A stretch of 64,000 nucleotides of DNA, taken from NCBI GenBank assembly GCA_047495785.1, contig JBLDXI010000054.1:1364001-1428000 (forward strand). The letters are read 5' to 3'. The position numbers and the translations under genes are program-made. The notes under the pieces are model-generated. The model ran no database searches and was not told the origin of the DNA. It worked only from the letters and a program-made list of their open reading frames with translations. This stretch comes from Lepidodermella squamata (Eukaryota; Animalia; Gastrotricha). Positions 1 through 64,000 of this stretch are shown one piece after another (the stretch's first letter is position 1; every line of letters begins with the position of its first letter).

Positions 1-65
1 ATAAGCAAGCCATTCATTCTGATGTTCATGTTCATACTGGAAGATGGATGGTGGCAATTTTTACG

Positions 66-106
66 GGTTAGTGGGTTAGGGTTAGGGCGAGAGATTGAGA
101 GTTAGG
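66..106 (+). repeat. Short degenerate TTAGGG-like tract
   Basis: ggttagtgggttagggttagggcg...gttaggg: only 3-4 imperfect units, interstitial. Confidence 0.3.
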
Positions 107-1327
107 GCCCGATTGAAAACGACTTGCTATCGTATGACCTGCAAACTTCAGATATGTCATCAAACAGAGCTAGCCGAGGCGATAACAACAATAACTTGAT
201 GATAGTTCTCTCAGGGTTGATTGGGTTTCCGACATTTGATCGAGCCCGAAATCCACGGTGGATTGTACCGAATCTTCACTTCCTTTCGCGGCAGTAACAG
301 ACAACAGATTTCCCTGAGGCTCGCAATATCGGGTGCGCTACCACAAACCGCAATGACCAAGTCGGAACCACGTGGCCCAAGGCATCGCGCCAAAACCGAT
401 TTGAACACACGAATGTCAAGGTGAAACACATGCCCTAAATATTAACATGAAATTTCAAGTAATATAATGTTCTAAGCAGTAAGATAGTCCAATTGCGTCT
501 CAAAGCTTTAGTTTTAAAAGCATGCATTTTTTATTTTTTTTTAATTGTTCGATGAGCCATGAGCCCGTTTCCCGTCGTCTGTCGTCTCACTATCGAAAGT
601 CAGCGGCGGAGAAATGACTGGTGCTGTTTTCACAAGCTTATTTCCCGTTTACTGTCAAATCGCTTTTTTGAGCATGCATTTGTCGATGTTTCCGATCGTA
701 CGTGGCCAATGCCGCTTATCAGAAAGCAGCTTCCAGAATTTAATAAGGCAGATGAACCCTTGTGTCTCATTAATGTGGTTGATTTTCAGGCCACTTTCCG
801 CTTTAACGATGACAGAATCTCGCGAAATAAGCCAACTGATCACCCCTTTTGTTCAGTTTCCTTTTCACGGCTGACGCTTCGGTACAGGGCGCTGGTGTTG
901 CCGCCCTAACTCGAGCGCAGGCTTACATTTCCCCATCTGGTTAGTGGACGTTTCAACGCTTTGTAGCCGCATTTCTTCGTGATTATTTCGGTCTTGTGAG
1001 GTCCATCCATGAATTTAAGTCATTATTCGAATGAATAGTTAAACATTTGATTTGATTTGATTTATCAATATAAGCTCTCGTGCAATAAACGGCAATGAAC
1101 GACAGCAGTGTGTACTATTCCAATTTATTTCTTAAACCAACCCAAGTTAAATCTGTTTCGAGAGAAAGTACGCTAATTTGTCAAACTCTACTGTGAGAAA
1201 CCAAGGCTATTATATAGGATGTGATCTCAACTAAGAAGCTACTCATCAGATTCAATATTCATATCCGAATTAAAAAGCTGCTGGCTGACCGTGCACGGCT
1301 GGTTTAGGCTTTAGCGGCGAAAAAAAA

Positions 1328-3039
1328 TTATAGAGCCAGCCGTTGGAGGGCTGCCTTGCAAGCAGCAGCTAATGCATCCACGGCCGAGGCTAACACATCA
1401 ACGACAGCTTTTTTATAAAGATTATCAGTGGTCGTGGTCGCGTTCGTAGTCGTCGTGGGTTGGGTCGTAGTCGTGATAAAAGGCGCAATCGTAGTGTCCA
1501 AGTTGATGCCCAGATTTAACTAGAAAACACAAGAATTTCGTATTTAAAGCTGTCAAGCCGCTCAAGCAATGATATTTACATCAGCCGATGCGTCGTAACC
1601 GTTGCAGAGAAGCATTCGCTTGGTAGTATCGAAGCCTGGAGATGTGAGGTACTGACCCTGCGCATTAATGTAAACACCCTGACCCGGCGAGAAGCTTAGA
1701 TTGCCTTCCTGAGAGTTATTGTAGCCAGCAGCCGGACTCCAGTTGGTGAAGCTTGTGTTCGTGAACTGTGTGCCATCGTCCCCTAAAGAGAAATTTTAGT
1801 GAAAAATACAGGGCGAATCAATGGCATTTACATGTCCAGCCATTGACGCCGATGCTGTTGTCATTGGCGTTGTGAAGGCCGATCCAGAATTCGTTGCCAA
1901 GGCCAGCCACTGCCTTGATCGCAGCGTTCAAGTCGTCTCGCGACTGGATGGTCGCCAAACCTCGGCGACAAGCGACTGAAACGCCGGTTTCGGGGGTCGT
2001 AACCACTTGGTACTAGTATATGAATCAAGATTGCCACATCGTAGCTTATGAATCAACAAGCATTCGCAGTACCTTTTGTGCAGTGTTGCACAGATAGGCG
2101 CGCTTCGTCGCTGCTGCAGAGATGAAATACAAGCCCTTCTCATTCATGTAGATGCCCGCGCCGTTAGCGAGGTTCAAGCTGGTATCTCGAGGGTTAGTGT
2201 AGCCGGTCAGTGGGCTCCAGTTGACGAAGCTGGTGCGGGTGAACACAGTGCCATCGCCCCCTTAAAGTTTGTAGCTATAAAAATTTTGCAAATTATTGTT
2301 TTCGGACTCACAAGTCCAGCCGTTAACTCCTTCGCTGCTTTTTCCAATATTGCGCAGGCCAATCCAGTACTCGCCCTTCTTGCCACCGATCGCCTTGATA
2401 GCAGCGTTCAAGTCATCTTGAGACTGGATCGTAGCAAGGCCATTCGGGCAAGCAGCGCCTGCCACGGTGTCAGGAGTCGTGATGACTTTGTACTGAAAAA
2501 TGCTGGTTGCTTAAGCGATATCCTAATTGAAATGTTTTACCTTCAGCTGACCGTTGCACAGCAGTGGGCGAGCGACTGTTGCGAAACCATCTGCGGATGA
2601 GTACTGGCCCTTTTCATTGATGTAGACACCCTGGCCTGAAGCTGATCGCATATTGGTATCCTGAGGGTCTGTGTATCCAGCCGCCGGGTTCCAATTGACG
2701 TAGCTAGTACGGCTGAAAATCGAACCATCGCTCCCTTTGAATTAGACGCAATTAAGCTAGCAAGCTACAGCGAGAATGCCCAAATCACTTACAAGTCCAT
2801 CCATTGACACCGTCCGCGTTGTTGCCGGTGTTGTAGAGGCCGATCCAGTATTGGCCCACTCGGCCTCCCATCGCGCTGACAGCCGCATTCAAGTCGTCCT
2901 TCGATAAGATAGAAGCAACACCGTAGGGGCAGGCGTTTGAAGTGCCAACACTAGGCGTTAGGTTGAGGTAGTATCTTGCGGCTGCGGAATACCCAACGGC
3001 AGCGAACAATGCTGTTGCGACAAAAGTGAAACGAGTCAT
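1328..3039 (-). CDS. Secreted triple C-type-lectin-like protein, copy A (7 exons; signal peptide, 3 CTLDs, Thr stalk, C-terminal peptide)
   Basis: ATG at 3039 (MTRFTFVATALFAAVGYSAAA signal peptide). Three repeats of C-P/R-x-G-L/V-A-S/T-I-x-S-x-D-D-L, (Y/F)WIGL, GWT|W-x-DG, NW-x-P and LC-N. GT-AG introns restore the frame at every junction checked. Tail ...TTTTDNLYKKAVVDVLASAVDALAAACKAALQRLAL*. Confidence 0.85.
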
Positions 3040-3176
3040 TAAAATGAACGGAACGATGAGATGGAGGAATTTGAAACTGATAAAAAGCGGCTTTTTAGCC
3101 CGTAATTTATAGGCACTTATTGTCTCAATTCCACCGGTGCACGAGCTATTTCTAGCGATCAAAATATAAATGAAGT

Positions 3177-3217
3177 GCAGGTGTTTAATGCCTATTTCGA
3201 GAAGCAAAACAAATAAG
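3177..3217 (-). promoter_or_regulatory. Conserved lectin-gene promoter module (Fox-type TRTTTGT site + AAACACCTG E-box), copy A; identical in copy B at 8978-9018
   Basis: Minus strand cttatttgttttgc...ggcattaaacacctgc; a TATA-like cctataaatt lies about 70 bp upstream of the ATG. Confidence 0.55.
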
Positions 3218-3479
3218 CTTCTTCACAACTCTTTCTTACGAGAAAAAGAATGAAAGAAACGAAGCAAAATAAAATTCTTGTGTCAACAACCGTCGAATTT
3301 ACACTAGGCCACCCCCTCAGAGATGATAGAGTGCTCACTTCCCCTCAAAAATAAGCAGCTTTATAGGTTCATTTGACAGGCGATTAACTCATTGTCCTGG
3401 AGTTCAAAGTTCGAAATTGAACTAATTACAAGTCAATAGTTCACAAAAATCGCTGCGTATCGATTTTCGAATTCTAAGG

Positions 3480-6400
3480 TGGGAGACGTGTTTGGTTTCT
3501 TGCCTTTTTTGATAGAGCTCTTATTGAAATTGATTACGCACGGCGATGGCGGCAGGTGATAAGAATCGATTTGAACGACGAATATCTCAACGAACTCGCC
3601 AAGCCATACACTGGATTCACGGCGAACAAGGAAATCAGCGGTAACAGATGCGACCTGCTCGACAAACGAATGTGTAAGGTGGAAGCTATGACTGAAAGTG
3701 AGCCATGGTTTGTTGTTTCCACGATCAAGTGCATGCTGAAGAATTTGAAGAAAAAATCATGCAACGCATAATGAAAATTGGCGGCGGTGTCACCGAAGAA
3801 AGGCTGCTCGCAATGTCAGGCGACCTACAGCATGTATAGCTGCCACGGCGGCCAGCGAGTCAGCCCAACGTCAGCGATTTCTCGAAGGGATAATCGCTGA
3901 CCTCCAACGGCAACTGGAGGCGAGTAAGCAGGAAATCGAAAAATACAAGAAAGAGCTGGAGGAATTGAAACCCAAGGTGGAAGACCTGAAGCCCAAGCTT
4001 GAAGAAGTGAAAAGCAACACGTATGCGAACGTTGTCAGCGATCTGAGGAAGAAGACGTCGAAACTGGAGACGAAAGTCGAGAAGACTGGGGCAAAAATGG
4101 AAGCGGATATATATATGCGGGGGCGGTCGTCCTGAATGGCATCAAGGAAGGATCGGGCGGATCTTTGGAGGAGGCGGTAAAGACGGCGATTCCATTGCTG
4201 GACACGGTGTACTTCAGAACCCGCCGGCTAGGAATTCGCCGTGAGGGCATCAGGGCAAGACCAGTGTTGGTCATCCCGGTGAACAGTAATGCCATCCGAG
4301 AGAAACTGGAGGAGATCAAGGATGCGCTACCTAATCGACCATTTGCCCCGGCAAACTTCAGGGAATCCGATGACGCACTTATGAAAGCAGGCAAGCTACT
4401 TCAAAATTCGAGGTTTGCGGTTGCGGGTGGTGAAAGAGAACGATGTTGTAAGGCTTCGTTACGACCCAAGGACGAAGAAAGTCGTCGAAAGTGACGAGCA
4501 AGTGGCCGTCTTTGATGGTTACTTCCGTTCTCCGTGACAGACTGAGGGGAACAACAGGAAAAAACGCGAAGTTTGGAGAGGAGCCTCTCGGAACATTCAC
4601 GGATTCCGGGAGGAGAAACGTGAAGGGCTGGCGGATAGGGTGCGGCAGCATGAATTCTCAGGATGGATGGAAGAGCCATTCTTCCAGGAATTCTCAGTAT
4701 TAGTAACTCGGTGCTTGACTATGCGCTCGTCAACCTGGACAGCTTCGCAAAAGTGGAGGAAATGAAAGTCGTTACTGCGAACGATTGGCTGTCGGATCAC
4801 AGAGAGATTTGTTTAAAAGTGAGAAAAGAAACTGACGTACCGGGCAAACTGAGGATTGACAGCAAGCGATTTCAAAATGAGTTACGTGACTTCGTGCTAA
4901 ATTTGAACGGCGATGAAACGGGACCAGCATTGGCTGAAGGGCTGTGGACGGTCGCGGAACGTTCGCAAAGGACGAGTTCGTGCAAATGGAGGAAGCCGGG
5001 TGCCTGGTGTGAAACAAACGTACCCCGATTGAAGCAGAACAGGCTGGTGTCGCTGACCGACAACGAGAGATTGAAAATTCTTATTGAAAACCCCAACAAA
5101 GTCTGGGAACTGAAGAAGAAAGAAGGTAGGCCCAAAATGCCGACAGTGGGAGCGTCGAGGGCGCATCTAAGCGAGGCGCTCGGATGAGATTTGTCGGTCA
5201 AGGTGATAAAGCCCTCAAAGCCAGTGATATTTGCGACTCTGGTGAAACGAGCGAACACAACGCTGGAGGAGGAACCAGCCAAAGGGATGAAACTCTACAG
5301 TCTGCAAAACTGGACAAACCCGTTTACGCTGCTAGGGGCTCTGACAAAAGTGGCTACGGCTCAGCGACCAAAGGAAGACTTCAGGGCGAGGAAAGAAGTA
5401 CTGCTGAAGGAGGTCGCGATCAACGAGGTGAAGTCAGAGATCATAAAGTGTTCGAAGCTGTCGGCCGCCGGCATTGATGGAGTTGGATACAGGGAGCTAC
5501 AAGCAATTTCGAAACGATGGCACCGTTGTTGAGCAGGATTTATTCTGACACGCTAGCAGGAAAGCCGTACCCGATCAAATGGAAGACAGCCCTACTGACG
5601 CCAATCTACAAGCAGGGTGACCCAAACGAGCCGAAAAATTACAGGGCAGTCTCTTTGCAACCTTGTATAGCTAAAGTCTTCTCCTGGATTATAGATTTGC
5701 GGCTACGAGGATGGTTGAAACTGTACTTGCCACTGAAGAAGAGCCAGTTTGGTTTCCAGGAGGGCGTATCCACAGTCGACGCGGCTATTTTCTTGCAAAC
5801 GATAATCTCTTATTGGCTGGAGAGGGTCTATGCGACATTCGTCGACTTCAAAGCGGCGTTTGATAAAGTCGACCGGGAGCTACTGTTTCGAAAGCTGGAA
5901 AAGCGGGGGTTATCAGTTCGGTTTATCGCCGTTCTGCGGGATATATGTACAGTGAAACGCGAGCGGCGATATCCGTCGGCAAAGAAATTTCTCATCCCTT
6001 CACCACTTGGACGGGTGTGAAGCAGGGCGACCCACTGTCACCCCTGCTGTTTTGCATCTTCATTGACGACCCAGAGGAGGAGCTTAGCGGAGTACCGGAT
6101 CTGCCGCTCGGCGCGGAGGGAGTTCGGATCATCCTATTTGCCGATGATGTCGTCATTCTGTCAGCATGGCATCATGAGATGACGGGGTACCTCATGCGAC
6201 TGGCAAAGTACGAGGCTGACCATAGCACGACGGTTAATGTCGAAAAGACAAAGTACATGATATTCGGCAAAAAAGAAGAGGGCGAGCCGAAACCCCTTCA
6301 GTTCAAGGGCACCCCGCTGGAGGAAGTCCATAAGTTCAGGTAGTACTTGGGATGGTCTGAAAGCAATCTCTCCTTCGGTGAAGCAAGGAAACAAGCGCAT

Positions 6401-6945
6401 CTCAAAATGGCAAGAATCTGTCAGAAATCGTTACTCGTCGATACGTCGCGAAATTTTGACTGGTAATCTTGGTAGCCGCCCGATCTCGATCCGCCGAGCC
6501 GCTCGAGCCGAATTCTGCTGTTAGTTAGAGCAGATGCTATTTTTGGAAACCATGTCTTCACAACTCCTGAGTGCCGACTGTGTAACGCTAAGACGGAGGC
6601 TTCTAGCTGGCGGTTATTGAACCACATCACAAGGGAGTGCCCTTGCAGCGACGTTCGCCTTGAGATACCACAAATCGACAGATTGTTATACAGCAGGGCC
6701 GAAAAAGATAGCGCAAAGATACACTACTAATAAAAAGAGCTGCGGAAAAATATTATGGTTAAAGTGAAAGCGCAGTGCTTATCAATAACAATGAAAAGTA
6801 TTTTGAGGAATAAGAAGTTGATTGTTTTTATTCAGAAATCAGAATAATTTTTCTTCCCTTTTGTTTCCCTCTATGTTTTTAATATCGCTTTAATATCGTG
6901 GAACGCATCAATAAATCAATCGCAATAAATCGCAATAAAAATCAA
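3480..6945 (+). mobile_element. Decayed non-LTR retrotransposon (LINE): ORF1-like region, APE endonuclease remnant, reverse transcriptase, C-terminal Cys/His motif
   Basis: Coiled coil plus RLG...RPVLV ORF1-like motif (about 3920-4400). Endonuclease motifs SVLDY and SDH (4700-4800). RT motifs WKTALLTPIYKQG, NYRAVSL, QFGF, FVDFKAAFDKV, GVKQGDPLSPLLF and FADD, split over frameshifted ORFs 5191-6343. CRLC...H...C near 6570-6645. 3' tail of aatcgcaataa repeats near 6910-6945. Boundaries approximate. Confidence 0.9.
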
Positions 6946-7124
6946 ACAATAAACGACAGCAATGTGTACTATTCAAATTTATTTCTTAAACCAACCCAAG
7001 TTAAATCTGTTTCGAGAAAAAGTAAGCTAATTTGTCAAACCAAGGCTATTATATAGGATGTGATCTCAACTAAGAAGCTACACATCAGATTCAATATTCA
7101 TATCCGAATTAAAAAGCTGCTGGC

Positions 7125-8840
7125 TTATAGAGCCAGCCGTTGGAGGGCTGCCTTGCAAGCAGCAGCTAATGCATCCACGGCCGAGGCTAACACATCAACG
7201 ACTGCTTTTTTATAAAGATTATCAGTGGTCGTGGTCGCGTTCGTAGTCGTCGTGGGCTGGGTCGTAGTCGTGATAAAAGGCGCAATCGTAGTGTCCAAGT
7301 TGATGCCCAAATTTAACTAGAAAACACAAAAATTTCGAATTTAAAGCTTTCAAGCCGCTCAAGCAATGATATTTACATCAGCCGATGCGTCGTAGCCGTT
7401 GCAGAGAAGCATTCGCTTGGTAGTATCGAAGCCTGGAGATGTGAGGTACTGACCCTGCGCATTAATGTAAACACCCTGACCCGGCGAGAAGCTTAGATTG
7501 CCTTCCTGAGGGTTATTGTTGCCAGCAGCCGGACTCCAGTTGGTGAAGCTTGTGTTCGTGAACTGTGTGCCATCGTCCCCTAAAGAGACATTTCAGTGAA
7601 AATTTAAAGCTAATCAAAGGCATTTACATGTCCAGCCATTGACGCCGATGGTCCTGTCATTTGTGTTGTGAAGGCCGATCCAGAATTCGCTGCCAAGACC
7701 AGTCACAGCCTTGACGGCCGCGCTCACGTCGTCTCGCGATTGGATCGTCGCCAAACCGCGGCGGCAGGCGTTTGAAACGCCAGTGTCAGGGGTCGTGACC
7801 ACTTGGTACTATATTTTAATCGAATCGAGATTTTCACGCATTGTGGCTCGACAACAAGCAATCGCAATACCTTTGGTGCAGCATTGCACAGATAGGCGCG
7901 CTTCGTCGATGCTGCAGAGATGAAGTACAAGCCCTTCTCATTCATGTAGATGCCCGCGCCGTAAGCGATGTTCAAGTTTGTATCTAGCGGGTTAGTGTAG
8001 CCGGTCAGTGGGCTCCAGTTGACGAAGCTACTGACGGTGAACACAGTGCCGTCAGCCCCTGAAAGTTTGTGTTGCTAGTCAAAGTTTGAAAGTCAATATT
8101 TTTTAGACTCACACGTCCATCCGTTAATGCCCTCACTAATTTTGCCATTATTACGCAAGCCAATCCAGTACTCGCCCTTCTTGCCACCGATCGCCTTGAT
8201 AGCAGCGTTCAAGTCATCTCGAGATTGGATCGTAGCAAGGCCATTCGGGCAAGCAGCGCCTGCCACGGTGTCAGGAGTCGTGATGACTTTGTACTGAAAA
8301 ATGCTGGTTGCTTAAGCGATATCCTAATTGAAATGTTTTACCTTCAGCTGACCGTTGCACAGCAGTGGGCGAGCGACTGTTGCGAAACCATCTGCGGATG
8401 AGTACTGGCCCTTTTCATTGATGTAGACACCCTGGCCTGAAGCTGATCGCATATTGGTATCCTGAGGGTCTGTGTACCCAGCCGCCGGGTTCCAATTGAC
8501 GTAGCTAGTACGGCTGAAAATCGAACCATCGCTCCCTTTGAATTAGACGCAATTAAGCTAGCAAGCTACAGCGAGAATGCCCAAATCACTTACAAGTCCA
8601 TCCATTGACACCGTCCGCGTTGTTGCCGGTGTTGTAGAGGCCGATCCAGTATTGGCCCACTCGGCCTCCCATCGCGCTGACAGCCGCATTCAAGTCGTCC
8701 TTCGATAAGATAGAAGCAACACCGTAGGGGCAGGCGTTTGAAGTGCCAACACTAGGCGTTAGGTTGAGGTAGTATCTTGCGGCTGCGGAATACCCAACGG
8801 CAGCGAACAATGCTGTTGCGACAAAAGTGAAACGAGTCAT
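7125..8840 (-). CDS. Secreted triple C-type-lectin-like protein, copy B (tandem duplicate of A)
   Basis: Same 7-exon model. Promoter, exons 1-2 and the last exons are nearly identical to copy A (5' offset 5801 bp); the middle exons and introns diverge. Confidence 0.85.
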
Positions 8841-9903
8841 TAAAATGAACGGAACGATGAGATGGAGGAATTTGAAACTGATAAAAAGCGGCTTTTTAGC
8901 CCGTAATTTATAGGCACTTATTGTCTCAATTCCACCGGTGCACGAGCTATTTCTAGCGATCAAAATATAAATGAAGTGCAGGTGTTTAATGCCTATTTCG
9001 AGAAGCAAAACAAATAAGCTTCTTCACAACTCTTTCTTACGAGAAAAAGAATGAAAGAAACGAAGCAAAATAAAATTCTTGTGTCAACAACCGTCGAATT
9101 TACACTAGGCCACCCCCTCAGAGATGATAGAGTGCTCACTTCCCCTCAAAAATATGCAGCTTTATAGGTTCATTTGACTGGGAATTAAGTCATTGTCCTG
9201 GAGTTCAAAGTTCAAAATTTTACTAATTACAAGTCAATAGATCACACAAATCGGTAGCGGTTCGATTACCGGTTCCAGGTTCGAGCGAGCGTTTGGTCAT
9301 TGCTATTGTAAGAGACGGCCGATTTTTTATTCCAAATCGATAGGCGACCGAAAATTCAACCTCCCTTTTCGACCTTGACCCTTTGAGGCGGCCCACACTG
9401 GATCCAAGGTGAAATTGAACGACTTTCAGAAGCCAACTTGTTCGCAAGATTGATCTGGAGCCCCAATATTTTGACCGCTGCAAATTTCGAATCCAATTCA
9501 CCCTTAGGTAGCAATTTCTCCATTTTATGCGTGCGAACGATAATGAGTCATCAAATAACTTGGATGTTCAATGCGCGGAAAGCTCTTTTTCAGTAATTTT
9601 AATAATTGCAATAATTATTTCTCAATCATTCTCTCGCCTTAACAAAAGGAATTTTAGTTACCTGTGCCCTGATTTTTGCGCCCATTAATTTTACGCATTG
9701 ACTCGAAAATTAAATTTAAAATTATGCATGGGTTAACGATTTCAGTAAAATAGCCGGCAGGTTTCATTCTCGGTACTACGGCAGGATGTTTGGTTTTATA
9801 AAGAACACCCTGCATTGGTTTGAAGTTTGAAACGGTTTCTCGGATCGACATAACACGGCAACAATTTTCACTATTTCTCCACTTTATTTCTTCATTAAAC
9901 TGG

Positions 9904-10295
9904 CTAGATTAGATTAGTTGGACCAGGAGACCACCGAACGCTAAGACATACAGCAAATTCCTTCGGCCGGTACTCGGCAACGTTTACACCAACCGTTGCC
10001 TCGTAGCCATTCCAGAGAGGCATGCATGAAGCATGCGTTTGTTATCAGCGAATCCTGAATTCAGCTAGGACGTAATTGCCCTGCGCATTCATGTAAACAC
10101 CCTTGCCCGACGAGAAGAGTAGATTGGCAACCTGAAGGTTCAAGTTCCGTCGCCGGGCTCAAGTCGGTAAAGCTATTACGGGTGAAAATCGAATCGTCAA
10201 TTCCTTTTAATTCGATACAAATTTACTAGCGGTAACGAGATCGCATACCCAACGGCAGCGAGCAAAGCTGTTGCGCAAAAGGCGAAACGAGACAG
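9904..10295 (-). pseudogene. Lectin family remnant, copy C (start codon lost, most domains deleted)
   Basis: Signal-peptide region begins with CTG instead of ATG and joins a single degenerate CTLD half. Stalk-less tail GYEATVGVNVAEYRPKEFAVCLSVRWSPG resembles copy F. Promoter module retained at about 10465-10506. Confidence 0.7.
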
Positions 10296-10689
10296 TAGAA
10301 TGAACCAAACTGTAAGAAGAAGGAATTAACAACGATGAAAGCTGCCTGGTTAGCATATATTTATTTATTTGTTTACAAGCTTTAACCCGAAGCACTCAGT
10401 AGCACTCAGTTTAGAGACACTTTTTGTCTAAATTGCACGAGCGATATTCGAGCGATAATAAAGTGCAGGTGTTTAATGCCTATTTCGAGAAGCAAAACAA
10501 ACAAGCTTCTTCCCACTCATTCGTACGAAAAAAAGAATGAAGGAAATAAAGCAAAATAAAATTCTTGTGTCAACAATTATTATGCGAAAGGTTATTCATA
10601 ATGACGCACCCTTGGTGAAAAATAGACAGTATTTACGGGTTCGATAGATGACAGAAGTTCCCCTTGAGCTCTTGAAATTAGGTCCAATT

Positions 10690-11135
10690 TATCTCGAGAT
10701 ATCAATCAAGGCCGCTTGAACTTCACAAAAAAGCCTTTTGGCGACGATGTTGAAACCATTTTTGTTAGATTTTGGCAACAAAGCAAATCAAGACTCGCCT
10801 CCACGAAGCTTCGCGAAGAAAGCCATTGATACTGCCGGTCGCTTTGCCGATGTTTGCTTTGATACAACAGGTGTCGAACTTCTCCAGCAAGCTTCGAGCT
10901 ATGCACTGAAGCCTAGCGGTGTCCTGATGCTGGTTGGCATGAACTCATTGTCAGTGATAGACATGATTCGCAAGGAGTTTCACATCAGATCGCTACAACT
11001 GCACATACCAGGCAGGCAGCTGTTGACCTTGTGGCTTCCAAAAAGTTGACAGGGCTGGACAAAATGGTCACTCACACCTTTCCCTCTCAGAGCAAACTGT
11101 CGAAGCTTTCGAGACAGCGGCTAACGCCATCGCAG
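10690..11135 (+). pseudogene. Sorbitol dehydrogenase-like (MDR family) C-terminal fragment, frameshifted, intronless
   Basis: Across frames: DINQGRL..., ADVCFDTTGVELLQQASSYALKPSGVLMLVGM, KEFHIR, RYNCTYQA-AVDLVASKKLTGLDKMVTHTFP-EQTVEAFETA. This matches the SDH C-terminal half; the N-terminal catalytic half is absent. Confidence 0.7.
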
Positions 11136-11713
11136 CAGGAGCCGCAATTTCCAAAAATGGCCGCACAACAGGCGCCGCCTCCCTTCTCGATTCCGGACTT
11201 CAGACCATTATATTTACAGTGAATTTCACGACGGCTTCAGCCATCGCGAGTTTATGCGTGGGAAGTCTCTCGCGCTGTCGGGTAACAAATTTTTTAATAT
11301 TTTTTTGCTATTTTTTTAATAAGGTTTGCGTGAAAACACATAAAAACTAGCCTACTTAATTTTTTACGGCTTATTTCTCGTCTAATTTTCGAGTTTAAGA
11401 ATTTTGCAGACATAGAGTTTTCTAGTCAAACTGAAAAATCGGACGAAAAAAGCTAATTGAGTATAGTTTTATTTCGTGACTCTACTCTATTGGTGATACG
11501 TGTTGATATCTGCTGATGCAAAATGATTTCATAGCGCAATAAGCCACGTGGCCAAGGTGCGACTTGAAAATACGAGGCAATGGTATAAAATCACTTCCTA
11601 CAGGGATGACGATTCCGTGACACTAATATCTATTGGTTAATTTTGGCGATGTCCAGGTGAACATGTGGCTAATAGCTTCAATGTGCAAAGTTCAAGGTAC
11701 ACGGGGATTACGC

Positions 11714-11720
11714 TATAAAA
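11714..11720 (+). promoter_or_regulatory. TATA box upstream of the VOC gene
   Basis: TATAAAA about 95 bp upstream of ATG 11814; a second tataaaatcac occurs near 11584. Confidence 0.5.
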
Positions 11721-11813
11721 TCACATCCGATTTAGCAAGTAGACCAACAGTTCGCTCTGAACCTTCGGGACGTTTTACCTAGCTGATAAATCTTCAAAGC
11801 TTCATTCTTCAAA

Positions 11814-12236
11814 ATGTCACTCATTCCATTTCACTTGTCGATCTGCATCAACAGCTTGGAGGAAGCTCGGCGCTTCTACGGCGGAATCCTCGGCATGGAA
11901 GAGCGAAGGGCAACCGACACCTCCGTGCACTTTGACGTTCATGGTTCGCAACTGACATTGCACGCGGTGGACGGCTACAGCGCGTTGAACATCCAGCGAG
12001 AAGTTGACGCTGAAGATGTTCCGGTGCCGCATTTCGGATTCGCTCTGCCCGATGCTGATTCGTTCTTCGAGGTCGCTCAACGTCTGCGAAAGGCTGGCGT
12101 CAAATTTGTCAAGGAGCCGGCGAAGCGATTCTTGGGCAAGAAGCACGAACAGTACGTGCTGTTCGTTCTGGACCCGGCTGGCAATGGCATCGAAATCAAA
12201 GCCTTCATCCACGCTGCGCCTCGTCAATGGCTGTGA
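11814..12236 (+). CDS. VOC (glyoxalase/bleomycin-resistance/extradiol dioxygenase) family protein, bacterial type, intronless
   Basis: 140 aa intact ORF with PFHLS...LEEARRFYGGILG, FDVHGSQL, VDAEDVPVPHFG, RLRKAGVKFVKEP, EQYVLFVLDPAGNGIEIKAF, the motif pattern of the small bacterial VOC family (COG3565-like). Metal-ligand His/His/Glu positions appear present. Confidence 0.88.
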   Translation: MSLIPFHLSICINSLEEARRFYGGILGMEERRATDTSVHFDVHGSQLTLHAVDGYSALNIQREVDAEDVPVPHFGFALPDADSFFEVAQRLRKAGVKFVKEPAKRFLGKKHEQYVLFVLDPAGNGIEIKAFIHAAPRQWL

Positions 12237-13615
12237 AATAGCAATTCGAGAATTGAGATACATTTATTTTTTCTAACAACCTCTTTTCGGCGTGGGGCAT
12301 TATATCCCCTAAACTGTTCGTAAATGTAATCCTATCACAATCCCCTAAGATTGAATATGTTTTAATAAACCTTGAGGCGTCACGATGAACAAGCTCCTTT
12401 CTCCTTTCATACAAAGGATTCGTAGATTCAGAAATCGCGAAAGCCTCTAAGTTGTGTGGAGGTCCATCTTCTTAGCAACGGTTTTTGCGGTGAGCTTCGA
12501 CTTCGAATGTACAGAGGGCAGAAGTTTTGTCTGAAAAATGTTGCAAGAGCTGATCACCTCAATTTTCAAGCTGAACCCGGAAAAACGCTACACGATGATT
12601 TTTTACATAGGGTGTTCGAATTCAGTCAAAATATTGCCGAATTTCGCACCCTTAATGACTTCATCCAAGGTCCAAATCACCAACTCCTATGATAATCTCG
12701 GTTTTTCATCAAAATCTACTGCTGAAACTTGGGATCCTTAGGAGTTTGTTTCCTTTATTTACTGGACTGTAAAACATTGTTCTGCCCAAATTTAAGGCCA
12801 TTTTTTGCGCTGAGTTCAGCACAGGTCATTGAAATTAAGTGTATATGAAATGCCCTGTATCAGGACTACCTCTTCGGCTCCAGATGGTTCTCAGGAGACA
12901 CTTACGAGTTCAATGCGCTAAATGAGCGCATTTATTACGTGAGAGCGTGAAATATCGCAAAAAATATCGGACGAACCAGAAAAACCAGAAAAAGACGATG
13001 ACATACCTGTGAGCGAGAAAAATAGTGAATAAAAACAAAGCAATAGGCGAAACATCGCAACCTAACAGAGTTTCAAATATTTAGAAAATCGAAGTTCGCA
13101 TCCTCGAAGCAAAGTGCTATGACCCTCGATAACCCAGAGCCCCATGTTAATCTGGGCTGTACCCGCCGGCCCCGTGTCCAGCATTGCCGTGACCTCCGAG
13201 ACCACTGAAAGTCAGCCTGTAGACGGCAAATCAGTCCTTTTGGAGATAAAATTTGAAAAAATGAGAGCAAATCAAAGCCATGGCCAAGCCATATTTTTAA
13301 ACCTGAAAACGATAAGGACGATATAATATTATTCCTTTTGATTTTTTCTATTTAATGTGAGGATCAATAAAATTTATTCATTATTTTGTTGGGTCACTTT
13401 TGAATTTGAAATCAGGAAATTAAAAAAATTATGAACGTCGTTTCTATGGCCTTGATTTGTTGTCACAAAGGATTAATGAGAACAAGTTTGATAAAAATTG
13501 CGATTTTTATTCCAAATTTTAGTTAGCAAAATTTCATTGATAACAAGGCGAATTATTGTGAGTATGAAGAGCACATAATTTTATAAAAAAAAGTGTTAAT
13601 CCCCGCGGAGTAGCC

Positions 13616-14872
13616 TCATCCCTGGAAACCTCCAGGGTAGCCTTGGGCGCCGTAGCCACCGGCACCATAGCCGCCAGCAGCACCAGGATAGCCGCCGAAT
13701 CCGCCGGCGCCGTAGCCACCGAAACCAGCGCCTGGATAACCGCCAAATCCACCGTAGCCTTGCCCAGCAAAACCAGTAGCTCTGAAATAAATAACGTGGA
13801 TATTGAAAGCCAAGATAAGGAAAAGTTCATTCATATGAATATTTGAATAATAACGACTTAATTAAAAATTTATTAATTAATTAATTAAATATTTAAAAAT
13901 TTATAAGAATGTTGTATAAAACATTATCAGAGTTAATATTAAAATTAATTGATCAGTTCTCAAAATTGATCAAAATTTACAGAATTTTAATAAAAATTTC
14001 AAAAATATTAAAAAATTGATTTAAATAATTTAGATTTGTGTGTGTGCTTGTACTCACCCTGGGTAGCCTTGGGCACCATAGCCACCAGCACCGTAGCCCT
14101 GGGCGCCATAGGCTCCAGCACCTCCGTATCCGCCAACCTGCGGCGCGTTGCCATACGAGTTGTAGTAGTTGTAGTTCTGGCCCGGAGCCGTGCCGTAGCC
14201 GGACGCCTGGCTGAACGCGCCGCCCTGGCTGTAGCCGCCGCCCGTCGAGCCGTACGCCTGGCGACGGAACCGCTCGAAGCCATCATCGGCATGAATGTCG
14301 CGGCGATCTCGGTCGTTGTCTTCTTCATCGGCCGTGGTCTCTCCCGAATTCTCATCGCTTCTATCTTCGACGTCCTCGTTGGTTTGCTGCAGCGTGGTCA
14401 CCTTGGTACCAGAAATACCCAGGTTGTAGTTCGTTGAGTACCGCTCTTTATCGGCGTCTTCGTCATGGTCAATCGGCGCCTTGGTCGTAGTCGCGGTCTC
14501 TTCAGGATTTTCACCAGTAATACCCACATCTTCATAGGTCTGCTGCAAGTTGGTCACCTTGGTCGCCGAAATGCCCAGGTTGTAGTTCATTGTGTACCGT
14601 TCTTCATCGTTGTCTTCCGGGTGAATCGGCGCCTCCGTTGTAGTAGTTTCTTCGATATTTTCGTTGTTGCCCACGTCTTCAAGGGTCTGCTGTAAATCGG
14701 TCACCTTGGTCCCTGAAATGCCCAGGGCGTAGTTTGTTGTGTGTCGTTTATGCAGAGGGCCAGCGATGACCGCCGTTGCCACGAACAACAAGAAACAAGC
14801 TGTAAAAAAATCGCATTATAATTAAAAAAATATATATATTAAAAATTCATTCCAACCTAAAACACGTTGCAT
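13616..14872 (-). CDS. Secreted Gly/Tyr-rich precursor protein 1 (3 exons)
   Basis: Exon 1 MQRVL(A) spliced to CFLLFVATAVIAGP signal peptide. Three repeats of NYxLGISxTKVTxLQQTxEDV, acidic spacers, RFRR site, then a Q-initiated GGYG/AQGYPG-rich domain ending FQG*. Confidence 0.8.
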
Positions 14873-16531
14873 TGCTACGAACTGTGTTAGTAAATTGAAA
14901 TGTAGGTATTTTGAAGTTTTAAATCTAAATTCTCGTATTTATTTGGCGAAAAGTGGCACGTGCCAGCGGGTCACCTTTAGATGCGTCGTAGTGTCACATG
15001 TCACAACGCAGACATGTCGAGACCAACAATAATATTTGCTGAATACCAGTATTACACTCTCAACTTCATAGTTAAGTGTATAATAATAATATTCGAAAAC
15101 TGAACTTAACCTAACAAAATATCTGGACGTTAAATTTCAAATTAGACTGAAAATTTCGCGATTCACCGCGAATTTTTGTTAATTTTCATAATATTCAGAT
15201 TTAATATTAGGGCTCAATTAATTCCAGTACGACAAATTGAGGTTCGAGGACTAAATTCGAGTATTTATTCCATCCATTTCTATTTGTTTTGTATTTTTTA
15301 TAATTCCCGTAAATATTCATATATCTGAAATTTGTGTTGTGTGTTTTGGGGTTACGAAGGTTAATCGAAAATTTAGGAGGTTGAAATCAATTTTTTTAAC
15401 TAAAATAATAAAATTGAATGATTGTCTTTCAAGCCAAGTTGCGGAGTGAAAAAGGTGGTCATCTGGCTTTTCAGAATCATACTAGGTTTGTATACACGTG
15501 GAGCACTGCGCCCTAAATTCGGCCACTTTTTAGGGTTTTCCTACTTTGTCACCCAGTTGAAATTTTGGAAAATAATTTGCAAAAAACAGGAATATAGAGG
15601 AGTTCTCGGGCTATGGAATGCCGGTATCCGCAGGTCCAGGCGATTTCTGCTCTATGAATATGAGAATTGATTAATAATTAATAACAATAACTTCTCTGAG
15701 CCCGGTAAAATTAAGAAAATTGCAAATTTGAAAACATTTCTACTCTGCTAATCTCACAGCTTCCTGTGATTTTGCGGACTGGCGAAGCACGGGATTTTTG
15801 AAATTGTATTAAATTACAAAGCACAAATATTATTAGACAACTGATCAATATTCCGTCTCAAAATTCTCAGGACACAGATGACAATAAATAATATTTACCG
15901 CATAGGTAACCGCGATGATATCCTACAAAGCCAAGTGATGACTGGTCGAACACGCTAAGGTACTCCTGGGGACATCGACTGGGGACATCGAGTACTCCAT
16001 CGTAATTTATGGAAAGATGAAGGATCACAACAATAAGGATTGCGTTACGATGAGCCCAGATGGTTCAAACCCGATGATCTGCATTTCCTGCGTATACAGC
16101 TCGAGAGACATTTATTAGTTCAATGCATATGCTGGGTCATTTCGCGTGCTGAGCTCATAACATCGTCGCTAGAAAATGCCCGCGCACTATAAAATCGGAA
16201 AAAAAGACGCCCCCTCCCCGACTGGAAAGAATCTGTGCGCTGATTGGCCAGCTGGTTGTAATTCCACCTTGCAGTTATTTTTCTGCTAATAGTTAATATT
16301 TCACTAATTTCAGGTACCAAACCGGAGTCACGATTACTAGCATAGGTGCAAATTCAGCAGGCAGTAAATTCAATATAAAAAAGTTACGAATAATCGAATC
16401 ATTTATTTAGTTCAGTTGTTTCCGGTGCAATCAATCAACAATCATACCATATCGATAATACTATTATAAAAAATCAGAGCTGATTAACAAGTTCAATTTC
16501 GAGCTCAAAACGCCGCATTTCTAAACGACTT

Positions 16532-17396
16532 CTAGCCCTGGTAGCCGCCACCAGGGTAGCCTTGGGCGCCGTACCCACCGGCACCATAGCCGCCAGCAGC
16601 ACCAGCAGGATAGCCGCCGAATCCGCCGGCGCCATAACCACCGACACCAGCGCCAGGGTAACCACCAGCACCGCCGTAGCCTTGGGCAGCATAGCCGGCA
16701 CCTCTGAAAATATTATTGGAAAAATGCGTTAATTAGAAATAAATATTCGAGGCTAGGGAGCAGTATTTAAAAATTAAAAAATTAAAAAAATTAAAATTGA
16801 GAATTAAAAATTAAAAAAATTTGAGAATTTAAATTAAAAATTGAAAATTAAAAAAATTGAAAAATTGATATTTGAAATTTAAATGTTGAATTTTTCTAAA
16901 TTATTAAACAAATTAACTCATATTTTTCTTGACTGTACTCACCCTGGGTAGCCTTGGGCACCATAGCCACCAGCACCGTAGCCCTGGGTACCATAGGCTC
17001 CAGCCCCGCCGTAGCCACCAGCCTGCGGCGAGTTGCCATACGAGTTGTAGTAATTGTAGTTCTGGCCCGGGGCCGTGCCGTAGCCGGACGCCTGGCTGAA
17101 CGCGCCACCCTGGCTGTAGCCGCCGCCCGTCGAGCCGTACGCCTGGCGACGGAACCGCTCGAAGCCATCTTCATTGCCTTCGTCTTCGTCACCAATTTCG
17201 CGGCGATCTCGATTGCTGTCATTTTCAACATTCGAATGTACCGCTTCCTCGCCATGGTTCGTTATCGCCCGTTTACGCCGCAGAGGACCAGCGATGACCA
17301 CCGTTGCGAATAGTAAGACAAAAACTGTGAATAAAAACATGGAAAATTAGCATAATAATTATGATAGTGAAATTGCTTACCAATCGATGACCTCAT
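16532..17396 (-). CDS. Secreted Gly/Tyr-rich precursor protein 2 (paralog, 3 exons)
   Basis: MRSSI(V)FVLLFATVVIAGPLRRKR, short acidic pro-region, DGFERFRR|QAYGSTGGGYSQGG... nearly identical to paralog 1. Ends YQG*. Confidence 0.8.
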
Positions 17397-18313
17397 TTCG
17401 AGTTTTATTAATGTGTGGTATATAAAAGTGTTTTAAATTAGTTGATGTTTTGGGTCAAATTTTGGCACTTTTATAGGCTGACCTTTAGCCACCATCTGCG
17501 CGTGCAATTTTGGCGCGGTTTGTTATCGAGAAAGGATGGCATGCTGTCAGAAAAGCCCTAATTTCGTGTCTAACACGCGATTCGCAAACACGGAAAAGCG
17601 AGTCACACCTGTTCTTAGATTTTACTTGTTTCAACGGGACAAAAACAAAATTCTAAATATAGAATAATTATTCGCGTATTTAAAACAATCAATGAAGCAG
17701 ACTTACCTAAAGCGAATTTTTCTTCAATTTTTCTCAAATTTACGGAAATAATAGTAAAATTATTGGTTTTATCGGAATGATGAATCATCAGCTATTTCTC
17801 CACTTAATTAAATAGAAAAAATGCGGCATGGCGAGAAAAAACAGCGCCAAATTTTTTGCTTTTCAATTTGCATTGTCTCACAGCTGATAACCATCGAAAA
17901 TGTCATTTTTCAGTTCAATTTTCATTGGTACCCCTAATTTAAGGGTCGCAGCCCTAATTTAGAGGCCTAAATGTTAAATCTTCGGGTTATTCGCTTTCCC
18001 TGGGTTCCCAATATTAACTATTATTATTATTTCCAACTAAAAGATCTCATTATTACGCTTATTTTGAACTAACGTAAGTATGAGTTAGAAGTTAGATTTT
18101 AGCTTCGTAGTCGATATCGATTCCAAGTATCGATTTAAAAAATCAGTGATCTTTCCGAGGCTCCAAAAACAATAATTTTTATTTAGGAAAAATAGCTGCT
18201 AATTCAAGAAAGATTAGACACAACAACGATGAAAAAGATTCGATAAATTGTCGACAGATATTAAAACTTGAAACAACTCTTATAAGATTTTTCTGTTCAG
18301 ATACTCATCGAAT

Positions 18314-18623
18314 TTAAAATGCGCCACTAATGCCGAGAGTCGACACGCTGATGATGATAAAAGCAACCAGAGCAAGGGCGAACATGGCAACAGCCCGGCA
18401 ATTTGACGACTTTTTCGGCCGATTTCTGGCGGAAACTGACCAGCCAGAAGATGAAAATCGCGTAGACGGTGCACGCTGTGCTGAACAGCGTCAGCATTTG
18501 AATGTGAAAATTAAGCAGCACGTTTTGCGAGGTTTTCGGAATTTTCGACAGGACCTGGCCTTGGCAAACGGCGAAGGCCAGAACAAGATATGTAGACACT
18601 AAAACAGATTCGATCGCTGTTAC
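18314..18623 (-). pseudogene. Duplicated, damaged copy of the last exon of the Cys-loop channel gene
   Basis: Near copy of 21426-21773 with its intron flank and 3' flank (block about 18110-18735 vs 21205-21900). Carries a 4-bp insertion (atat) after SVY and a deletion before AMFAL. Confidence 0.8.
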
Positions 18624-18903
18624 CTATAAAAAATATAGAAAATATACACTAAAACTTTGCAAACAAAAGATGGGAAATGACGAAAAAAGTTAAGTCTAAT
18701 TTTATTCCAATTTTAATAATTTTCCAAAATTAATGTCACACTGATTTTAGCGGTCCACTTTGCCAAGCTGTCGGAAAAAATTACCAAGATCGTATAAGTT
18801 GAGTCAGCATTAAATTCCTCGAAAAACTATCGTAGTAATCGCCGGCTTTCCATTTACGTTATCAATATCCACGGATACAACATACAAAAAATACTTACAC
18901 ACT

Positions 18904-19504
18904 TGGGGGTTATTTTCGAAGCTGTCTTTATGATAAAGTCGACTCTATCGATAAAGTCGGCTTCATTTCCTAAAGTCGACTTTAGCTAAAGTTAGCTGAT
19001 CTCAGCTAGTTTACATGATAGACATAGAGCTAGCTTTGTCCACAACGTGATTTTCGAAGATAAAGCCGACTTTATTAGTGAAAAGTCGTATTTATCCTGC
19101 ATATAGATAGGTACTAGAGCCGACCATCCTCGTCTTTATCGCCTTAAAGTCGGCTTTATCGGCATATTTTTGTCCCCAGACGAATGATTTGACCCTAAAA
19201 GCTCTCGTGCGACGTCGTTTTTTTTATGATTTATCACAACAAAAATGCTGGCAAAATGTAGGTCATGGATAATTATGAGCGATTTATGATACCGTCATTC
19301 ATTAATTTCTACGAAATAGCATGACAAAGATGGCTTTACGCAATAAAGTCGACTTTAGCAAAGGACGGCTTCGAAAATGCTCCCTCTTAAAGTTGGCTCT
19401 AACAATAATGTCGGCTTTATCGTCTGCAGATAAAGCCGACTTTATAGTGGTAAATGGTGTAAAGTCGACTTTATCTATAAAGACAGCTTCGAAAATAACC
19501 CCCA
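18904..19504. mobile_element. MITE with GGGGG-terminal inverted repeats and many internal aaagtcgacttt palindromes
   Basis: tgggggttattttcgaagctgtcttta ... taaagacagcttcgaaaataaccccca. Non-coding; no clean TSD. Confidence 0.75.
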
Positions 19505-19785
19505 TTGATGAAAATTCTACATGCACGCGTTCTACTACGTGGTGCTTCCCGTGCTTCCCCCGTTTTTTTCATCATTTTTCATTATTATCATTCATGCGAG
19601 GCGACTTGACTCGTAACTGATTTCTTGTTTCGGTGATTGATATGATCGTTACAACGAGAAGGGTAACAACGATACGAAATATTTTCCTCCATTCTCTCAT
19701 GTTATCCAGTCTCAAAGTGGATAATATATTTGCCCATGAATTGATTACATTAGATATTTTTTCAAATTCAAAGAGATATTTCCTA

Positions 19786-20851
19786 ATGGATGCACGCATG
19801 GACATATGCTTTTTCTGTACCGATCGCTTGGCAACGATCACTCCACATTGTGGCCATCGCTTATGCTGCGATGCTTGTTTTAAGCAGACGCAGTTGCTAG
19901 AAAGCGGCGCTCCAAATTGTTTGGCGTGTCGTGCGGCAGTAGATGCATTTCACGATTCGACCTATTTACAGTTGCAACCATGTCGCCTGGCTGATCATCT
20001 CGACACCTACCTAGGTCTTCGAATGGACTATCCATTCGGCGCTTTGCTATTTGGCGATAAGCAAATAAGCGCCGATGAACAGGTAATAGCAGTTGTCAGA
20101 GAGGCTATGCAAGCCGTCGAAGCTTCAAAGCTGTCGCTCCGCGATCTGAGGCGGGCCTTGGAAAACCGCCTCACAATGGCACAGTTTAGAATGGTGTTCG
20201 GCGAGCTTTGCAAGTTTCAAGACTTGCATAGCGTACTGCAGATGATCGACCAGCGAACTTTCGAGCAAAGAGTTGTCATCACGACCAAGATCGAAGAAGC
20301 TGACCACAACTTGTTTGGTAAAGCTATCGGTTCACGGGAAATCGTCGCCACCATTAATGTGCGTCTTGTGTTTAGATTACTTGCGGCGTTTCATTTATCG
20401 TAATACGTTCCTGTCATCGATGAAAGAGACGACAATTACCGAAGATCAACCGCTGACGCCACGTGAAATCATCGAAAAAGCAGCGGCAAAACTCTACATA
20501 AGTATCGAATTGGACGATTTCGAAGAGGCGCAAAAGCGATTCCGTCGAGCCCTGCTCGAAAACCACCCTGACAAGTTTCCGGACGCAAGCGATGAAGAGA
20601 AAGTAAGGCGAACGATGGAAACAGCCGATCTGCTTGCTTGTTGGCAGATTGTCCGAGAGTATTACAGCGAGCAAGGTAAAATTGATGGCAGCCACTGTAA
20701 CGAAGTCTTCATCAAAATATCTGCCCTCAAAGTGTTCGATCCTGTCAAAAACCAGTGGCGAATTGTTCGCACCTTTTTCGGCTACGCGAGCCTTGGTCGA
20801 GACATTGACCCTTCCAAGGAAAAAATCGAACAAGTGATGCTATACTTGTAA
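19786..20851 (+). CDS. RING-HC finger + J-domain (DnaJ) protein, 2 exons (intron 20318-20375); 5' end uncertain
   Basis: CFFC...CGHRLCCDAC...CLAC RING. A 58-nt GT-AG intron (gtaaag...tttag) joins HNLF-G|AT to DYLRRF in frame. J-domain KRFRRALLENHPDKF with the HPD motif. Confidence 0.75.
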
Positions 20852-21137
20852 AAACTGAGTTGACATCTAAGGTTCAAGGCGCAATTTATTGGCCCTTTAC
20901 CAATGCCCATCGTGCTTGCAATATGAAAACATTTAGGCATATTCAATTTCGCTCATGAAAAGCCTGTATCTGTTGTGCTATTTAATTCTCCTCTCTAATT
21001 AAAGTAAAAATGAAACTGGGAATAAATGAGGTTTCACAACAATTGCCTTTTGATTTACTTGGCTGTATTCAAACTCATCTGGCTTGAAAAAGTTCAAATT
21101 TCAGCAAATTTCAAATTTCAGCGCCATCGGTAAGTTC

Positions 21138-21229
21138 AATCGATTCCATGTATCGATTTCACAAATCAATCGATTCCAATTATCGATTTCGAAAATCAAT
21201 CGATTCCTAGTATCGATTTCACAAATCAA
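21138..21229. repeat. 30-bp minisatellite, 3 copies
   Basis: aatcgattccNNNtatcgatttcNNaaatc x3; one related unit in the duplicate block near 18117. Confidence 0.8.
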
Positions 21230-21425
21230 GTGATTTTTCCCATAACAGCTGTCCGAGAAGCCAGCATTGATATTTTTCCACATACATTTTAGGGTTTATT
21301 TAACTATAAATACGGGAAAATAGCTGCATATTCAAGTAAAATTAGAAATAACATCGAAGAAAAAGATCGATAGTATTTACAATTTAAACAACTCTCTTAT
21401 AATGATTTTTTCATCGAATTTAAAA

Positions 21426-24059
21426 TTAAAACGCGCCACTGATGCCTAGAATCGACACGTTGATGATGATAAACGCGACGAGAGCAAGAGCGAACATGGC
21501 GAGATCGATCGCCCTAGCTGCCTTCATCTGCCCAGCCGCGCCACAGCCCGGCATTTTGACGATTTTTTCGGCCGATTTTTGGCGGAAACTGACCAGCCAG
21601 AAGATGAAAATCGCGTAGACAGTGCACGCTGTGCTGAACAGCGTCAGCATTTGAATGTGGAAATTAAGTAAAACGTTTTGCGAGGTTTTCGGAATTTTCG
21701 ACAGCACCTGGCCCTGGCAAACGGCGAAGGCCAGAACAAGGTAGACGCTGAAACAAATTCGATCGCTGTTACCTATAAAAAATAAAAAAATATTCGGAAA
21801 AATTAGAAAACGAAAATTTTGCAAAAGATTAGGTAATGAAAAAAACTGTGAAGCCTAATTTTTATTCCATTTTTTTATAATTTTCTAAAATATGCCAGAT
21901 TTTGGTACCAAAAGCTGGGGACTTTGTAGTTCTCGAATTAGGCAGAATTTTTTCGCAATTCAGTTATTAGGATTCGAATGGAAATTTTGAAAAATTCTGA
22001 GAATTCAACCCCCAAGTTGGGAAATATCAAGAAGCTGTGTTTTCGGAATTCATCTTAGCAAAGCCAACTTAGCCCTTTGCTTCGGCCAGGGTTCAAAACT
22101 TCAAGCTATAAATACAAGCGTGTTTCGCAGCTTTTTTGCGAATTTTTCGCGAATACTCCATTATTTTTCCCGAAAAGTAAATCTGCCGGTAAAATTTCCC
22201 ATGTCCGCAATATGTTACCCATGATCCCACCGAAGAAAATACAATTTAACCGGAGAAAACCCGAAAAAACCCGATGGTAAAAATGGTTCAGTAATTTTCG
22301 GTATTTCGCCTGGTTTTACCCAATTTTCTCGATTTTTCAACTTTTTTCGAAAATTTTGAAGTTTAAATTAGTCTTCCCATGCGATATTGAAGTCTTGCAT
22401 TCTGTATTTCAGCTTCTTATCTTTTTCAAAGTTGAAATTATCCATTGATTTTCGGAAAAGTTTTTCCGATTCCTTTTCCAAGTATGGAACTTGGGACCGT
22501 TCACAACAAATTGCTCCACTATCACATAGGATTGCTTTCAAATTTTATAAAAATTCCAAAATACCGTTTGAGACCTTTGAAATTGGTCCCTTTGAAAAAT
22601 CCAACTTTGCAAATTTTTTGTTTTTTCTTCAATTTATTTCCCGAATTCATAATTTTAGTAATGAAATTTAAGCTTTGAATTGATATTTTTTGAATTTTGA
22701 ATTTTCAAATATGTTAATAATTGTTGGAAATTAGCAAACCTGGCGGCATCAAAAACGCTGCCAATTCAAGTCCGGCTAAAATAAGCGACGGCGCCAGTAA
22801 ATTAGCGATAAAATACTGCGGCCGGCGTTGTAGAACCAGGTGAAACGTCACCTGGCTATACCAGTTCCCATCAACTTGCACCGGCTCGGACTTCAAATAA
22901 TTGCCAACAATCTGCCACTGGGCAATCGAAGCCGCTGCTGTTTCAGTCAAACTCATATTCAACGTTGAATCGAGAAAGGTCAAAAGGTCCGTAGTTTCGA
23001 CGAACGCGAACGAGAAACCGCAGTCTTGGCGATCGAACGGAAAATGGGCAAGGTTCAGCTTACAAACCGCGCTGAAAATGCCGCGCCGTTTCCAGTAGAA
23101 ATAAACGTCCTGAGCTTTTGGCGAAGTCGGCTGAACGTACAGCTCCATGCGGTCATCCATATCGCCGTTGGCATCGTCCATAATAATGTCATCGGCGCTG
23201 TTTGAAAATTCGTAAATCGGCCACCAAACTTGGTTGATTGACCGGACGAGAAGGCGGTCGAGGGCGCCGTAGGATGCGTTGCATTGAACGAGCCATTTTG
23301 ACGCGAGACTGCCAGATAGCGTCACGCTTTCGCCGACATCGTTCAGCGACGCGAGACGGTCGACTGTGAACTCGAGCGTGACGAAAGTTGGCACGCCTGA
23401 CAGGGCGGTGGGCGGGCTGCGGTTTGTTGGCGCGATGCCAGTACACTTCGTAACTAGTACGTCCACTTGCGACAGAGAGGTCGAGTTGGCCTTTGGGAAA
23501 GTTGGGAAAGCTTTCGTTTTCGATATCAGCTCATCGCGCAACTTATCTGAAAAATTCGTAGATTAATAAATTTAAAACTAAATTGGCTTTGAATTTTTTT
23601 TTTAATTTTCCAACTTTTTTTAATCAATTCTAAAATATTTTAATTAATTTTTTTATTAAATTAAATTAAATTAAATTAAATTAATAAATAAATAGGCTAA
23701 TTAATTTATAAAAGTAAACAGATTTTGGTATCCCCAAGTTAAGTTAACACCAAAATGTATGCCTAATTTGAGGCTTTCCCGAAAATCTGGTGTTTCGAAC
23801 TTCACATCTTTCTTTTATAAAATATATTATAAAAAAGATTATCGATTTCACACAACGCTGATTTTTGATAATATATCAATTTTCAAATTATCAAATTTCA
23901 GCGATTTAAGCTTTGAAGCCCAATAAAAAAAATTGATGACTCTATCGACCCTCGATATAAGAACGAATTTATTTAGGTCTTACCTTGCTCGACAGTTGCT
24001 AAAGATCCTATATACATCAAACTAAAGATAATGGCCAAGATCTCGACGTTGAATCGCAT
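21426..24059 (-). CDS. Divergent Cys-loop ligand-gated ion channel subunit (nAChR/5-HT3-like, non-alpha), 3 exons
   Basis: Signal peptide MRFNVEILAIIFSLMYIGSLA. Exon 2 has VWWP, Cys loop CKLNLAHFPFDRQDC, LQRRPQYF and M1. Exon 3 has NSDRICFSVYLVLAF (M2), IPKTS (M2-M3), M3 and AIDLAMF (M4). Splice phases are consistent. Confidence 0.85.
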
Positions 24060-24224
24060 TTTTCAATTGTTAACAAGTCTTCAAGTGAAGTTTTTCACCA
24101 GCCTCAACCTTTGCGTTTATTTCATTTTTTTAAATAAAACTTTCGTTTTTTCCAGTATTTATTCCGTGTAAATAAACACGGTTTAAATTGAATTTTGTTT
24201 TCGCGAAATATCACAGTTCCGGTT

Positions 24225-25363
24225 TCAGTTGCTCTGCGTTATTGCAATTCGATACGGCTTCGGGTTAGCATCGCTCTCATCCCAGGTGTTGCCTCTAGAA
24301 TTAATTGAAAAAATATCGAAAAATCGAAAATAAATTGCTGAACTAACGCTGGGCTGTAGTAGCAGGCGTAGAAGGTCTTCTCTAGGCTCGGGCATTTCGT
24401 AGCACCACAGCCGATTTTATTAGTCGTCGCCCATACCAACTTGAAAATAAATTACAAAAAAATGCAATAAAAAATGCGAAAAATACCTGTGTAAAATGAA
24501 GCATCGTTCCGCTTGGGCGACTTCGAGCCGAATACGAGTAATTAGTCGACGGAGCGTGCCAATAATTACAAGCCAGCATGATATCAAAGGCATCCATAGG
24601 TCCTGAGACCACATTTTGCCCAATAGACTTGAAAAAATTACGATTAGTGCGACGTGACCTAATTTCGGACAAAGAATGTCTCACCCACCTTAAATAGCCC
24701 AGGAGCAACTGCAGTTGGGTCATTGCCTTGCTGGCACTGATCTGTCCACTTTTGAGCCATGCAGGCTAGATCTTCATCCCACGACATTTCCAACATATTG
24801 ACAGCTGGAGGGTGGACAAGCAGTCGATACTCCTTATGCCTTTGCAACACCTGATTTTTGTCGAATTCTTTGAAGAAAAAATTAATTAAATTTTCCTAAA
24901 TTGATTATTTAGATTTACTTTCCGGCTGCGATCCTGATACTGCTTCGTTGCAAGTCGTGTGATTTTTCGGATTTATCCCTCTCAAATGGCAATCGCACAT
25001 CAAATCGTCATCGTCATGACCTTCATCCTCTCCACTATGGTCTCGGCCTCCAAATGAAAACTATGGGATAAAAATCGGGAACATATTAATTTTTTTCGAA
25101 TGAATTACAAATTAAATTGGGAAATAAATCGCTGAAGGCCATACCAGTGAGGGAAAAATCGGCCATAGCAACCGTGGTTACCAGGGACGCTATCACCAAG
25201 ATTAAAGCTTTAGACACCTTGGGGAAAAATTCGGAAAGCACCAGATATTTTTTGTTAATTTTCCTAATTTTTTAGATGAATTTTCTCCGAAAAATACCTG
25301 ACTTGTCACCTGTAAAACAGCTAGCCAAAGTATCAGACGGCTTGGAATCGTCCTTGCTTGCAT
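24225..25363 (-). CDS. CAP/SCP/TAPS (venom allergen-like) protein 1
   Basis: HKEYR...PPAVNMLEMSWDEDLACMAQKW, IGQNV, HFTQ|LVWATTNKIGCG, YACYYSPA|GN. The 5' exon structure is less certain. Confidence 0.8.
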
Positions 25364-25748
25364 TTTTTTCAAGGTTGAGCTAGAAATTATGCGATTTTTC
25401 TGGCAATAGGCAAGAAAATTTTCCTCGCAGTAAAAATGGCGATTATCGAGTGCTGAATTATGGACAGCTTTTTTTTATGCCGGTATGCCATGCCTTTAAA
25501 GGCCTAGCTTCAGTAATATTGTATCTAGGCATGCTTCATCACGCGATGATAAAAAAACTCGCATACACAATAAACACAGGTACATTTCACTTTATTATGT
25601 CTCGGCATTAAATCGATTTTTTTTGTATCTCAAAGAACCGCAACCGGTATAGCAGAAGTAGTGAAAAACAACTTATTAAAATTTAATAGGAAAAATGATT
25701 AAAAAAACACCGGGTCTGGTGTTTGTAACGCGGCGGTTTTTTCTGCGC

Positions 25749-27688
25749 CTACTGCTTTTCGTATGGGAATTTTTTCGGGTCAACGTTGTTGATTTTAACG
25801 TTGCCAGCCGGGCCGTAGTTGCAGACGAATACGCGCTTGTTTTTGGTCTTACACTGGGCAGCGGCACAGCCAACGTGGTTGCTCTTCGACCAGACCATCT
25901 AGATAAAATGTACAAATTTTAAAAGGAAAAAATCCGATTTTTTTCTTATCACTTTTACCTGGGTGTAATGGCCGATGGGTTGGCCAGGGTCGTCGAAAAT
26001 GGCGCCGCTTCCGTATTCCCAGTTGAAACGCTCATCGCACCAGGCCTGTAATAGGAATTTAATAAGGAAAATCCTGGCGATCTTCGGAAAATTCCAACCT
26101 GAGCCATTTCTTCAAAGGTAATGGCACCCCAGCCGTAGGCCAAATTTTGGCCAACGCCAATCTGCGAATCGAAAAATGGTCGATTGAAGTTGATTGAAAA
26201 TAAATTTAAATTTAAATACCGCATATCGAGCTGGGAAGGCTCGCATCGGGTACGTGTCGTGATCTTCCGGGCACTGGTTCGCGAATTGCTGGGCGATGCA
26301 GGCTAAAGTGTCATCCCAGGCCTAGAAAATATATAGGAATAAGTATGCTCCAATTGAAAAATTTCGAGAATAATACAGAGAAATAAAAGAACAAGAAGAC
26401 CGTCATAACAGCAAATACCCAAAATAGCAAAAGCGACAAAACAGCACATTTTCAACTTGCGACATAACAGCAGATGCACGTTGCATCATTTGCATAGTAA
26501 GCTATCGCTGTTTTGTCGCTGTACCAAAGAACATAATTTTATAACAGGAAATAAAACTTGAAAGAAAATGTAAACAAGTATTGCTGATTTTTCATTAAAA
26601 TGAAGAACACAAATTTCAAATTTTCCCATAATTCCAACTTCATATCAAAAATATTCCTCATCTATTAGGATCGACCTTTCGATCATTCGCACCTAAATAA
26701 TGACGCGTTTTTGACTATACTTAAGAAGGGGTTCCAGCAGTGGATGATTGATAGTTTTGCTCAAAATGATCTACGCTTAAGGCTCATAATGACCTTGGAT
26801 GGCTTCAACGCGATTTCACTGGATGGATTGTTAGATTATAGTAAGTCGCACTGGAACCTTTCAGAAAGGTCAAAAAGCTCAAGGGTCGGTTTTAATGAAA
26901 AAAAACCCAGCTTTATCACGGCTTCAAAAATGATCGTTTTTCCAACCAGGTGAAGTATATGAGCTTTACTCAGTTTCAAACGTAGATCACTTTGAGGATA
27001 AAAGCTTCCATTTTCCGCTGCGGGAACCTCTTCCAAGCTGGAATAGTCAAAGTTGCGTACTTCAAGTACGAATTTCCGGTCCGTAATATCAAGACAGAAC
27101 TCGCTAATATAATTTTACGTTGGGACCTGTAGTCCAGCTAGAACCGTTCATAAGATGACCGATCAGGTGTTGCTTTACTTTTCTTAGGTCAAATTTTGAA
27201 CCAGAATTTTACTTAAAATTTGGCAAAATAAATGGAGAATTGTCATTTTTCTACCTCATCTATCCATTGAGGAAAATTTAAATTTCTAAAAATATTTCCA
27301 ACTCACCATTGGTTCCATGTCCTTAGCAGCGGGCGTCACTCCTTCGCGGCATTTTCGATGAATAGCCAAGGCGTTGTCCTTACTAACGGGTATCACTGAT
27401 TGAAAATCAGCGACCGGCTTGCGGCACGCTGAATGTATCGTCGAATTGATAAGTTTCTTATCAATACCACAACACTGCGTTTTGAGAAGAAAAATATTTT
27501 AAAAAAATGAGAAAAATGAAAAAAAACAGCAAACATTTCCGAAATTTTTAGCATCCCGCATTGTGAAGCCATTGATCTGAAATGGTATAAGGTTGAATTG
27601 AAATCGTCTCGGATCAGGGGATTTCATTTACCGAGTTCAAAGCGGCGGCGAATACGCCAACCGTCAACATTAATCGGCATAGGGCCAT
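25749..27688 (-). CDS. CAP/SCP/TAPS protein 2
   Basis: Signal MALCRLMLTVGVFAAALNS; CCG...HSAC; HRKCR; PAAKDMEPM|AWDDTLACIAQ; GQNLA; GHYTQ|MVWSKSNHVGC; [10 protein letters not shown]. Confidence 0.87.
26398..26524. repeat. Small dispersed repeat (gcgacaaaacagc units) in CAP2 intron; inverted relative at 30059-30222 in CAP4 intron
   Basis: gaccgtcataacagcaaa...gctgttttgtcgctgtac versus gtacggcgacaaaacagc...tttgctgttatgacggtc. Confidence 0.6.
26770..27140 (-). pseudogene. Possible BTB/POZ-domain pseudogene fragment inside the CAP2 intron
   Basis: Across frames RKIILASS, VLEVRNFDYSSLEEV, FYP, LELFDLSERFQCDLL resemble the BTB consensus (HKxILAxxS; ixixdfd; ellxlaxxy). Stops and frameshifts present. 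Confidence 0.4.
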
Positions 27689-27960
27689 TTTAGTTTGAAT
27701 TATTATTTCTTATTATATTTATGAGGGATTAAATAGAAATCACTGATTTATTTATCCAATTAATCACCTGATTTGTTTTTTTCATCGCGTGACAAAAAGC
27801 CATGCCTGAATAAATCAAACCACCTCCATGTTTTATTTAATGTTTTCTCGTCTGGGATAGTCAAAAGAACAGATCATAGGCAAAATCAATAGCTGACGGT
27901 ATCAGAGAAATTAAAGTGATAAATTATGCAAAATAAAATAAAATAAATTATCGTTTTTTT

Positions 27961-29118
27961 TTAATCGGTATCATAGGGCTTTTTCGCATAGGAATATGGC
28001 GTGTCGTCCGTGTTGATGTTACCAGCCGGGCCGTAGTTGCAGATCAGAACGACTTTATCATCGGTCTTGCACTTGGCCGCTCCGCAACCAACAGCCGTTG
28101 TATCAGCCCAGATCATCTTCAAATCGTGAAAAAAATATTAGAAAAATAATTTGATAAAAGAAATCAAACAAACCTGGGTGAAATGGCCAACTGGCTTCAA
28201 ATGATCCGTAATATCCTTCTTTCCTGTGCCATATTCCCAGTCCTCCTTCTCGTCACACCAAGCCTGGGAAATCGAAAAAAATATTAATTAAATGAAATTT
28301 CGTGCCAACATTTTTGAAAAGTTGAAAAATCAATTTTAAATTATATCGAAATTTATTAAATCGAATTAAATTAAATTTGTCCTTTTCTCAAAATTTCAAA
28401 TTAAAATATAATATTATATTTTATCTAAAAAAATTGTATTAATTTAATATTTCAATTTCATTTTTTTATTTTAAAATTTTCAATTTTTTCAATTTTTTTT
28501 TCAAATTTTCCTCATTTTTCTATACACTTGCCTGGGTAAGCTCTTCCATAGTGAAGGATCCCCAGCCGAGGGCCAAATTCTGGCCTACGTCTTCGAACCC
28601 GCCGGGTAGAGTTCGCTTTTTCGGATCATCTTCGTGATCGTCCGGGCATTGGCGAGCATATTGCTGGGCGATGCACGCCAGCCTATCGTCCCACTTTATC
28701 GGCTTCATATTTTTCGCCGGCGGGTCAACTTCGGAGCGGCATGTCTTGTGCAGATCCAACAGCGAATCCTTATCAAAGTCTTTTCATTAAAAAAAAAAGA
28801 AATGAAATTCGAAGGCTGATTCGGCAAGAAAAAATTACTCACCAATAGTGCTATCGAAATCATCGCTGGGAGCTTGACAGGCTGAATGATCACCGGGTAC
28901 TTTGTTCTTCAACCCACAACACTTGGAAAAAAAATTTTAAAATTATTTAAAAAATTATTAAAAAATTTCATTATCTCACATTTTTCCAACGGTTGTCATT
29001 CCCGCCGCCCTGAAAATAATTATAATTAATTAATTAATTTTTGAATTTTTTTCTAAATTTTTACCTGAATCAGGGTTAGAGAAGAAATCAGAAGAGCAGC
29101 GGTTAGGAAGAAAGTCAT
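27961..29118 (-). CDS. CAP/SCP/TAPS protein 3
   Basis: Signal MTFFLTAALLISSLTLIQ; HKTCR; PPAKNMKPIKWDDRLACIAQ; VGQNLA; GHFTQ|MIWADTTAVGCG; ICNYGPAGN. Confidence 0.87.
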
Positions 29119-29451
29119 GATATTTGTTATTAATGAAAATGTAAATACTAAATACTTAGCTGCTCTAACGGGCACCCGGGTGAACTCAGCGGCCGTCACG
29201 AGGCCATTAGAATAATAAAATCCTAGGTAAATCGCCGCCCGCGCGTTGCTAATTATAAATGCGCGCGCGCGATTTTTTTGTGCTACACTGATTTTAAAGA
29301 ATTAAAGCCCTTCCGTTATATTTTACATTAATTTAACCGTTTTTTATTCAAGAATGAGCGATGATAATTAGAGCGATATAATCGCTGTGCATTTTGGCCT
29401 AATTATTTAGCCAGACGACAAAAAAAAATTCGACGAAAATCAAAGTTTATT

Positions 29452-31167
29452 TCAAGCTGCAGCATAAGGTCTCAGAGCATAGTCGACGCCATTCACTCGA
29501 ACGTTGCCAGCTGGGCCGTAGTTGCAAACGAAAACTTTTTTGCGGTCGGTCTTGCACTGGGCGGCGCCACATCCAACAGCCGTAGTATTAGCCCAGACAA
29601 CCTGAATAAGAAATCGAAATAAAAAATCGTATTTTATGGTACACCCACGATTATATTTATATCTGATGAGTAGTTATAATATCTTGATTGGAAATTGGAG
29701 AACTAAGGATTTGAGGGAAATAGGATACCTTTTGGGACTAATAGAGTCTATTAGTCCCAAGCATATTGTCGAGATTCAGGACTAGTTATCGAAAGGGTAT
29801 GTAAATATTCGAACCACGCAAATTTTGAAGTTCTAGCAAAGAAAATGTTGAATTTTTCCTCTCTTAAAAACGATGCGCCCCTTGGAATTTTTAATTTTAG
29901 CTAAATATGGTACCCTGGAAAGTAAAATTATTTCAATATTGGCCTTCTTATATGAAGACGTGAAACTCGAAATTTGGACCTTGAAGTGGCCAAAAATGAT
30001 TAAGGCTGAGTTTTTGCAAAAGATTTGTACAATTATTGCAAATTTCAAGCCAAGTTGGTACGGCGACAAAACAGCAACTTCGCAGAACAGCAAATACGAC
30101 AAAACAGCAACTTTTTAATTTTGCGACAAAAAAGCGAAAACTTACTTTGCAAAAGATGCATCGAATTTCTGCTGTTAAGTTGAAAAATTTGCTGTTTTGT
30201 CGCGTTTGCTGTTATGACGGTCTGCCCTTAAGTTCAATAATTGCGGATTTTTCGAAAAAAATCGTTTTTGTCCATTTTTTGCCTCAATTTTTTATAATCA
30301 TTTTTGTTAACGAAAACGCTGTATTCGGAAGAATTATTAATTATTATCATTTTATAGTAATTTCACCTGTGTAAAATGACCGATTGGCTTTGATGGGTCA
30401 TCATCGATTTTCCCTCTGCCGTACTGCCAGTTCGATTTCTCATCACACCAATCCTGAACGATGTCTTGAAACGTCCCACGGCCAAAGATAAAGCCAAGAT
30501 TCTGCCCAACACCGCCCTTCATAAAATTACATAAATTTCTTTGAAAAATTGTCAAAAAATATTTTCGAATAATACTGTGTAAATGGCCGGCATTTCGCGC
30601 TGGGCCGCTGTGTCGTGGTCATCCAGGCATTGGTTAGCCAGCGCCTGGGCGACACAGGCCAGACGGTCGTCCCACGATATCGGCGCCATGTTAGTCGCGG
30701 GTGGCGTGACATTGCCTCGACACTCCCGATGAAGTTGCAAGACTTCATCCTTGTCAAAAACTGGAAATGAAAATTTTTCATTAAAAAAATGATTTTTAAA
30801 TAAAAATTGCTACCTATGTCAGTTGGTGATTCAGTCATATTTTTCGGCTTGCAAGCCGTGTGATTTTCCGGAGATGACAGGGTAGATTTGTCCAAACCGC
30901 AGCACTGAATAAAAGTTAGTTGAAACAATGTAAAAAATTTTAAAAAAAAATTCGATTTACGGTTTCATTGTTCTGAAGGCCTACGAAATTGCTGGAAATA
31001 TCATCATCGTGCTCATGGCAATTGCCATCGCTGCAGTTACAGTCGCAATTGTCATCATCATCCTCATATTCAGTCGACCTCCTTGCCTCGTTTGACAAGC
31101 TGCTATCATGGGCTTTGCTAGACAATGCTAATAACATCATGCAGAAAATCAACAATTTCAGAATCAT
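29452..31167 (-). CDS. CAP/SCP/TAPS protein 4 with Cys/Asp-rich N-terminal extension
   Basis: [19 protein letters not shown]...[22 protein letters not shown]; CCGLDK...HTAC; HRECR; [10 protein letters not shown]; GQNLG; GHFTQ|[12 protein letters not shown]; [10 protein letters not shown]. Confidence 0.87.
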
Positions 31168-31790
31168 TTTAAAATTATTTTGAAAATTTTGATTGCTTTA
31201 TTTCTGCTGATTAGAAATTCTGTTGATGGCGCATCAATAATTCGACTTAGGGTATAATTTCCATGAACAATGGCGATTCTGGATGGCGATTTACGAGCGA
31301 TTTACGTATAGAATAAATCGCTAAAATTGTTGTGCCAAAAGCGTTATAATCGGCACACCCTCCCAACAGCGCGCTAATGCGGAGTCTGGATTCCTAAATG
31401 CGCATGGTAAAATTTTGCCATAGGGAATTAAGGAATCCTTAACGGTGTTGAGGGCAGAAAATTGAGTTTAAAAAGTATTGCTTTTCAGCCTTAATCATAG
31501 GAGAATTGAAATTTGGTTCCGCAAAAAGATATTCCGGAATTTTTCTATGGCTCTGCGAAACATTTTTTGATGTGGAATTTCTTTAATTTTTTTAAGGTGG
31601 ATCTTTGACAAGACCATTATTTGGACTGCACAGAAACTTGGGAAGGCGACTAATCAACCAGAAGAGCGATTTTCTTCATTGGATTCACATCTAGCTGATT
31701 CCGGCCTTTGGACCGGTTCCAAGCAGAGGCTTGGAAGGCCTTTACAATGATGCATTGCCCTCAGGAAGAAGACTACCCACTAGCGAATCC

Positions 31791-32016
31791 GATTGATAAC
31801 TTGAACTGTGATCGAAACCAGAACAGATCCAGATCCAACGAATCCTTTATCTGCGGAACTTGAAAGATGAACTGTTGAAGATGAGTCGCTGAATCCACTT
31901 TTTTACGGTGGATCTTTAACAATACCATTTTCTGTTCATCTTTCAAGTTCCGCAGTTAAAGGATTCGTTGGATCTGGATCTGTTCTGGTTTCGATCAAAG
32001 TTCAAGTTATCAATCA
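31791..32016. repeat. About 80-bp inverted repeat with about 60-bp spacer (hairpin) inside an insertion absent from the paralogous block
   Basis: gattgataacttgaactgtgatcgaaaccagaacagatcc...gatgaac versus its reverse complement at 31934-32016. The paralog at about 54720 lacks 31495-32052. Confidence 0.8.
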
Positions 32017-32590
32017 ATTATTTATGCTATTTTCACACGCGTGTGCCTCTCCAACACCCGAAAAGTGTCTCCATACTGTGCGCATGTATGGATAGGATTT
32101 CTTTATACACAGGAATCGCGGATGGAGCAGCCTAATTATCTCTGGATGTCGCAGCGCCCGTGATAGCCGGCCGTCCTACTTTGCACGCTGAAAGAAATAT
32201 AGGGCACAAAAAGAGCATACCCTATTAGGGGCGCGTTATTTTCTTCATTACTTCTCCCGTAAGGATGCGCCAGCTTGTTTGTTTTACGTTAGCATAATCC
32301 ACATTAAACATCTACCAATGCAGCTAGTTTTAATTTTTAGTACGCATTCTATTTGAACGCGATATTTAGGTTGATGAATATTGAACCTACTAGGATTCGA
32401 CCTTGCCCTAGTGAAAATTCCATGTAAAGTTCCGTTTTTGTTTTTATTAATAGGCTCCTCTTTGTTTGAAGCTGGACGTCGTCTTTTGCTTCATCTTGTG
32501 CGAGATCGTTAAATTTGTTGATACAAGAATTTTATTTCGCGTTTTATTTCCTTCGTCCTTTCTCTCGTATGCGGCAAAACGAAACGATGG

Positions 32591-32697
32591 GCTTGTTTGT
32601 TTTTCTTATCGAATAAGGAATAAATCACCTGCATCTTGTTTTGATCGCTCGAAATAGATCACGCATTAGCAGTAATAGGACAAAAAGCGCCTATAAA
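32591..32697 (+). promoter_or_regulatory. Lectin promoter module, copy D (TGTTTGT + CACCTG + TATA); same module before F (40672-40711), G (46677-46718) and H (55965-56004)
   Basis: cttgtttgttttt...aaatcacctgc...cctataaatt with conserved order and spacing across paralogs whose flanks otherwise diverge. Confidence 0.6.
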
Positions 32698-32765
32698 TTC
32701 TGGGCTAATGATGCAGCTTTTCATCAGTTTTCGAATTCCTTTCTCTCATTGTTTGGTTAATTTCA

Positions 32766-34439
32766 ATGGCTCGTTTCACTTTTGTGGCAACGGCTCTGCT
32801 CGCTGCCGTCGGTTATGCCGCAGCCGCCAGATACTACGTCAACCAAACGCCTAATACTGGCACTTCAAACGCCTGTCCGTACGGTCTTGCCTCCATCTTG
32901 TCAAAGGACGACATGAATGCGGCTGTCACCGCGATCGGGGGCAAAGCGGGCCAGTACTGGATCGGTCTCTACAACACCGGCAACAACGCGGACGGTGTCA
33001 ATGGATGGACTTGTAAGTGATGTGGGCATTCTTACTTGCAAATTGTAAATTGTAGCAAATTCTAAGGGAGTGATGGTTCGATTTTCAATCGTAATAGCTA
33101 CGTGAATTGGAGCCCGGTGACTGGCTACACGAACCCTCAGAATACCAATCTGCAACCAGCTCCAGGCCAGAGTGTCTACATCGATGAAAAGGGCCAGTTC
33201 GTTACAGCAGCGAGCACTATCACCCGCCCGCTGCTTTGCAACGGCCAGTTGAAGGTCAGACATTCCGCTGTGAATTTCATTAAAACCAAGATTTTCTCGT
33301 CCTTGTAGTACAAAGTCATAGCGACTCCCGACACCGTGGCAGCCGCTGCTTGCCCATACGGCCTTGCTACGATCCAGTCCCGAGACGACTTGAACGCTGC
33401 CATCAAGGCGATCGGTGGCAAGAAGGGCGAGTACTGGATTGGTCTGCGCAATACTGGCAAAAACACTGATGGAGTAAACGGATGGACATGTAAGCTCTGA
33501 AAACGTCAATTTTTTAACTTTGACTAGATTTACAAACTTCCAGGGGCTGACGGCACCGTGTTCACCCGCAGCAGCTTCATCAACTGGGGCCCAGCGTCCG
33601 GCTACGTGAACCCTCAAGATACCAACTTGGGCTCAGCCCCAGGCCAAGGCTTCTTCATCACTGAGAAGGGCTTGTACTTGACTGCCCAGGCAACTATGAA
33701 GCGCGCCTATCTTTGCAACGCTGCGCAAAAGGTATTGCTTTGATGTGAAGCTGTGATGTGTCAAGTCTCAATTATTCATATAAAGTACCAAGTGGTCACG
33801 ACCCCCGACACCGGTGTTTCAAGCCTTTGCCGCCGCGGCTTGGCGACTATTCAATCGCGAGACGACTTGAACGCGGCCGTCAAAGCTGTGGCTGGCCTTG
33901 GCAGCGAGTTCTGGATCGGCCTTCACAACGTCAATGACAACTCGATCGGCGTCAATGGCTGGACCTGTAAGCCTGCATATTCCCGCCCTGAAATTTCACT
34001 AAATTGTATGTTCAGGGGACGATGGCACTCAGTTCACGCGCAGCAGTTTCATCAACTGGAGCCCGGCGACTGGTTACACTAACCCTCAAGATACCAACCT
34101 GGGCTCCGCGCCCGGCCAAGGCTTCTACATCAATTCCCAGGGCCAGTACCTCACAGCCCTAGCTAGTAACAAACGCATGCTTCTCTGTAACGGCTACGAC
34201 AAGTCGGCTGATGTAAAATCATGATTTGGGTATACTTGAAAGCTTTATTCCATTTTTTTCAGTTGAATCTGGGCATCAACTTGGACACTACGATCCCGCC
34301 TTTGACCACGACCACTACCACCACGACCACGCCCCAGGCCATGGACATGCCGGATGACGATTCGCCACCGGAATGTATTAAATATGGGTGGAATTCAATT
34401 GACTGCGTAGGAGCCATCTTTTCTCGTGACTTGGGCTAA
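32766..34439 (+). CDS. Secreted triple C-type-lectin-like protein, copy D (452 aa)
   Basis: Exons 32766-33012, 33067-33254, 33309-33489, 33544-33731, 33786-33966, 34016-34212, 34263-34439 (1359 nt, in frame; introns 54,54,54,54,49,50 nt). Tail PPECIKYGWNSIDCVGAIFSRDLG*. Confidence 0.88.
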
Positions 34440-35270
34440 AGGTTAAATTATCAACTCGATTAATAGATATATTGATTCTGACATTCTGTTTGTGTCAGTT
34501 CTGACGAGGGTTTTATAGAAACCGCCTTAGATAAGTTGTTCACCTTTTCAAAGGCCGATGCTATAGAATGTAGTTACGTATGATGAGTTGCCATGAAACA
34601 AATAAATAAGTGGAAGAGTAAATGCAAACTTACAGTCATATTGCATGGGATAAGAGAAACTGTGTCAAACTGTTAGCCACTGGCTTTACTTATTCTGCCC
34701 AAGTCTTCCGTTTGATGAAACCAAATTAATTTTGATTGCGCTGTTTCCTAAGCCATTTTTATTTCGAATACTTGTGTTGTCAGAATCTTCTGGGAGCAAA
34801 CTTTTACAAATCAGGGCAATCAATTCCAGTTCGCTTCAAGTATTAGGATGTACAAAAGCAATCCGAGAGACTTATACCATCTGATATAGAGCAAATCCCC
34901 AACATTCAAACTTGCAGATTGCAGCCAGAACCCTGTCTCGCTTTGAAGATAATATAGCGAAGAAACGTTTCGCAATTTACGTAATCAATCTGATAGTGCT
35001 GACAGTTTATATACAATGTCTTAGAGCTTTGCAGCGGACAGCGGATAATACTCGCCTGAAAGCCATTTCGGCAGCATTTACCCCTGTTTTCGATTTATCG
35101 CACGGAAACAAAAGTCACGAAAATACTGAGGCGCCGAAACCTCCGCGACTGGTGGCCAAAAAATTCCGCAGAGCGGGAATTCGCTGCGCATCATTTTAAT
35201 GAGGAGTTTTAAGAAATTGAGGAGTTCCACAGGCAAAAGAATGCTTGAAATTTTTCAACTCATTGAAATG

Positions 35271-35504
35271 CTCAATGAAAAGGGCCAGTACGGATTCGCG
35301 GCGGGTTTCGCAACAGTCCCTCGCCCACTGCTGTGCAACGGGTAGCCCACGACGACCACAAGCACGACTACAGCTACGACCTCAACCTATCCTGATCCTT
35401 ATGCAGAATGTGCCCCGGGGAAATTAGCAGCAATGGATCCCAATACCCGCTACATCAGACAGTACTGGTGTAGTTCTGCTGATTTATCGCATAATATTGG
35501 TTAG
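35271..35504 (+). pseudogene. Lectin family remnant: end of CTLD1 fused to Thr stalk and a unique tail
   Basis: NEKGQYGFAAGFATVPRPLLCNG* then PTTTTSTTTATTSTYPDPYAECAPGKLAAMDPNTRYIRQYWCSSADLSHNIG*. Confidence 0.7.
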
Positions 35505-36406
35505 TGTGCGCGTCGTGTTGCAAGTGCGAGCGTGCTAATACCGCAAGCCTGATTCGTTGCGACTGCGTTTAATAAAATCGCGCATTATGAAGTAAGGGCC
35601 TAACATGTTTTGCACGTGTGATTGCGAGACGTCGCACCTTCCGTTTATTTAAGAATGTACGCATTAAATTCACGGTAAAATTCACGGTCGACCATCCGCT
35701 TTTAATTAATCGGATATGGAAATTGAATCTGATTTTTAGGTTGTTACTTCAGATCAGAGCATAACATAGCCGTAGATTATCACAGTTGAGTCTGACAATT
35801 TTACGTCCTGAAAGTGCCATCGCTTCCTGCATGACCAAGTTCATGCCGCGCTTGTCTGACCTTTCACTTTGTGGTTTGCTTCAGTGTGAACCACTCCCCT
35901 GATCTCTTTATTTCGGTATTCCAGTGAAAAGAATAAATACACTCGGAGAGCGGCCAGAGCACAATTTCATATGGTTCCTAACTTTTTTTCCTACTAGCTG
36001 GAGGGCAATGGATGGACCGGCTTGTTTGTTTTGCTCCTCCAATAGGCGACGCATTATTAAACACCTGCCAAGATAGCAGTTTACAAAAGCCCCTAATTTC
36101 ATAGCTCAATATTATACATTATACATTTCAAAAATACAATTTCGAAATTCCGTCATAATGATAATTGAACTGGAGTAACTTACCTGATTTGGACTTGACG
36201 GAATGTCACACTTGCGACGGCAACTATGACTACCGGCTGCCATGCTCCAAAATCGCAGATTTTCATTCAGTATTATTTTTCATCAGCAAGAAAAGCTGAC
36301 GGAAAAGCCATCAGATTTGGCAGAAGTAACTGCATAACGACGGATCAACTATACAATAACTAAAAGGGACTTAACAGCAGGCCCCCATCCGATAAGTGAA
36401 CGACGA

Positions 36407-36488
36407 ACAATTCAAATTTTGCGTTTTGCGTGTTTCGGATTTTCATTGCAAAAAAACCGAAAAACGAAACACGCAAAATTTGAATTGT
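36407..36488. repeat. Short hairpin / mini inverted repeat
   Basis: acaattcaaattttgcg...tgtttcg and cgaaacacgcaaaatttgaattgt. Confidence 0.6.
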
Positions 36489-37461
36489 CAGATAGGTCAG
36501 CTAGGTCAGAAAAATCGACGTTTTGCCTCTCCTTATTAAGATCTTGAGTCATCTTTGTGATCTCTCTGGATCTCTAAACATTACACCTGGAAGCTTCTAA
36601 TATTGATTTTCGTACTTTCCAGACTTGGTTTAGTATGGAAGAGATCCTTTTGAGGGAACAACTTCGCACTTGTGGTCTCAAAAGATCCTATTCCTCATTC
36701 AAATAATCGAAGACTGTAAAGTGCATTATGCCTCGCTACAAGCGTCATGCAACCATTGCGGAGAAAACCTTTCTAAATCCGACCGATGTCTTATTTCATC
36801 CGACAACCCAAAATGTGAATATAATCTGCCTTGTTCATATTTCATTCTTGCTTTTTCATCAAAATAAAAAATTACAGTAAAAAGTGACTACTCGGATCAC
36901 TGTAAATCTTTCACCTTAAAATCCTGCGGTTAATAAGCCAAAATACGCCCCCACGGAAAAATCGAACTAGGAAATCGATATTTTCATGATTTTATGATTT
37001 TATTTGATTGTCGGATGAAATGAGACATTGGCCGGAATAAAAAAGTCACACCCACAATTGCTCGTTTATTGAAACTTTGTGATCACTATAATTGATCCAA
37101 GTTTGTAAAAAGTTCAAGGGCTGTAGAGTTGAATCATACTTTACACTTTAATCGCGCGCTAGCGTAAAAAATGTTAACTCATCTCTATGTGGGCGGCCTA
37201 GTGGAAATGCGACGATTGTTGACACAAGAATTTCAATTCGCTTTGTTTTCCTAATTCTTTGCCTCGTATGAAGAAGATAGCAAGAGGGCTCGTTTGTTTT
37301 GCATCTCGAAATAGGCACCTACTTACACTTCATTTTGACCGCTCGAAATAGCTCGCGCACCGGTGGAATAAAGACAAAAAGTGCTTATAAATTTAGGGCT
37401 GATGAGAATCTTCTTATCACTTTTCGAGTTCATTTCTCTCATCGGTTTAAAGTTCAGTCTA

Positions 37462-39174
37462 ATGGTTCGTTTCACCTATGTCACGACGGCTTTGCTCATT
37501 GCCTTTCGCTATGCCACAGCCGCCAGATACTACGTCAACCAAACGCCTAATACTGGCACTTCAAACGCCTGTCCGTACGGTCTTGCCTCCATCTTGTCAA
37601 AGGACGACATGAATGCGGCTGTCACCGCGATCGGAGGCAAAGCGGGCCAGTACTGGATCGGACTCTACAACACCGGCAACATCGCGGACGGTGTAAATGG
37701 ATGGACTTGTAAGTGATATTGGTATTCGCGTTAACTCCCTAGCGTCTAATTGTGTCTAATTTGTGTCTAATTCAAAGGGAGTGATGGTTCGATTTTCAAT
37801 CGTAATAGCTACGTCAATTGGAACCCGGCGACTGGCTACACGAACCCTCAGGATACCAATCTGCAACCAGGTTCAAACCTACTGGGTATCGTTATCAATG
37901 AAAAGGGCCAGTACGGATTCGCAGAGGGTTTCGCATCTGTCCCTCGTCAGCTGCTTTGCAACGGCCAGCTGAAGGTAAGACAATCCTTTGAGGAATTCGC
38001 TTGAAAGCCCAGCATTTTTTACAGTATAAGGTCGTTGCAAACCCTGACACCATGGCAGCCGCTGCTTGCCCGTACGGCCTTGCTACGATCCAGTCTCGAG
38101 ATGACTTGAACGCTGCGATCAAGGCAATCGGTGGCAAGAAGGGCGAGTACTGGATTGGCCTGCGTAATAATGGCATAAACAGTGAAGGAGTTAACGGCTG
38201 GACTTGTGAGTCCGAAAAGCTTGAACTTTCCACACTTTGACTAGCTATGCAAACTTTCAGGGGCTGACGGCACTGCATTCACCCGCAGCAGCTTCCTCAA
38301 CTGGAGCCCCGCGACCGGCTATACCAACCCGCAAGATACCAACCTGAACCTCGCTAACGGCGCGGGCATCTACATGAATGAGAAGGGCTTGTACTTCTTC
38401 TCTGCAGCAGCGACTAAGCGCGCCTATCTGTGCAACGCAGCGCAAAAGGTATTGCGATTGCTTGTTGTTCCTTAGACCGCGATGTGACAATCTCGATTCA
38501 TGTAGTACCAAGTGGTCAAGACCCCTGACACAGGCGTTTCAAACGCCTGCCGCCGTGGTTTGGCGACGATTCAATCGCGAGACGACCTGAACGCGGCCGT
38601 CAAGGCTGTGGCTGGCCTTGGCAGCGAATTCTGGATTGGCCTTCACAACACCAATGACAAGACCATCGGCGTCAATGGCTGGACATGTAAATGCCTTAAT
38701 TCGCCACTACTGAATTTTCACTGAATTGTCTCTTTAGGGGACGATGGCACGCAGTTCACGAATACCAGCTTCACCAACTGGAGCCCGGTGACTGGATACA
38801 CGAACCCTCAGTCTACGACTCTAGGCTTCGCGAGCGGCCAGGGTGTTTTCATTAACGCCCGGCCCGTTCGTCCTAGCTGAAGGATTCGGCTCTATCAAAC
38901 GCATGCTTCTTTGCAACGGCTACGACGCATCGGCTGATGTAAAATCATTGCTTTTTCGGCTTGAAAGCTTTAAATTCGAAAATCTTATGTTTTCTAGTTG
39001 AGTCTGGGCATTAACTTGGACACTACGATCGCGCCTGCACCCACGACTACGACGCAGCCCCCGAGCACTACCACGACCCCGTTCGATGATAATCCATATA
39101 AAGAATGTGCCGTGAACCCAAAATCTGCTGCTTGCAAAGACGCCCTCATTCGACAAGGTGTAACATTCAGCTAG
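37462..39174 (+). pseudogene. Triple-CTLD copy E, frameshifted in CTLD3
   Basis: Full 7-exon layout, but aac gcc c-- ggc (2-bp loss relative to paralogs, near 38860) gives TGA at 38878-38880. The downstream exon would encode ...DDNPYKECAVNPKSAACKDALIRQGVTFS*. The promoter E-box is also damaged (ggcacctac). Confidence 0.75.
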
Positions 39175-39471
39175 AAGCCTAAATCAGCCGTCAACCAGCA
39201 GCTTTTAAATGATTCGGATATGATATTGAATCGGGAGTGCAGCTTGTTAGTTGAGATCAGAGCCTAAAAAAGGATTGGGTCCCCAATAAAATCATGACCA
39301 GGACACGGTTACGGTTTCAGTAGTTGCTGCTGGTGATTGATCTGATTGATCTATGGACGATTTTGTGTATTACAGTGCAGATCGGCGTAACGAACTTTTA
39401 CTAGAGCGAACAAAAACGCGGGAAGCAGAGTGTTACGTTAAATTGAGGCTCGTGCCATGCACGCTTTCTAC

Positions 39472-39577
39472 TTACCGTAGTTACCGAAATACAAGCCTAG
39501 GCGGCAACCCTTTGTCGGCACTTTGATGTTCTTTGATGCACTTGCCGCCCAGGCTTGTATTTCGGTAACTACGGTAA
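39472..39577. mobile_element. Tiny TA-flanked MITE with CCGTA termini (Tc1/pogo-type ends)
   Basis: ta-ccgtagttaccgaaatacaagcctaggcggcaa ... ttgccgcccaggcttgtatttcggtaactacgg-ta. Confidence 0.7.
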
Positions 39578-40844
39578 TTATTTACAAAAAAAACTTGTTT
39601 GCGCTGTGACCTTGGTGTGAAATTCGTGTTGTACCGAGGTGGTCCACTTGTTCTTCGGTGGTAGACGACAAGTATTCATCCAATGTCAGACTTTTCCGCA
39701 ATTATATTGCAGGATATATGTTAGTGTTTGACGAATTATCTCGAATTATCTCGACGCGCATCTCGACGACCTCTGAGGTGAGGCGCCGAGAACTAACCTA
39801 TTGCTAAATGTTGTGAAACAAAATGTATAATAAAATCAGAATCAGAATCATCGAATGTAGCTTATCGTCAGTTTTAAAACCAAGGGTATGCATGATTTCT
39901 GACGGTTTTATCTTTTATCGCAAATCGCAACCCCTCCGCTTGTGAGTTGTGGCCGTGAAATCGGGAGCTGCCGAGAGGTAGTGTGGCTTGAGATGCATGA
40001 ATTACGATTTTTCGCTGAGAACTGCGAGGCTGTTTGTTTTAGCCGAGCGCCCACCCTGTTAAGTTCCATAGCTGAGTAGAGTTCGTTTATGTTTTCCGAG
40101 CCGTTCCGAAAATTCTGCTTAATTTTTTAGGCCAACCATAGGCAAAAATTGATGAATATTGCGTGCCGCTCATGAAAATGATTATTTTACTCGAGCTTAT
40201 GCTTGGCCTCGGTTTTGTTTACCAACGTCATACTCGTTATGAAGTTGAAAAATTCACCAAATTTCCTCCGACCGGGATTTTGACGTGCTACTGACGCGTA
40301 ACTCAGGAACCAAGACAATTTCGAACCCGGTCAGAGCCGAGGATGTGGAATCACGGTTATCCGAAGAAGTGACGAATGATAAAATAGCTGGCAAAAGTGA
40401 CAACGGGCGTCAAGGCAGCCGAGCCACAACTTCGCTTTCCCTATTATATTTTTGTGTTCTATCGATTCGCAATAGGTTCAATTTTGTATCTTGTGGCAAT
40501 GACTTAATCCTCTGTCAAATTAACCTATAACATTGTATATTTTGATAGGGAGTGAGCATACCATCATCTCTGTGTGGGTAGCCTAGTGTTAAGCAACGAT
40601 TGTTGACACAAGAATTTTATTTCGCGTTGTTCCCTTCATTTCCTTTCTCGTAAGAATGAGTTGAGGAGAAACTTGTTTATTTTGCTTCTAAAATAGGCAT
40701 CAAACACCTGCACTTTATTTTGATCGCTCGGAATAGCTCGCGCATTGGCAAAATAAGGGCAAAAAGCGCATATAAATTACGGTCTAAAGTGGCAGCTTCT
40801 TACAGTTTTTTGAATTCTTCCTTATCATCGTTTGTTTTACTCTG

Positions 40845-42409
40845 ATGACAAGCTTCGCCTTCGCAGTAACAGCTTTCTTCGCTGCCGTCGGCTTTGCCGC
40901 AGCCGCCAGATACTACGTCAACCCAAAGCCTAACGTTGGCACTTCCAACGCTTGCCCGTACGGTGTCGCCTCCATCTTGTCGAAGGATGACTTGAATGCG
41001 GCAATCAGCGCGATCGGATGCAAAGTGGGCCTGTACTGGATCGGCCTCTACAACACCGGCAACAACTCTGTTGGCGTCAATGGATGGACTTGTAAGTGAT
41101 ATGGGCATTCTCGCTAACTCTCTAGCTGATTTGGGTCTAATTCAAAGGGATTGATGGTTCGATTTTCAACCGTAATAGCTTCGTCAATTGGAACCCGGCG
41201 ACTGGCTACACGAACCCTCAGGATACCAATCTAAACCCAGGTTCAGGCCTTCCGGGTATCTACATCAATGAAAAGGGCCAGTACGGATTTGCAGAGGGTT
41301 TCGCAAAAGTCCCTCGCCCATTGCTGTGCAACGAGCAGCTAAAGGTTAGACATTTCACTGAGAATTTCGCCTTAACAGCCAGAAATTTAGTATTACCCAC
41401 TTACTACAAACATTCCGGGAGCCTCTCCCTGCCAATATTGGAATGCTACGATCCAGTCTCGAGATGACTTGAACGCTGCTATTAAGGCGATCGGTGGCAG
41501 GAAGGGCGAGTACTGGATTGGCCTGCGTAATACTGGTAACAAAGCTGATGGACTAAATGGCTGGACGTGTGAGTCCTAAAACATTCATTTTCAAACTTCG
41601 ACTATCCGTGATAACTTTCAGGGGCTGACGGCACTGCATTCACCCGCAGCAGCTTTGTCAACTGGAGCCCAACGACTGGCTACACCAACCCGCAAGATAC
41701 CAACTTGAAGCTAACTGCCGGCGCGGGCGTCTACATCAACGAGAAGGGCTTGTACTTTATTGATTCGGAAACGATATGGCGCGGCCGTTTGTGCAACATG
41801 GATAAAAAGGTGTATTATTCGCTTGTTGTTTTATAAGCCACGACAATCTCGGTTCATACAGTACCAAGTGGTCACGACCCCTGACACCGGCGTTTCAGGC
41901 GTTTGCCGCCGCGGTTTGGCGACGATCCAGTCTCGAGACGACCTGAACGCGGCCGTCAAGGCTGTGGCTGGCCTTGGCAGCGAATTCTGGATTGGCCTTC
42001 ACAACACCAATGACAAGACCATCGGCGTCAATGGCTGGACATGTAAATGCCTTAATTCGCCTCTAATTTCGACTGAAATGTCTCTTTAGGGGACGAAAGC
42101 ACGCAGTTCACGACTACAAGCTTCACCAACTGGAGCCCGGTGACTGGCTACACGAACCCTCAGGATACCAATCTAAACTTCGAGCGCGGCCAGGGTGTTT
42201 ACATGAATGCGCAGGGCCAGTTCGTCCTAGCTGAAGGATTTGCTACTAGCAAACGCATGCTTCTTTGCAACGGCTACTCCACATGGGCTGAGGTAAAAGT
42301 GGCCGATGACTGGCCGAATGAATATGTAGCATGTCTCAACAAGGGGTATCCCCCTTCTTACTGCTTGCAATACGTCTATACTATTCATTTTTATGGTTTA
42401 AAAGTATAA
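40845..42409 (+). CDS. Triple-CTLD copy F, stalk-less variant (6 exons)
   Basis: Signal MTSFAFAVTAFFAAVGFAAAA; divergent CTLD2 ends (YYPLTTNIPGASPCQYWNATIQSR; DSETIWRGRLCNMDKK). The last CTLD reads straight into VKVADDWPNEYVACLNKGYPPSYCLQYVYTIHFYGLKV* with no final intron or Thr stalk. Confidence 0.8.
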
Positions 42410-45400
42410 ATTAGCCGTGCAATGTCAACTAGCAGCTTATCAATTCGGATATGGATATTGATTCTGATATGTGCGAAGCTCGTTAGTTCAGATCAAACTC
42501 CATCATAGCCGTAATTCTCACAGTAAAGTCTGAAAAATTAGCGTTCTCTAAAACCGGCTTAACTAATATGATTTAATGAGGTTTATTGAAGTAATGGAAG
42601 AAATCAAAATTTGTTGTCGTGTTATGTTGAAGCGAGAAACCTTGTCGAACCAATAGCATGTAGCTTCACTTCTTCAACATGCGCCCGTAAGAGTTTGCTT
42701 GTTTTCATTTTTTTGTTTATGGCAAGTTTAAGGACAAATAAAAACGGTTTCCGACTCCAGTAACCCAGACTTGACTTGGCATGTAAAGTCTTATTTACAT
42801 AGATAAAAAAATACTGAAGATATGACACTCACGATCTAGCCCTGTTATGTGAAAATAAAATCACGCGACCTTTGGACCCTATGCAAATGTTTGGCGAATA
42901 CTTCGACAAATTTCTTCTCCAAAACATCCATCTCGATTTTTGGTGGGAAAAATAGGGAAATTTCGTAATTTTTCGTATGATTTTATGGCAAAAGTTAAGC
43001 GCGCGGTTCCGAGAACTGAAATTTTAGTTGTCGAAAAACTGAAATTTCGACATTTTCCATTCACAATTCTCTCATTACTACGGCTTTTTTGCTTGATTTC
43101 ACATCGGCACGTGCCGAATAGTGCGATCTCACTAATATTTATCCACGTTTTTTTACTTGGCGTGAACAAGCTTTTTATAAAATAAGCAGCTAGTGAAAAT
43201 GCCACTTCTTTAGTCGCCTGATTCTGGAAGGATAACTTCGACTTAATTGCACTGGAAGCTTTTTGGAACCGTAATTTTTTCGGGGATCCCTGATCCCAGC
43301 TTGTCCGGTGGCTATTTGAAAGTCATTGGACAGGCCTTGGTTTCTTTTTTTGCCGAAGACATGCCCATGAACTCATAAACCTGACTTTCATCAAACTAAC
43401 CAGAGTTTAATCGCGGATCTTATCACTGATCTTATGAAGTGAATTGTTTGATTATTTACGCATCCCAATACTTGAATATGTTCCCGGCATCAGTCATAAT
43501 AACATCAGTCAACTTCAAGAATATGGGCTGAAATGATACAAGCACAGGATAAATCGCTGACCGATATTGATTGCTCGTATAGATGACGATAAATAGGATG
43601 AATTCATTTCGATTCGGACACAAATTATGGCAAGAAATAATCAGAGAACAATGCATTTTACATAGTTCCAGGGCGAAAGATTTATCAGAAAAAATTAAAT
43701 TTTGGAAAAAAACACAAGTCGCACGCCGGTTTTCCAAGCGTTGCCATGGCAACAGGGCTAAAAATAGTAACAAACCCCGAAATTATAGCCCTAGGTTATA
43801 TGTGGAATCGCTGCCTGCAAATTATATCAGCGGGTGTCAAAAAAATCAAGTAATAATCTATAATTTTCCCGTAATTTTTGGAGGATGATGTTTATTTTTA
43901 ATTAATTTTTGAAATAATTGCAATACTGTGCATTTGACTGCAAAAAAGCATAACAGGAAGCACGCGCGAGTGTCATATCTTCAGTATTTCTGTTATCTAT
44001 GCTTATTTAGGTAACGAGGGACAATACCCTTTATTGATGATGGAAATCATTGGAAATTGGAGAACTAAGGATGTTAGAGGTAATATCGTTATATCGGAAT
44101 ATTATCTCTCGTTCATGGAACAAAATATCTACAATTATCCGAAAGACATTCCAATGCGGAAAATTGTCAAATTTATCGCAAAGTATCCTATCTTTTCCGT
44201 CGGAACGAAGCCTGCCTCTTTTAGCCATAGTAACAACATTTTCATAATTTTAATATGCCAAAGTGCACTCAGTTTTCAATTGAATTAAATATTAAATTTG
44301 AACATTTTCTTGAGCTGTCAACCTATTTGCTAGTTGTCGATATAGAACCTTCAAACGCCAAATTAGCTAGTGATGGTTCGTGTTTGTTAATTTATCGCTT
44401 TTTACGGGTGATGTGTGGGTAGGAGTAAGAGGAGTAAGAGCGTGGAGTAAGAGAATGTGTGAATTTGATTTCATGGTAGAGTAATAAAATTCGATGAGAT
44501 TAATTTCTTACCGCGTCAAATTTTGATAAACAACTTAAAACCGCTGCGAAAACTGTCTATTTCAGTTCAAAAGAATAAGTTCATGTTTTTGGCAATATAT
44601 TCTTTATTGTTAATAAAATCATTAAAAAGACATTGTACACTTTTCTGTCGTGCACATCATTTCATTCGATTCTAAACGTAACCGCGCAAAATAAAACGGT
44701 AAAATTTTATATCAACCTTATCGGGTTAAGGAGGTCTAACGATTTTCCAGTTTTTTTTGTTCTGCCTTAAGTTCAGGACTTTTGCGGCGTACTGTAGTTC
44801 AAGGCTAGCGGTGTGATCGCATCGGCTTGTTTGTTTTGCTCCTGCGATAGGCTTCGCAGTATTAAACACCTGCTAGTAGAGCTGGCTAACAGCCCTTAAT
44901 TTCATAGCTCAAAATCCATCACGCATGTTAGTGGGATTAAGAAAATTATTGCGTCTTATAATGACGATTGTACATACGGAGCTTATCTGACAAAGGCTGG
45001 ACCGAAACTTGGGTTGCCCCATCAGGCGAACACGCGTCATATGAAATTAGGTGATAATATACGACGGAAATGTGTTATGTTACATCATAAATCGAACGAT
45101 TTCGTCGTATGGATATCACATCTCGCGGTTACTTGGTCGTCACATTTCGAACGCGGCGAAAATCGTGGTCACATCGCCGATGCGCCAAAAATTATATCGC
45201 ATCCCGGTTACATCCAAGTCACATCGCCGACGATGTGAACGCGACGTGATATGCATTTTGGCGCGTTCGAAATGTGGCGACCGTACGACGGCTACATAAT
45301 TCGACAAAGAACTAGAAGAAACAAAGCTATTCGAGTAAATATGATATGATTTGTTAACATCACATCGCAATTTTTACCATTAATCTGATTATTCTTAGAT

Positions 45401-46164
45401 TGTGCATATGCAAATTGAACTGCTTTAAAAAATAGGTGGTCTCGCGGAATTTTTCAACTATGTAACTCAAAGTCTCACGGCCAGAGAATGCTAAGTGATG
45501 ACTAAGGTAACATAATTGCCCTCATTCTACCCAGGAGGGTGACCTGGGTGATTGAGCTGATTGATGCTGGTATACCCTAAAATTGCAGATCAGCTGAAGT
45601 AAAGCTAGCTGGAAAAATGATCCCTGAACCCGCATGGCCGACACTCTCGTGAAAATATAGAATTGTCCTCAAAAATATAGGTCGAGTAGCTTGGCCAATT
45701 CGATATTTCATTGTGTGACCACTTTTTGCTATGTGCATGACTTCTCCATACAAAAGCATTGGAGAAAAAAAATTAGAACGCGCAAGTGGTCACACAATGT
45801 TTACGGTATAACATTCGTAAATCGTTTATATCTGAACTCTTTACTCATGTTATACCATACAAGTATAACTAAGCTCGAGCGATTGGCAACATTCTGCGGG
45901 ATGAAATGACTCTTTTAACACGTGAACACAATCAGCCTGGTAAGTTCTTACCATCGTGGGATTTCTCACGGCCATTATACGATGAGTCGAACGATAGTAC
46001 AGTGAGGCTCAGGTTCATCGAGGTTGCTAATAAAGTTCGGTTCAACCTGCGAGAAATTCAAGTAAGAAACGCGGGTTGAAATATTTCTTTAATCACATTG
46101 CTAGTCACTTTCGTGGCTTCAAGGTTTCTCAGGTGATGAATCTCGCTTCGAGAATAGCTTTCAT

Positions 46165-46358
46165 ATATCGTTAGCGTCGTTGAAAAACTCGGATTTAGGC
46201 TTGTTTACATCCGTTTCGAGGCGACGGGTGACAAGTAAAAAGTCTTTTGTTTTGCCTCTTCATTCACGTTAAAAACGCCGCTTTTTACTTGTCACCCGTC
46301 GCCTTGAAACGGATGTAAACAAGCCTAAATCCGAGTTATTCAACGACGCTAACGATAT
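46165..46358. mobile_element. About 195-bp near-perfect palindromic MITE
   Basis: atatcgttagcgtcgttgaaaaactcggatttaggc...gtaaaaag and its reverse complement at 46281-46358. Absent from the paralogous H upstream region (about 55670). Confidence 0.8.
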
Positions 46359-46850
46359 CATCAAACTAGCGTCTCCAAATAAATCTGAACAGTGAAAAAT
46401 CTAGCTTCCCCTAAATAGTATAGTGGATCAAAGCAACATATATGTTTGATATATAATATGTTAAGGAATAGTGAATCTTATAGGAATCGCTCTTGTCCAC
46501 GTGAAAATTCCATGAAATGTCCTGCTTTTCTTATAATAGGCTCCTTGTTTAAAGTGGGACGTCATCGTATATTTCATCTTGTATAAGGGATCGTTAAATT
46601 TGTTGATACCAGAATTTTATTTCGCGTTTTATTTCCTTCGTCCTTTCTCTCGTATGCGGCAAAACGAAACGATGGGCTTGTTTGTTTTTCTTATCGAATA
46701 AGGAATAAAACACCTGCATCTTGTTTTGATCGCTCGAAATAGATCACGCATTAGCAGTAATACGACAAAAAGCGCCTATAAATTCTGGGCTGATGATGCA
46801 GCTTTTCATCAGTTTTCGAATTTGTTTCTCTCATCGCTTGGTTCATTTCA

Positions 46851-48578
46851 ATGGCTCGTATCACTTTTGTAGCAACGGCTCTGCTCGCTGCCGTAGGCTA
46901 TGCCGCAGCCGCCAGATACTACGTCAACCAAACGCCTAATACTGGCACTTCAAACGCCTGTCCGTACGGTCTTGCCTCCATCTTGTCAAAGGACGACATG
47001 AATGCGGCTGTCACCGCGATTGGTGGTCAAGTGGGCCAGTACTGGATCGGTCTCTACAACACCGGCAACAACGCGGATGGTGTCAATGGATGGACTTGTA
47101 AGTGTTATGGGCATTTTCGTTACCTGGCTATTGTGTATTTCCAATTCAAAGGGATTGATGGCTCGATTTTCACCCGTAACGGTAGCTACGTCAATTGGAG
47201 CCCGGTAACTGGCTACGTTAACCCTCAGGATACCAATCTAGGCACAGCGCCAGGCCAGGGTGTCTACATCAATGAAAAGGGCCAGTTCGTTACAGCAGTG
47301 AGCACTATCACCCGCCCGCTGCTTTGCAACGGTCAGCTGAAGGTATACAACCCTTTTAGAATTCCGCGTCTAAAACCAGGATTTCATACAGTACAAAGTC
47401 ATCGCAACCCCTGACACTGTGGCAGCCGCTGCTTGCCCGTACGGCCTTGCAACGATCCAGTCCCGTGATGACTTGAACGCTGCTATCAAGGCGATCGGTG
47501 GCAAGAAGGGCGAATACTGGATTGGCCTGCGTAATACTGGCAAAAATAGTGATGGAGTTAACGGATGGACATGTAAGTCTAAAAGCCTCAATCTACTTTG
47601 TTGGCTAAGCACAAGATTTCAGGGGCTGACGGCACCGTGTTCACCCGCAGCAGCTTCATCAACTGGAGCCCAGCAACCGGCTACGTGAATCCTCAAGATA
47701 CCAACTTGGGCTCAGCCCCAGGCCAAGGCTTCTACATCACTGAGAAGGGCTTGTACTTGACTGCCCAGGCAACTATGAAGCGCGCCTATCTGTGCAACGC
47801 TGCGCAAAAGGTATGTTTCTGATGTGAAGCTGTGATGTGTCAAGTCTCAACTTATTCATATAAAGTACCAAGTGGTAACGACCCGTGACACCGGTGTTTC
47901 AAGCCTTTGTCGCCGCGGCTTGGCGACGATTCAATCGCGAGACGACTTGAACGCGGCCGTCAAGGCTGTGGCTGGCCTTGGCAGCGAGTTCTGGATCGGC
48001 CTACACAACGTCAATGACAACTCGATCGGCGTCAATGGCTGGACCTGTAAGCCTGCATATTCCCGCCCTGAAATTTCACTAAATTGTATGTTCAGGGGAC
48101 GATGGCACTCAGTTCACGCGCAGCAGCTTCATCAACTGGAGCCCAGCGACTGGTTACACTAACCCTCAGGATACTAACCTGGGCTCAGCCCCAGGCCAAG
48201 GCTTCTACATCAATTCCCAGGGCCAGTACCTCACAGCCCTGGCTAGTAACAAACGCATGCTTCTCTGTAACGGCTACGACAAGTCGGCTGATGTAAAATC
48301 ATGATTTGGGTATACTTGAAAGCTTTATTCCATTTCTTTTTTTCCAGTTGAGTCTGGGCATTAACTTGGACACTACGATCCCGCCTGTGACCACGACTAC
48401 GACACAGCCCACGACCACGACCACGACCACGACTACGACTACGACTGCGACCACGACCACGACCACGACTGAAGATCCGAGCCAAGTGACTCCATGGTAC
48501 AGTAATTTGCCAGAATGTCAGAATGGATGGGAAAATGGTGAATGCTTTCATGCCATGTTTTCTCAATTATTTGGCTAA
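46851..48578 (+). CDS. Triple-CTLD copy G
   Basis: Same 7-exon model, longest Thr stalk; tail EDPSQVTPWYSNLPECQNGWENGECFHAMFSQLFG*. Confidence 0.87.
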
Positions 48579-48819
48579 AGCCTCACCTTAAAGCCGTGTA
48601 GCTTAACAAACTTGAATAGATGTATTGATTCTGATATTAGCTCGAGACAGAGCTTAGATTAGAGCCTTAGATTAGAGCTCTCACCAGCTCACACTTCTGA
48701 TATAAGCTAGCCAGCCAGCTGTTTTCTCAAAAGCCTTTGTAATTGATCTGATTTAGTAAGGTTTGAAGAGTTATGGATAAAGAAATAAATTGGAAGAGTA
48801 TAAGAAAAACTGCGTGAAT

Positions 48820-48890
48820 TCGAGAAAAGGTGTCGAACCCATGTCTTCACTTCTCCTGCGAAAGTCTACCGTTAACTCCATTGTTGAAAG
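48820..48890 (-). other. Degenerate tRNA-like sequence (possible SINE head); second copy about 58080-58150
   Basis: Minus strand tggagttaacggtagac (box-A-like), ttcgc-aggagaa-gtgaa stem-loop, gggttcgacacc (box-B-like). Acceptor stem not formed. Confidence 0.3.
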
Positions 48891-49369
48891 CAGAGTAATT
48901 TTGTTTTGCTCGTTCAGGAGCCATTTTGATTTCGAATAATTGTCATATTTCGCCACTAAAAATAAATGAGCATTTTAGAGATTGTTTTTTTCTAAATGGG
49001 AAGAAATTTAATGTCTCCCTTTAACTTCCTTCCAGACATATTCCTAGACATATTTAGGTTCTAGGTCATTGGAATTGGTTATAATGAGAATGAGAATCAT
49101 TGGCTTCAGGGAATAGGCAATAAAAGGAAAAATAAATATTTTATCTTTTAGATTAAAAAACACGAAATTTTTAACTAAAAAAAATGCCCAAGCCTGGCCG
49201 TCTTCACACGGATAAAAACTACCCCTATACCCCTTTCATCAACGGTTTTAATAATAAATATTTTTGCGTCTGCCACGGAGCGAAAAGTCAATTTCAACAA
49301 AATTAACAGCAGCAACTTGCTTTCAAAAGGATTTCAAAGAAAATGAATTTGCTTTCAGAATTTAGTTCT

Positions 49370-49880
49370 TGTCACCTCTGGCACAGTGGTTGTGTCAACG
49401 AGGCTCTAAAATTGTCCCTTTTATCCGGTGTCATCATTTCATTCTCGTGTCATTGTTACGACCCAAGTCCGAAAGCGACCGAAAGCGACCGAAAGCGACC
49501 ACGTCGCGCTCTGGTCGACCAGGATGCGACGGGCCTGCAATCTCTCTTATCAAACACCTATGTCGGGCTTCGGCTCGTAGGTGTCGACCGAGGTACGGTG
49601 GGCTCCAAATCGAGAGCAATGGACGCGCGCGCGTATTGTCCCGCCATGCTCTGGCTCGCACGGGCATTGCACACGGGTTCCGTCTTTCAAAACCTGCTCA
49701 CTGGCCGCCGGTCGCAGCAGAGGATTGTCAGATTTGAATCTAGCGATTGCTTCCTCCCACGTCGAATCAGTTACTCGGAGCTTCTCGAAGTATCTAATGT
49801 TTTTACCCTTAGTAGGCTTTTCTCCAACAACGGTACCATCCGATGACGATACTACCGTTGAAGGAGACGAAAAAATGAGT
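49370..49880 (-). mobile_element. Possible Mutator-like (FAR1/WRKY-type zinc finger) transposase remnant
   Basis: Across frameshifts: VHCSRFG ... KRDC/QARRILV ... TWVV ... HNHC, the C..C..HxH layout of MULE DNA-binding domains. Tandem ttagatg repeats at 50150-50260 may be subterminal. Confidence 0.35.
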
Positions 49881-50320
49881 TGTTTCATGATTTGAGCAAA
49901 TGAGCAAATGGGCCGATTCAATTTTCAACGACTGATGTGGAGCTGGAAAATTCGCGTGAGGCACGCGCTAAACATGACTATTGCGCAATTTATTTACTGC
50001 GCCTTCCGCACGTGCATTGTTCTATTAACATTTTCCCACGTGCCTTTTTCCGCGCGCCTGATCTGGCAACGAAACATATGTTTTCTTATCGAGAAAAACG
50101 CGCTGAATCATTTTTCAATTTTTTTGAAGTCATTCCAGCTATTTTTAAATTAGATGTGAGAAACAGTAGAATTAGCTGTAGAAAAAATGCCTAGATGCGA
50201 AAAAAAGATTTAGATGTGGAAAAAAGATATTAGATGCAGAAAAAAATGATTTAGATGCCAATTAAAGTATATTTCCAATATTTCCAATAACATTTTAAAA
50301 TTTTAAAATTTTAAAGGTTC

Positions 50321-50931
50321 TACGACTAATCCGCAGCGTCAATACAGTTGGCGACAACTCCGCACAGACAGCTGCGCAAAATGAATTTAAAATTAATTAA
50401 TTAATTATTTTGTTAACGACAACTCCGCAAGAGCCAAACTAATTCACAATTTAACATTTTATTTAATTAACTGAAATAATTTTTATCATGTCAACTCCGC
50501 AAATTATCAACCCAGATAACGCATGAGACGTAGCTACGTCTCATGAGATAACGATAACTCCGCGAAGTTACTTATTTTATAATCGAAAACGAACCATTCC
50601 AAACCTAATGCAACCCTGACCACCATCTTACTCTTACTATGAATCGCTTCAGATTCAGCAAATCCTAGTAGCCTGGTGCGGAGTCGAAAGATTAATTGAA
50701 CAAGCAAAAATAAATAATTTGCGGGCTTGTCGTTGTCTGAAAACGTCATTTGCGGATTTGACGGGATACAAATTATTTCAATTAATTGAATAAAAAATTT
50801 AAATTTGAATAAATTAGACGCTTGCGGAGTTGTCGTTGACAAAATAAGTAATTAATTAATTTTGAATTTATTTTGCGGAGTTTTCTGTGCGGAGTTGTCG
50901 CGACTGGAGTGTCAAGGGCGGCTTAGTCGTA
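50321..50931. mobile_element. MITE with about 130-bp imperfect TIRs (acaactccgc motifs)
   Basis: tacgactaatccgc...gcgacaactccgcacaga...aattaattaatt... mirrored by ...tctgtgcggagttgtcgc...gcggcttagtcgta. Confidence 0.75.
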
Positions 50932-51335
50932 AGGCGATTTTAAATTCAAACAAAAACGGTAATTTTTGTGATTTTCCGGAGATGACAGGGTCGATTTGTC
51001 CAAACCGCAGCAATGAGTAAAAATTGTTGAAATAATTAAAAATCAAAAATTCATTCGATTTACCGTTAATAAATTTGCTTTACGAAATTGCTGGAAATAC
51101 ACCTTTTTCATTTGCATTTTCATAATGTGCAAAACAAATTTCACAATGGTTTCTTAGCACGAGCCAATTTCTTTCTGCGTATTTTTTTCATTTTTTCACT
51201 ATTTTTCCTATCTTTCATTGAGAATTTTCCGGAAATTGACCGTAAAAGCGATAAAATCAGCGTTTCACTTTGAGTTGTAAATAACATCAGTAAATTTTTT
51301 ACCATTGAAAAAATATTCATTCGATATCCGTTTAA

Positions 51336-51695
51336 ATGCCGCGAGCGTACAAAAAGACATCAAATATTGACAGGGAAAGGTTGGTAACTGCCTTCGAAAA
51401 TGGCGAAGATTTTCATGCGGCTGCAAAGGTTCTCGGAATTTCTAACAGAACCATGTATAATATCATCAACACATATCGCACCAATGCTCGCATTGAAGCT
51501 GAGCATCGAGGAGGTGCTCCCCGCCGTTGGGAAGCTCAGTTTACTGAACATTTAGTTGGGGCAATCGAAGAAAACTCCCAGCTGACGTTGGAGGATCTCA
51601 GGATGAGACTGCTGCAAAATTTTCATGCAGAATTTTCGATCACGACGATCCACAGAAAATTGGATGGCGCCCTAATTACGATGAAACTTTCCTAA
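51336..51695 (+). pseudogene. Transposase N-terminus (paired HTH), DDE domain deleted
   Basis: DRERLV..FENG...AAKVLGISNRTMYNII...RGG-APRR...IEENSQLTLEDLR...SITTIHRKL, the typical Tc1/IS630 HTH-linker-HTH. Stops before the catalytic domain. Confidence 0.85.
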
Positions 51696-51800
51696 TCCTT
51701 CGACCATCTGCTCCGAAGGTTTATCACCCAGTGAATTGCAGTACCAGATGACCCATTCCAGAAGGCTTATTTCTTCTTCATCAAATTAAACGCTTCAAAT

Positions 51801-52542
51801 TCAAGTTTTATTTTTTTTGCGATCCCTGATGACTTGGCTGGCTTTGTAAGAAATCGCTCTAGAGTTGCGGCGCAGCAAAGCTGAAAAATCGCCCCGACCA
51901 GTATTGCGGAACCAAGCGATAAAGTCATCGACCATCTGCTCCGAAGGTTTATCACCCAGTGAATTGCAGTACCAGATGACCCATTCCAGAAGGCTTATCT
52001 CGTACGGGTTCCATTGTCTTTTTGCACGCGAGGATTGACAGTACAGTTTAATTGAAGTCACATTCGGGGCCTGAAATCCTGTATCAGGCGGCAAATTTGG
52101 CGGCGCGGAAACAAACGAACCAAATGAACCTTGGTTTGAGATACCTGCCGAATCGGGAGAAACGGACATTCCCGTGGCTAGCGTATGAAACGTCGATGAT
52201 GAGGACGCACCAAATGAGGTTAGAAAGCCGGACAGATTCGGCAGTGGCAGTGGAGGACCGGCCGCTAAAACAGTCTTTATCCGCGTTCTTCATCGGCCTT
52301 CCGCGCCGCTTGTTGACTGCCGCATCGCGATTTTTCTTCTGTTTAGCAGCTTGTTTAGCAGCTTGTTTAGCTTTCTCAGTCTCTTTTTTCTCGATAAGCT
52401 GTTGTAGATTTGGGGTTTTCACCGTTGAGCGCGAACGCAGCGTAATGCGCCTTGCTGTTTCAACAATGACAGTTTTTGGAGAAACTGGCGAGAAGTGCGC
52501 GCTAGTGTTATTTATAGAAACTGCTTCTTCAGATGAAGCCAT
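51801..52542 (-). pseudogene. Second, convergent gene inside the transposon: basic coiled N-terminus + Myb/SANT-like C-terminus (frameshifted)
   Basis: ORF 52542-52084 (EKAKQAAKQAAKQKK...KRRGR) overlaps ORF 52169-51801 (AKRQWNPYEISLLEWVIWY...DDFIAWF...RRNSRAISYKA). Confidence 0.5.
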
Positions 52543-53003
52543 GATGGAAACGAAAAAAGTAGCGCGAGTAATAAAATGAAAATAATGAGAAAAAAATCAA
52601 ATTTAAATATGAGAACACGCGATCAAACATCGCCTTTGTGAAATTGGTTTTGCACATTATGAAAATGCAAATGAAAAAAGGTGTATCATCATCGTGATCA
52701 TGGCAGTTGCCATCGCTGCAGTTACAGCCACAACTGTCTTCATCGTCATTTTCAGTCGACCTTGCCTCGTTTGACAAGCTATTATGGGCTTTGCTAGACA
52801 ATGCTAATAATAATATCATGCAGGAAATCATAAATTTCAGAATCATTTTGAAAAAAATTGATAATTTTTTCTGGTTTATTATTATTGCTTATTTCTGCTA
52901 AAGTACGGATGATAATTTTTTTGCCTTGCATTTTTTTAATAACTCAGTAACCATGATGAATTTTTGGAGCGGGTTTCACCAGTCGATAGATCGATAGATA
53001 GTG

Positions 53004-54034
53004 ACGAAAATGCTCCTTGTTATTTTTGGTGGAAAAGCTCATTTTTGAAAAAAGCTATTTTGCTTCCGATGTGACTTGTGGCAATCATTTTTCTTGTCAG
53101 AGGGTTCAGATTTTGTCTAGAGGTGGTCCACTATTCATCCAAGTCGCCGATTTCCAAAAAAATCATCAATTGCACAACCCGAAACATGCAGCTTTGTAAA
53201 TTAGGTGCATTCCCGCAAAAATGTCAAAACCCTCATTTCGTTATTCAGAAACGTTTCTGCCCGACCTCTGGCCGACGCAGCGCCTCTTCGTCATCACCTC
53301 GGCTGGGTCGACGTAAATCAAAAACACGCTATTCATCTGGCTACCTTTCTATGGAACTGTCTACACCAACAAGCACCCACTGTCATGCAGTCATGGTTCC
53401 AGCTGAACGATCCCTCGAACTATGAAACTCGCCACTTTGAACCGATGTTTAAACCAACGTACTGCTCGAAGGTTCGCGGCATGCTGAGCATGAGCTACCG
53501 AGGCCCTGATCTATGGAACCAGCAGTCCATCAATCTGAAACAGCTCAGACCTGCAGGGAAGCCACCTACTCGCACTTTTACGAAAAAATTGCTGCAAAAT
53601 TGAAATTAAAATGAAGCTCTATATATTCTTATTTTTATATTTCCTTATCCACGGTAAAAAAAAACGGTGAGCTGCCGTTGTTGTAATATTGTTTCGTTTT
53701 CCTTATGGTTGACTCAAATTTATGTCATCTCCAATTGTCCTATCCTTTTGTAACTGTCCTGCAATTATCTGTTTCCTTTCAAACTTAACTTTGTCGAGCT
53801 GCCCTCTCTGGGTGTCATAGCTTTGAAATAAATAAATAAAATAAATAAATAAACGTTTCTGCCCGGTCCAAAGTGAAAGTCTCGGTTAACGGGGTGGTAT
53901 TGACATCACTCCCTGCTAAAAATATGGTCCAATTCAGCTTTACTACAGGAAAATGACAAACAACGCTAAAACCTGGAAAATAGCATTTTTCAAAAATAAA
54001 CTTTTCCACCAAAAATAACAAGGAGTATTTTCGT
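53004..54034. mobile_element. TIR-bounded non-autonomous element containing a nested LINE fragment
   Basis: acgaaaatgctccttgttatttttggtggaaaag... mirrored by ...cttttccaccaaaaataacaaggagtattttcgt. Confidence 0.7.
53195..53853 (+). mobile_element. 5'-truncated CR1/L2-type LINE 3' end
   Basis: ORF end LGWVDV...YETR...SYRGPDLWN...TFTKKL typical of CR1/L2-group ORF2 C-termini, followed by a 3' UTR and an (aaat)n tail at 53826-53853. Confidence 0.7.
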
Positions 54035-56138
54035 ATTTGGGTAATTTCGGGTTTCAGGGTGGCTAATAATGGACATTTACCCCATGCCAAACTTTGAGAG
54101 GAGGTTGGTCACGCCTGGATGTGGTTCAAATTTGGAACATTTGCGATCAAAATTGATCAATCCATATAATTTTAAAGTTCGGCAGAAATATTTTTGAAAT
54201 ATATGTACGAGTAGCAAAAATCGTGTACAATATATGTACGAGCAGCGGATAAGCCCAAAAAGCAGTGCACACGCCACGCAACATAATAAATCGAAGTAAT
54301 CACGATAAAATTCTGCGTAATTTTCTGCATATTGGCTCATCGTAACTTTAAGATTATGGCTTATGAATTTTGGAAAATTTTCGGAAAACGACTTTTTTGC
54401 CCAAATTGAGTTCTGAGCTACATTACGGAGTTTTTATGACTTGTGCTCCTCAATTTTTGGTGTGAAAAGCTAGAATAGCTGACCATCATGTTAGTCGATT
54501 GGGTGAAAATCAGAGGCCGAGCCCGAGCGCCTGCTGGGAGGACTGTTTAGCGCGTTTATCCTGCTTTGAAGCCATCTGATTTGTTGGGGACCCCTTCCAA
54601 CAGCGCGCTAATGCGGGCCATGGATTATAGAGGTCCCTACATGCGCATGGTAAAATGTTGCCATATTCCTCAACGGTGTTGAGGACAGAAATGAGATTTT
54701 GAAAAGTATTGTTTTTCAGCCTTAACACCCAAAAAGTGTCTCCAGATTATGCGCATGTATGGGTAGGATTTCCTTACTCTACAGTAAACGCGGATGGAGC
54801 GGCATAATTATCTCTGCCAGCGCTCTTGGTAGTTTAGCCGTCCTACTTTGCACGCTGAAATAAATAGGGCACAAAAAAGAGCATACACTGGTTTCGGTTG
54901 TTTCCTTCATTCCTTCTCCCGTAAGGATGAGCCAGCTCTAATAACAGTGGGATCGCTTCGGCTTGTTTGTTTTACGTTAGTATATTCTACACTAAACATC
55001 TACCAATGAAGCTAGTCTTATTAATAAAGCCCCTTATATTTTATTATCTCAATATTTATCACGTATTTGTAGAATCCAGGACAATAAGTACCTCAATTTG
55101 CGGGTAGCTTATCTGCTAAATGCTTGTTCGAAAACGAAAAACGAAAAGCTTTTTATTTTGTCCTTTGTTCCAGATAAAACGAACGAAAATGTACAATTTG
55201 GAAGGCAAGAAAAAAGGCGCAGGCACTATCGATTTCATAGTCTTCCCGGTTAAACCAGCAACTTTTCTGATGAAGATGGAAATGTCAAGGGCGAAGTTTT
55301 GGCTTTTGTAACCGAAGCACAAGATAGACTTTTTTATACTTGAGAATTGCAGAACTGACGTGAAGCTCGTCAGAAATCCTCGCGACTGACAAGTATGTAA
55401 AAATATAACAGCACTCGAGCGGTTGACAACATTCAGTGAAATGAGTTGACGATCCTTATAACAAGTGAAAATCTGTTGCTGACATCTGACATCGCGGAAA
55501 ATCTAAAGCCAATAAAACGATAGTACAGTGAGGCTCAGGTTCATGGGGTTGCTGATACAGTTAGCTTCAACCTGTTTTCAAATAAGAAACGCGAGCTAAA
55601 ATTTGTCCTTCACGTCACATCGCTAGTCATTTTCGCCGCCTTCTTTCTCAGGTGAGGGAGTTCGCTTCGATATATAATCAACCTGAAGCAGTAAAAATGC
55701 TAGCTTTCTCTGAATTTTAAAATAGATAAAAGCAGTCAATAAATTTGAGCTCTGGGTTGAGGAACAGTATGTCTTATAGGATTCCCTCTTGCCCAATTGA
55801 AAATTCCGAGAAAAGTTCCGCTTTTCGTTTCTTAATAGGCTACCTCATTGTTTAAAACGGGACGTCGTCTTTTATTTCATATTGTACGGGATCGTTAAAT
55901 TTGTTGATTTAGCAATTTTATTTCCTTCATTCTATCTCACGTGAGGATGGGTAAAGGATAGTGACTTGTTTGTTTTGCTCATTGATTAAGTCATAAAACA
56001 CCTGCCTGTTATTATTATCGCTCAAAATAGATCACGCATGGGCAGAATTAGGACAGAAAATGCCTATAAATTATGACATAATGATGCAGCTTTTCATCAG
56101 TTTTCGAATTTGTATCTCTCATCGCTTGGTTCATTTCA

Positions 56139-57855
56139 ATGGCTCGTATCACTTTTGTGGCAACGGCTTTGCTCGCTGCCGTAGGCTATGCCGCAGCCGC
56201 CAGATACTACGTCAATCAAACGCCTAATACTGGCACTTCAAACGCCTGTCCGTACGGTCTTGCCTCCATCTTGTCAAAGGACGACATGAATGCGGCTGTA
56301 ACCGCGATTGGTGGTCAAGTGGGCCAGTACTGGATCGGTCTCTACAACACCGGCAACAACGCGGATGGTGTCAATGGATGGACTTGTAAGTGTTATGGGC
56401 ATTTTCGTTACCTGGCTATTGTGTATTTCCAATTCAAAGGGAGTGATGGTTCGATTTTCACCCGTAATGGTAGCTACGTGAATTGGAGCCCGGTGACTGG
56501 CTACACGAACCCTCAGAATACCAATCTGCAACCAGCTCCAGGCCAGAGTGTCTACATCAATGAAAAGGGCCAGTTCGTTACAGCAGCGAGCACTATCACC
56601 CGCCCGCTGCTTTGCAACGGTCAGCTGAAGGTATAACAACCCTTTTAGAATTCCGCGTCTAAAACCAGGATTTCATACAGTACAAAGTCATCGCAACCCC
56701 TGACACTGTGGCAGCCGCTGCTTGCCCGTACGGCCTTGCAACGATCCAGTCCCGTGATGACTTGAACGCTGCTATCAAGGCGATCGGTGGCAAGAAGGGC
56801 GAATACTGGATTGGCCTGCGTAATACTGGCAAAAATAGTGATGGAGTTAACGGATGGACATGTAAGTCTAAAAGCCTCAATCTACTTTGTTGGCTAAGCA
56901 CAAGATTTCAGGGGCTGACGGCACCGTGTTCACCCGCAGCAGCTTCATCAACTGGAGCCCAGCAACCGGCTACGTGAATCCTCAAGATACCAACTTGGGC
57001 TCAGCCCCAGGCCAAGGCTTCTTCATCACTGAGAAGGGCTTGTACTTGACTGCCCAGGCAACTATGAAGCGCGCCTATCTGTGCAACGCTGCGCAAAAGG
57101 TATTGCTTTGATGTGAAGCTGTGATGTGTCAAGTCTCAATTACTCATCATATATAGTACCAAGTGGTCACGACCCCTGACACCGGCGTTTCAGGCGTTTG
57201 CCGCCGCGGTTTGGCGACGATCCAGTCTCGAGACGACCTGAACGCGGCCGTCAAGGCTGTGGCTGGCCTTGGCAGCGAGTTCTGGATCGGCCTTCACAAC
57301 GTCAATGACAACTCGATCGGCGTCAATGGCTGGACCTGTAAGCCTGCATATTGCATATACCCAACGCAAAATATCTCTTAATTGTATGTTCAGGGGACGA
57401 TGGCACTCAGTTCACGCGCAGCAGCTTCATCAACTGGAGCCCGGCGACTGGTTACACTAACCCTCAGGATACTAACCTGGGCTCAGCCCCAGGCCAAGGC
57501 TTCTACATCAATTCCCAGGGCCAGTACCTCACAGCCCTAGCTAGTAACAAACGCATGCTTCTCTGTAACGGCTACGACAAGTCGGCTGATGTAAAATCAT
57601 GATTTGGGTATACTTGAAAGCTTTATTCCATTTCTATGTTTCCAGTTGAATCTGGGCATTAACTTGGACACTACGATCCCGCCTTTGACCACGACGACGA
57701 CCCAACCCACGACCACGACTACGACTGCGACCACGACCACGACCACAGAAGAGAACCTGAATCCATTTTACAATAATCCGCCGCCAGACTGTCTTCAGTA
57801 TGGATGGGATTCGTATGAATGCTTTCATGCCATGTTTAATGTGGCATTTGGCTAA
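56139..57855 (+). CDS. Triple-CTLD copy H
   Basis: Same 7-exon model; tail EENLNPFYNNPPPDCLQYGWDSYECFHAMFNVAFG*. Confidence 0.87.
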
Positions 57856-58599
57856 AGTGACATTTGGCTAAAGCCTCACTTTAAAGCCGTGCGGGATCCA
57901 CCTGTATCTTGTAGCTTAACCGACTTGAATAGATTTATTGATTCTGAGACAGAGTTTAGATTGGAACCTTAGGGTCTCACCAGCTCACACTTCTGATAAG
58001 CTGTTTTCTGATTTAGTAAGGTTTGAAGAGTTATGGATAAAGAAATAAATTGGAAGAGTAGAAGAAAAACTGCGTGAATTCGAGAAAAGGTGTCGATCCC
58101 ATGTCTTCACTTCTCCTGCGAAAGACTACCGTTAACCCCATTGTTGAAAGCAGAGTAATTTTGTTTTGCTCGTTCGGGAGCCATTTTGATTTCGAATACT
58201 TGTCGGGATCTTCTAGGCGCAATCTGGAACCAAGCGATGAGAGAAACAAATTCGAAAACTGATGAAGAGCTGCATCATTAGCCCTCAATTTCTGCCCTAG
58301 GTCTTTTTTTATTGCTAAAAGCAGGAAACAGGAAAACAAATAATATTACCTATTATAGTAGCTGCAAATTAGAAATTCAGATTTTTTTCATATGTCTGTA
58401 CGGCCCAATTTCGTAATTAATCACCGTTTTATTCACAGAAAAAAGCGATAATTAATCATTGCACCGGGGTATAAATAGGTAAGGATGAGGGTTCAAAAAA
58501 TGAGACCGATGAAACATCACGCCTCGTCACGGGGTAAAAAATTGCTAGAAAAAACGTCGATGCCGAGATTGAATTAAATAGTTATTTTATGCAAATTTT

Positions 58600-61002
58600 T
58601 CAAGCGTCGTAGGGCCTTGCAGTGCCGCCCACATTGCCGGCTGGGCCGTAGTTGCAGACGAAAACCATCTTGCCGTCGGTCTTGCACTGAGCGGCGCCAC
58701 AGCCAACAGAAGTCGTTGTGGCCCAAACCATCTAGAAAAATTGAAAAATAATTGAAAAGAATTTCATGAAAGTGAACGAAACAATTTTTGCGACCTAAAG
58801 TCTTTGAAAATTTCAAATTTTAAAATCAAATAATTTTAAAATTTTAAAATTTCGATTTCAATTTGAAAAACTTAAAAAAAAATTTATTCAAATTTTAAAA
58901 AATGATTACCTGTGTGAAATGGCCAACTGGCTTCATTAGATCATCGGGATTTTTCTTTCCTTTGCCATGCTCCCAGTCCGCCTTCTCGTCACACCACGCC
59001 TGAGCGATTTCTTTGAACGTACCGCCGCCCCACACCATGCCAATATTTTGACCAACACCATCCTGATTGCGAAATTAAAATAACGACAAAATTGAATAAA
59101 ATAATTTGAAGAACAATATGTTACGGGGAAAATTGCAGGCATCGCCCGTTCGAAGTCTTTGTCGTGGTCATCCCCGCATTGGTTAGCCAGCGCCTGGGCG
59201 ACACAGGCCAGGCGGTCGTCCCACTGTATTTCGCCCATATTTTTCGCCGGAGGGCTGACACCCTGCCGGCACTGCCGATGAATTTGCACAATTTCATTTT
59301 TATCGAAAGCTGAAAAGAAATTGATAAAAACAGTTGCATATTTTTCACTCTCAATATTTTCAATACCGATAGGAGTTGGCGACTCGGCTGCGTTTTTCGG
59401 CTTGCAAGCCGTATGGCCCGCCGCATTTGGCAGGGTTGATTTGTCTATGCCACAACACTGGTGAAAAAATTTAAAAAATTGAAATTTAAAATTTAAAATC
59501 ATGTAGGCAATTTAAAAAAAATTCAAATTTAAGTTTAAAAATTTTGAATTTAAATTTCAAACTTTTTTTTTAATTTCAAATTTGAAAAACGCCATACAAT
59601 AATTCTTAAAATTTTAAATTTTAAAATTTTAAATTTAAGCAAAAAGTTTGAAATTAAAATTTGGAATTCAAAATTATGTAGAAAATTAAAAAAAATAATA
59701 ATAAAAATGATCCAATGATCCTTACATTGTCGTCATTTTGGCGGCGAACGAAGTTGCTGAAAAAACCGCCATCGTCATCGTCATCATCATCATCATCATC
59801 GCTGTCATCGTCATCGCTATCATCGTCGTTGCCAGCGTCGCGGCGTCGGTTCTCGTCGCCATCTTCGTCCTCCTCATCATCATCATCATCATCAGCATCG
59901 TTGCTATCACCACCTTCGCTACTATCGTCTTCACTGTTTCCAGCGTCGCGGCGGCGTTTCTCTTCGCCATCGTCCTCGCCTTCATCATCATAGTCATCGT
60001 CATCATCGTCTTCATCTTCATCATCGCTGTTGCCTTCTTCATCGTCGTCGTTATCCCCGCTGTTATTGGCATCTCGTCGCCTCGTTTCCTCGCCTTCGTC
60101 GTCACCTGCGTCCTCATCACCTTCGTCGCCCTCGTCGTCGTCGTCGTCGTCGTCGTAAGAATAGTCGCCATCTTCGCCCTCACCTTCATCCTCATCCTCA
60201 TCGCCGCTATTTTCATTCGACCTCGTCTCAACGGGTGAACCCTGCTCAGCTGCTTGCTCAGCTGTCTGACAATTCAAAAAAATTATCAGTCTAATTTTAA
60301 AATTTCAAGTTTAAATCTTATAGGAATAAGATAGGACCTAATAGCTCGAGGAGAAAGTGAAGCGGAACCAGGGAGACACCAAAAGTAATAATTGAAGTTT
60401 GAAATTTAATTTAATTTAAAATTTAAAAAATTTAACATGCTATTTCAGCATAGGATCAATGCCAATAACTAAATTTATAGGGTTCCTTTTTATAATAAAT
60501 CTAATCGCCCAGCTACTATTTCATTTATTTCATTTTCACAGCAAATTTAGAGATGTCTTTACCTGGGTGTCTTGGATGACCAACGGCGGTTCCTCCTTAA
60601 AAAATATTCGTTGAAATATTCATCAAAAAAAGAAGGTATCGCTCTTACCTGAACAGGGGCGTTTTGCATTAAGGGAGCTTCTTCCTAGAAGTCACGGAGT
60701 GTAAAAAAAATTAAAATTATGATATTCGGAAATTTAAAAACCTGAGCAGCGGCGCCATTGTGAACGCCAGCGACGAATGCCTCTTCAACATCGGCTAATT
60801 CTTCGATATTTTCGGCGATTTTCTCAATTTCACTCGGGCTCAAATCATCGTCGCCCGAGTTGTCGCGAAATGAGCTCGGCCGATGGTGACCAGGCGGGTA
60901 AAACCGAGCCGAAACCTAAATAATAATTAATAAACTATCTGATAATCGAACAAAATTTACCTGGCTGATAGCAACCAGCAACAAAACCCACAAAAATTGC
61001 AT
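58600..61002 (-). CDS. CAP/SCP/TAPS protein 6 with a very long Asp/Glu-rich, RRR-punctuated N-terminal region
   Basis: Signal MQFLWVLLLVAISQ|VSA; micro-exons EEAPLMQNAPVQ and EEPPLVIQDTQ; acidic exon about 59725-60266 with RRRDA x3; then CCGIDK...[29 protein letters not shown]|[22 protein letters not shown]. Confidence 0.83.
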
Positions 61003-61528
61003 TGAAAAATTTAAGAATGTTCTTATTTTTTTACCAGAATTTTAGAATAAATGTCTTGGAAAAATTCTGAGACTAAAAATCTGGTATTTTTGAACTGAAT
61101 CACCTGACTGGGTTCGCATCCTGATTATAAATTCCGTCGCGAAAAAATTGCCGAAAATCACGCAAATAATTATCATAATTAGCGCATAACACAAGACGAG
61201 ACATTTTCCGTTACGAAAAACTTCACATTTTTTTATTCAAATTTTGGTTCCATAATATTTTTCAGCCAGAAAAAAACGTGCATGGACTATAACTACATTT
61301 TTTGTATCGAATAAAACATCGAAATTGTTTTCATCGCATATTTGCGCATCAACGATATAATAATACTAATAATACTTTCATCCACACTATTGAAGTAATA
61401 ATAATATTTACAAACAATATTATAACAGGTGTGCGTTAATTAGGTCATGCGATATAATATAACAATAAGTCGGAACAAAAAGCGATTTGTAAATTTACAA
61501 ATAAATAAGAGTGACAAGACGGATTTAG

Positions 61529-63827
61529 TTACTGATCAGCTGTTTCGTTTTTCAGGCCGAGATATCGGTTGTAGGCGGCCATGGCGCCGGCCAGGGCGGA
61601 ATTCGTCGCATCCTGTTGCGGTTCAGCACACGATTTCTGCTGGGTTGATAGTTGCTGTTGTTGCTGTTGCTGTTGCTCGGCTGAGGACGCGACGCTGAAC
61701 GGCGACGAGTGCTGGTCGCCGTCAGTACTCGTCGAGCCGCCGAGACCAGCGAGGGCCCGCGAGCACTGTTGTTGGAAGGCGAGGTTGCCGAGCCCGGCGA
61801 ATTGTTGCTGCGTGGCCGAGGCTGTGGCGGAGTTTGGGTTCATTGAACCGGAACCGGCTGCGGCGGCGGCTAGGGAGCTTGCGAAGCCGAGGTAGGCGCC
61901 GGCTACGTCGTTGTAAGCAGCGGCGTTGGAACCGGCCGCCATGGCGCTGTTGGAACCCATCGACGCGGCGCCACGCATCATTTGACCGGCTTGGAACGCA
62001 GAGCCAAAGTTCGAAGTTGGATTGCGCAACTAAAAAATTAAAAAATTACCAATTTGAGTGAAACGGGAATTTTCAAGAAATAATAGATAGATAAATCCGT
62101 TCAATTCGAAAAATACCTGGTATTACCCGAAAATACCGTAATTACCATTTTCGGTATTACCGGGTTTTTTAGTCTGATCGGTAAATTTTGGAAATTTGAG
62201 TCATCGTTTTTGAATTATTTTTGGCCAGGCGAATATCAATAATTTTCTCGGGTTTTACCGGGAATTTTCGGTATTTCTTATTTTTCCTTACCTGGTTAAC
62301 AGTCGAAGCGGAACCAGGGAACGAGTTGATGAGATTCGAAGCCGCCGATGACGAGAAAGCCGCCGCGTTGGCGAAGTTGGGGTAATTCTGGTAGAAATTC
62401 GCCCCGCTCGAATTGCCAACACCGGAATTCGCGCCACCAAACGACGAGCCGAACATGTTAGTCGAAGGCTGGTTTTGCATCAACGAGCGGAACCCAGCCG
62501 AGGCGGAACCGAGAGCCGGGTAGGCTTGGGGTTGGTGCCAGCCAGCAGCCAGGGCCGAGGCGCCGGCATCACCGGCCATAACGCCGGCGAGCAACAGGTT
62601 GAGATCGCGGGGTTCGACGCCGAATTTCGCACCGCAGCCTAACGCAGCCTGGTGATGGGCGAGGTTAGCGAACATTCCTGGGGCGCCGCCTAACATTCCG
62701 GCGGCTGAGCAGTCTTTCGGACGGATATTACGGCGATTTCTCGTCTGGATTGTTTCCTTCTTCAGCGTAATTGGCCGATTAACCTAAAAGAAAAAATTTC
62801 AAATTAATTTTTTAAATTTCAAATTAATTTTTAAATCTCTAATTTTTAATTTCTAAATTTTTCTAAATTTTAATAAAGATTTTTGATATTTTTTTCACTG
62901 AATCTTTCAACTTTAAAATTTTAAAATTCAAAATTTAATCAATTTTCAAATTTTCAAAATTTTCAGAATTTTTTTTCTTATGTTAAACTGTTTAGTTAGT
63001 AATTTACTAATTTGTTTCGCACAATTTTTCATGAATTAAAATTTCCGGTTCCGTGATTTCGGAATGTTACGCTGTATTCGCGTCTGGATAGTTGATCGCG
63101 CTAGTTGTTGATCGGCGTAATCGGCCTGTTAATAACCCGCTAATCATCACCATCATTATCATCATCGCCACTAGTTAACAAGTCGCGGCGACATAACTCG
63201 CATCATCAGTTCATCAACGCGCGCGCGACGCGGAATGACCCCGGTTTTATTGCCCCAACGAGCGCGACTTATTACTATTATTACCGACCCGACTACCTGA
63301 GAGAGTTTAATTGGCTCACAACACTTGGCGACGATGAAGTCACTTCATTATCTCGACCCCGCTCAGGTATGGCGGCGTGTATGCTAAATGACACGGTGAG
63401 ATAAGGCGATGCGTACAAAACGGCGCGTTTTTTCATCAAAAATAATAATCAACAACGTTAATCATATAACGTCACGCTTGGCCGCCACTTTACATACAAA
63501 TGCTGCAAAAAATTGAGCGCGAGACACTAGCATGAGGCGGGAAAGAAAGTAATTTGTTCACACACAGCGCTATCGAGTCGTCCATCGAAGATGGCAACAT
63601 GAAATATTTCGTGGCTTTTCAACATATCTACAGTCATTTAATACGCTTGAATAGCGATGAGATGGCGAGTTAAAATACGATAAAAAAAAATTGTGTATTA
63701 CGTTGTGCAGCTTCCAATAAAGACCGCAGGCATTGCAGATAGGATCGCCGTTTGTGTTGCGCCGCCACAGCGTTGTGTTGTTCGTTCCGCAGTTGATGCA
63801 GATGAGATTTTGTCGCCGGCTTGGAAC
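61529..63827 (-). CDS. GATA zinc-finger transcription factor, GATA1/2/3 class; 3' exons only (5' part upstream, largely outside the window)
   Basis: Exon 63827-63702 [33 protein letters not shown] spliced to [18 protein letters not shown] (TRNR basic tail is typical of GATA123). Ala/Ser/Gln-rich C-terminal exons about 62782-62292 and 62029-61529. Confidence 0.88.
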
Positions 63828-64000
63828 CTGAGAAGAAGAGAAAACGAGATGGTGAAAAATTATTTCAATCAATCGATAATCTAGGGGGAAAAGCGCGTGC
63901 CGCTTGGGAATAGGTTATGAAATTTTTCAGATGCGACGCGTGATAGGACTGGTCTAGCCGGCTGGTGGCCATTTGGCGGTGTGCCGCCGCGCCTTTTTGA

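What the first reader, a model, noticed from the sequence alone, without database searches (positions are those of the whole stretch)
1328..57855. Conserved triple-lectin carrier with a hypervariable Cys-looped C-terminal peptide: candidate undescribed polymorphic effector family
Seen: nine related loci. The roughly 390-aa three-CTLD body is highly conserved, and some exons are base-identical between copies. The last 25-35 aa differ sharply: A/B LYKKAVVDVLASAVDALAAACKAALQRLAL; D ECIKYGWNSIDCVGAIFSRDLG; E ECAVNPKSAACKDALIRQGVTFS; F ACLNKGYPPSYCLQYVYTIHFYGLKV; G ECQNGWENGECFHAMFSQLFG; H DCLQYGWDSYECFHAMFNVAFG; remnant ECAPGK...YWCSSADLSHNIG. Five of these keep a C-x8/9-C loop followed by a helix-like segment, and four end in Gly. 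Known: a C-terminal Gly is the substrate for PAM amidation, and single-disulfide amidated peptides are common among hormones, venom peptides and antimicrobials. Thr-rich stalks are typically O-glycosylated spacers. Inference: a constant binding module presents or delivers an interchangeable payload, a logic similar to polymorphic toxins. The tail could instead be an oligomerisation or anchoring module.
Basis: partly seen in the sequence, partly recalled or inferred. Interest (0 to 1): 0.85.

Follow-up and report, generated by a model that had tools for sequence, protein, structure and literature searches.

The report
Tandem triple-lectin genes with fast-evolving tails
The window holds an array of seven copies (plus two fragments) of a secreted protein with three C-type-lectin-like domains, a threonine-rich stalk and a short two-cysteine tail; the tail really does evolve much faster than the body, but nothing shows it to be a swappable toxin-like payload.

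Summary
There are nine related loci: seven full seven-exon genes (A, B, D, E, F, G, H) and two fragments. All have conserved GT/AG introns of about 50 nt. Each gene encodes a signal peptide, three two-exon domains (about 395 aa), a Thr-rich stalk and a tail of 32-38 aa.

The body is conserved (omega 0.06-0.41) and is a gene-conversion mosaic; some exons and introns are base-identical between copies. The tail diverges as fast as flanking non-coding DNA, or faster. Between G and H the tail is 70% identical and the flanks are 95-96% identical.

The N-terminal half of each domain is homologous to true C-type lectin domains (hhalign 95%, E 1.8e-8). The C-terminal half is too divergent to prove. A low-confidence fold model matches only C-type lectin structures.

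The payload reading is not supported:
- All tails align with one another. One Cys is invariant in 8 of 8 tails and the other is present in 6 of 8.
- The tails are 32-38 aa, acidic or neutral, and hit no known domain.
- There is no upstream cleavage site, no orphan cassette, and the C-terminal Gly occurs in one subclade only.
- GPI or transmembrane anchoring is unlikely.

No relative of the family was found in any protein collection searched. I read it as a lineage-specific secreted multi-lectin family with a weakly constrained, disulfide-stapled C-terminal cap.

The parts
1328..3039 (-). Copy A, intact 7-exon gene (about 461 aa). Exons: 3039-2793, 2734-2541, 2492-2312, 2260-2073, 2012-1832, 1782-1580, 1519-1328. 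Tail 1331-1426 has a single Cys.
7125..8840 (-). Copy B, intact 7-exon gene. Its 5' part (upstream region to intron 2) and its 3' part (exons 6-7) are 98-100% identical to A; its middle is 73-92% identical. Tail 7128-7223.
10060..10576 (-). Degenerate fragment: upstream region, start of exon 1 and a piece of a C-half exon, with several frame breaks.
32766..34439 (+). Copy D, intact 7-exon gene (about 452 aa). Tail 34332-34436: C-x9-C loop, ends in Gly.
35217..35504 (+). Fragment C: end of a C-half exon, one in-frame stop, then a Thr-rich stalk and a tail (35388-35501) with a longer Cys-Cys spacing, ending in Gly.
37462..39174 (+). Copy E, 7-exon gene with one frameshift in exon 6 (a pseudogene or a sequencing error). 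Tail 39076-39171: C-x8-C loop.
40845..42409 (+). Copy F, the most divergent copy. It has no Thr stalk and no intron 6. Exon 6 reads in frame into a tail (42305-42406) with a C-x9-C loop.
46851..48578 (+). Copy G, intact reference model (471 aa). Exons: 46851-47097, 47152-47342, 47392-47572, 47623-47810, 47866-48046, 48096-48292, 48348-48578.
46851..46913 (+). Signal-peptide-like N-terminus of G: 21 aa with a hydrophobic core and an Ala-rich end. All seven copies have one.
   Evidence: hydropathy of residues 3-20 is 0.8-1.9; otherwise inference
46914..47342 (+). G domain 1 (C-type-lectin-like). It is two exons split by a phase-1 intron (47098-47151) inside a Trp codon. Domain 2 is 47392-47810 and domain 3 is 47866-48292, with the same layout.
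48387..48470 (+). G Thr-rich stalk, an ACN codon repeat. Its length varies between copies and it is absent in F.
48471..48575 (+). G tail (35 aa): acidic linker, C-x8-C loop, then 10 residues ending in Gly.
56139..57855 (+). Copy H, intact 7-exon gene (about 464 aa). Tail 57748-57852: C-x9-C loop, ends in Gly.

Best explanation
This is a lineage-specific tandem array of genes for secreted glycoproteins. Each protein has a signal peptide, three tandem C-type-lectin-like domains with one disulfide each, a conserved short junction, a Thr-rich (probably O-glycosylated) stalk, and a C-terminal cap of about 30 aa. The cap is a two-cysteine loop followed by about 10 residues, probably helical.

The three domains are the working part. 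They most likely bind an extracellular ligand, glycan or otherwise, multivalently, as secreted multi-lectin proteins of invertebrate immunity or surface coats do.

The array evolves by duplication, decay (E, F and two fragments) and frequent gene conversion. Conversion, together with purifying selection, keeps the body uniform.

The tail is one homologous segment in all copies. It is only weakly constrained: reading frame, Cys pair and length after the second Cys. It is largely left out of the homogenised tracts. It therefore drifts or diversifies at about the neutral rate or faster. I read it as a small disulfide-stapled end-piece, possibly for pairing or attachment, and not as a delivered payload.

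Shown: gene models, homology of the N-half to C-type lectin domains, the conversion mosaic, the rate contrast, and homology of the tails to each other. Inferred: secretion, glycosylation, ligand binding, and the role of the tail.
For: - Gene models with conserved splice sites in 7 copies.
- N-half exons vs a Lectin_C-positive protein: hhalign 92.5%, E 4.9e-7 (its Pfam status). Vs an alignment of teleost C-type lectins: 95.4%, E 1.8e-8.
- PDB profile search: top four hits are CD69, E 0.019-0.11.
- Foldseek: top 50 hits are all C-type lectin structures, best E 0.01, TM 0.48-0.52.
- Body omega 0.06-0.41.
- Mosaic identity and runs of shared variable sites: p <= 0.0005 in 9 of 21 pairs. Base-identical introns.
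- Tails align, with an invariant Cys.
- D vs G/H tail identity is 49-57%, about the same as downstream DNA at 49-64%.
- Tails are acidic or neutral, without release sites and without a hydrophobic anchor.
- Low-confidence helix predicted after the second Cys.
Against: - Pfam Lectin_C never reaches its cut-off on the exon pieces (best 13 bits against 22.6).
- The C-half exons match nothing.
- The domain model is poor (pLDDT 50).
- In the G/H pair the tail (70% identity) is much more diverged than both flanks (95-96%). Simple escape from conversion plus drift does not explain this well, and it leaves room for diversifying selection. The G/H tail omega is 1.5 on 25 differences, which cannot be told apart from 1.
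- There are no expression data, and the organism is unknown.
Confidence: 0.55

Rival explanations
1. The tail is the functional, diversifying element: a hypervariable peptide on a fixed Cys framework, displayed on or released from the lectin carrier, possibly amidated at the terminal Gly, with a different target for each copy.
For: - The G/H tail is 70% identical inside flanks of 95-96% identity (Fisher 9e-11).
- G/H tail omega is 1.5 against 0.18 for the body.
- The Cys pair is kept while the residues between the cysteines change.
- D, G, H and fragment C end in Gly.
- Changes fall on both the G and the H branches.
Against: - All tails are alignable homologues, not swapped cassettes.
- D, G and H have no dibasic or other release site.
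- D, G and H have net charge -5 and the rest are about neutral, unlike membrane-active peptides.
- No Pfam or PDB relative.
- Synonymous divergence is raised as well (dS 0.23 against 0.085 in the body for G/H; saturated for D/G), which points to older, unhomogenised sequence more than to selection.
- The Gly ends are confined to one subclade.
- Only eight tails are available.
Confidence: 0.12
2. The tail is a specific pairing or anchoring module. The loop and helix would mediate covalent or non-covalent oligomerisation, or attachment of the stalked lectin to a surface matrix, and the variation would track different partners.
For: - The second Cys is invariant in 8/8 tails.
- The length after the second Cys is conserved (9-14 residues, usually 10).
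- A/B keep a single tail Cys, giving an odd Cys count that would suit an intermolecular disulfide.
- A helix is predicted after the second Cys.
- The stalk-plus-end-piece layout resembles stalked lectins (established knowledge).
Against: - No hydrophobic segment long enough for a GPI signal or membrane span (mean hydropathy of the last 15 residues is -0.7 to 1.2).
- No coiled-coil-length helix.
- Sequence conservation outside the Cys is very low for a specific interface.
- The tail structure model is of low confidence (pLDDT 63, pTM 0.26).
Confidence: 0.2
3. The array is largely non-functional or mis-modelled. It would be decaying duplicates whose similarity reflects recent duplication only, with tails that are simply untranslated or unconstrained sequence.
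For: - E has a frameshift, F has lost the stalk, and two loci are fragments.
- No homologue or transcript evidence could be obtained.
Against: - Five copies have fully open seven-exon frames with intact splice sites.
- Exons are 89-96% identical where the neighbouring introns are about 60% identical (D/G, introns 1-3).
- Body omega is 0.06-0.41.
- The tail frames stay open and end at equivalent positions in all copies.
Confidence: 0.05

Closest known systems
C-type lectin-like domain proteins (Pfam PF00059). The nearest detectable relatives are teleost multi-domain 'mannose receptor-like / ladderlectin-like' proteins.
   Same: The N-terminal half of each domain aligns to the start of the C-type lectin domain through the WIGL strand (37-41% identity; hhalign 92-95%). 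A Trp-x-Asp-Gly motif follows, formed across the splice junction. The first and last cysteines of the fold are kept. The domains are tandemly repeated in a secreted protein.
   Different: - The second (inner) disulfide is absent.
- The usual calcium/sugar-binding motifs are not recognisable.
- The C-terminal half has no detectable sequence similarity.
- Pfam's cut-off is not reached on exon pieces.
- No family member is present among 1.84 billion cluster representatives.
Secreted C-type lectins and Thr-rich mucins of nematodes (Toxocara canis TES-32/TES-70 lectins; TES-120 mucins with flanking six-cysteine domains; PMC3611597)
   Same: Secreted lectins; secreted Thr-rich, heavily O-glycosylated proteins that end in small Cys-containing modules; multigene families. 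The intron size in the window (about 50 nt) is nematode-like (inference only).
   Different: In Toxocara the lectin and the mucin are separate proteins, and the Cys modules are six-cysteine (ShKT) domains of about 36 aa. Here three lectin-like domains, a stalk and a two-Cys tail sit in one chain. No sequence relationship was found.
Polymorphic toxin systems, and venom-peptide precursors with a conserved pre-pro region and a hypervariable Cys-framework end
   Same: A conserved N-terminal part with a rapidly diverging C-terminal end, and cysteines kept amid variable residues.
   Different: Here the ends are homologous, only about 30 aa long, and acidic. They have no cleavage site, no toxin domain and no spare cassettes or partner genes. 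The 'carrier' is a 395-aa lectin body under its own purifying selection.
Tandem immune-type gene arrays homogenised by gene conversion (general phenomenon)
   Same: Mosaic identity blocks that run through introns, birth-and-death of copies, and a segment that stays diverse.
   Different: The diverse segment here is not the ligand-binding domain but a short C-terminal tail.

Membership tests
C-type lectin-like domain (Pfam PF00059 / CTLD fold) | Score at or above the Lectin_C gathering cut-off (22.6 bits) | tested here: inconclusive
   Only unspliced ORFs and single exons could be sent by reference. The best result was 13 bits, E 0.17, colinear over positions 19-53, on the N-half exons. The spliced domain was not searched; the joined step was left out.
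C-type lectin-like domain (Pfam PF00059 / CTLD fold) | Homology of the N-terminal half (first strand, two helices, WIGL strand) | tested here: met
   hhalign 92.5%, E 4.9e-7 vs P0002, which is Lectin_C at E 6e-23. hhalign 95.4%, E 1.8e-8 vs nine teleost lectins. phmmer E 1e-6 in 1.84e9 proteins. PDB top hits are CD69.
C-type lectin-like domain (Pfam PF00059 / CTLD fold) | Homology of the C-terminal half (long-loop region and last three strands) | tested here: not met
   No PDB or profile match. Only short motifs (Trp-x-Asp-Gly, Asn-Trp, final Cys) are in the expected order.
C-type lectin-like domain (Pfam PF00059 / CTLD fold) | Outer disulfide (first and last Cys) and inner disulfide | tested here: inconclusive
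   There are exactly two Cys per domain, at the positions expected for the outer pair. The inner pair is absent, as in some divergent members.
C-type lectin-like domain (Pfam PF00059 / CTLD fold) | Overall fold | tested here: inconclusive
   AlphaFold model of domain 1 read through its intron: pLDDT 50, pTM 0.50. The Foldseek top 50 are all C-type lectin structures, best E 0.01, TM 0.48-0.52.
Calcium-dependent sugar-binding C-type lectins | EPN/QPD and WND calcium- and sugar-binding motifs | tested here: not met
   These motifs do not appear as such in any of 20 C-half exons. Sugar binding is therefore not implied.
Polymorphic toxin-type systems | Unrelated C-terminal domains exchanged on a constant N-terminal part | tested here: not met
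   All eight tails align, with one invariant Cys and one Cys in 6/8. Similarity follows copy relatedness.
Polymorphic toxin-type systems | Recognisable toxin domain, demarcating or cleavage motif, spare cassettes or partner genes nearby | tested here: not met
   Tails of 32-38 aa have no Pfam or PDB hit. D, G and H have no dibasic site. No extra tail-like ORFs lie outside the loci.
Amidated peptide precursors | C-terminal Gly plus an upstream processing site that releases the peptide | tested here: not met
   The Gly end is present in D, G, H and fragment C only. None of these has a dibasic site; Lys-Lys occurs only in A/B, which do not end in Gly. Amidation itself is not testable with these tools.
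GPI-anchored or membrane-anchored proteins | C-terminal hydrophobic stretch of about 15-20 residues | tested here: not met
   Mean Kyte-Doolittle value of the last 15 residues is -0.7 to 1.2. The best 12-residue window is 1.9, in A/B only, and it contains charged residues. This is a rule of thumb, not a trained predictor.
Mucin-type stalk | Thr/Pro-rich low-complexity segment in a secreted protein | tested here: met
   Thr runs of about 10-28 residues in A, B, D, E, G, H and fragment C; an ACN repeat of period 6. Glycosylation is inferred.

The most novel reading that the evidence does not exclude
The tail is under diversifying selection. It would be a short peptide on a fixed two-Cys framework, varied from copy to copy, presented at the tip of a glycosylated stalk by (or processed from) a triple-lectin carrier. 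That would be a carrier-plus-variable-peptide design not described for C-type lectins.
Probability: 0.1. Interest if true: 0.75.

Novelty: new variant of a known kind. Interest (0 to 1): 0.35.

Why it matters
Multi-lectin secreted proteins in tandem, conversion-prone arrays are a common theme of invertebrate recognition and surface biology, so the body is ordinary.

Two things are of some interest. First, the family has no detectable member in very large public protein collections, so it marks an unsampled lineage or a fast-evolving orphan branch of the C-type lectin fold. Second, a 100-nt island of high divergence sits inside nearly identical flanks in one pair of copies. If a larger sample showed this to be selection, it would be a compact example of localised diversification on a Cys framework outside the usual binding domain.

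Tried and rejected
- Pfam on unspliced ORFs and single exons: no significant Lectin_C hit.
- PDB sequence search with the read-through ORF, and with a mixed alignment that kept the intron columns: noise only.
- Word-indexed homologue search with the domain-1 ORF: nothing.
- Full HMMER scan of 1.84e9 representatives: three weak hits, of which only P0002 is meaningful. P0001 and P0003 are repeat proteins of other kinds.
- Metagenome scan with the N-half profile: one locus, a bacterial lytic transglycosylase that shares a short motif by chance.
- Identifying the organism all failed: a neighbouring ion-channel exon, Rfam and tRNA scans and exact look-ups of three window ORFs. The window is not taken for human; intron size and gene content suggest a small-intron invertebrate, perhaps a nematode, by inference only.
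- GPI or transmembrane anchor: rejected on hydropathy.
- Cationic antimicrobial-type tail: rejected on charge.
- Recent conversion of H's loop from D: rejected, since the patch is only about 70% identical (read).
- Literature searches for this architecture found nothing specific.

Full report
**Scope and limits.**
I do not take the window for human. It has about 50-nt introns and dense genes, and its gene content is an ion-channel exon, a GATA finger, CAP-like ORFs and Gly/Tyr-rich secreted ORFs.

The joined step (searching or folding a spliced domain or the whole protein) was left out.

The three- and four-letter motif names used below are named as established knowledge only.

**What is there.**
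A self-comparison finds seven full copies and two fragments.
- Full copies: A 1328-3039(-), B 7125-8840(-), D 32766-34439(+), E 37462-39174(+), F 40845-42409(+), G 46851-48578(+), H 56139-57855(+).
- Fragments: 10060-10576(-) and 35217-35504(+).

Projecting the G model onto the others gives the same seven exons, with GT donors and AG acceptors in every copy and introns of 49-70 nt.
- Exon 1 opens with a 21-aa signal-peptide-like segment.
- Exons 1-2, 3-4 and 5-6 each encode one domain of about 125 aa. A phase-1 intron splits each domain inside a Trp codon, so the Trp-x-Asp-Gly motif exists only after splicing.
- Exon 7 encodes a conserved 13-aa junction, a Thr-rich stalk (an ACN repeat) and the tail.
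- The intact proteins are 452-471 aa; F is 436 aa.

State of the copies:
- E has one frameshift in exon 6.
- F lacks intron 6 and the stalk, and its exon 6 runs in frame into the tail. The in-frame reading recovers a loop alignable with the other tails, but whether F is functional is open.
- The 35-kb fragment is the end of a C-half exon, one in-frame stop, a stalk and a tail.
- The 10-kb fragment is heavily degraded.

I left all broken copies as they stand.

**Is the body a triple C-type lectin?**
Sequence evidence is good for half of each domain.
- The only meaningful hit in 1.84 billion representatives is P0002 (E 1e-6). Pfam calls P0002 Lectin_C at E 6e-23, and its relatives are teleost 'mannose receptor-like', 'ladderlectin-like' and similar lectins.
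- A profile of the 20 N-half exons (A1) matches P0002 at hhalign 92.5%, E 4.9e-7. It matches an alignment of nine teleost lectins (A7) at 95.4%, E 1.8e-8. The match runs from the first strand to the WIGL strand.
- In the PDB the same profile's four best hits are CD69, E 0.019-0.11.

The C-half exons (A2) match nothing. They keep only Asp-Gly, Asn-Trp and the final Cys, in the expected order.

Each domain has exactly two Cys, which fits the outer disulfide of the fold. The inner pair and the usual calcium/sugar motifs are missing.

Pfam's own cut-off is not reached on the pieces that could be sent.

An AlphaFold model of G domain 1 was poor (pLDDT 50, pTM 0.50). It had to be read through its in-frame intron, with half-domain rows as the alignment (A3). 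Even so, its helix-strand order fits, and all 50 best Foldseek matches are C-type lectin structures (LOX-1, CD23, mannose receptor, NKR-P1B, snake-venom lectins; best E 0.01, TM 0.48-0.52).

I conclude that the fold is C-type-lectin-like and divergent, and that lectin activity is not implied.

Domain 3 of any copy is 85-98% identical to domain 3 of the others, but only 48-62% identical to domains 1 and 2. The triplication therefore predates the gene duplications.

**How the array evolves.**
Identity between copies is a mosaic that ignores exon-intron borders.
- A/B are 100% identical from 300 nt upstream to intron 2, 73-92% in the middle, and 98-99% in exons 6-7.
- G/H are identical in introns 1 and 3 and in exon 3.
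- D/G are identical in intron 5.
- B's exon 5 is closer to E (94%) than to A (86%).

Base-identical segments are listed.

I ran a permutation test on the longest runs of shared variable sites. It is significant (p <= 0.0005) in 9 of 21 pairs, with runs of 109 sites (A/B) and 180 sites (G/H) out of 530. The test ignores rate differences between exons and introns, so the smaller runs are less secure.

Selection acts as well. Where D and G have not been homogenised (introns 1-3 at 59-65% identity), the adjoining exons are 89-96% identical. Body omega is 0.06-0.41.

**The tail.**
All eight tails align.
- The second Cys is invariant.
- The first Cys is present in all but A/B. A and B are one lineage, and they carry an insertion there.
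- 9-14 residues (usually 10) follow the second Cys.
- An Ala and a following hydrophobic residue recur after the second Cys.

Two subtypes are visible: D/G/H (with F more distant) and A/B/E. These match the relationships of the bodies. So the tails are one homologous segment that diverged in place.

The tail's rate is high.

| Pair | Tail nt identity | Flanking non-coding DNA |
|---|---|---|
| D vs G/H | 49-57% | 49-64% (downstream) |
| G vs H | 70% | 96% (intron 6), 95% (downstream) |
| A vs B | 99% | tail lies inside a conversion or duplication tract |

- For G vs H, Fisher p = 9e-11. Changes fall on both branches.
- Tail omega is noisy (0.4-3). For G/H it is 1.5, from about 22 non-synonymous and 3 synonymous differences. 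That is not distinguishable from 1, but it is well above the body's 0.18.
- Synonymous divergence is also raised in the tail.

Taken together, this fits a weakly constrained segment left out of the homogenised tracts. The G/H island inside near-identical flanks is not fully explained. Either diversifying selection or a patch copied from a paralogue outside the window would account for it.

**What the tail is not.**
- It matches no Pfam family or solved structure.
- D, G and H have no dibasic site. Lys-Lys occurs only in A/B.
- Net charge is -5 in D, G and H, and between -1 and +1 in the rest.
- No hydrophobic stretch is long enough for a GPI signal or a membrane span.
- No extra tail-like ORFs lie between the genes.
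- The Gly end occurs only in the D/G/H/fragment-C subclade.

A low-confidence model (pLDDT 63, pTM 0.26) gives an extended stalk and a helix from the second Cys to the end.

**Verdict.**
The triple C-type-lectin-like body is reasonably supported. The 'interchangeable payload / polymorphic effector' reading is not supported.

The family has no detectable member in the collections searched, so it is undescribed at the sequence level. Its kind is familiar, however: a secreted multi-lectin with a mucin stalk in a conversion-prone tandem array. The unusual feature is the fast-evolving two-Cys tail.

Noticed in passing
window 4035-6343 (+): Remains of a non-LTR retrotransposon between copies A and B. 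Reverse-transcriptase matches (Pfam RVT_1, E 1.6e-10 and 5.7e-15) are spread over overlapping ORFs in several frames, so the copy carries several frame breaks and looks dead.
   Followed up: partly
window 11814-12236 (+) and 10738-11049 (+): An intronless 140-aa glyoxalase/bleomycin-resistance-type ORF (Pfam E 1.8e-15) lies next to a zinc-dehydrogenase-like fragment. The product is not on record by exact look-up. An intronless enzyme gene among spliced genes could be a horizontal acquisition.
   Followed up: partly
window 13534-14791 (-) and 16896-17340 (-): Two related ORFs for secreted-looking Gly/Tyr-rich proteins with a shared 30-nt repeat. The larger one also has three copies of a roughly 45-aa acidic repeat. 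No Pfam match.
   Followed up: no
window 18327-18599 and 21426-21824 (-): Two near-identical ORF segments about 3 kb apart flank a RING-finger ORF (19633-20403) and a J-domain-like ORF (20273-20851). This is a local duplication or a repeat element.
   Followed up: no
window 22714-23541 (-): Exon encoding a neurotransmitter-gated ion-channel ligand-binding domain (Pfam E 4.6e-13). It is divergent enough that the word-indexed homologue search found nothing at E <= 1e-5.
   Followed up: partly
window 58936-59502 (-) and 30527-30928 (-): Two related ORFs. The first has a weak CAP / cysteine-rich secretory protein match (E 0.0018, below cut-off). So there are further secreted-protein genes beside the lectin array.
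   Followed up: partly
window 58227-58291 (-): A 65-nt inverted copy (94% identical) of the segment just upstream of G's start codon (46780-46844), lying right after copy H. It is a stray piece of the family's 5' flank.
   Followed up: no
window 57840-57885 (+): Copy H has a short duplication of the last codons plus the stop region, so a second copy of the Gly-stop end follows the real stop. This small indel has reshaped the end of the tail.
   Followed up: partly
window 51336-51695 (+): ORF with homeodomain-like HTH matches typical of transposase N-termini (HTH_32 / HTH_23, E about 5e-6). Probably a DNA-transposon remnant between G and H.
   Followed up: no
window 59654-60277 (-) and 61529-63872 (-): A very acidic Asp/Glu-rich ORF with repeats, and a GATA zinc-finger gene (Pfam E 2.8e-14) with Gln/Ala-rich upstream ORFs.
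   Followed up: no
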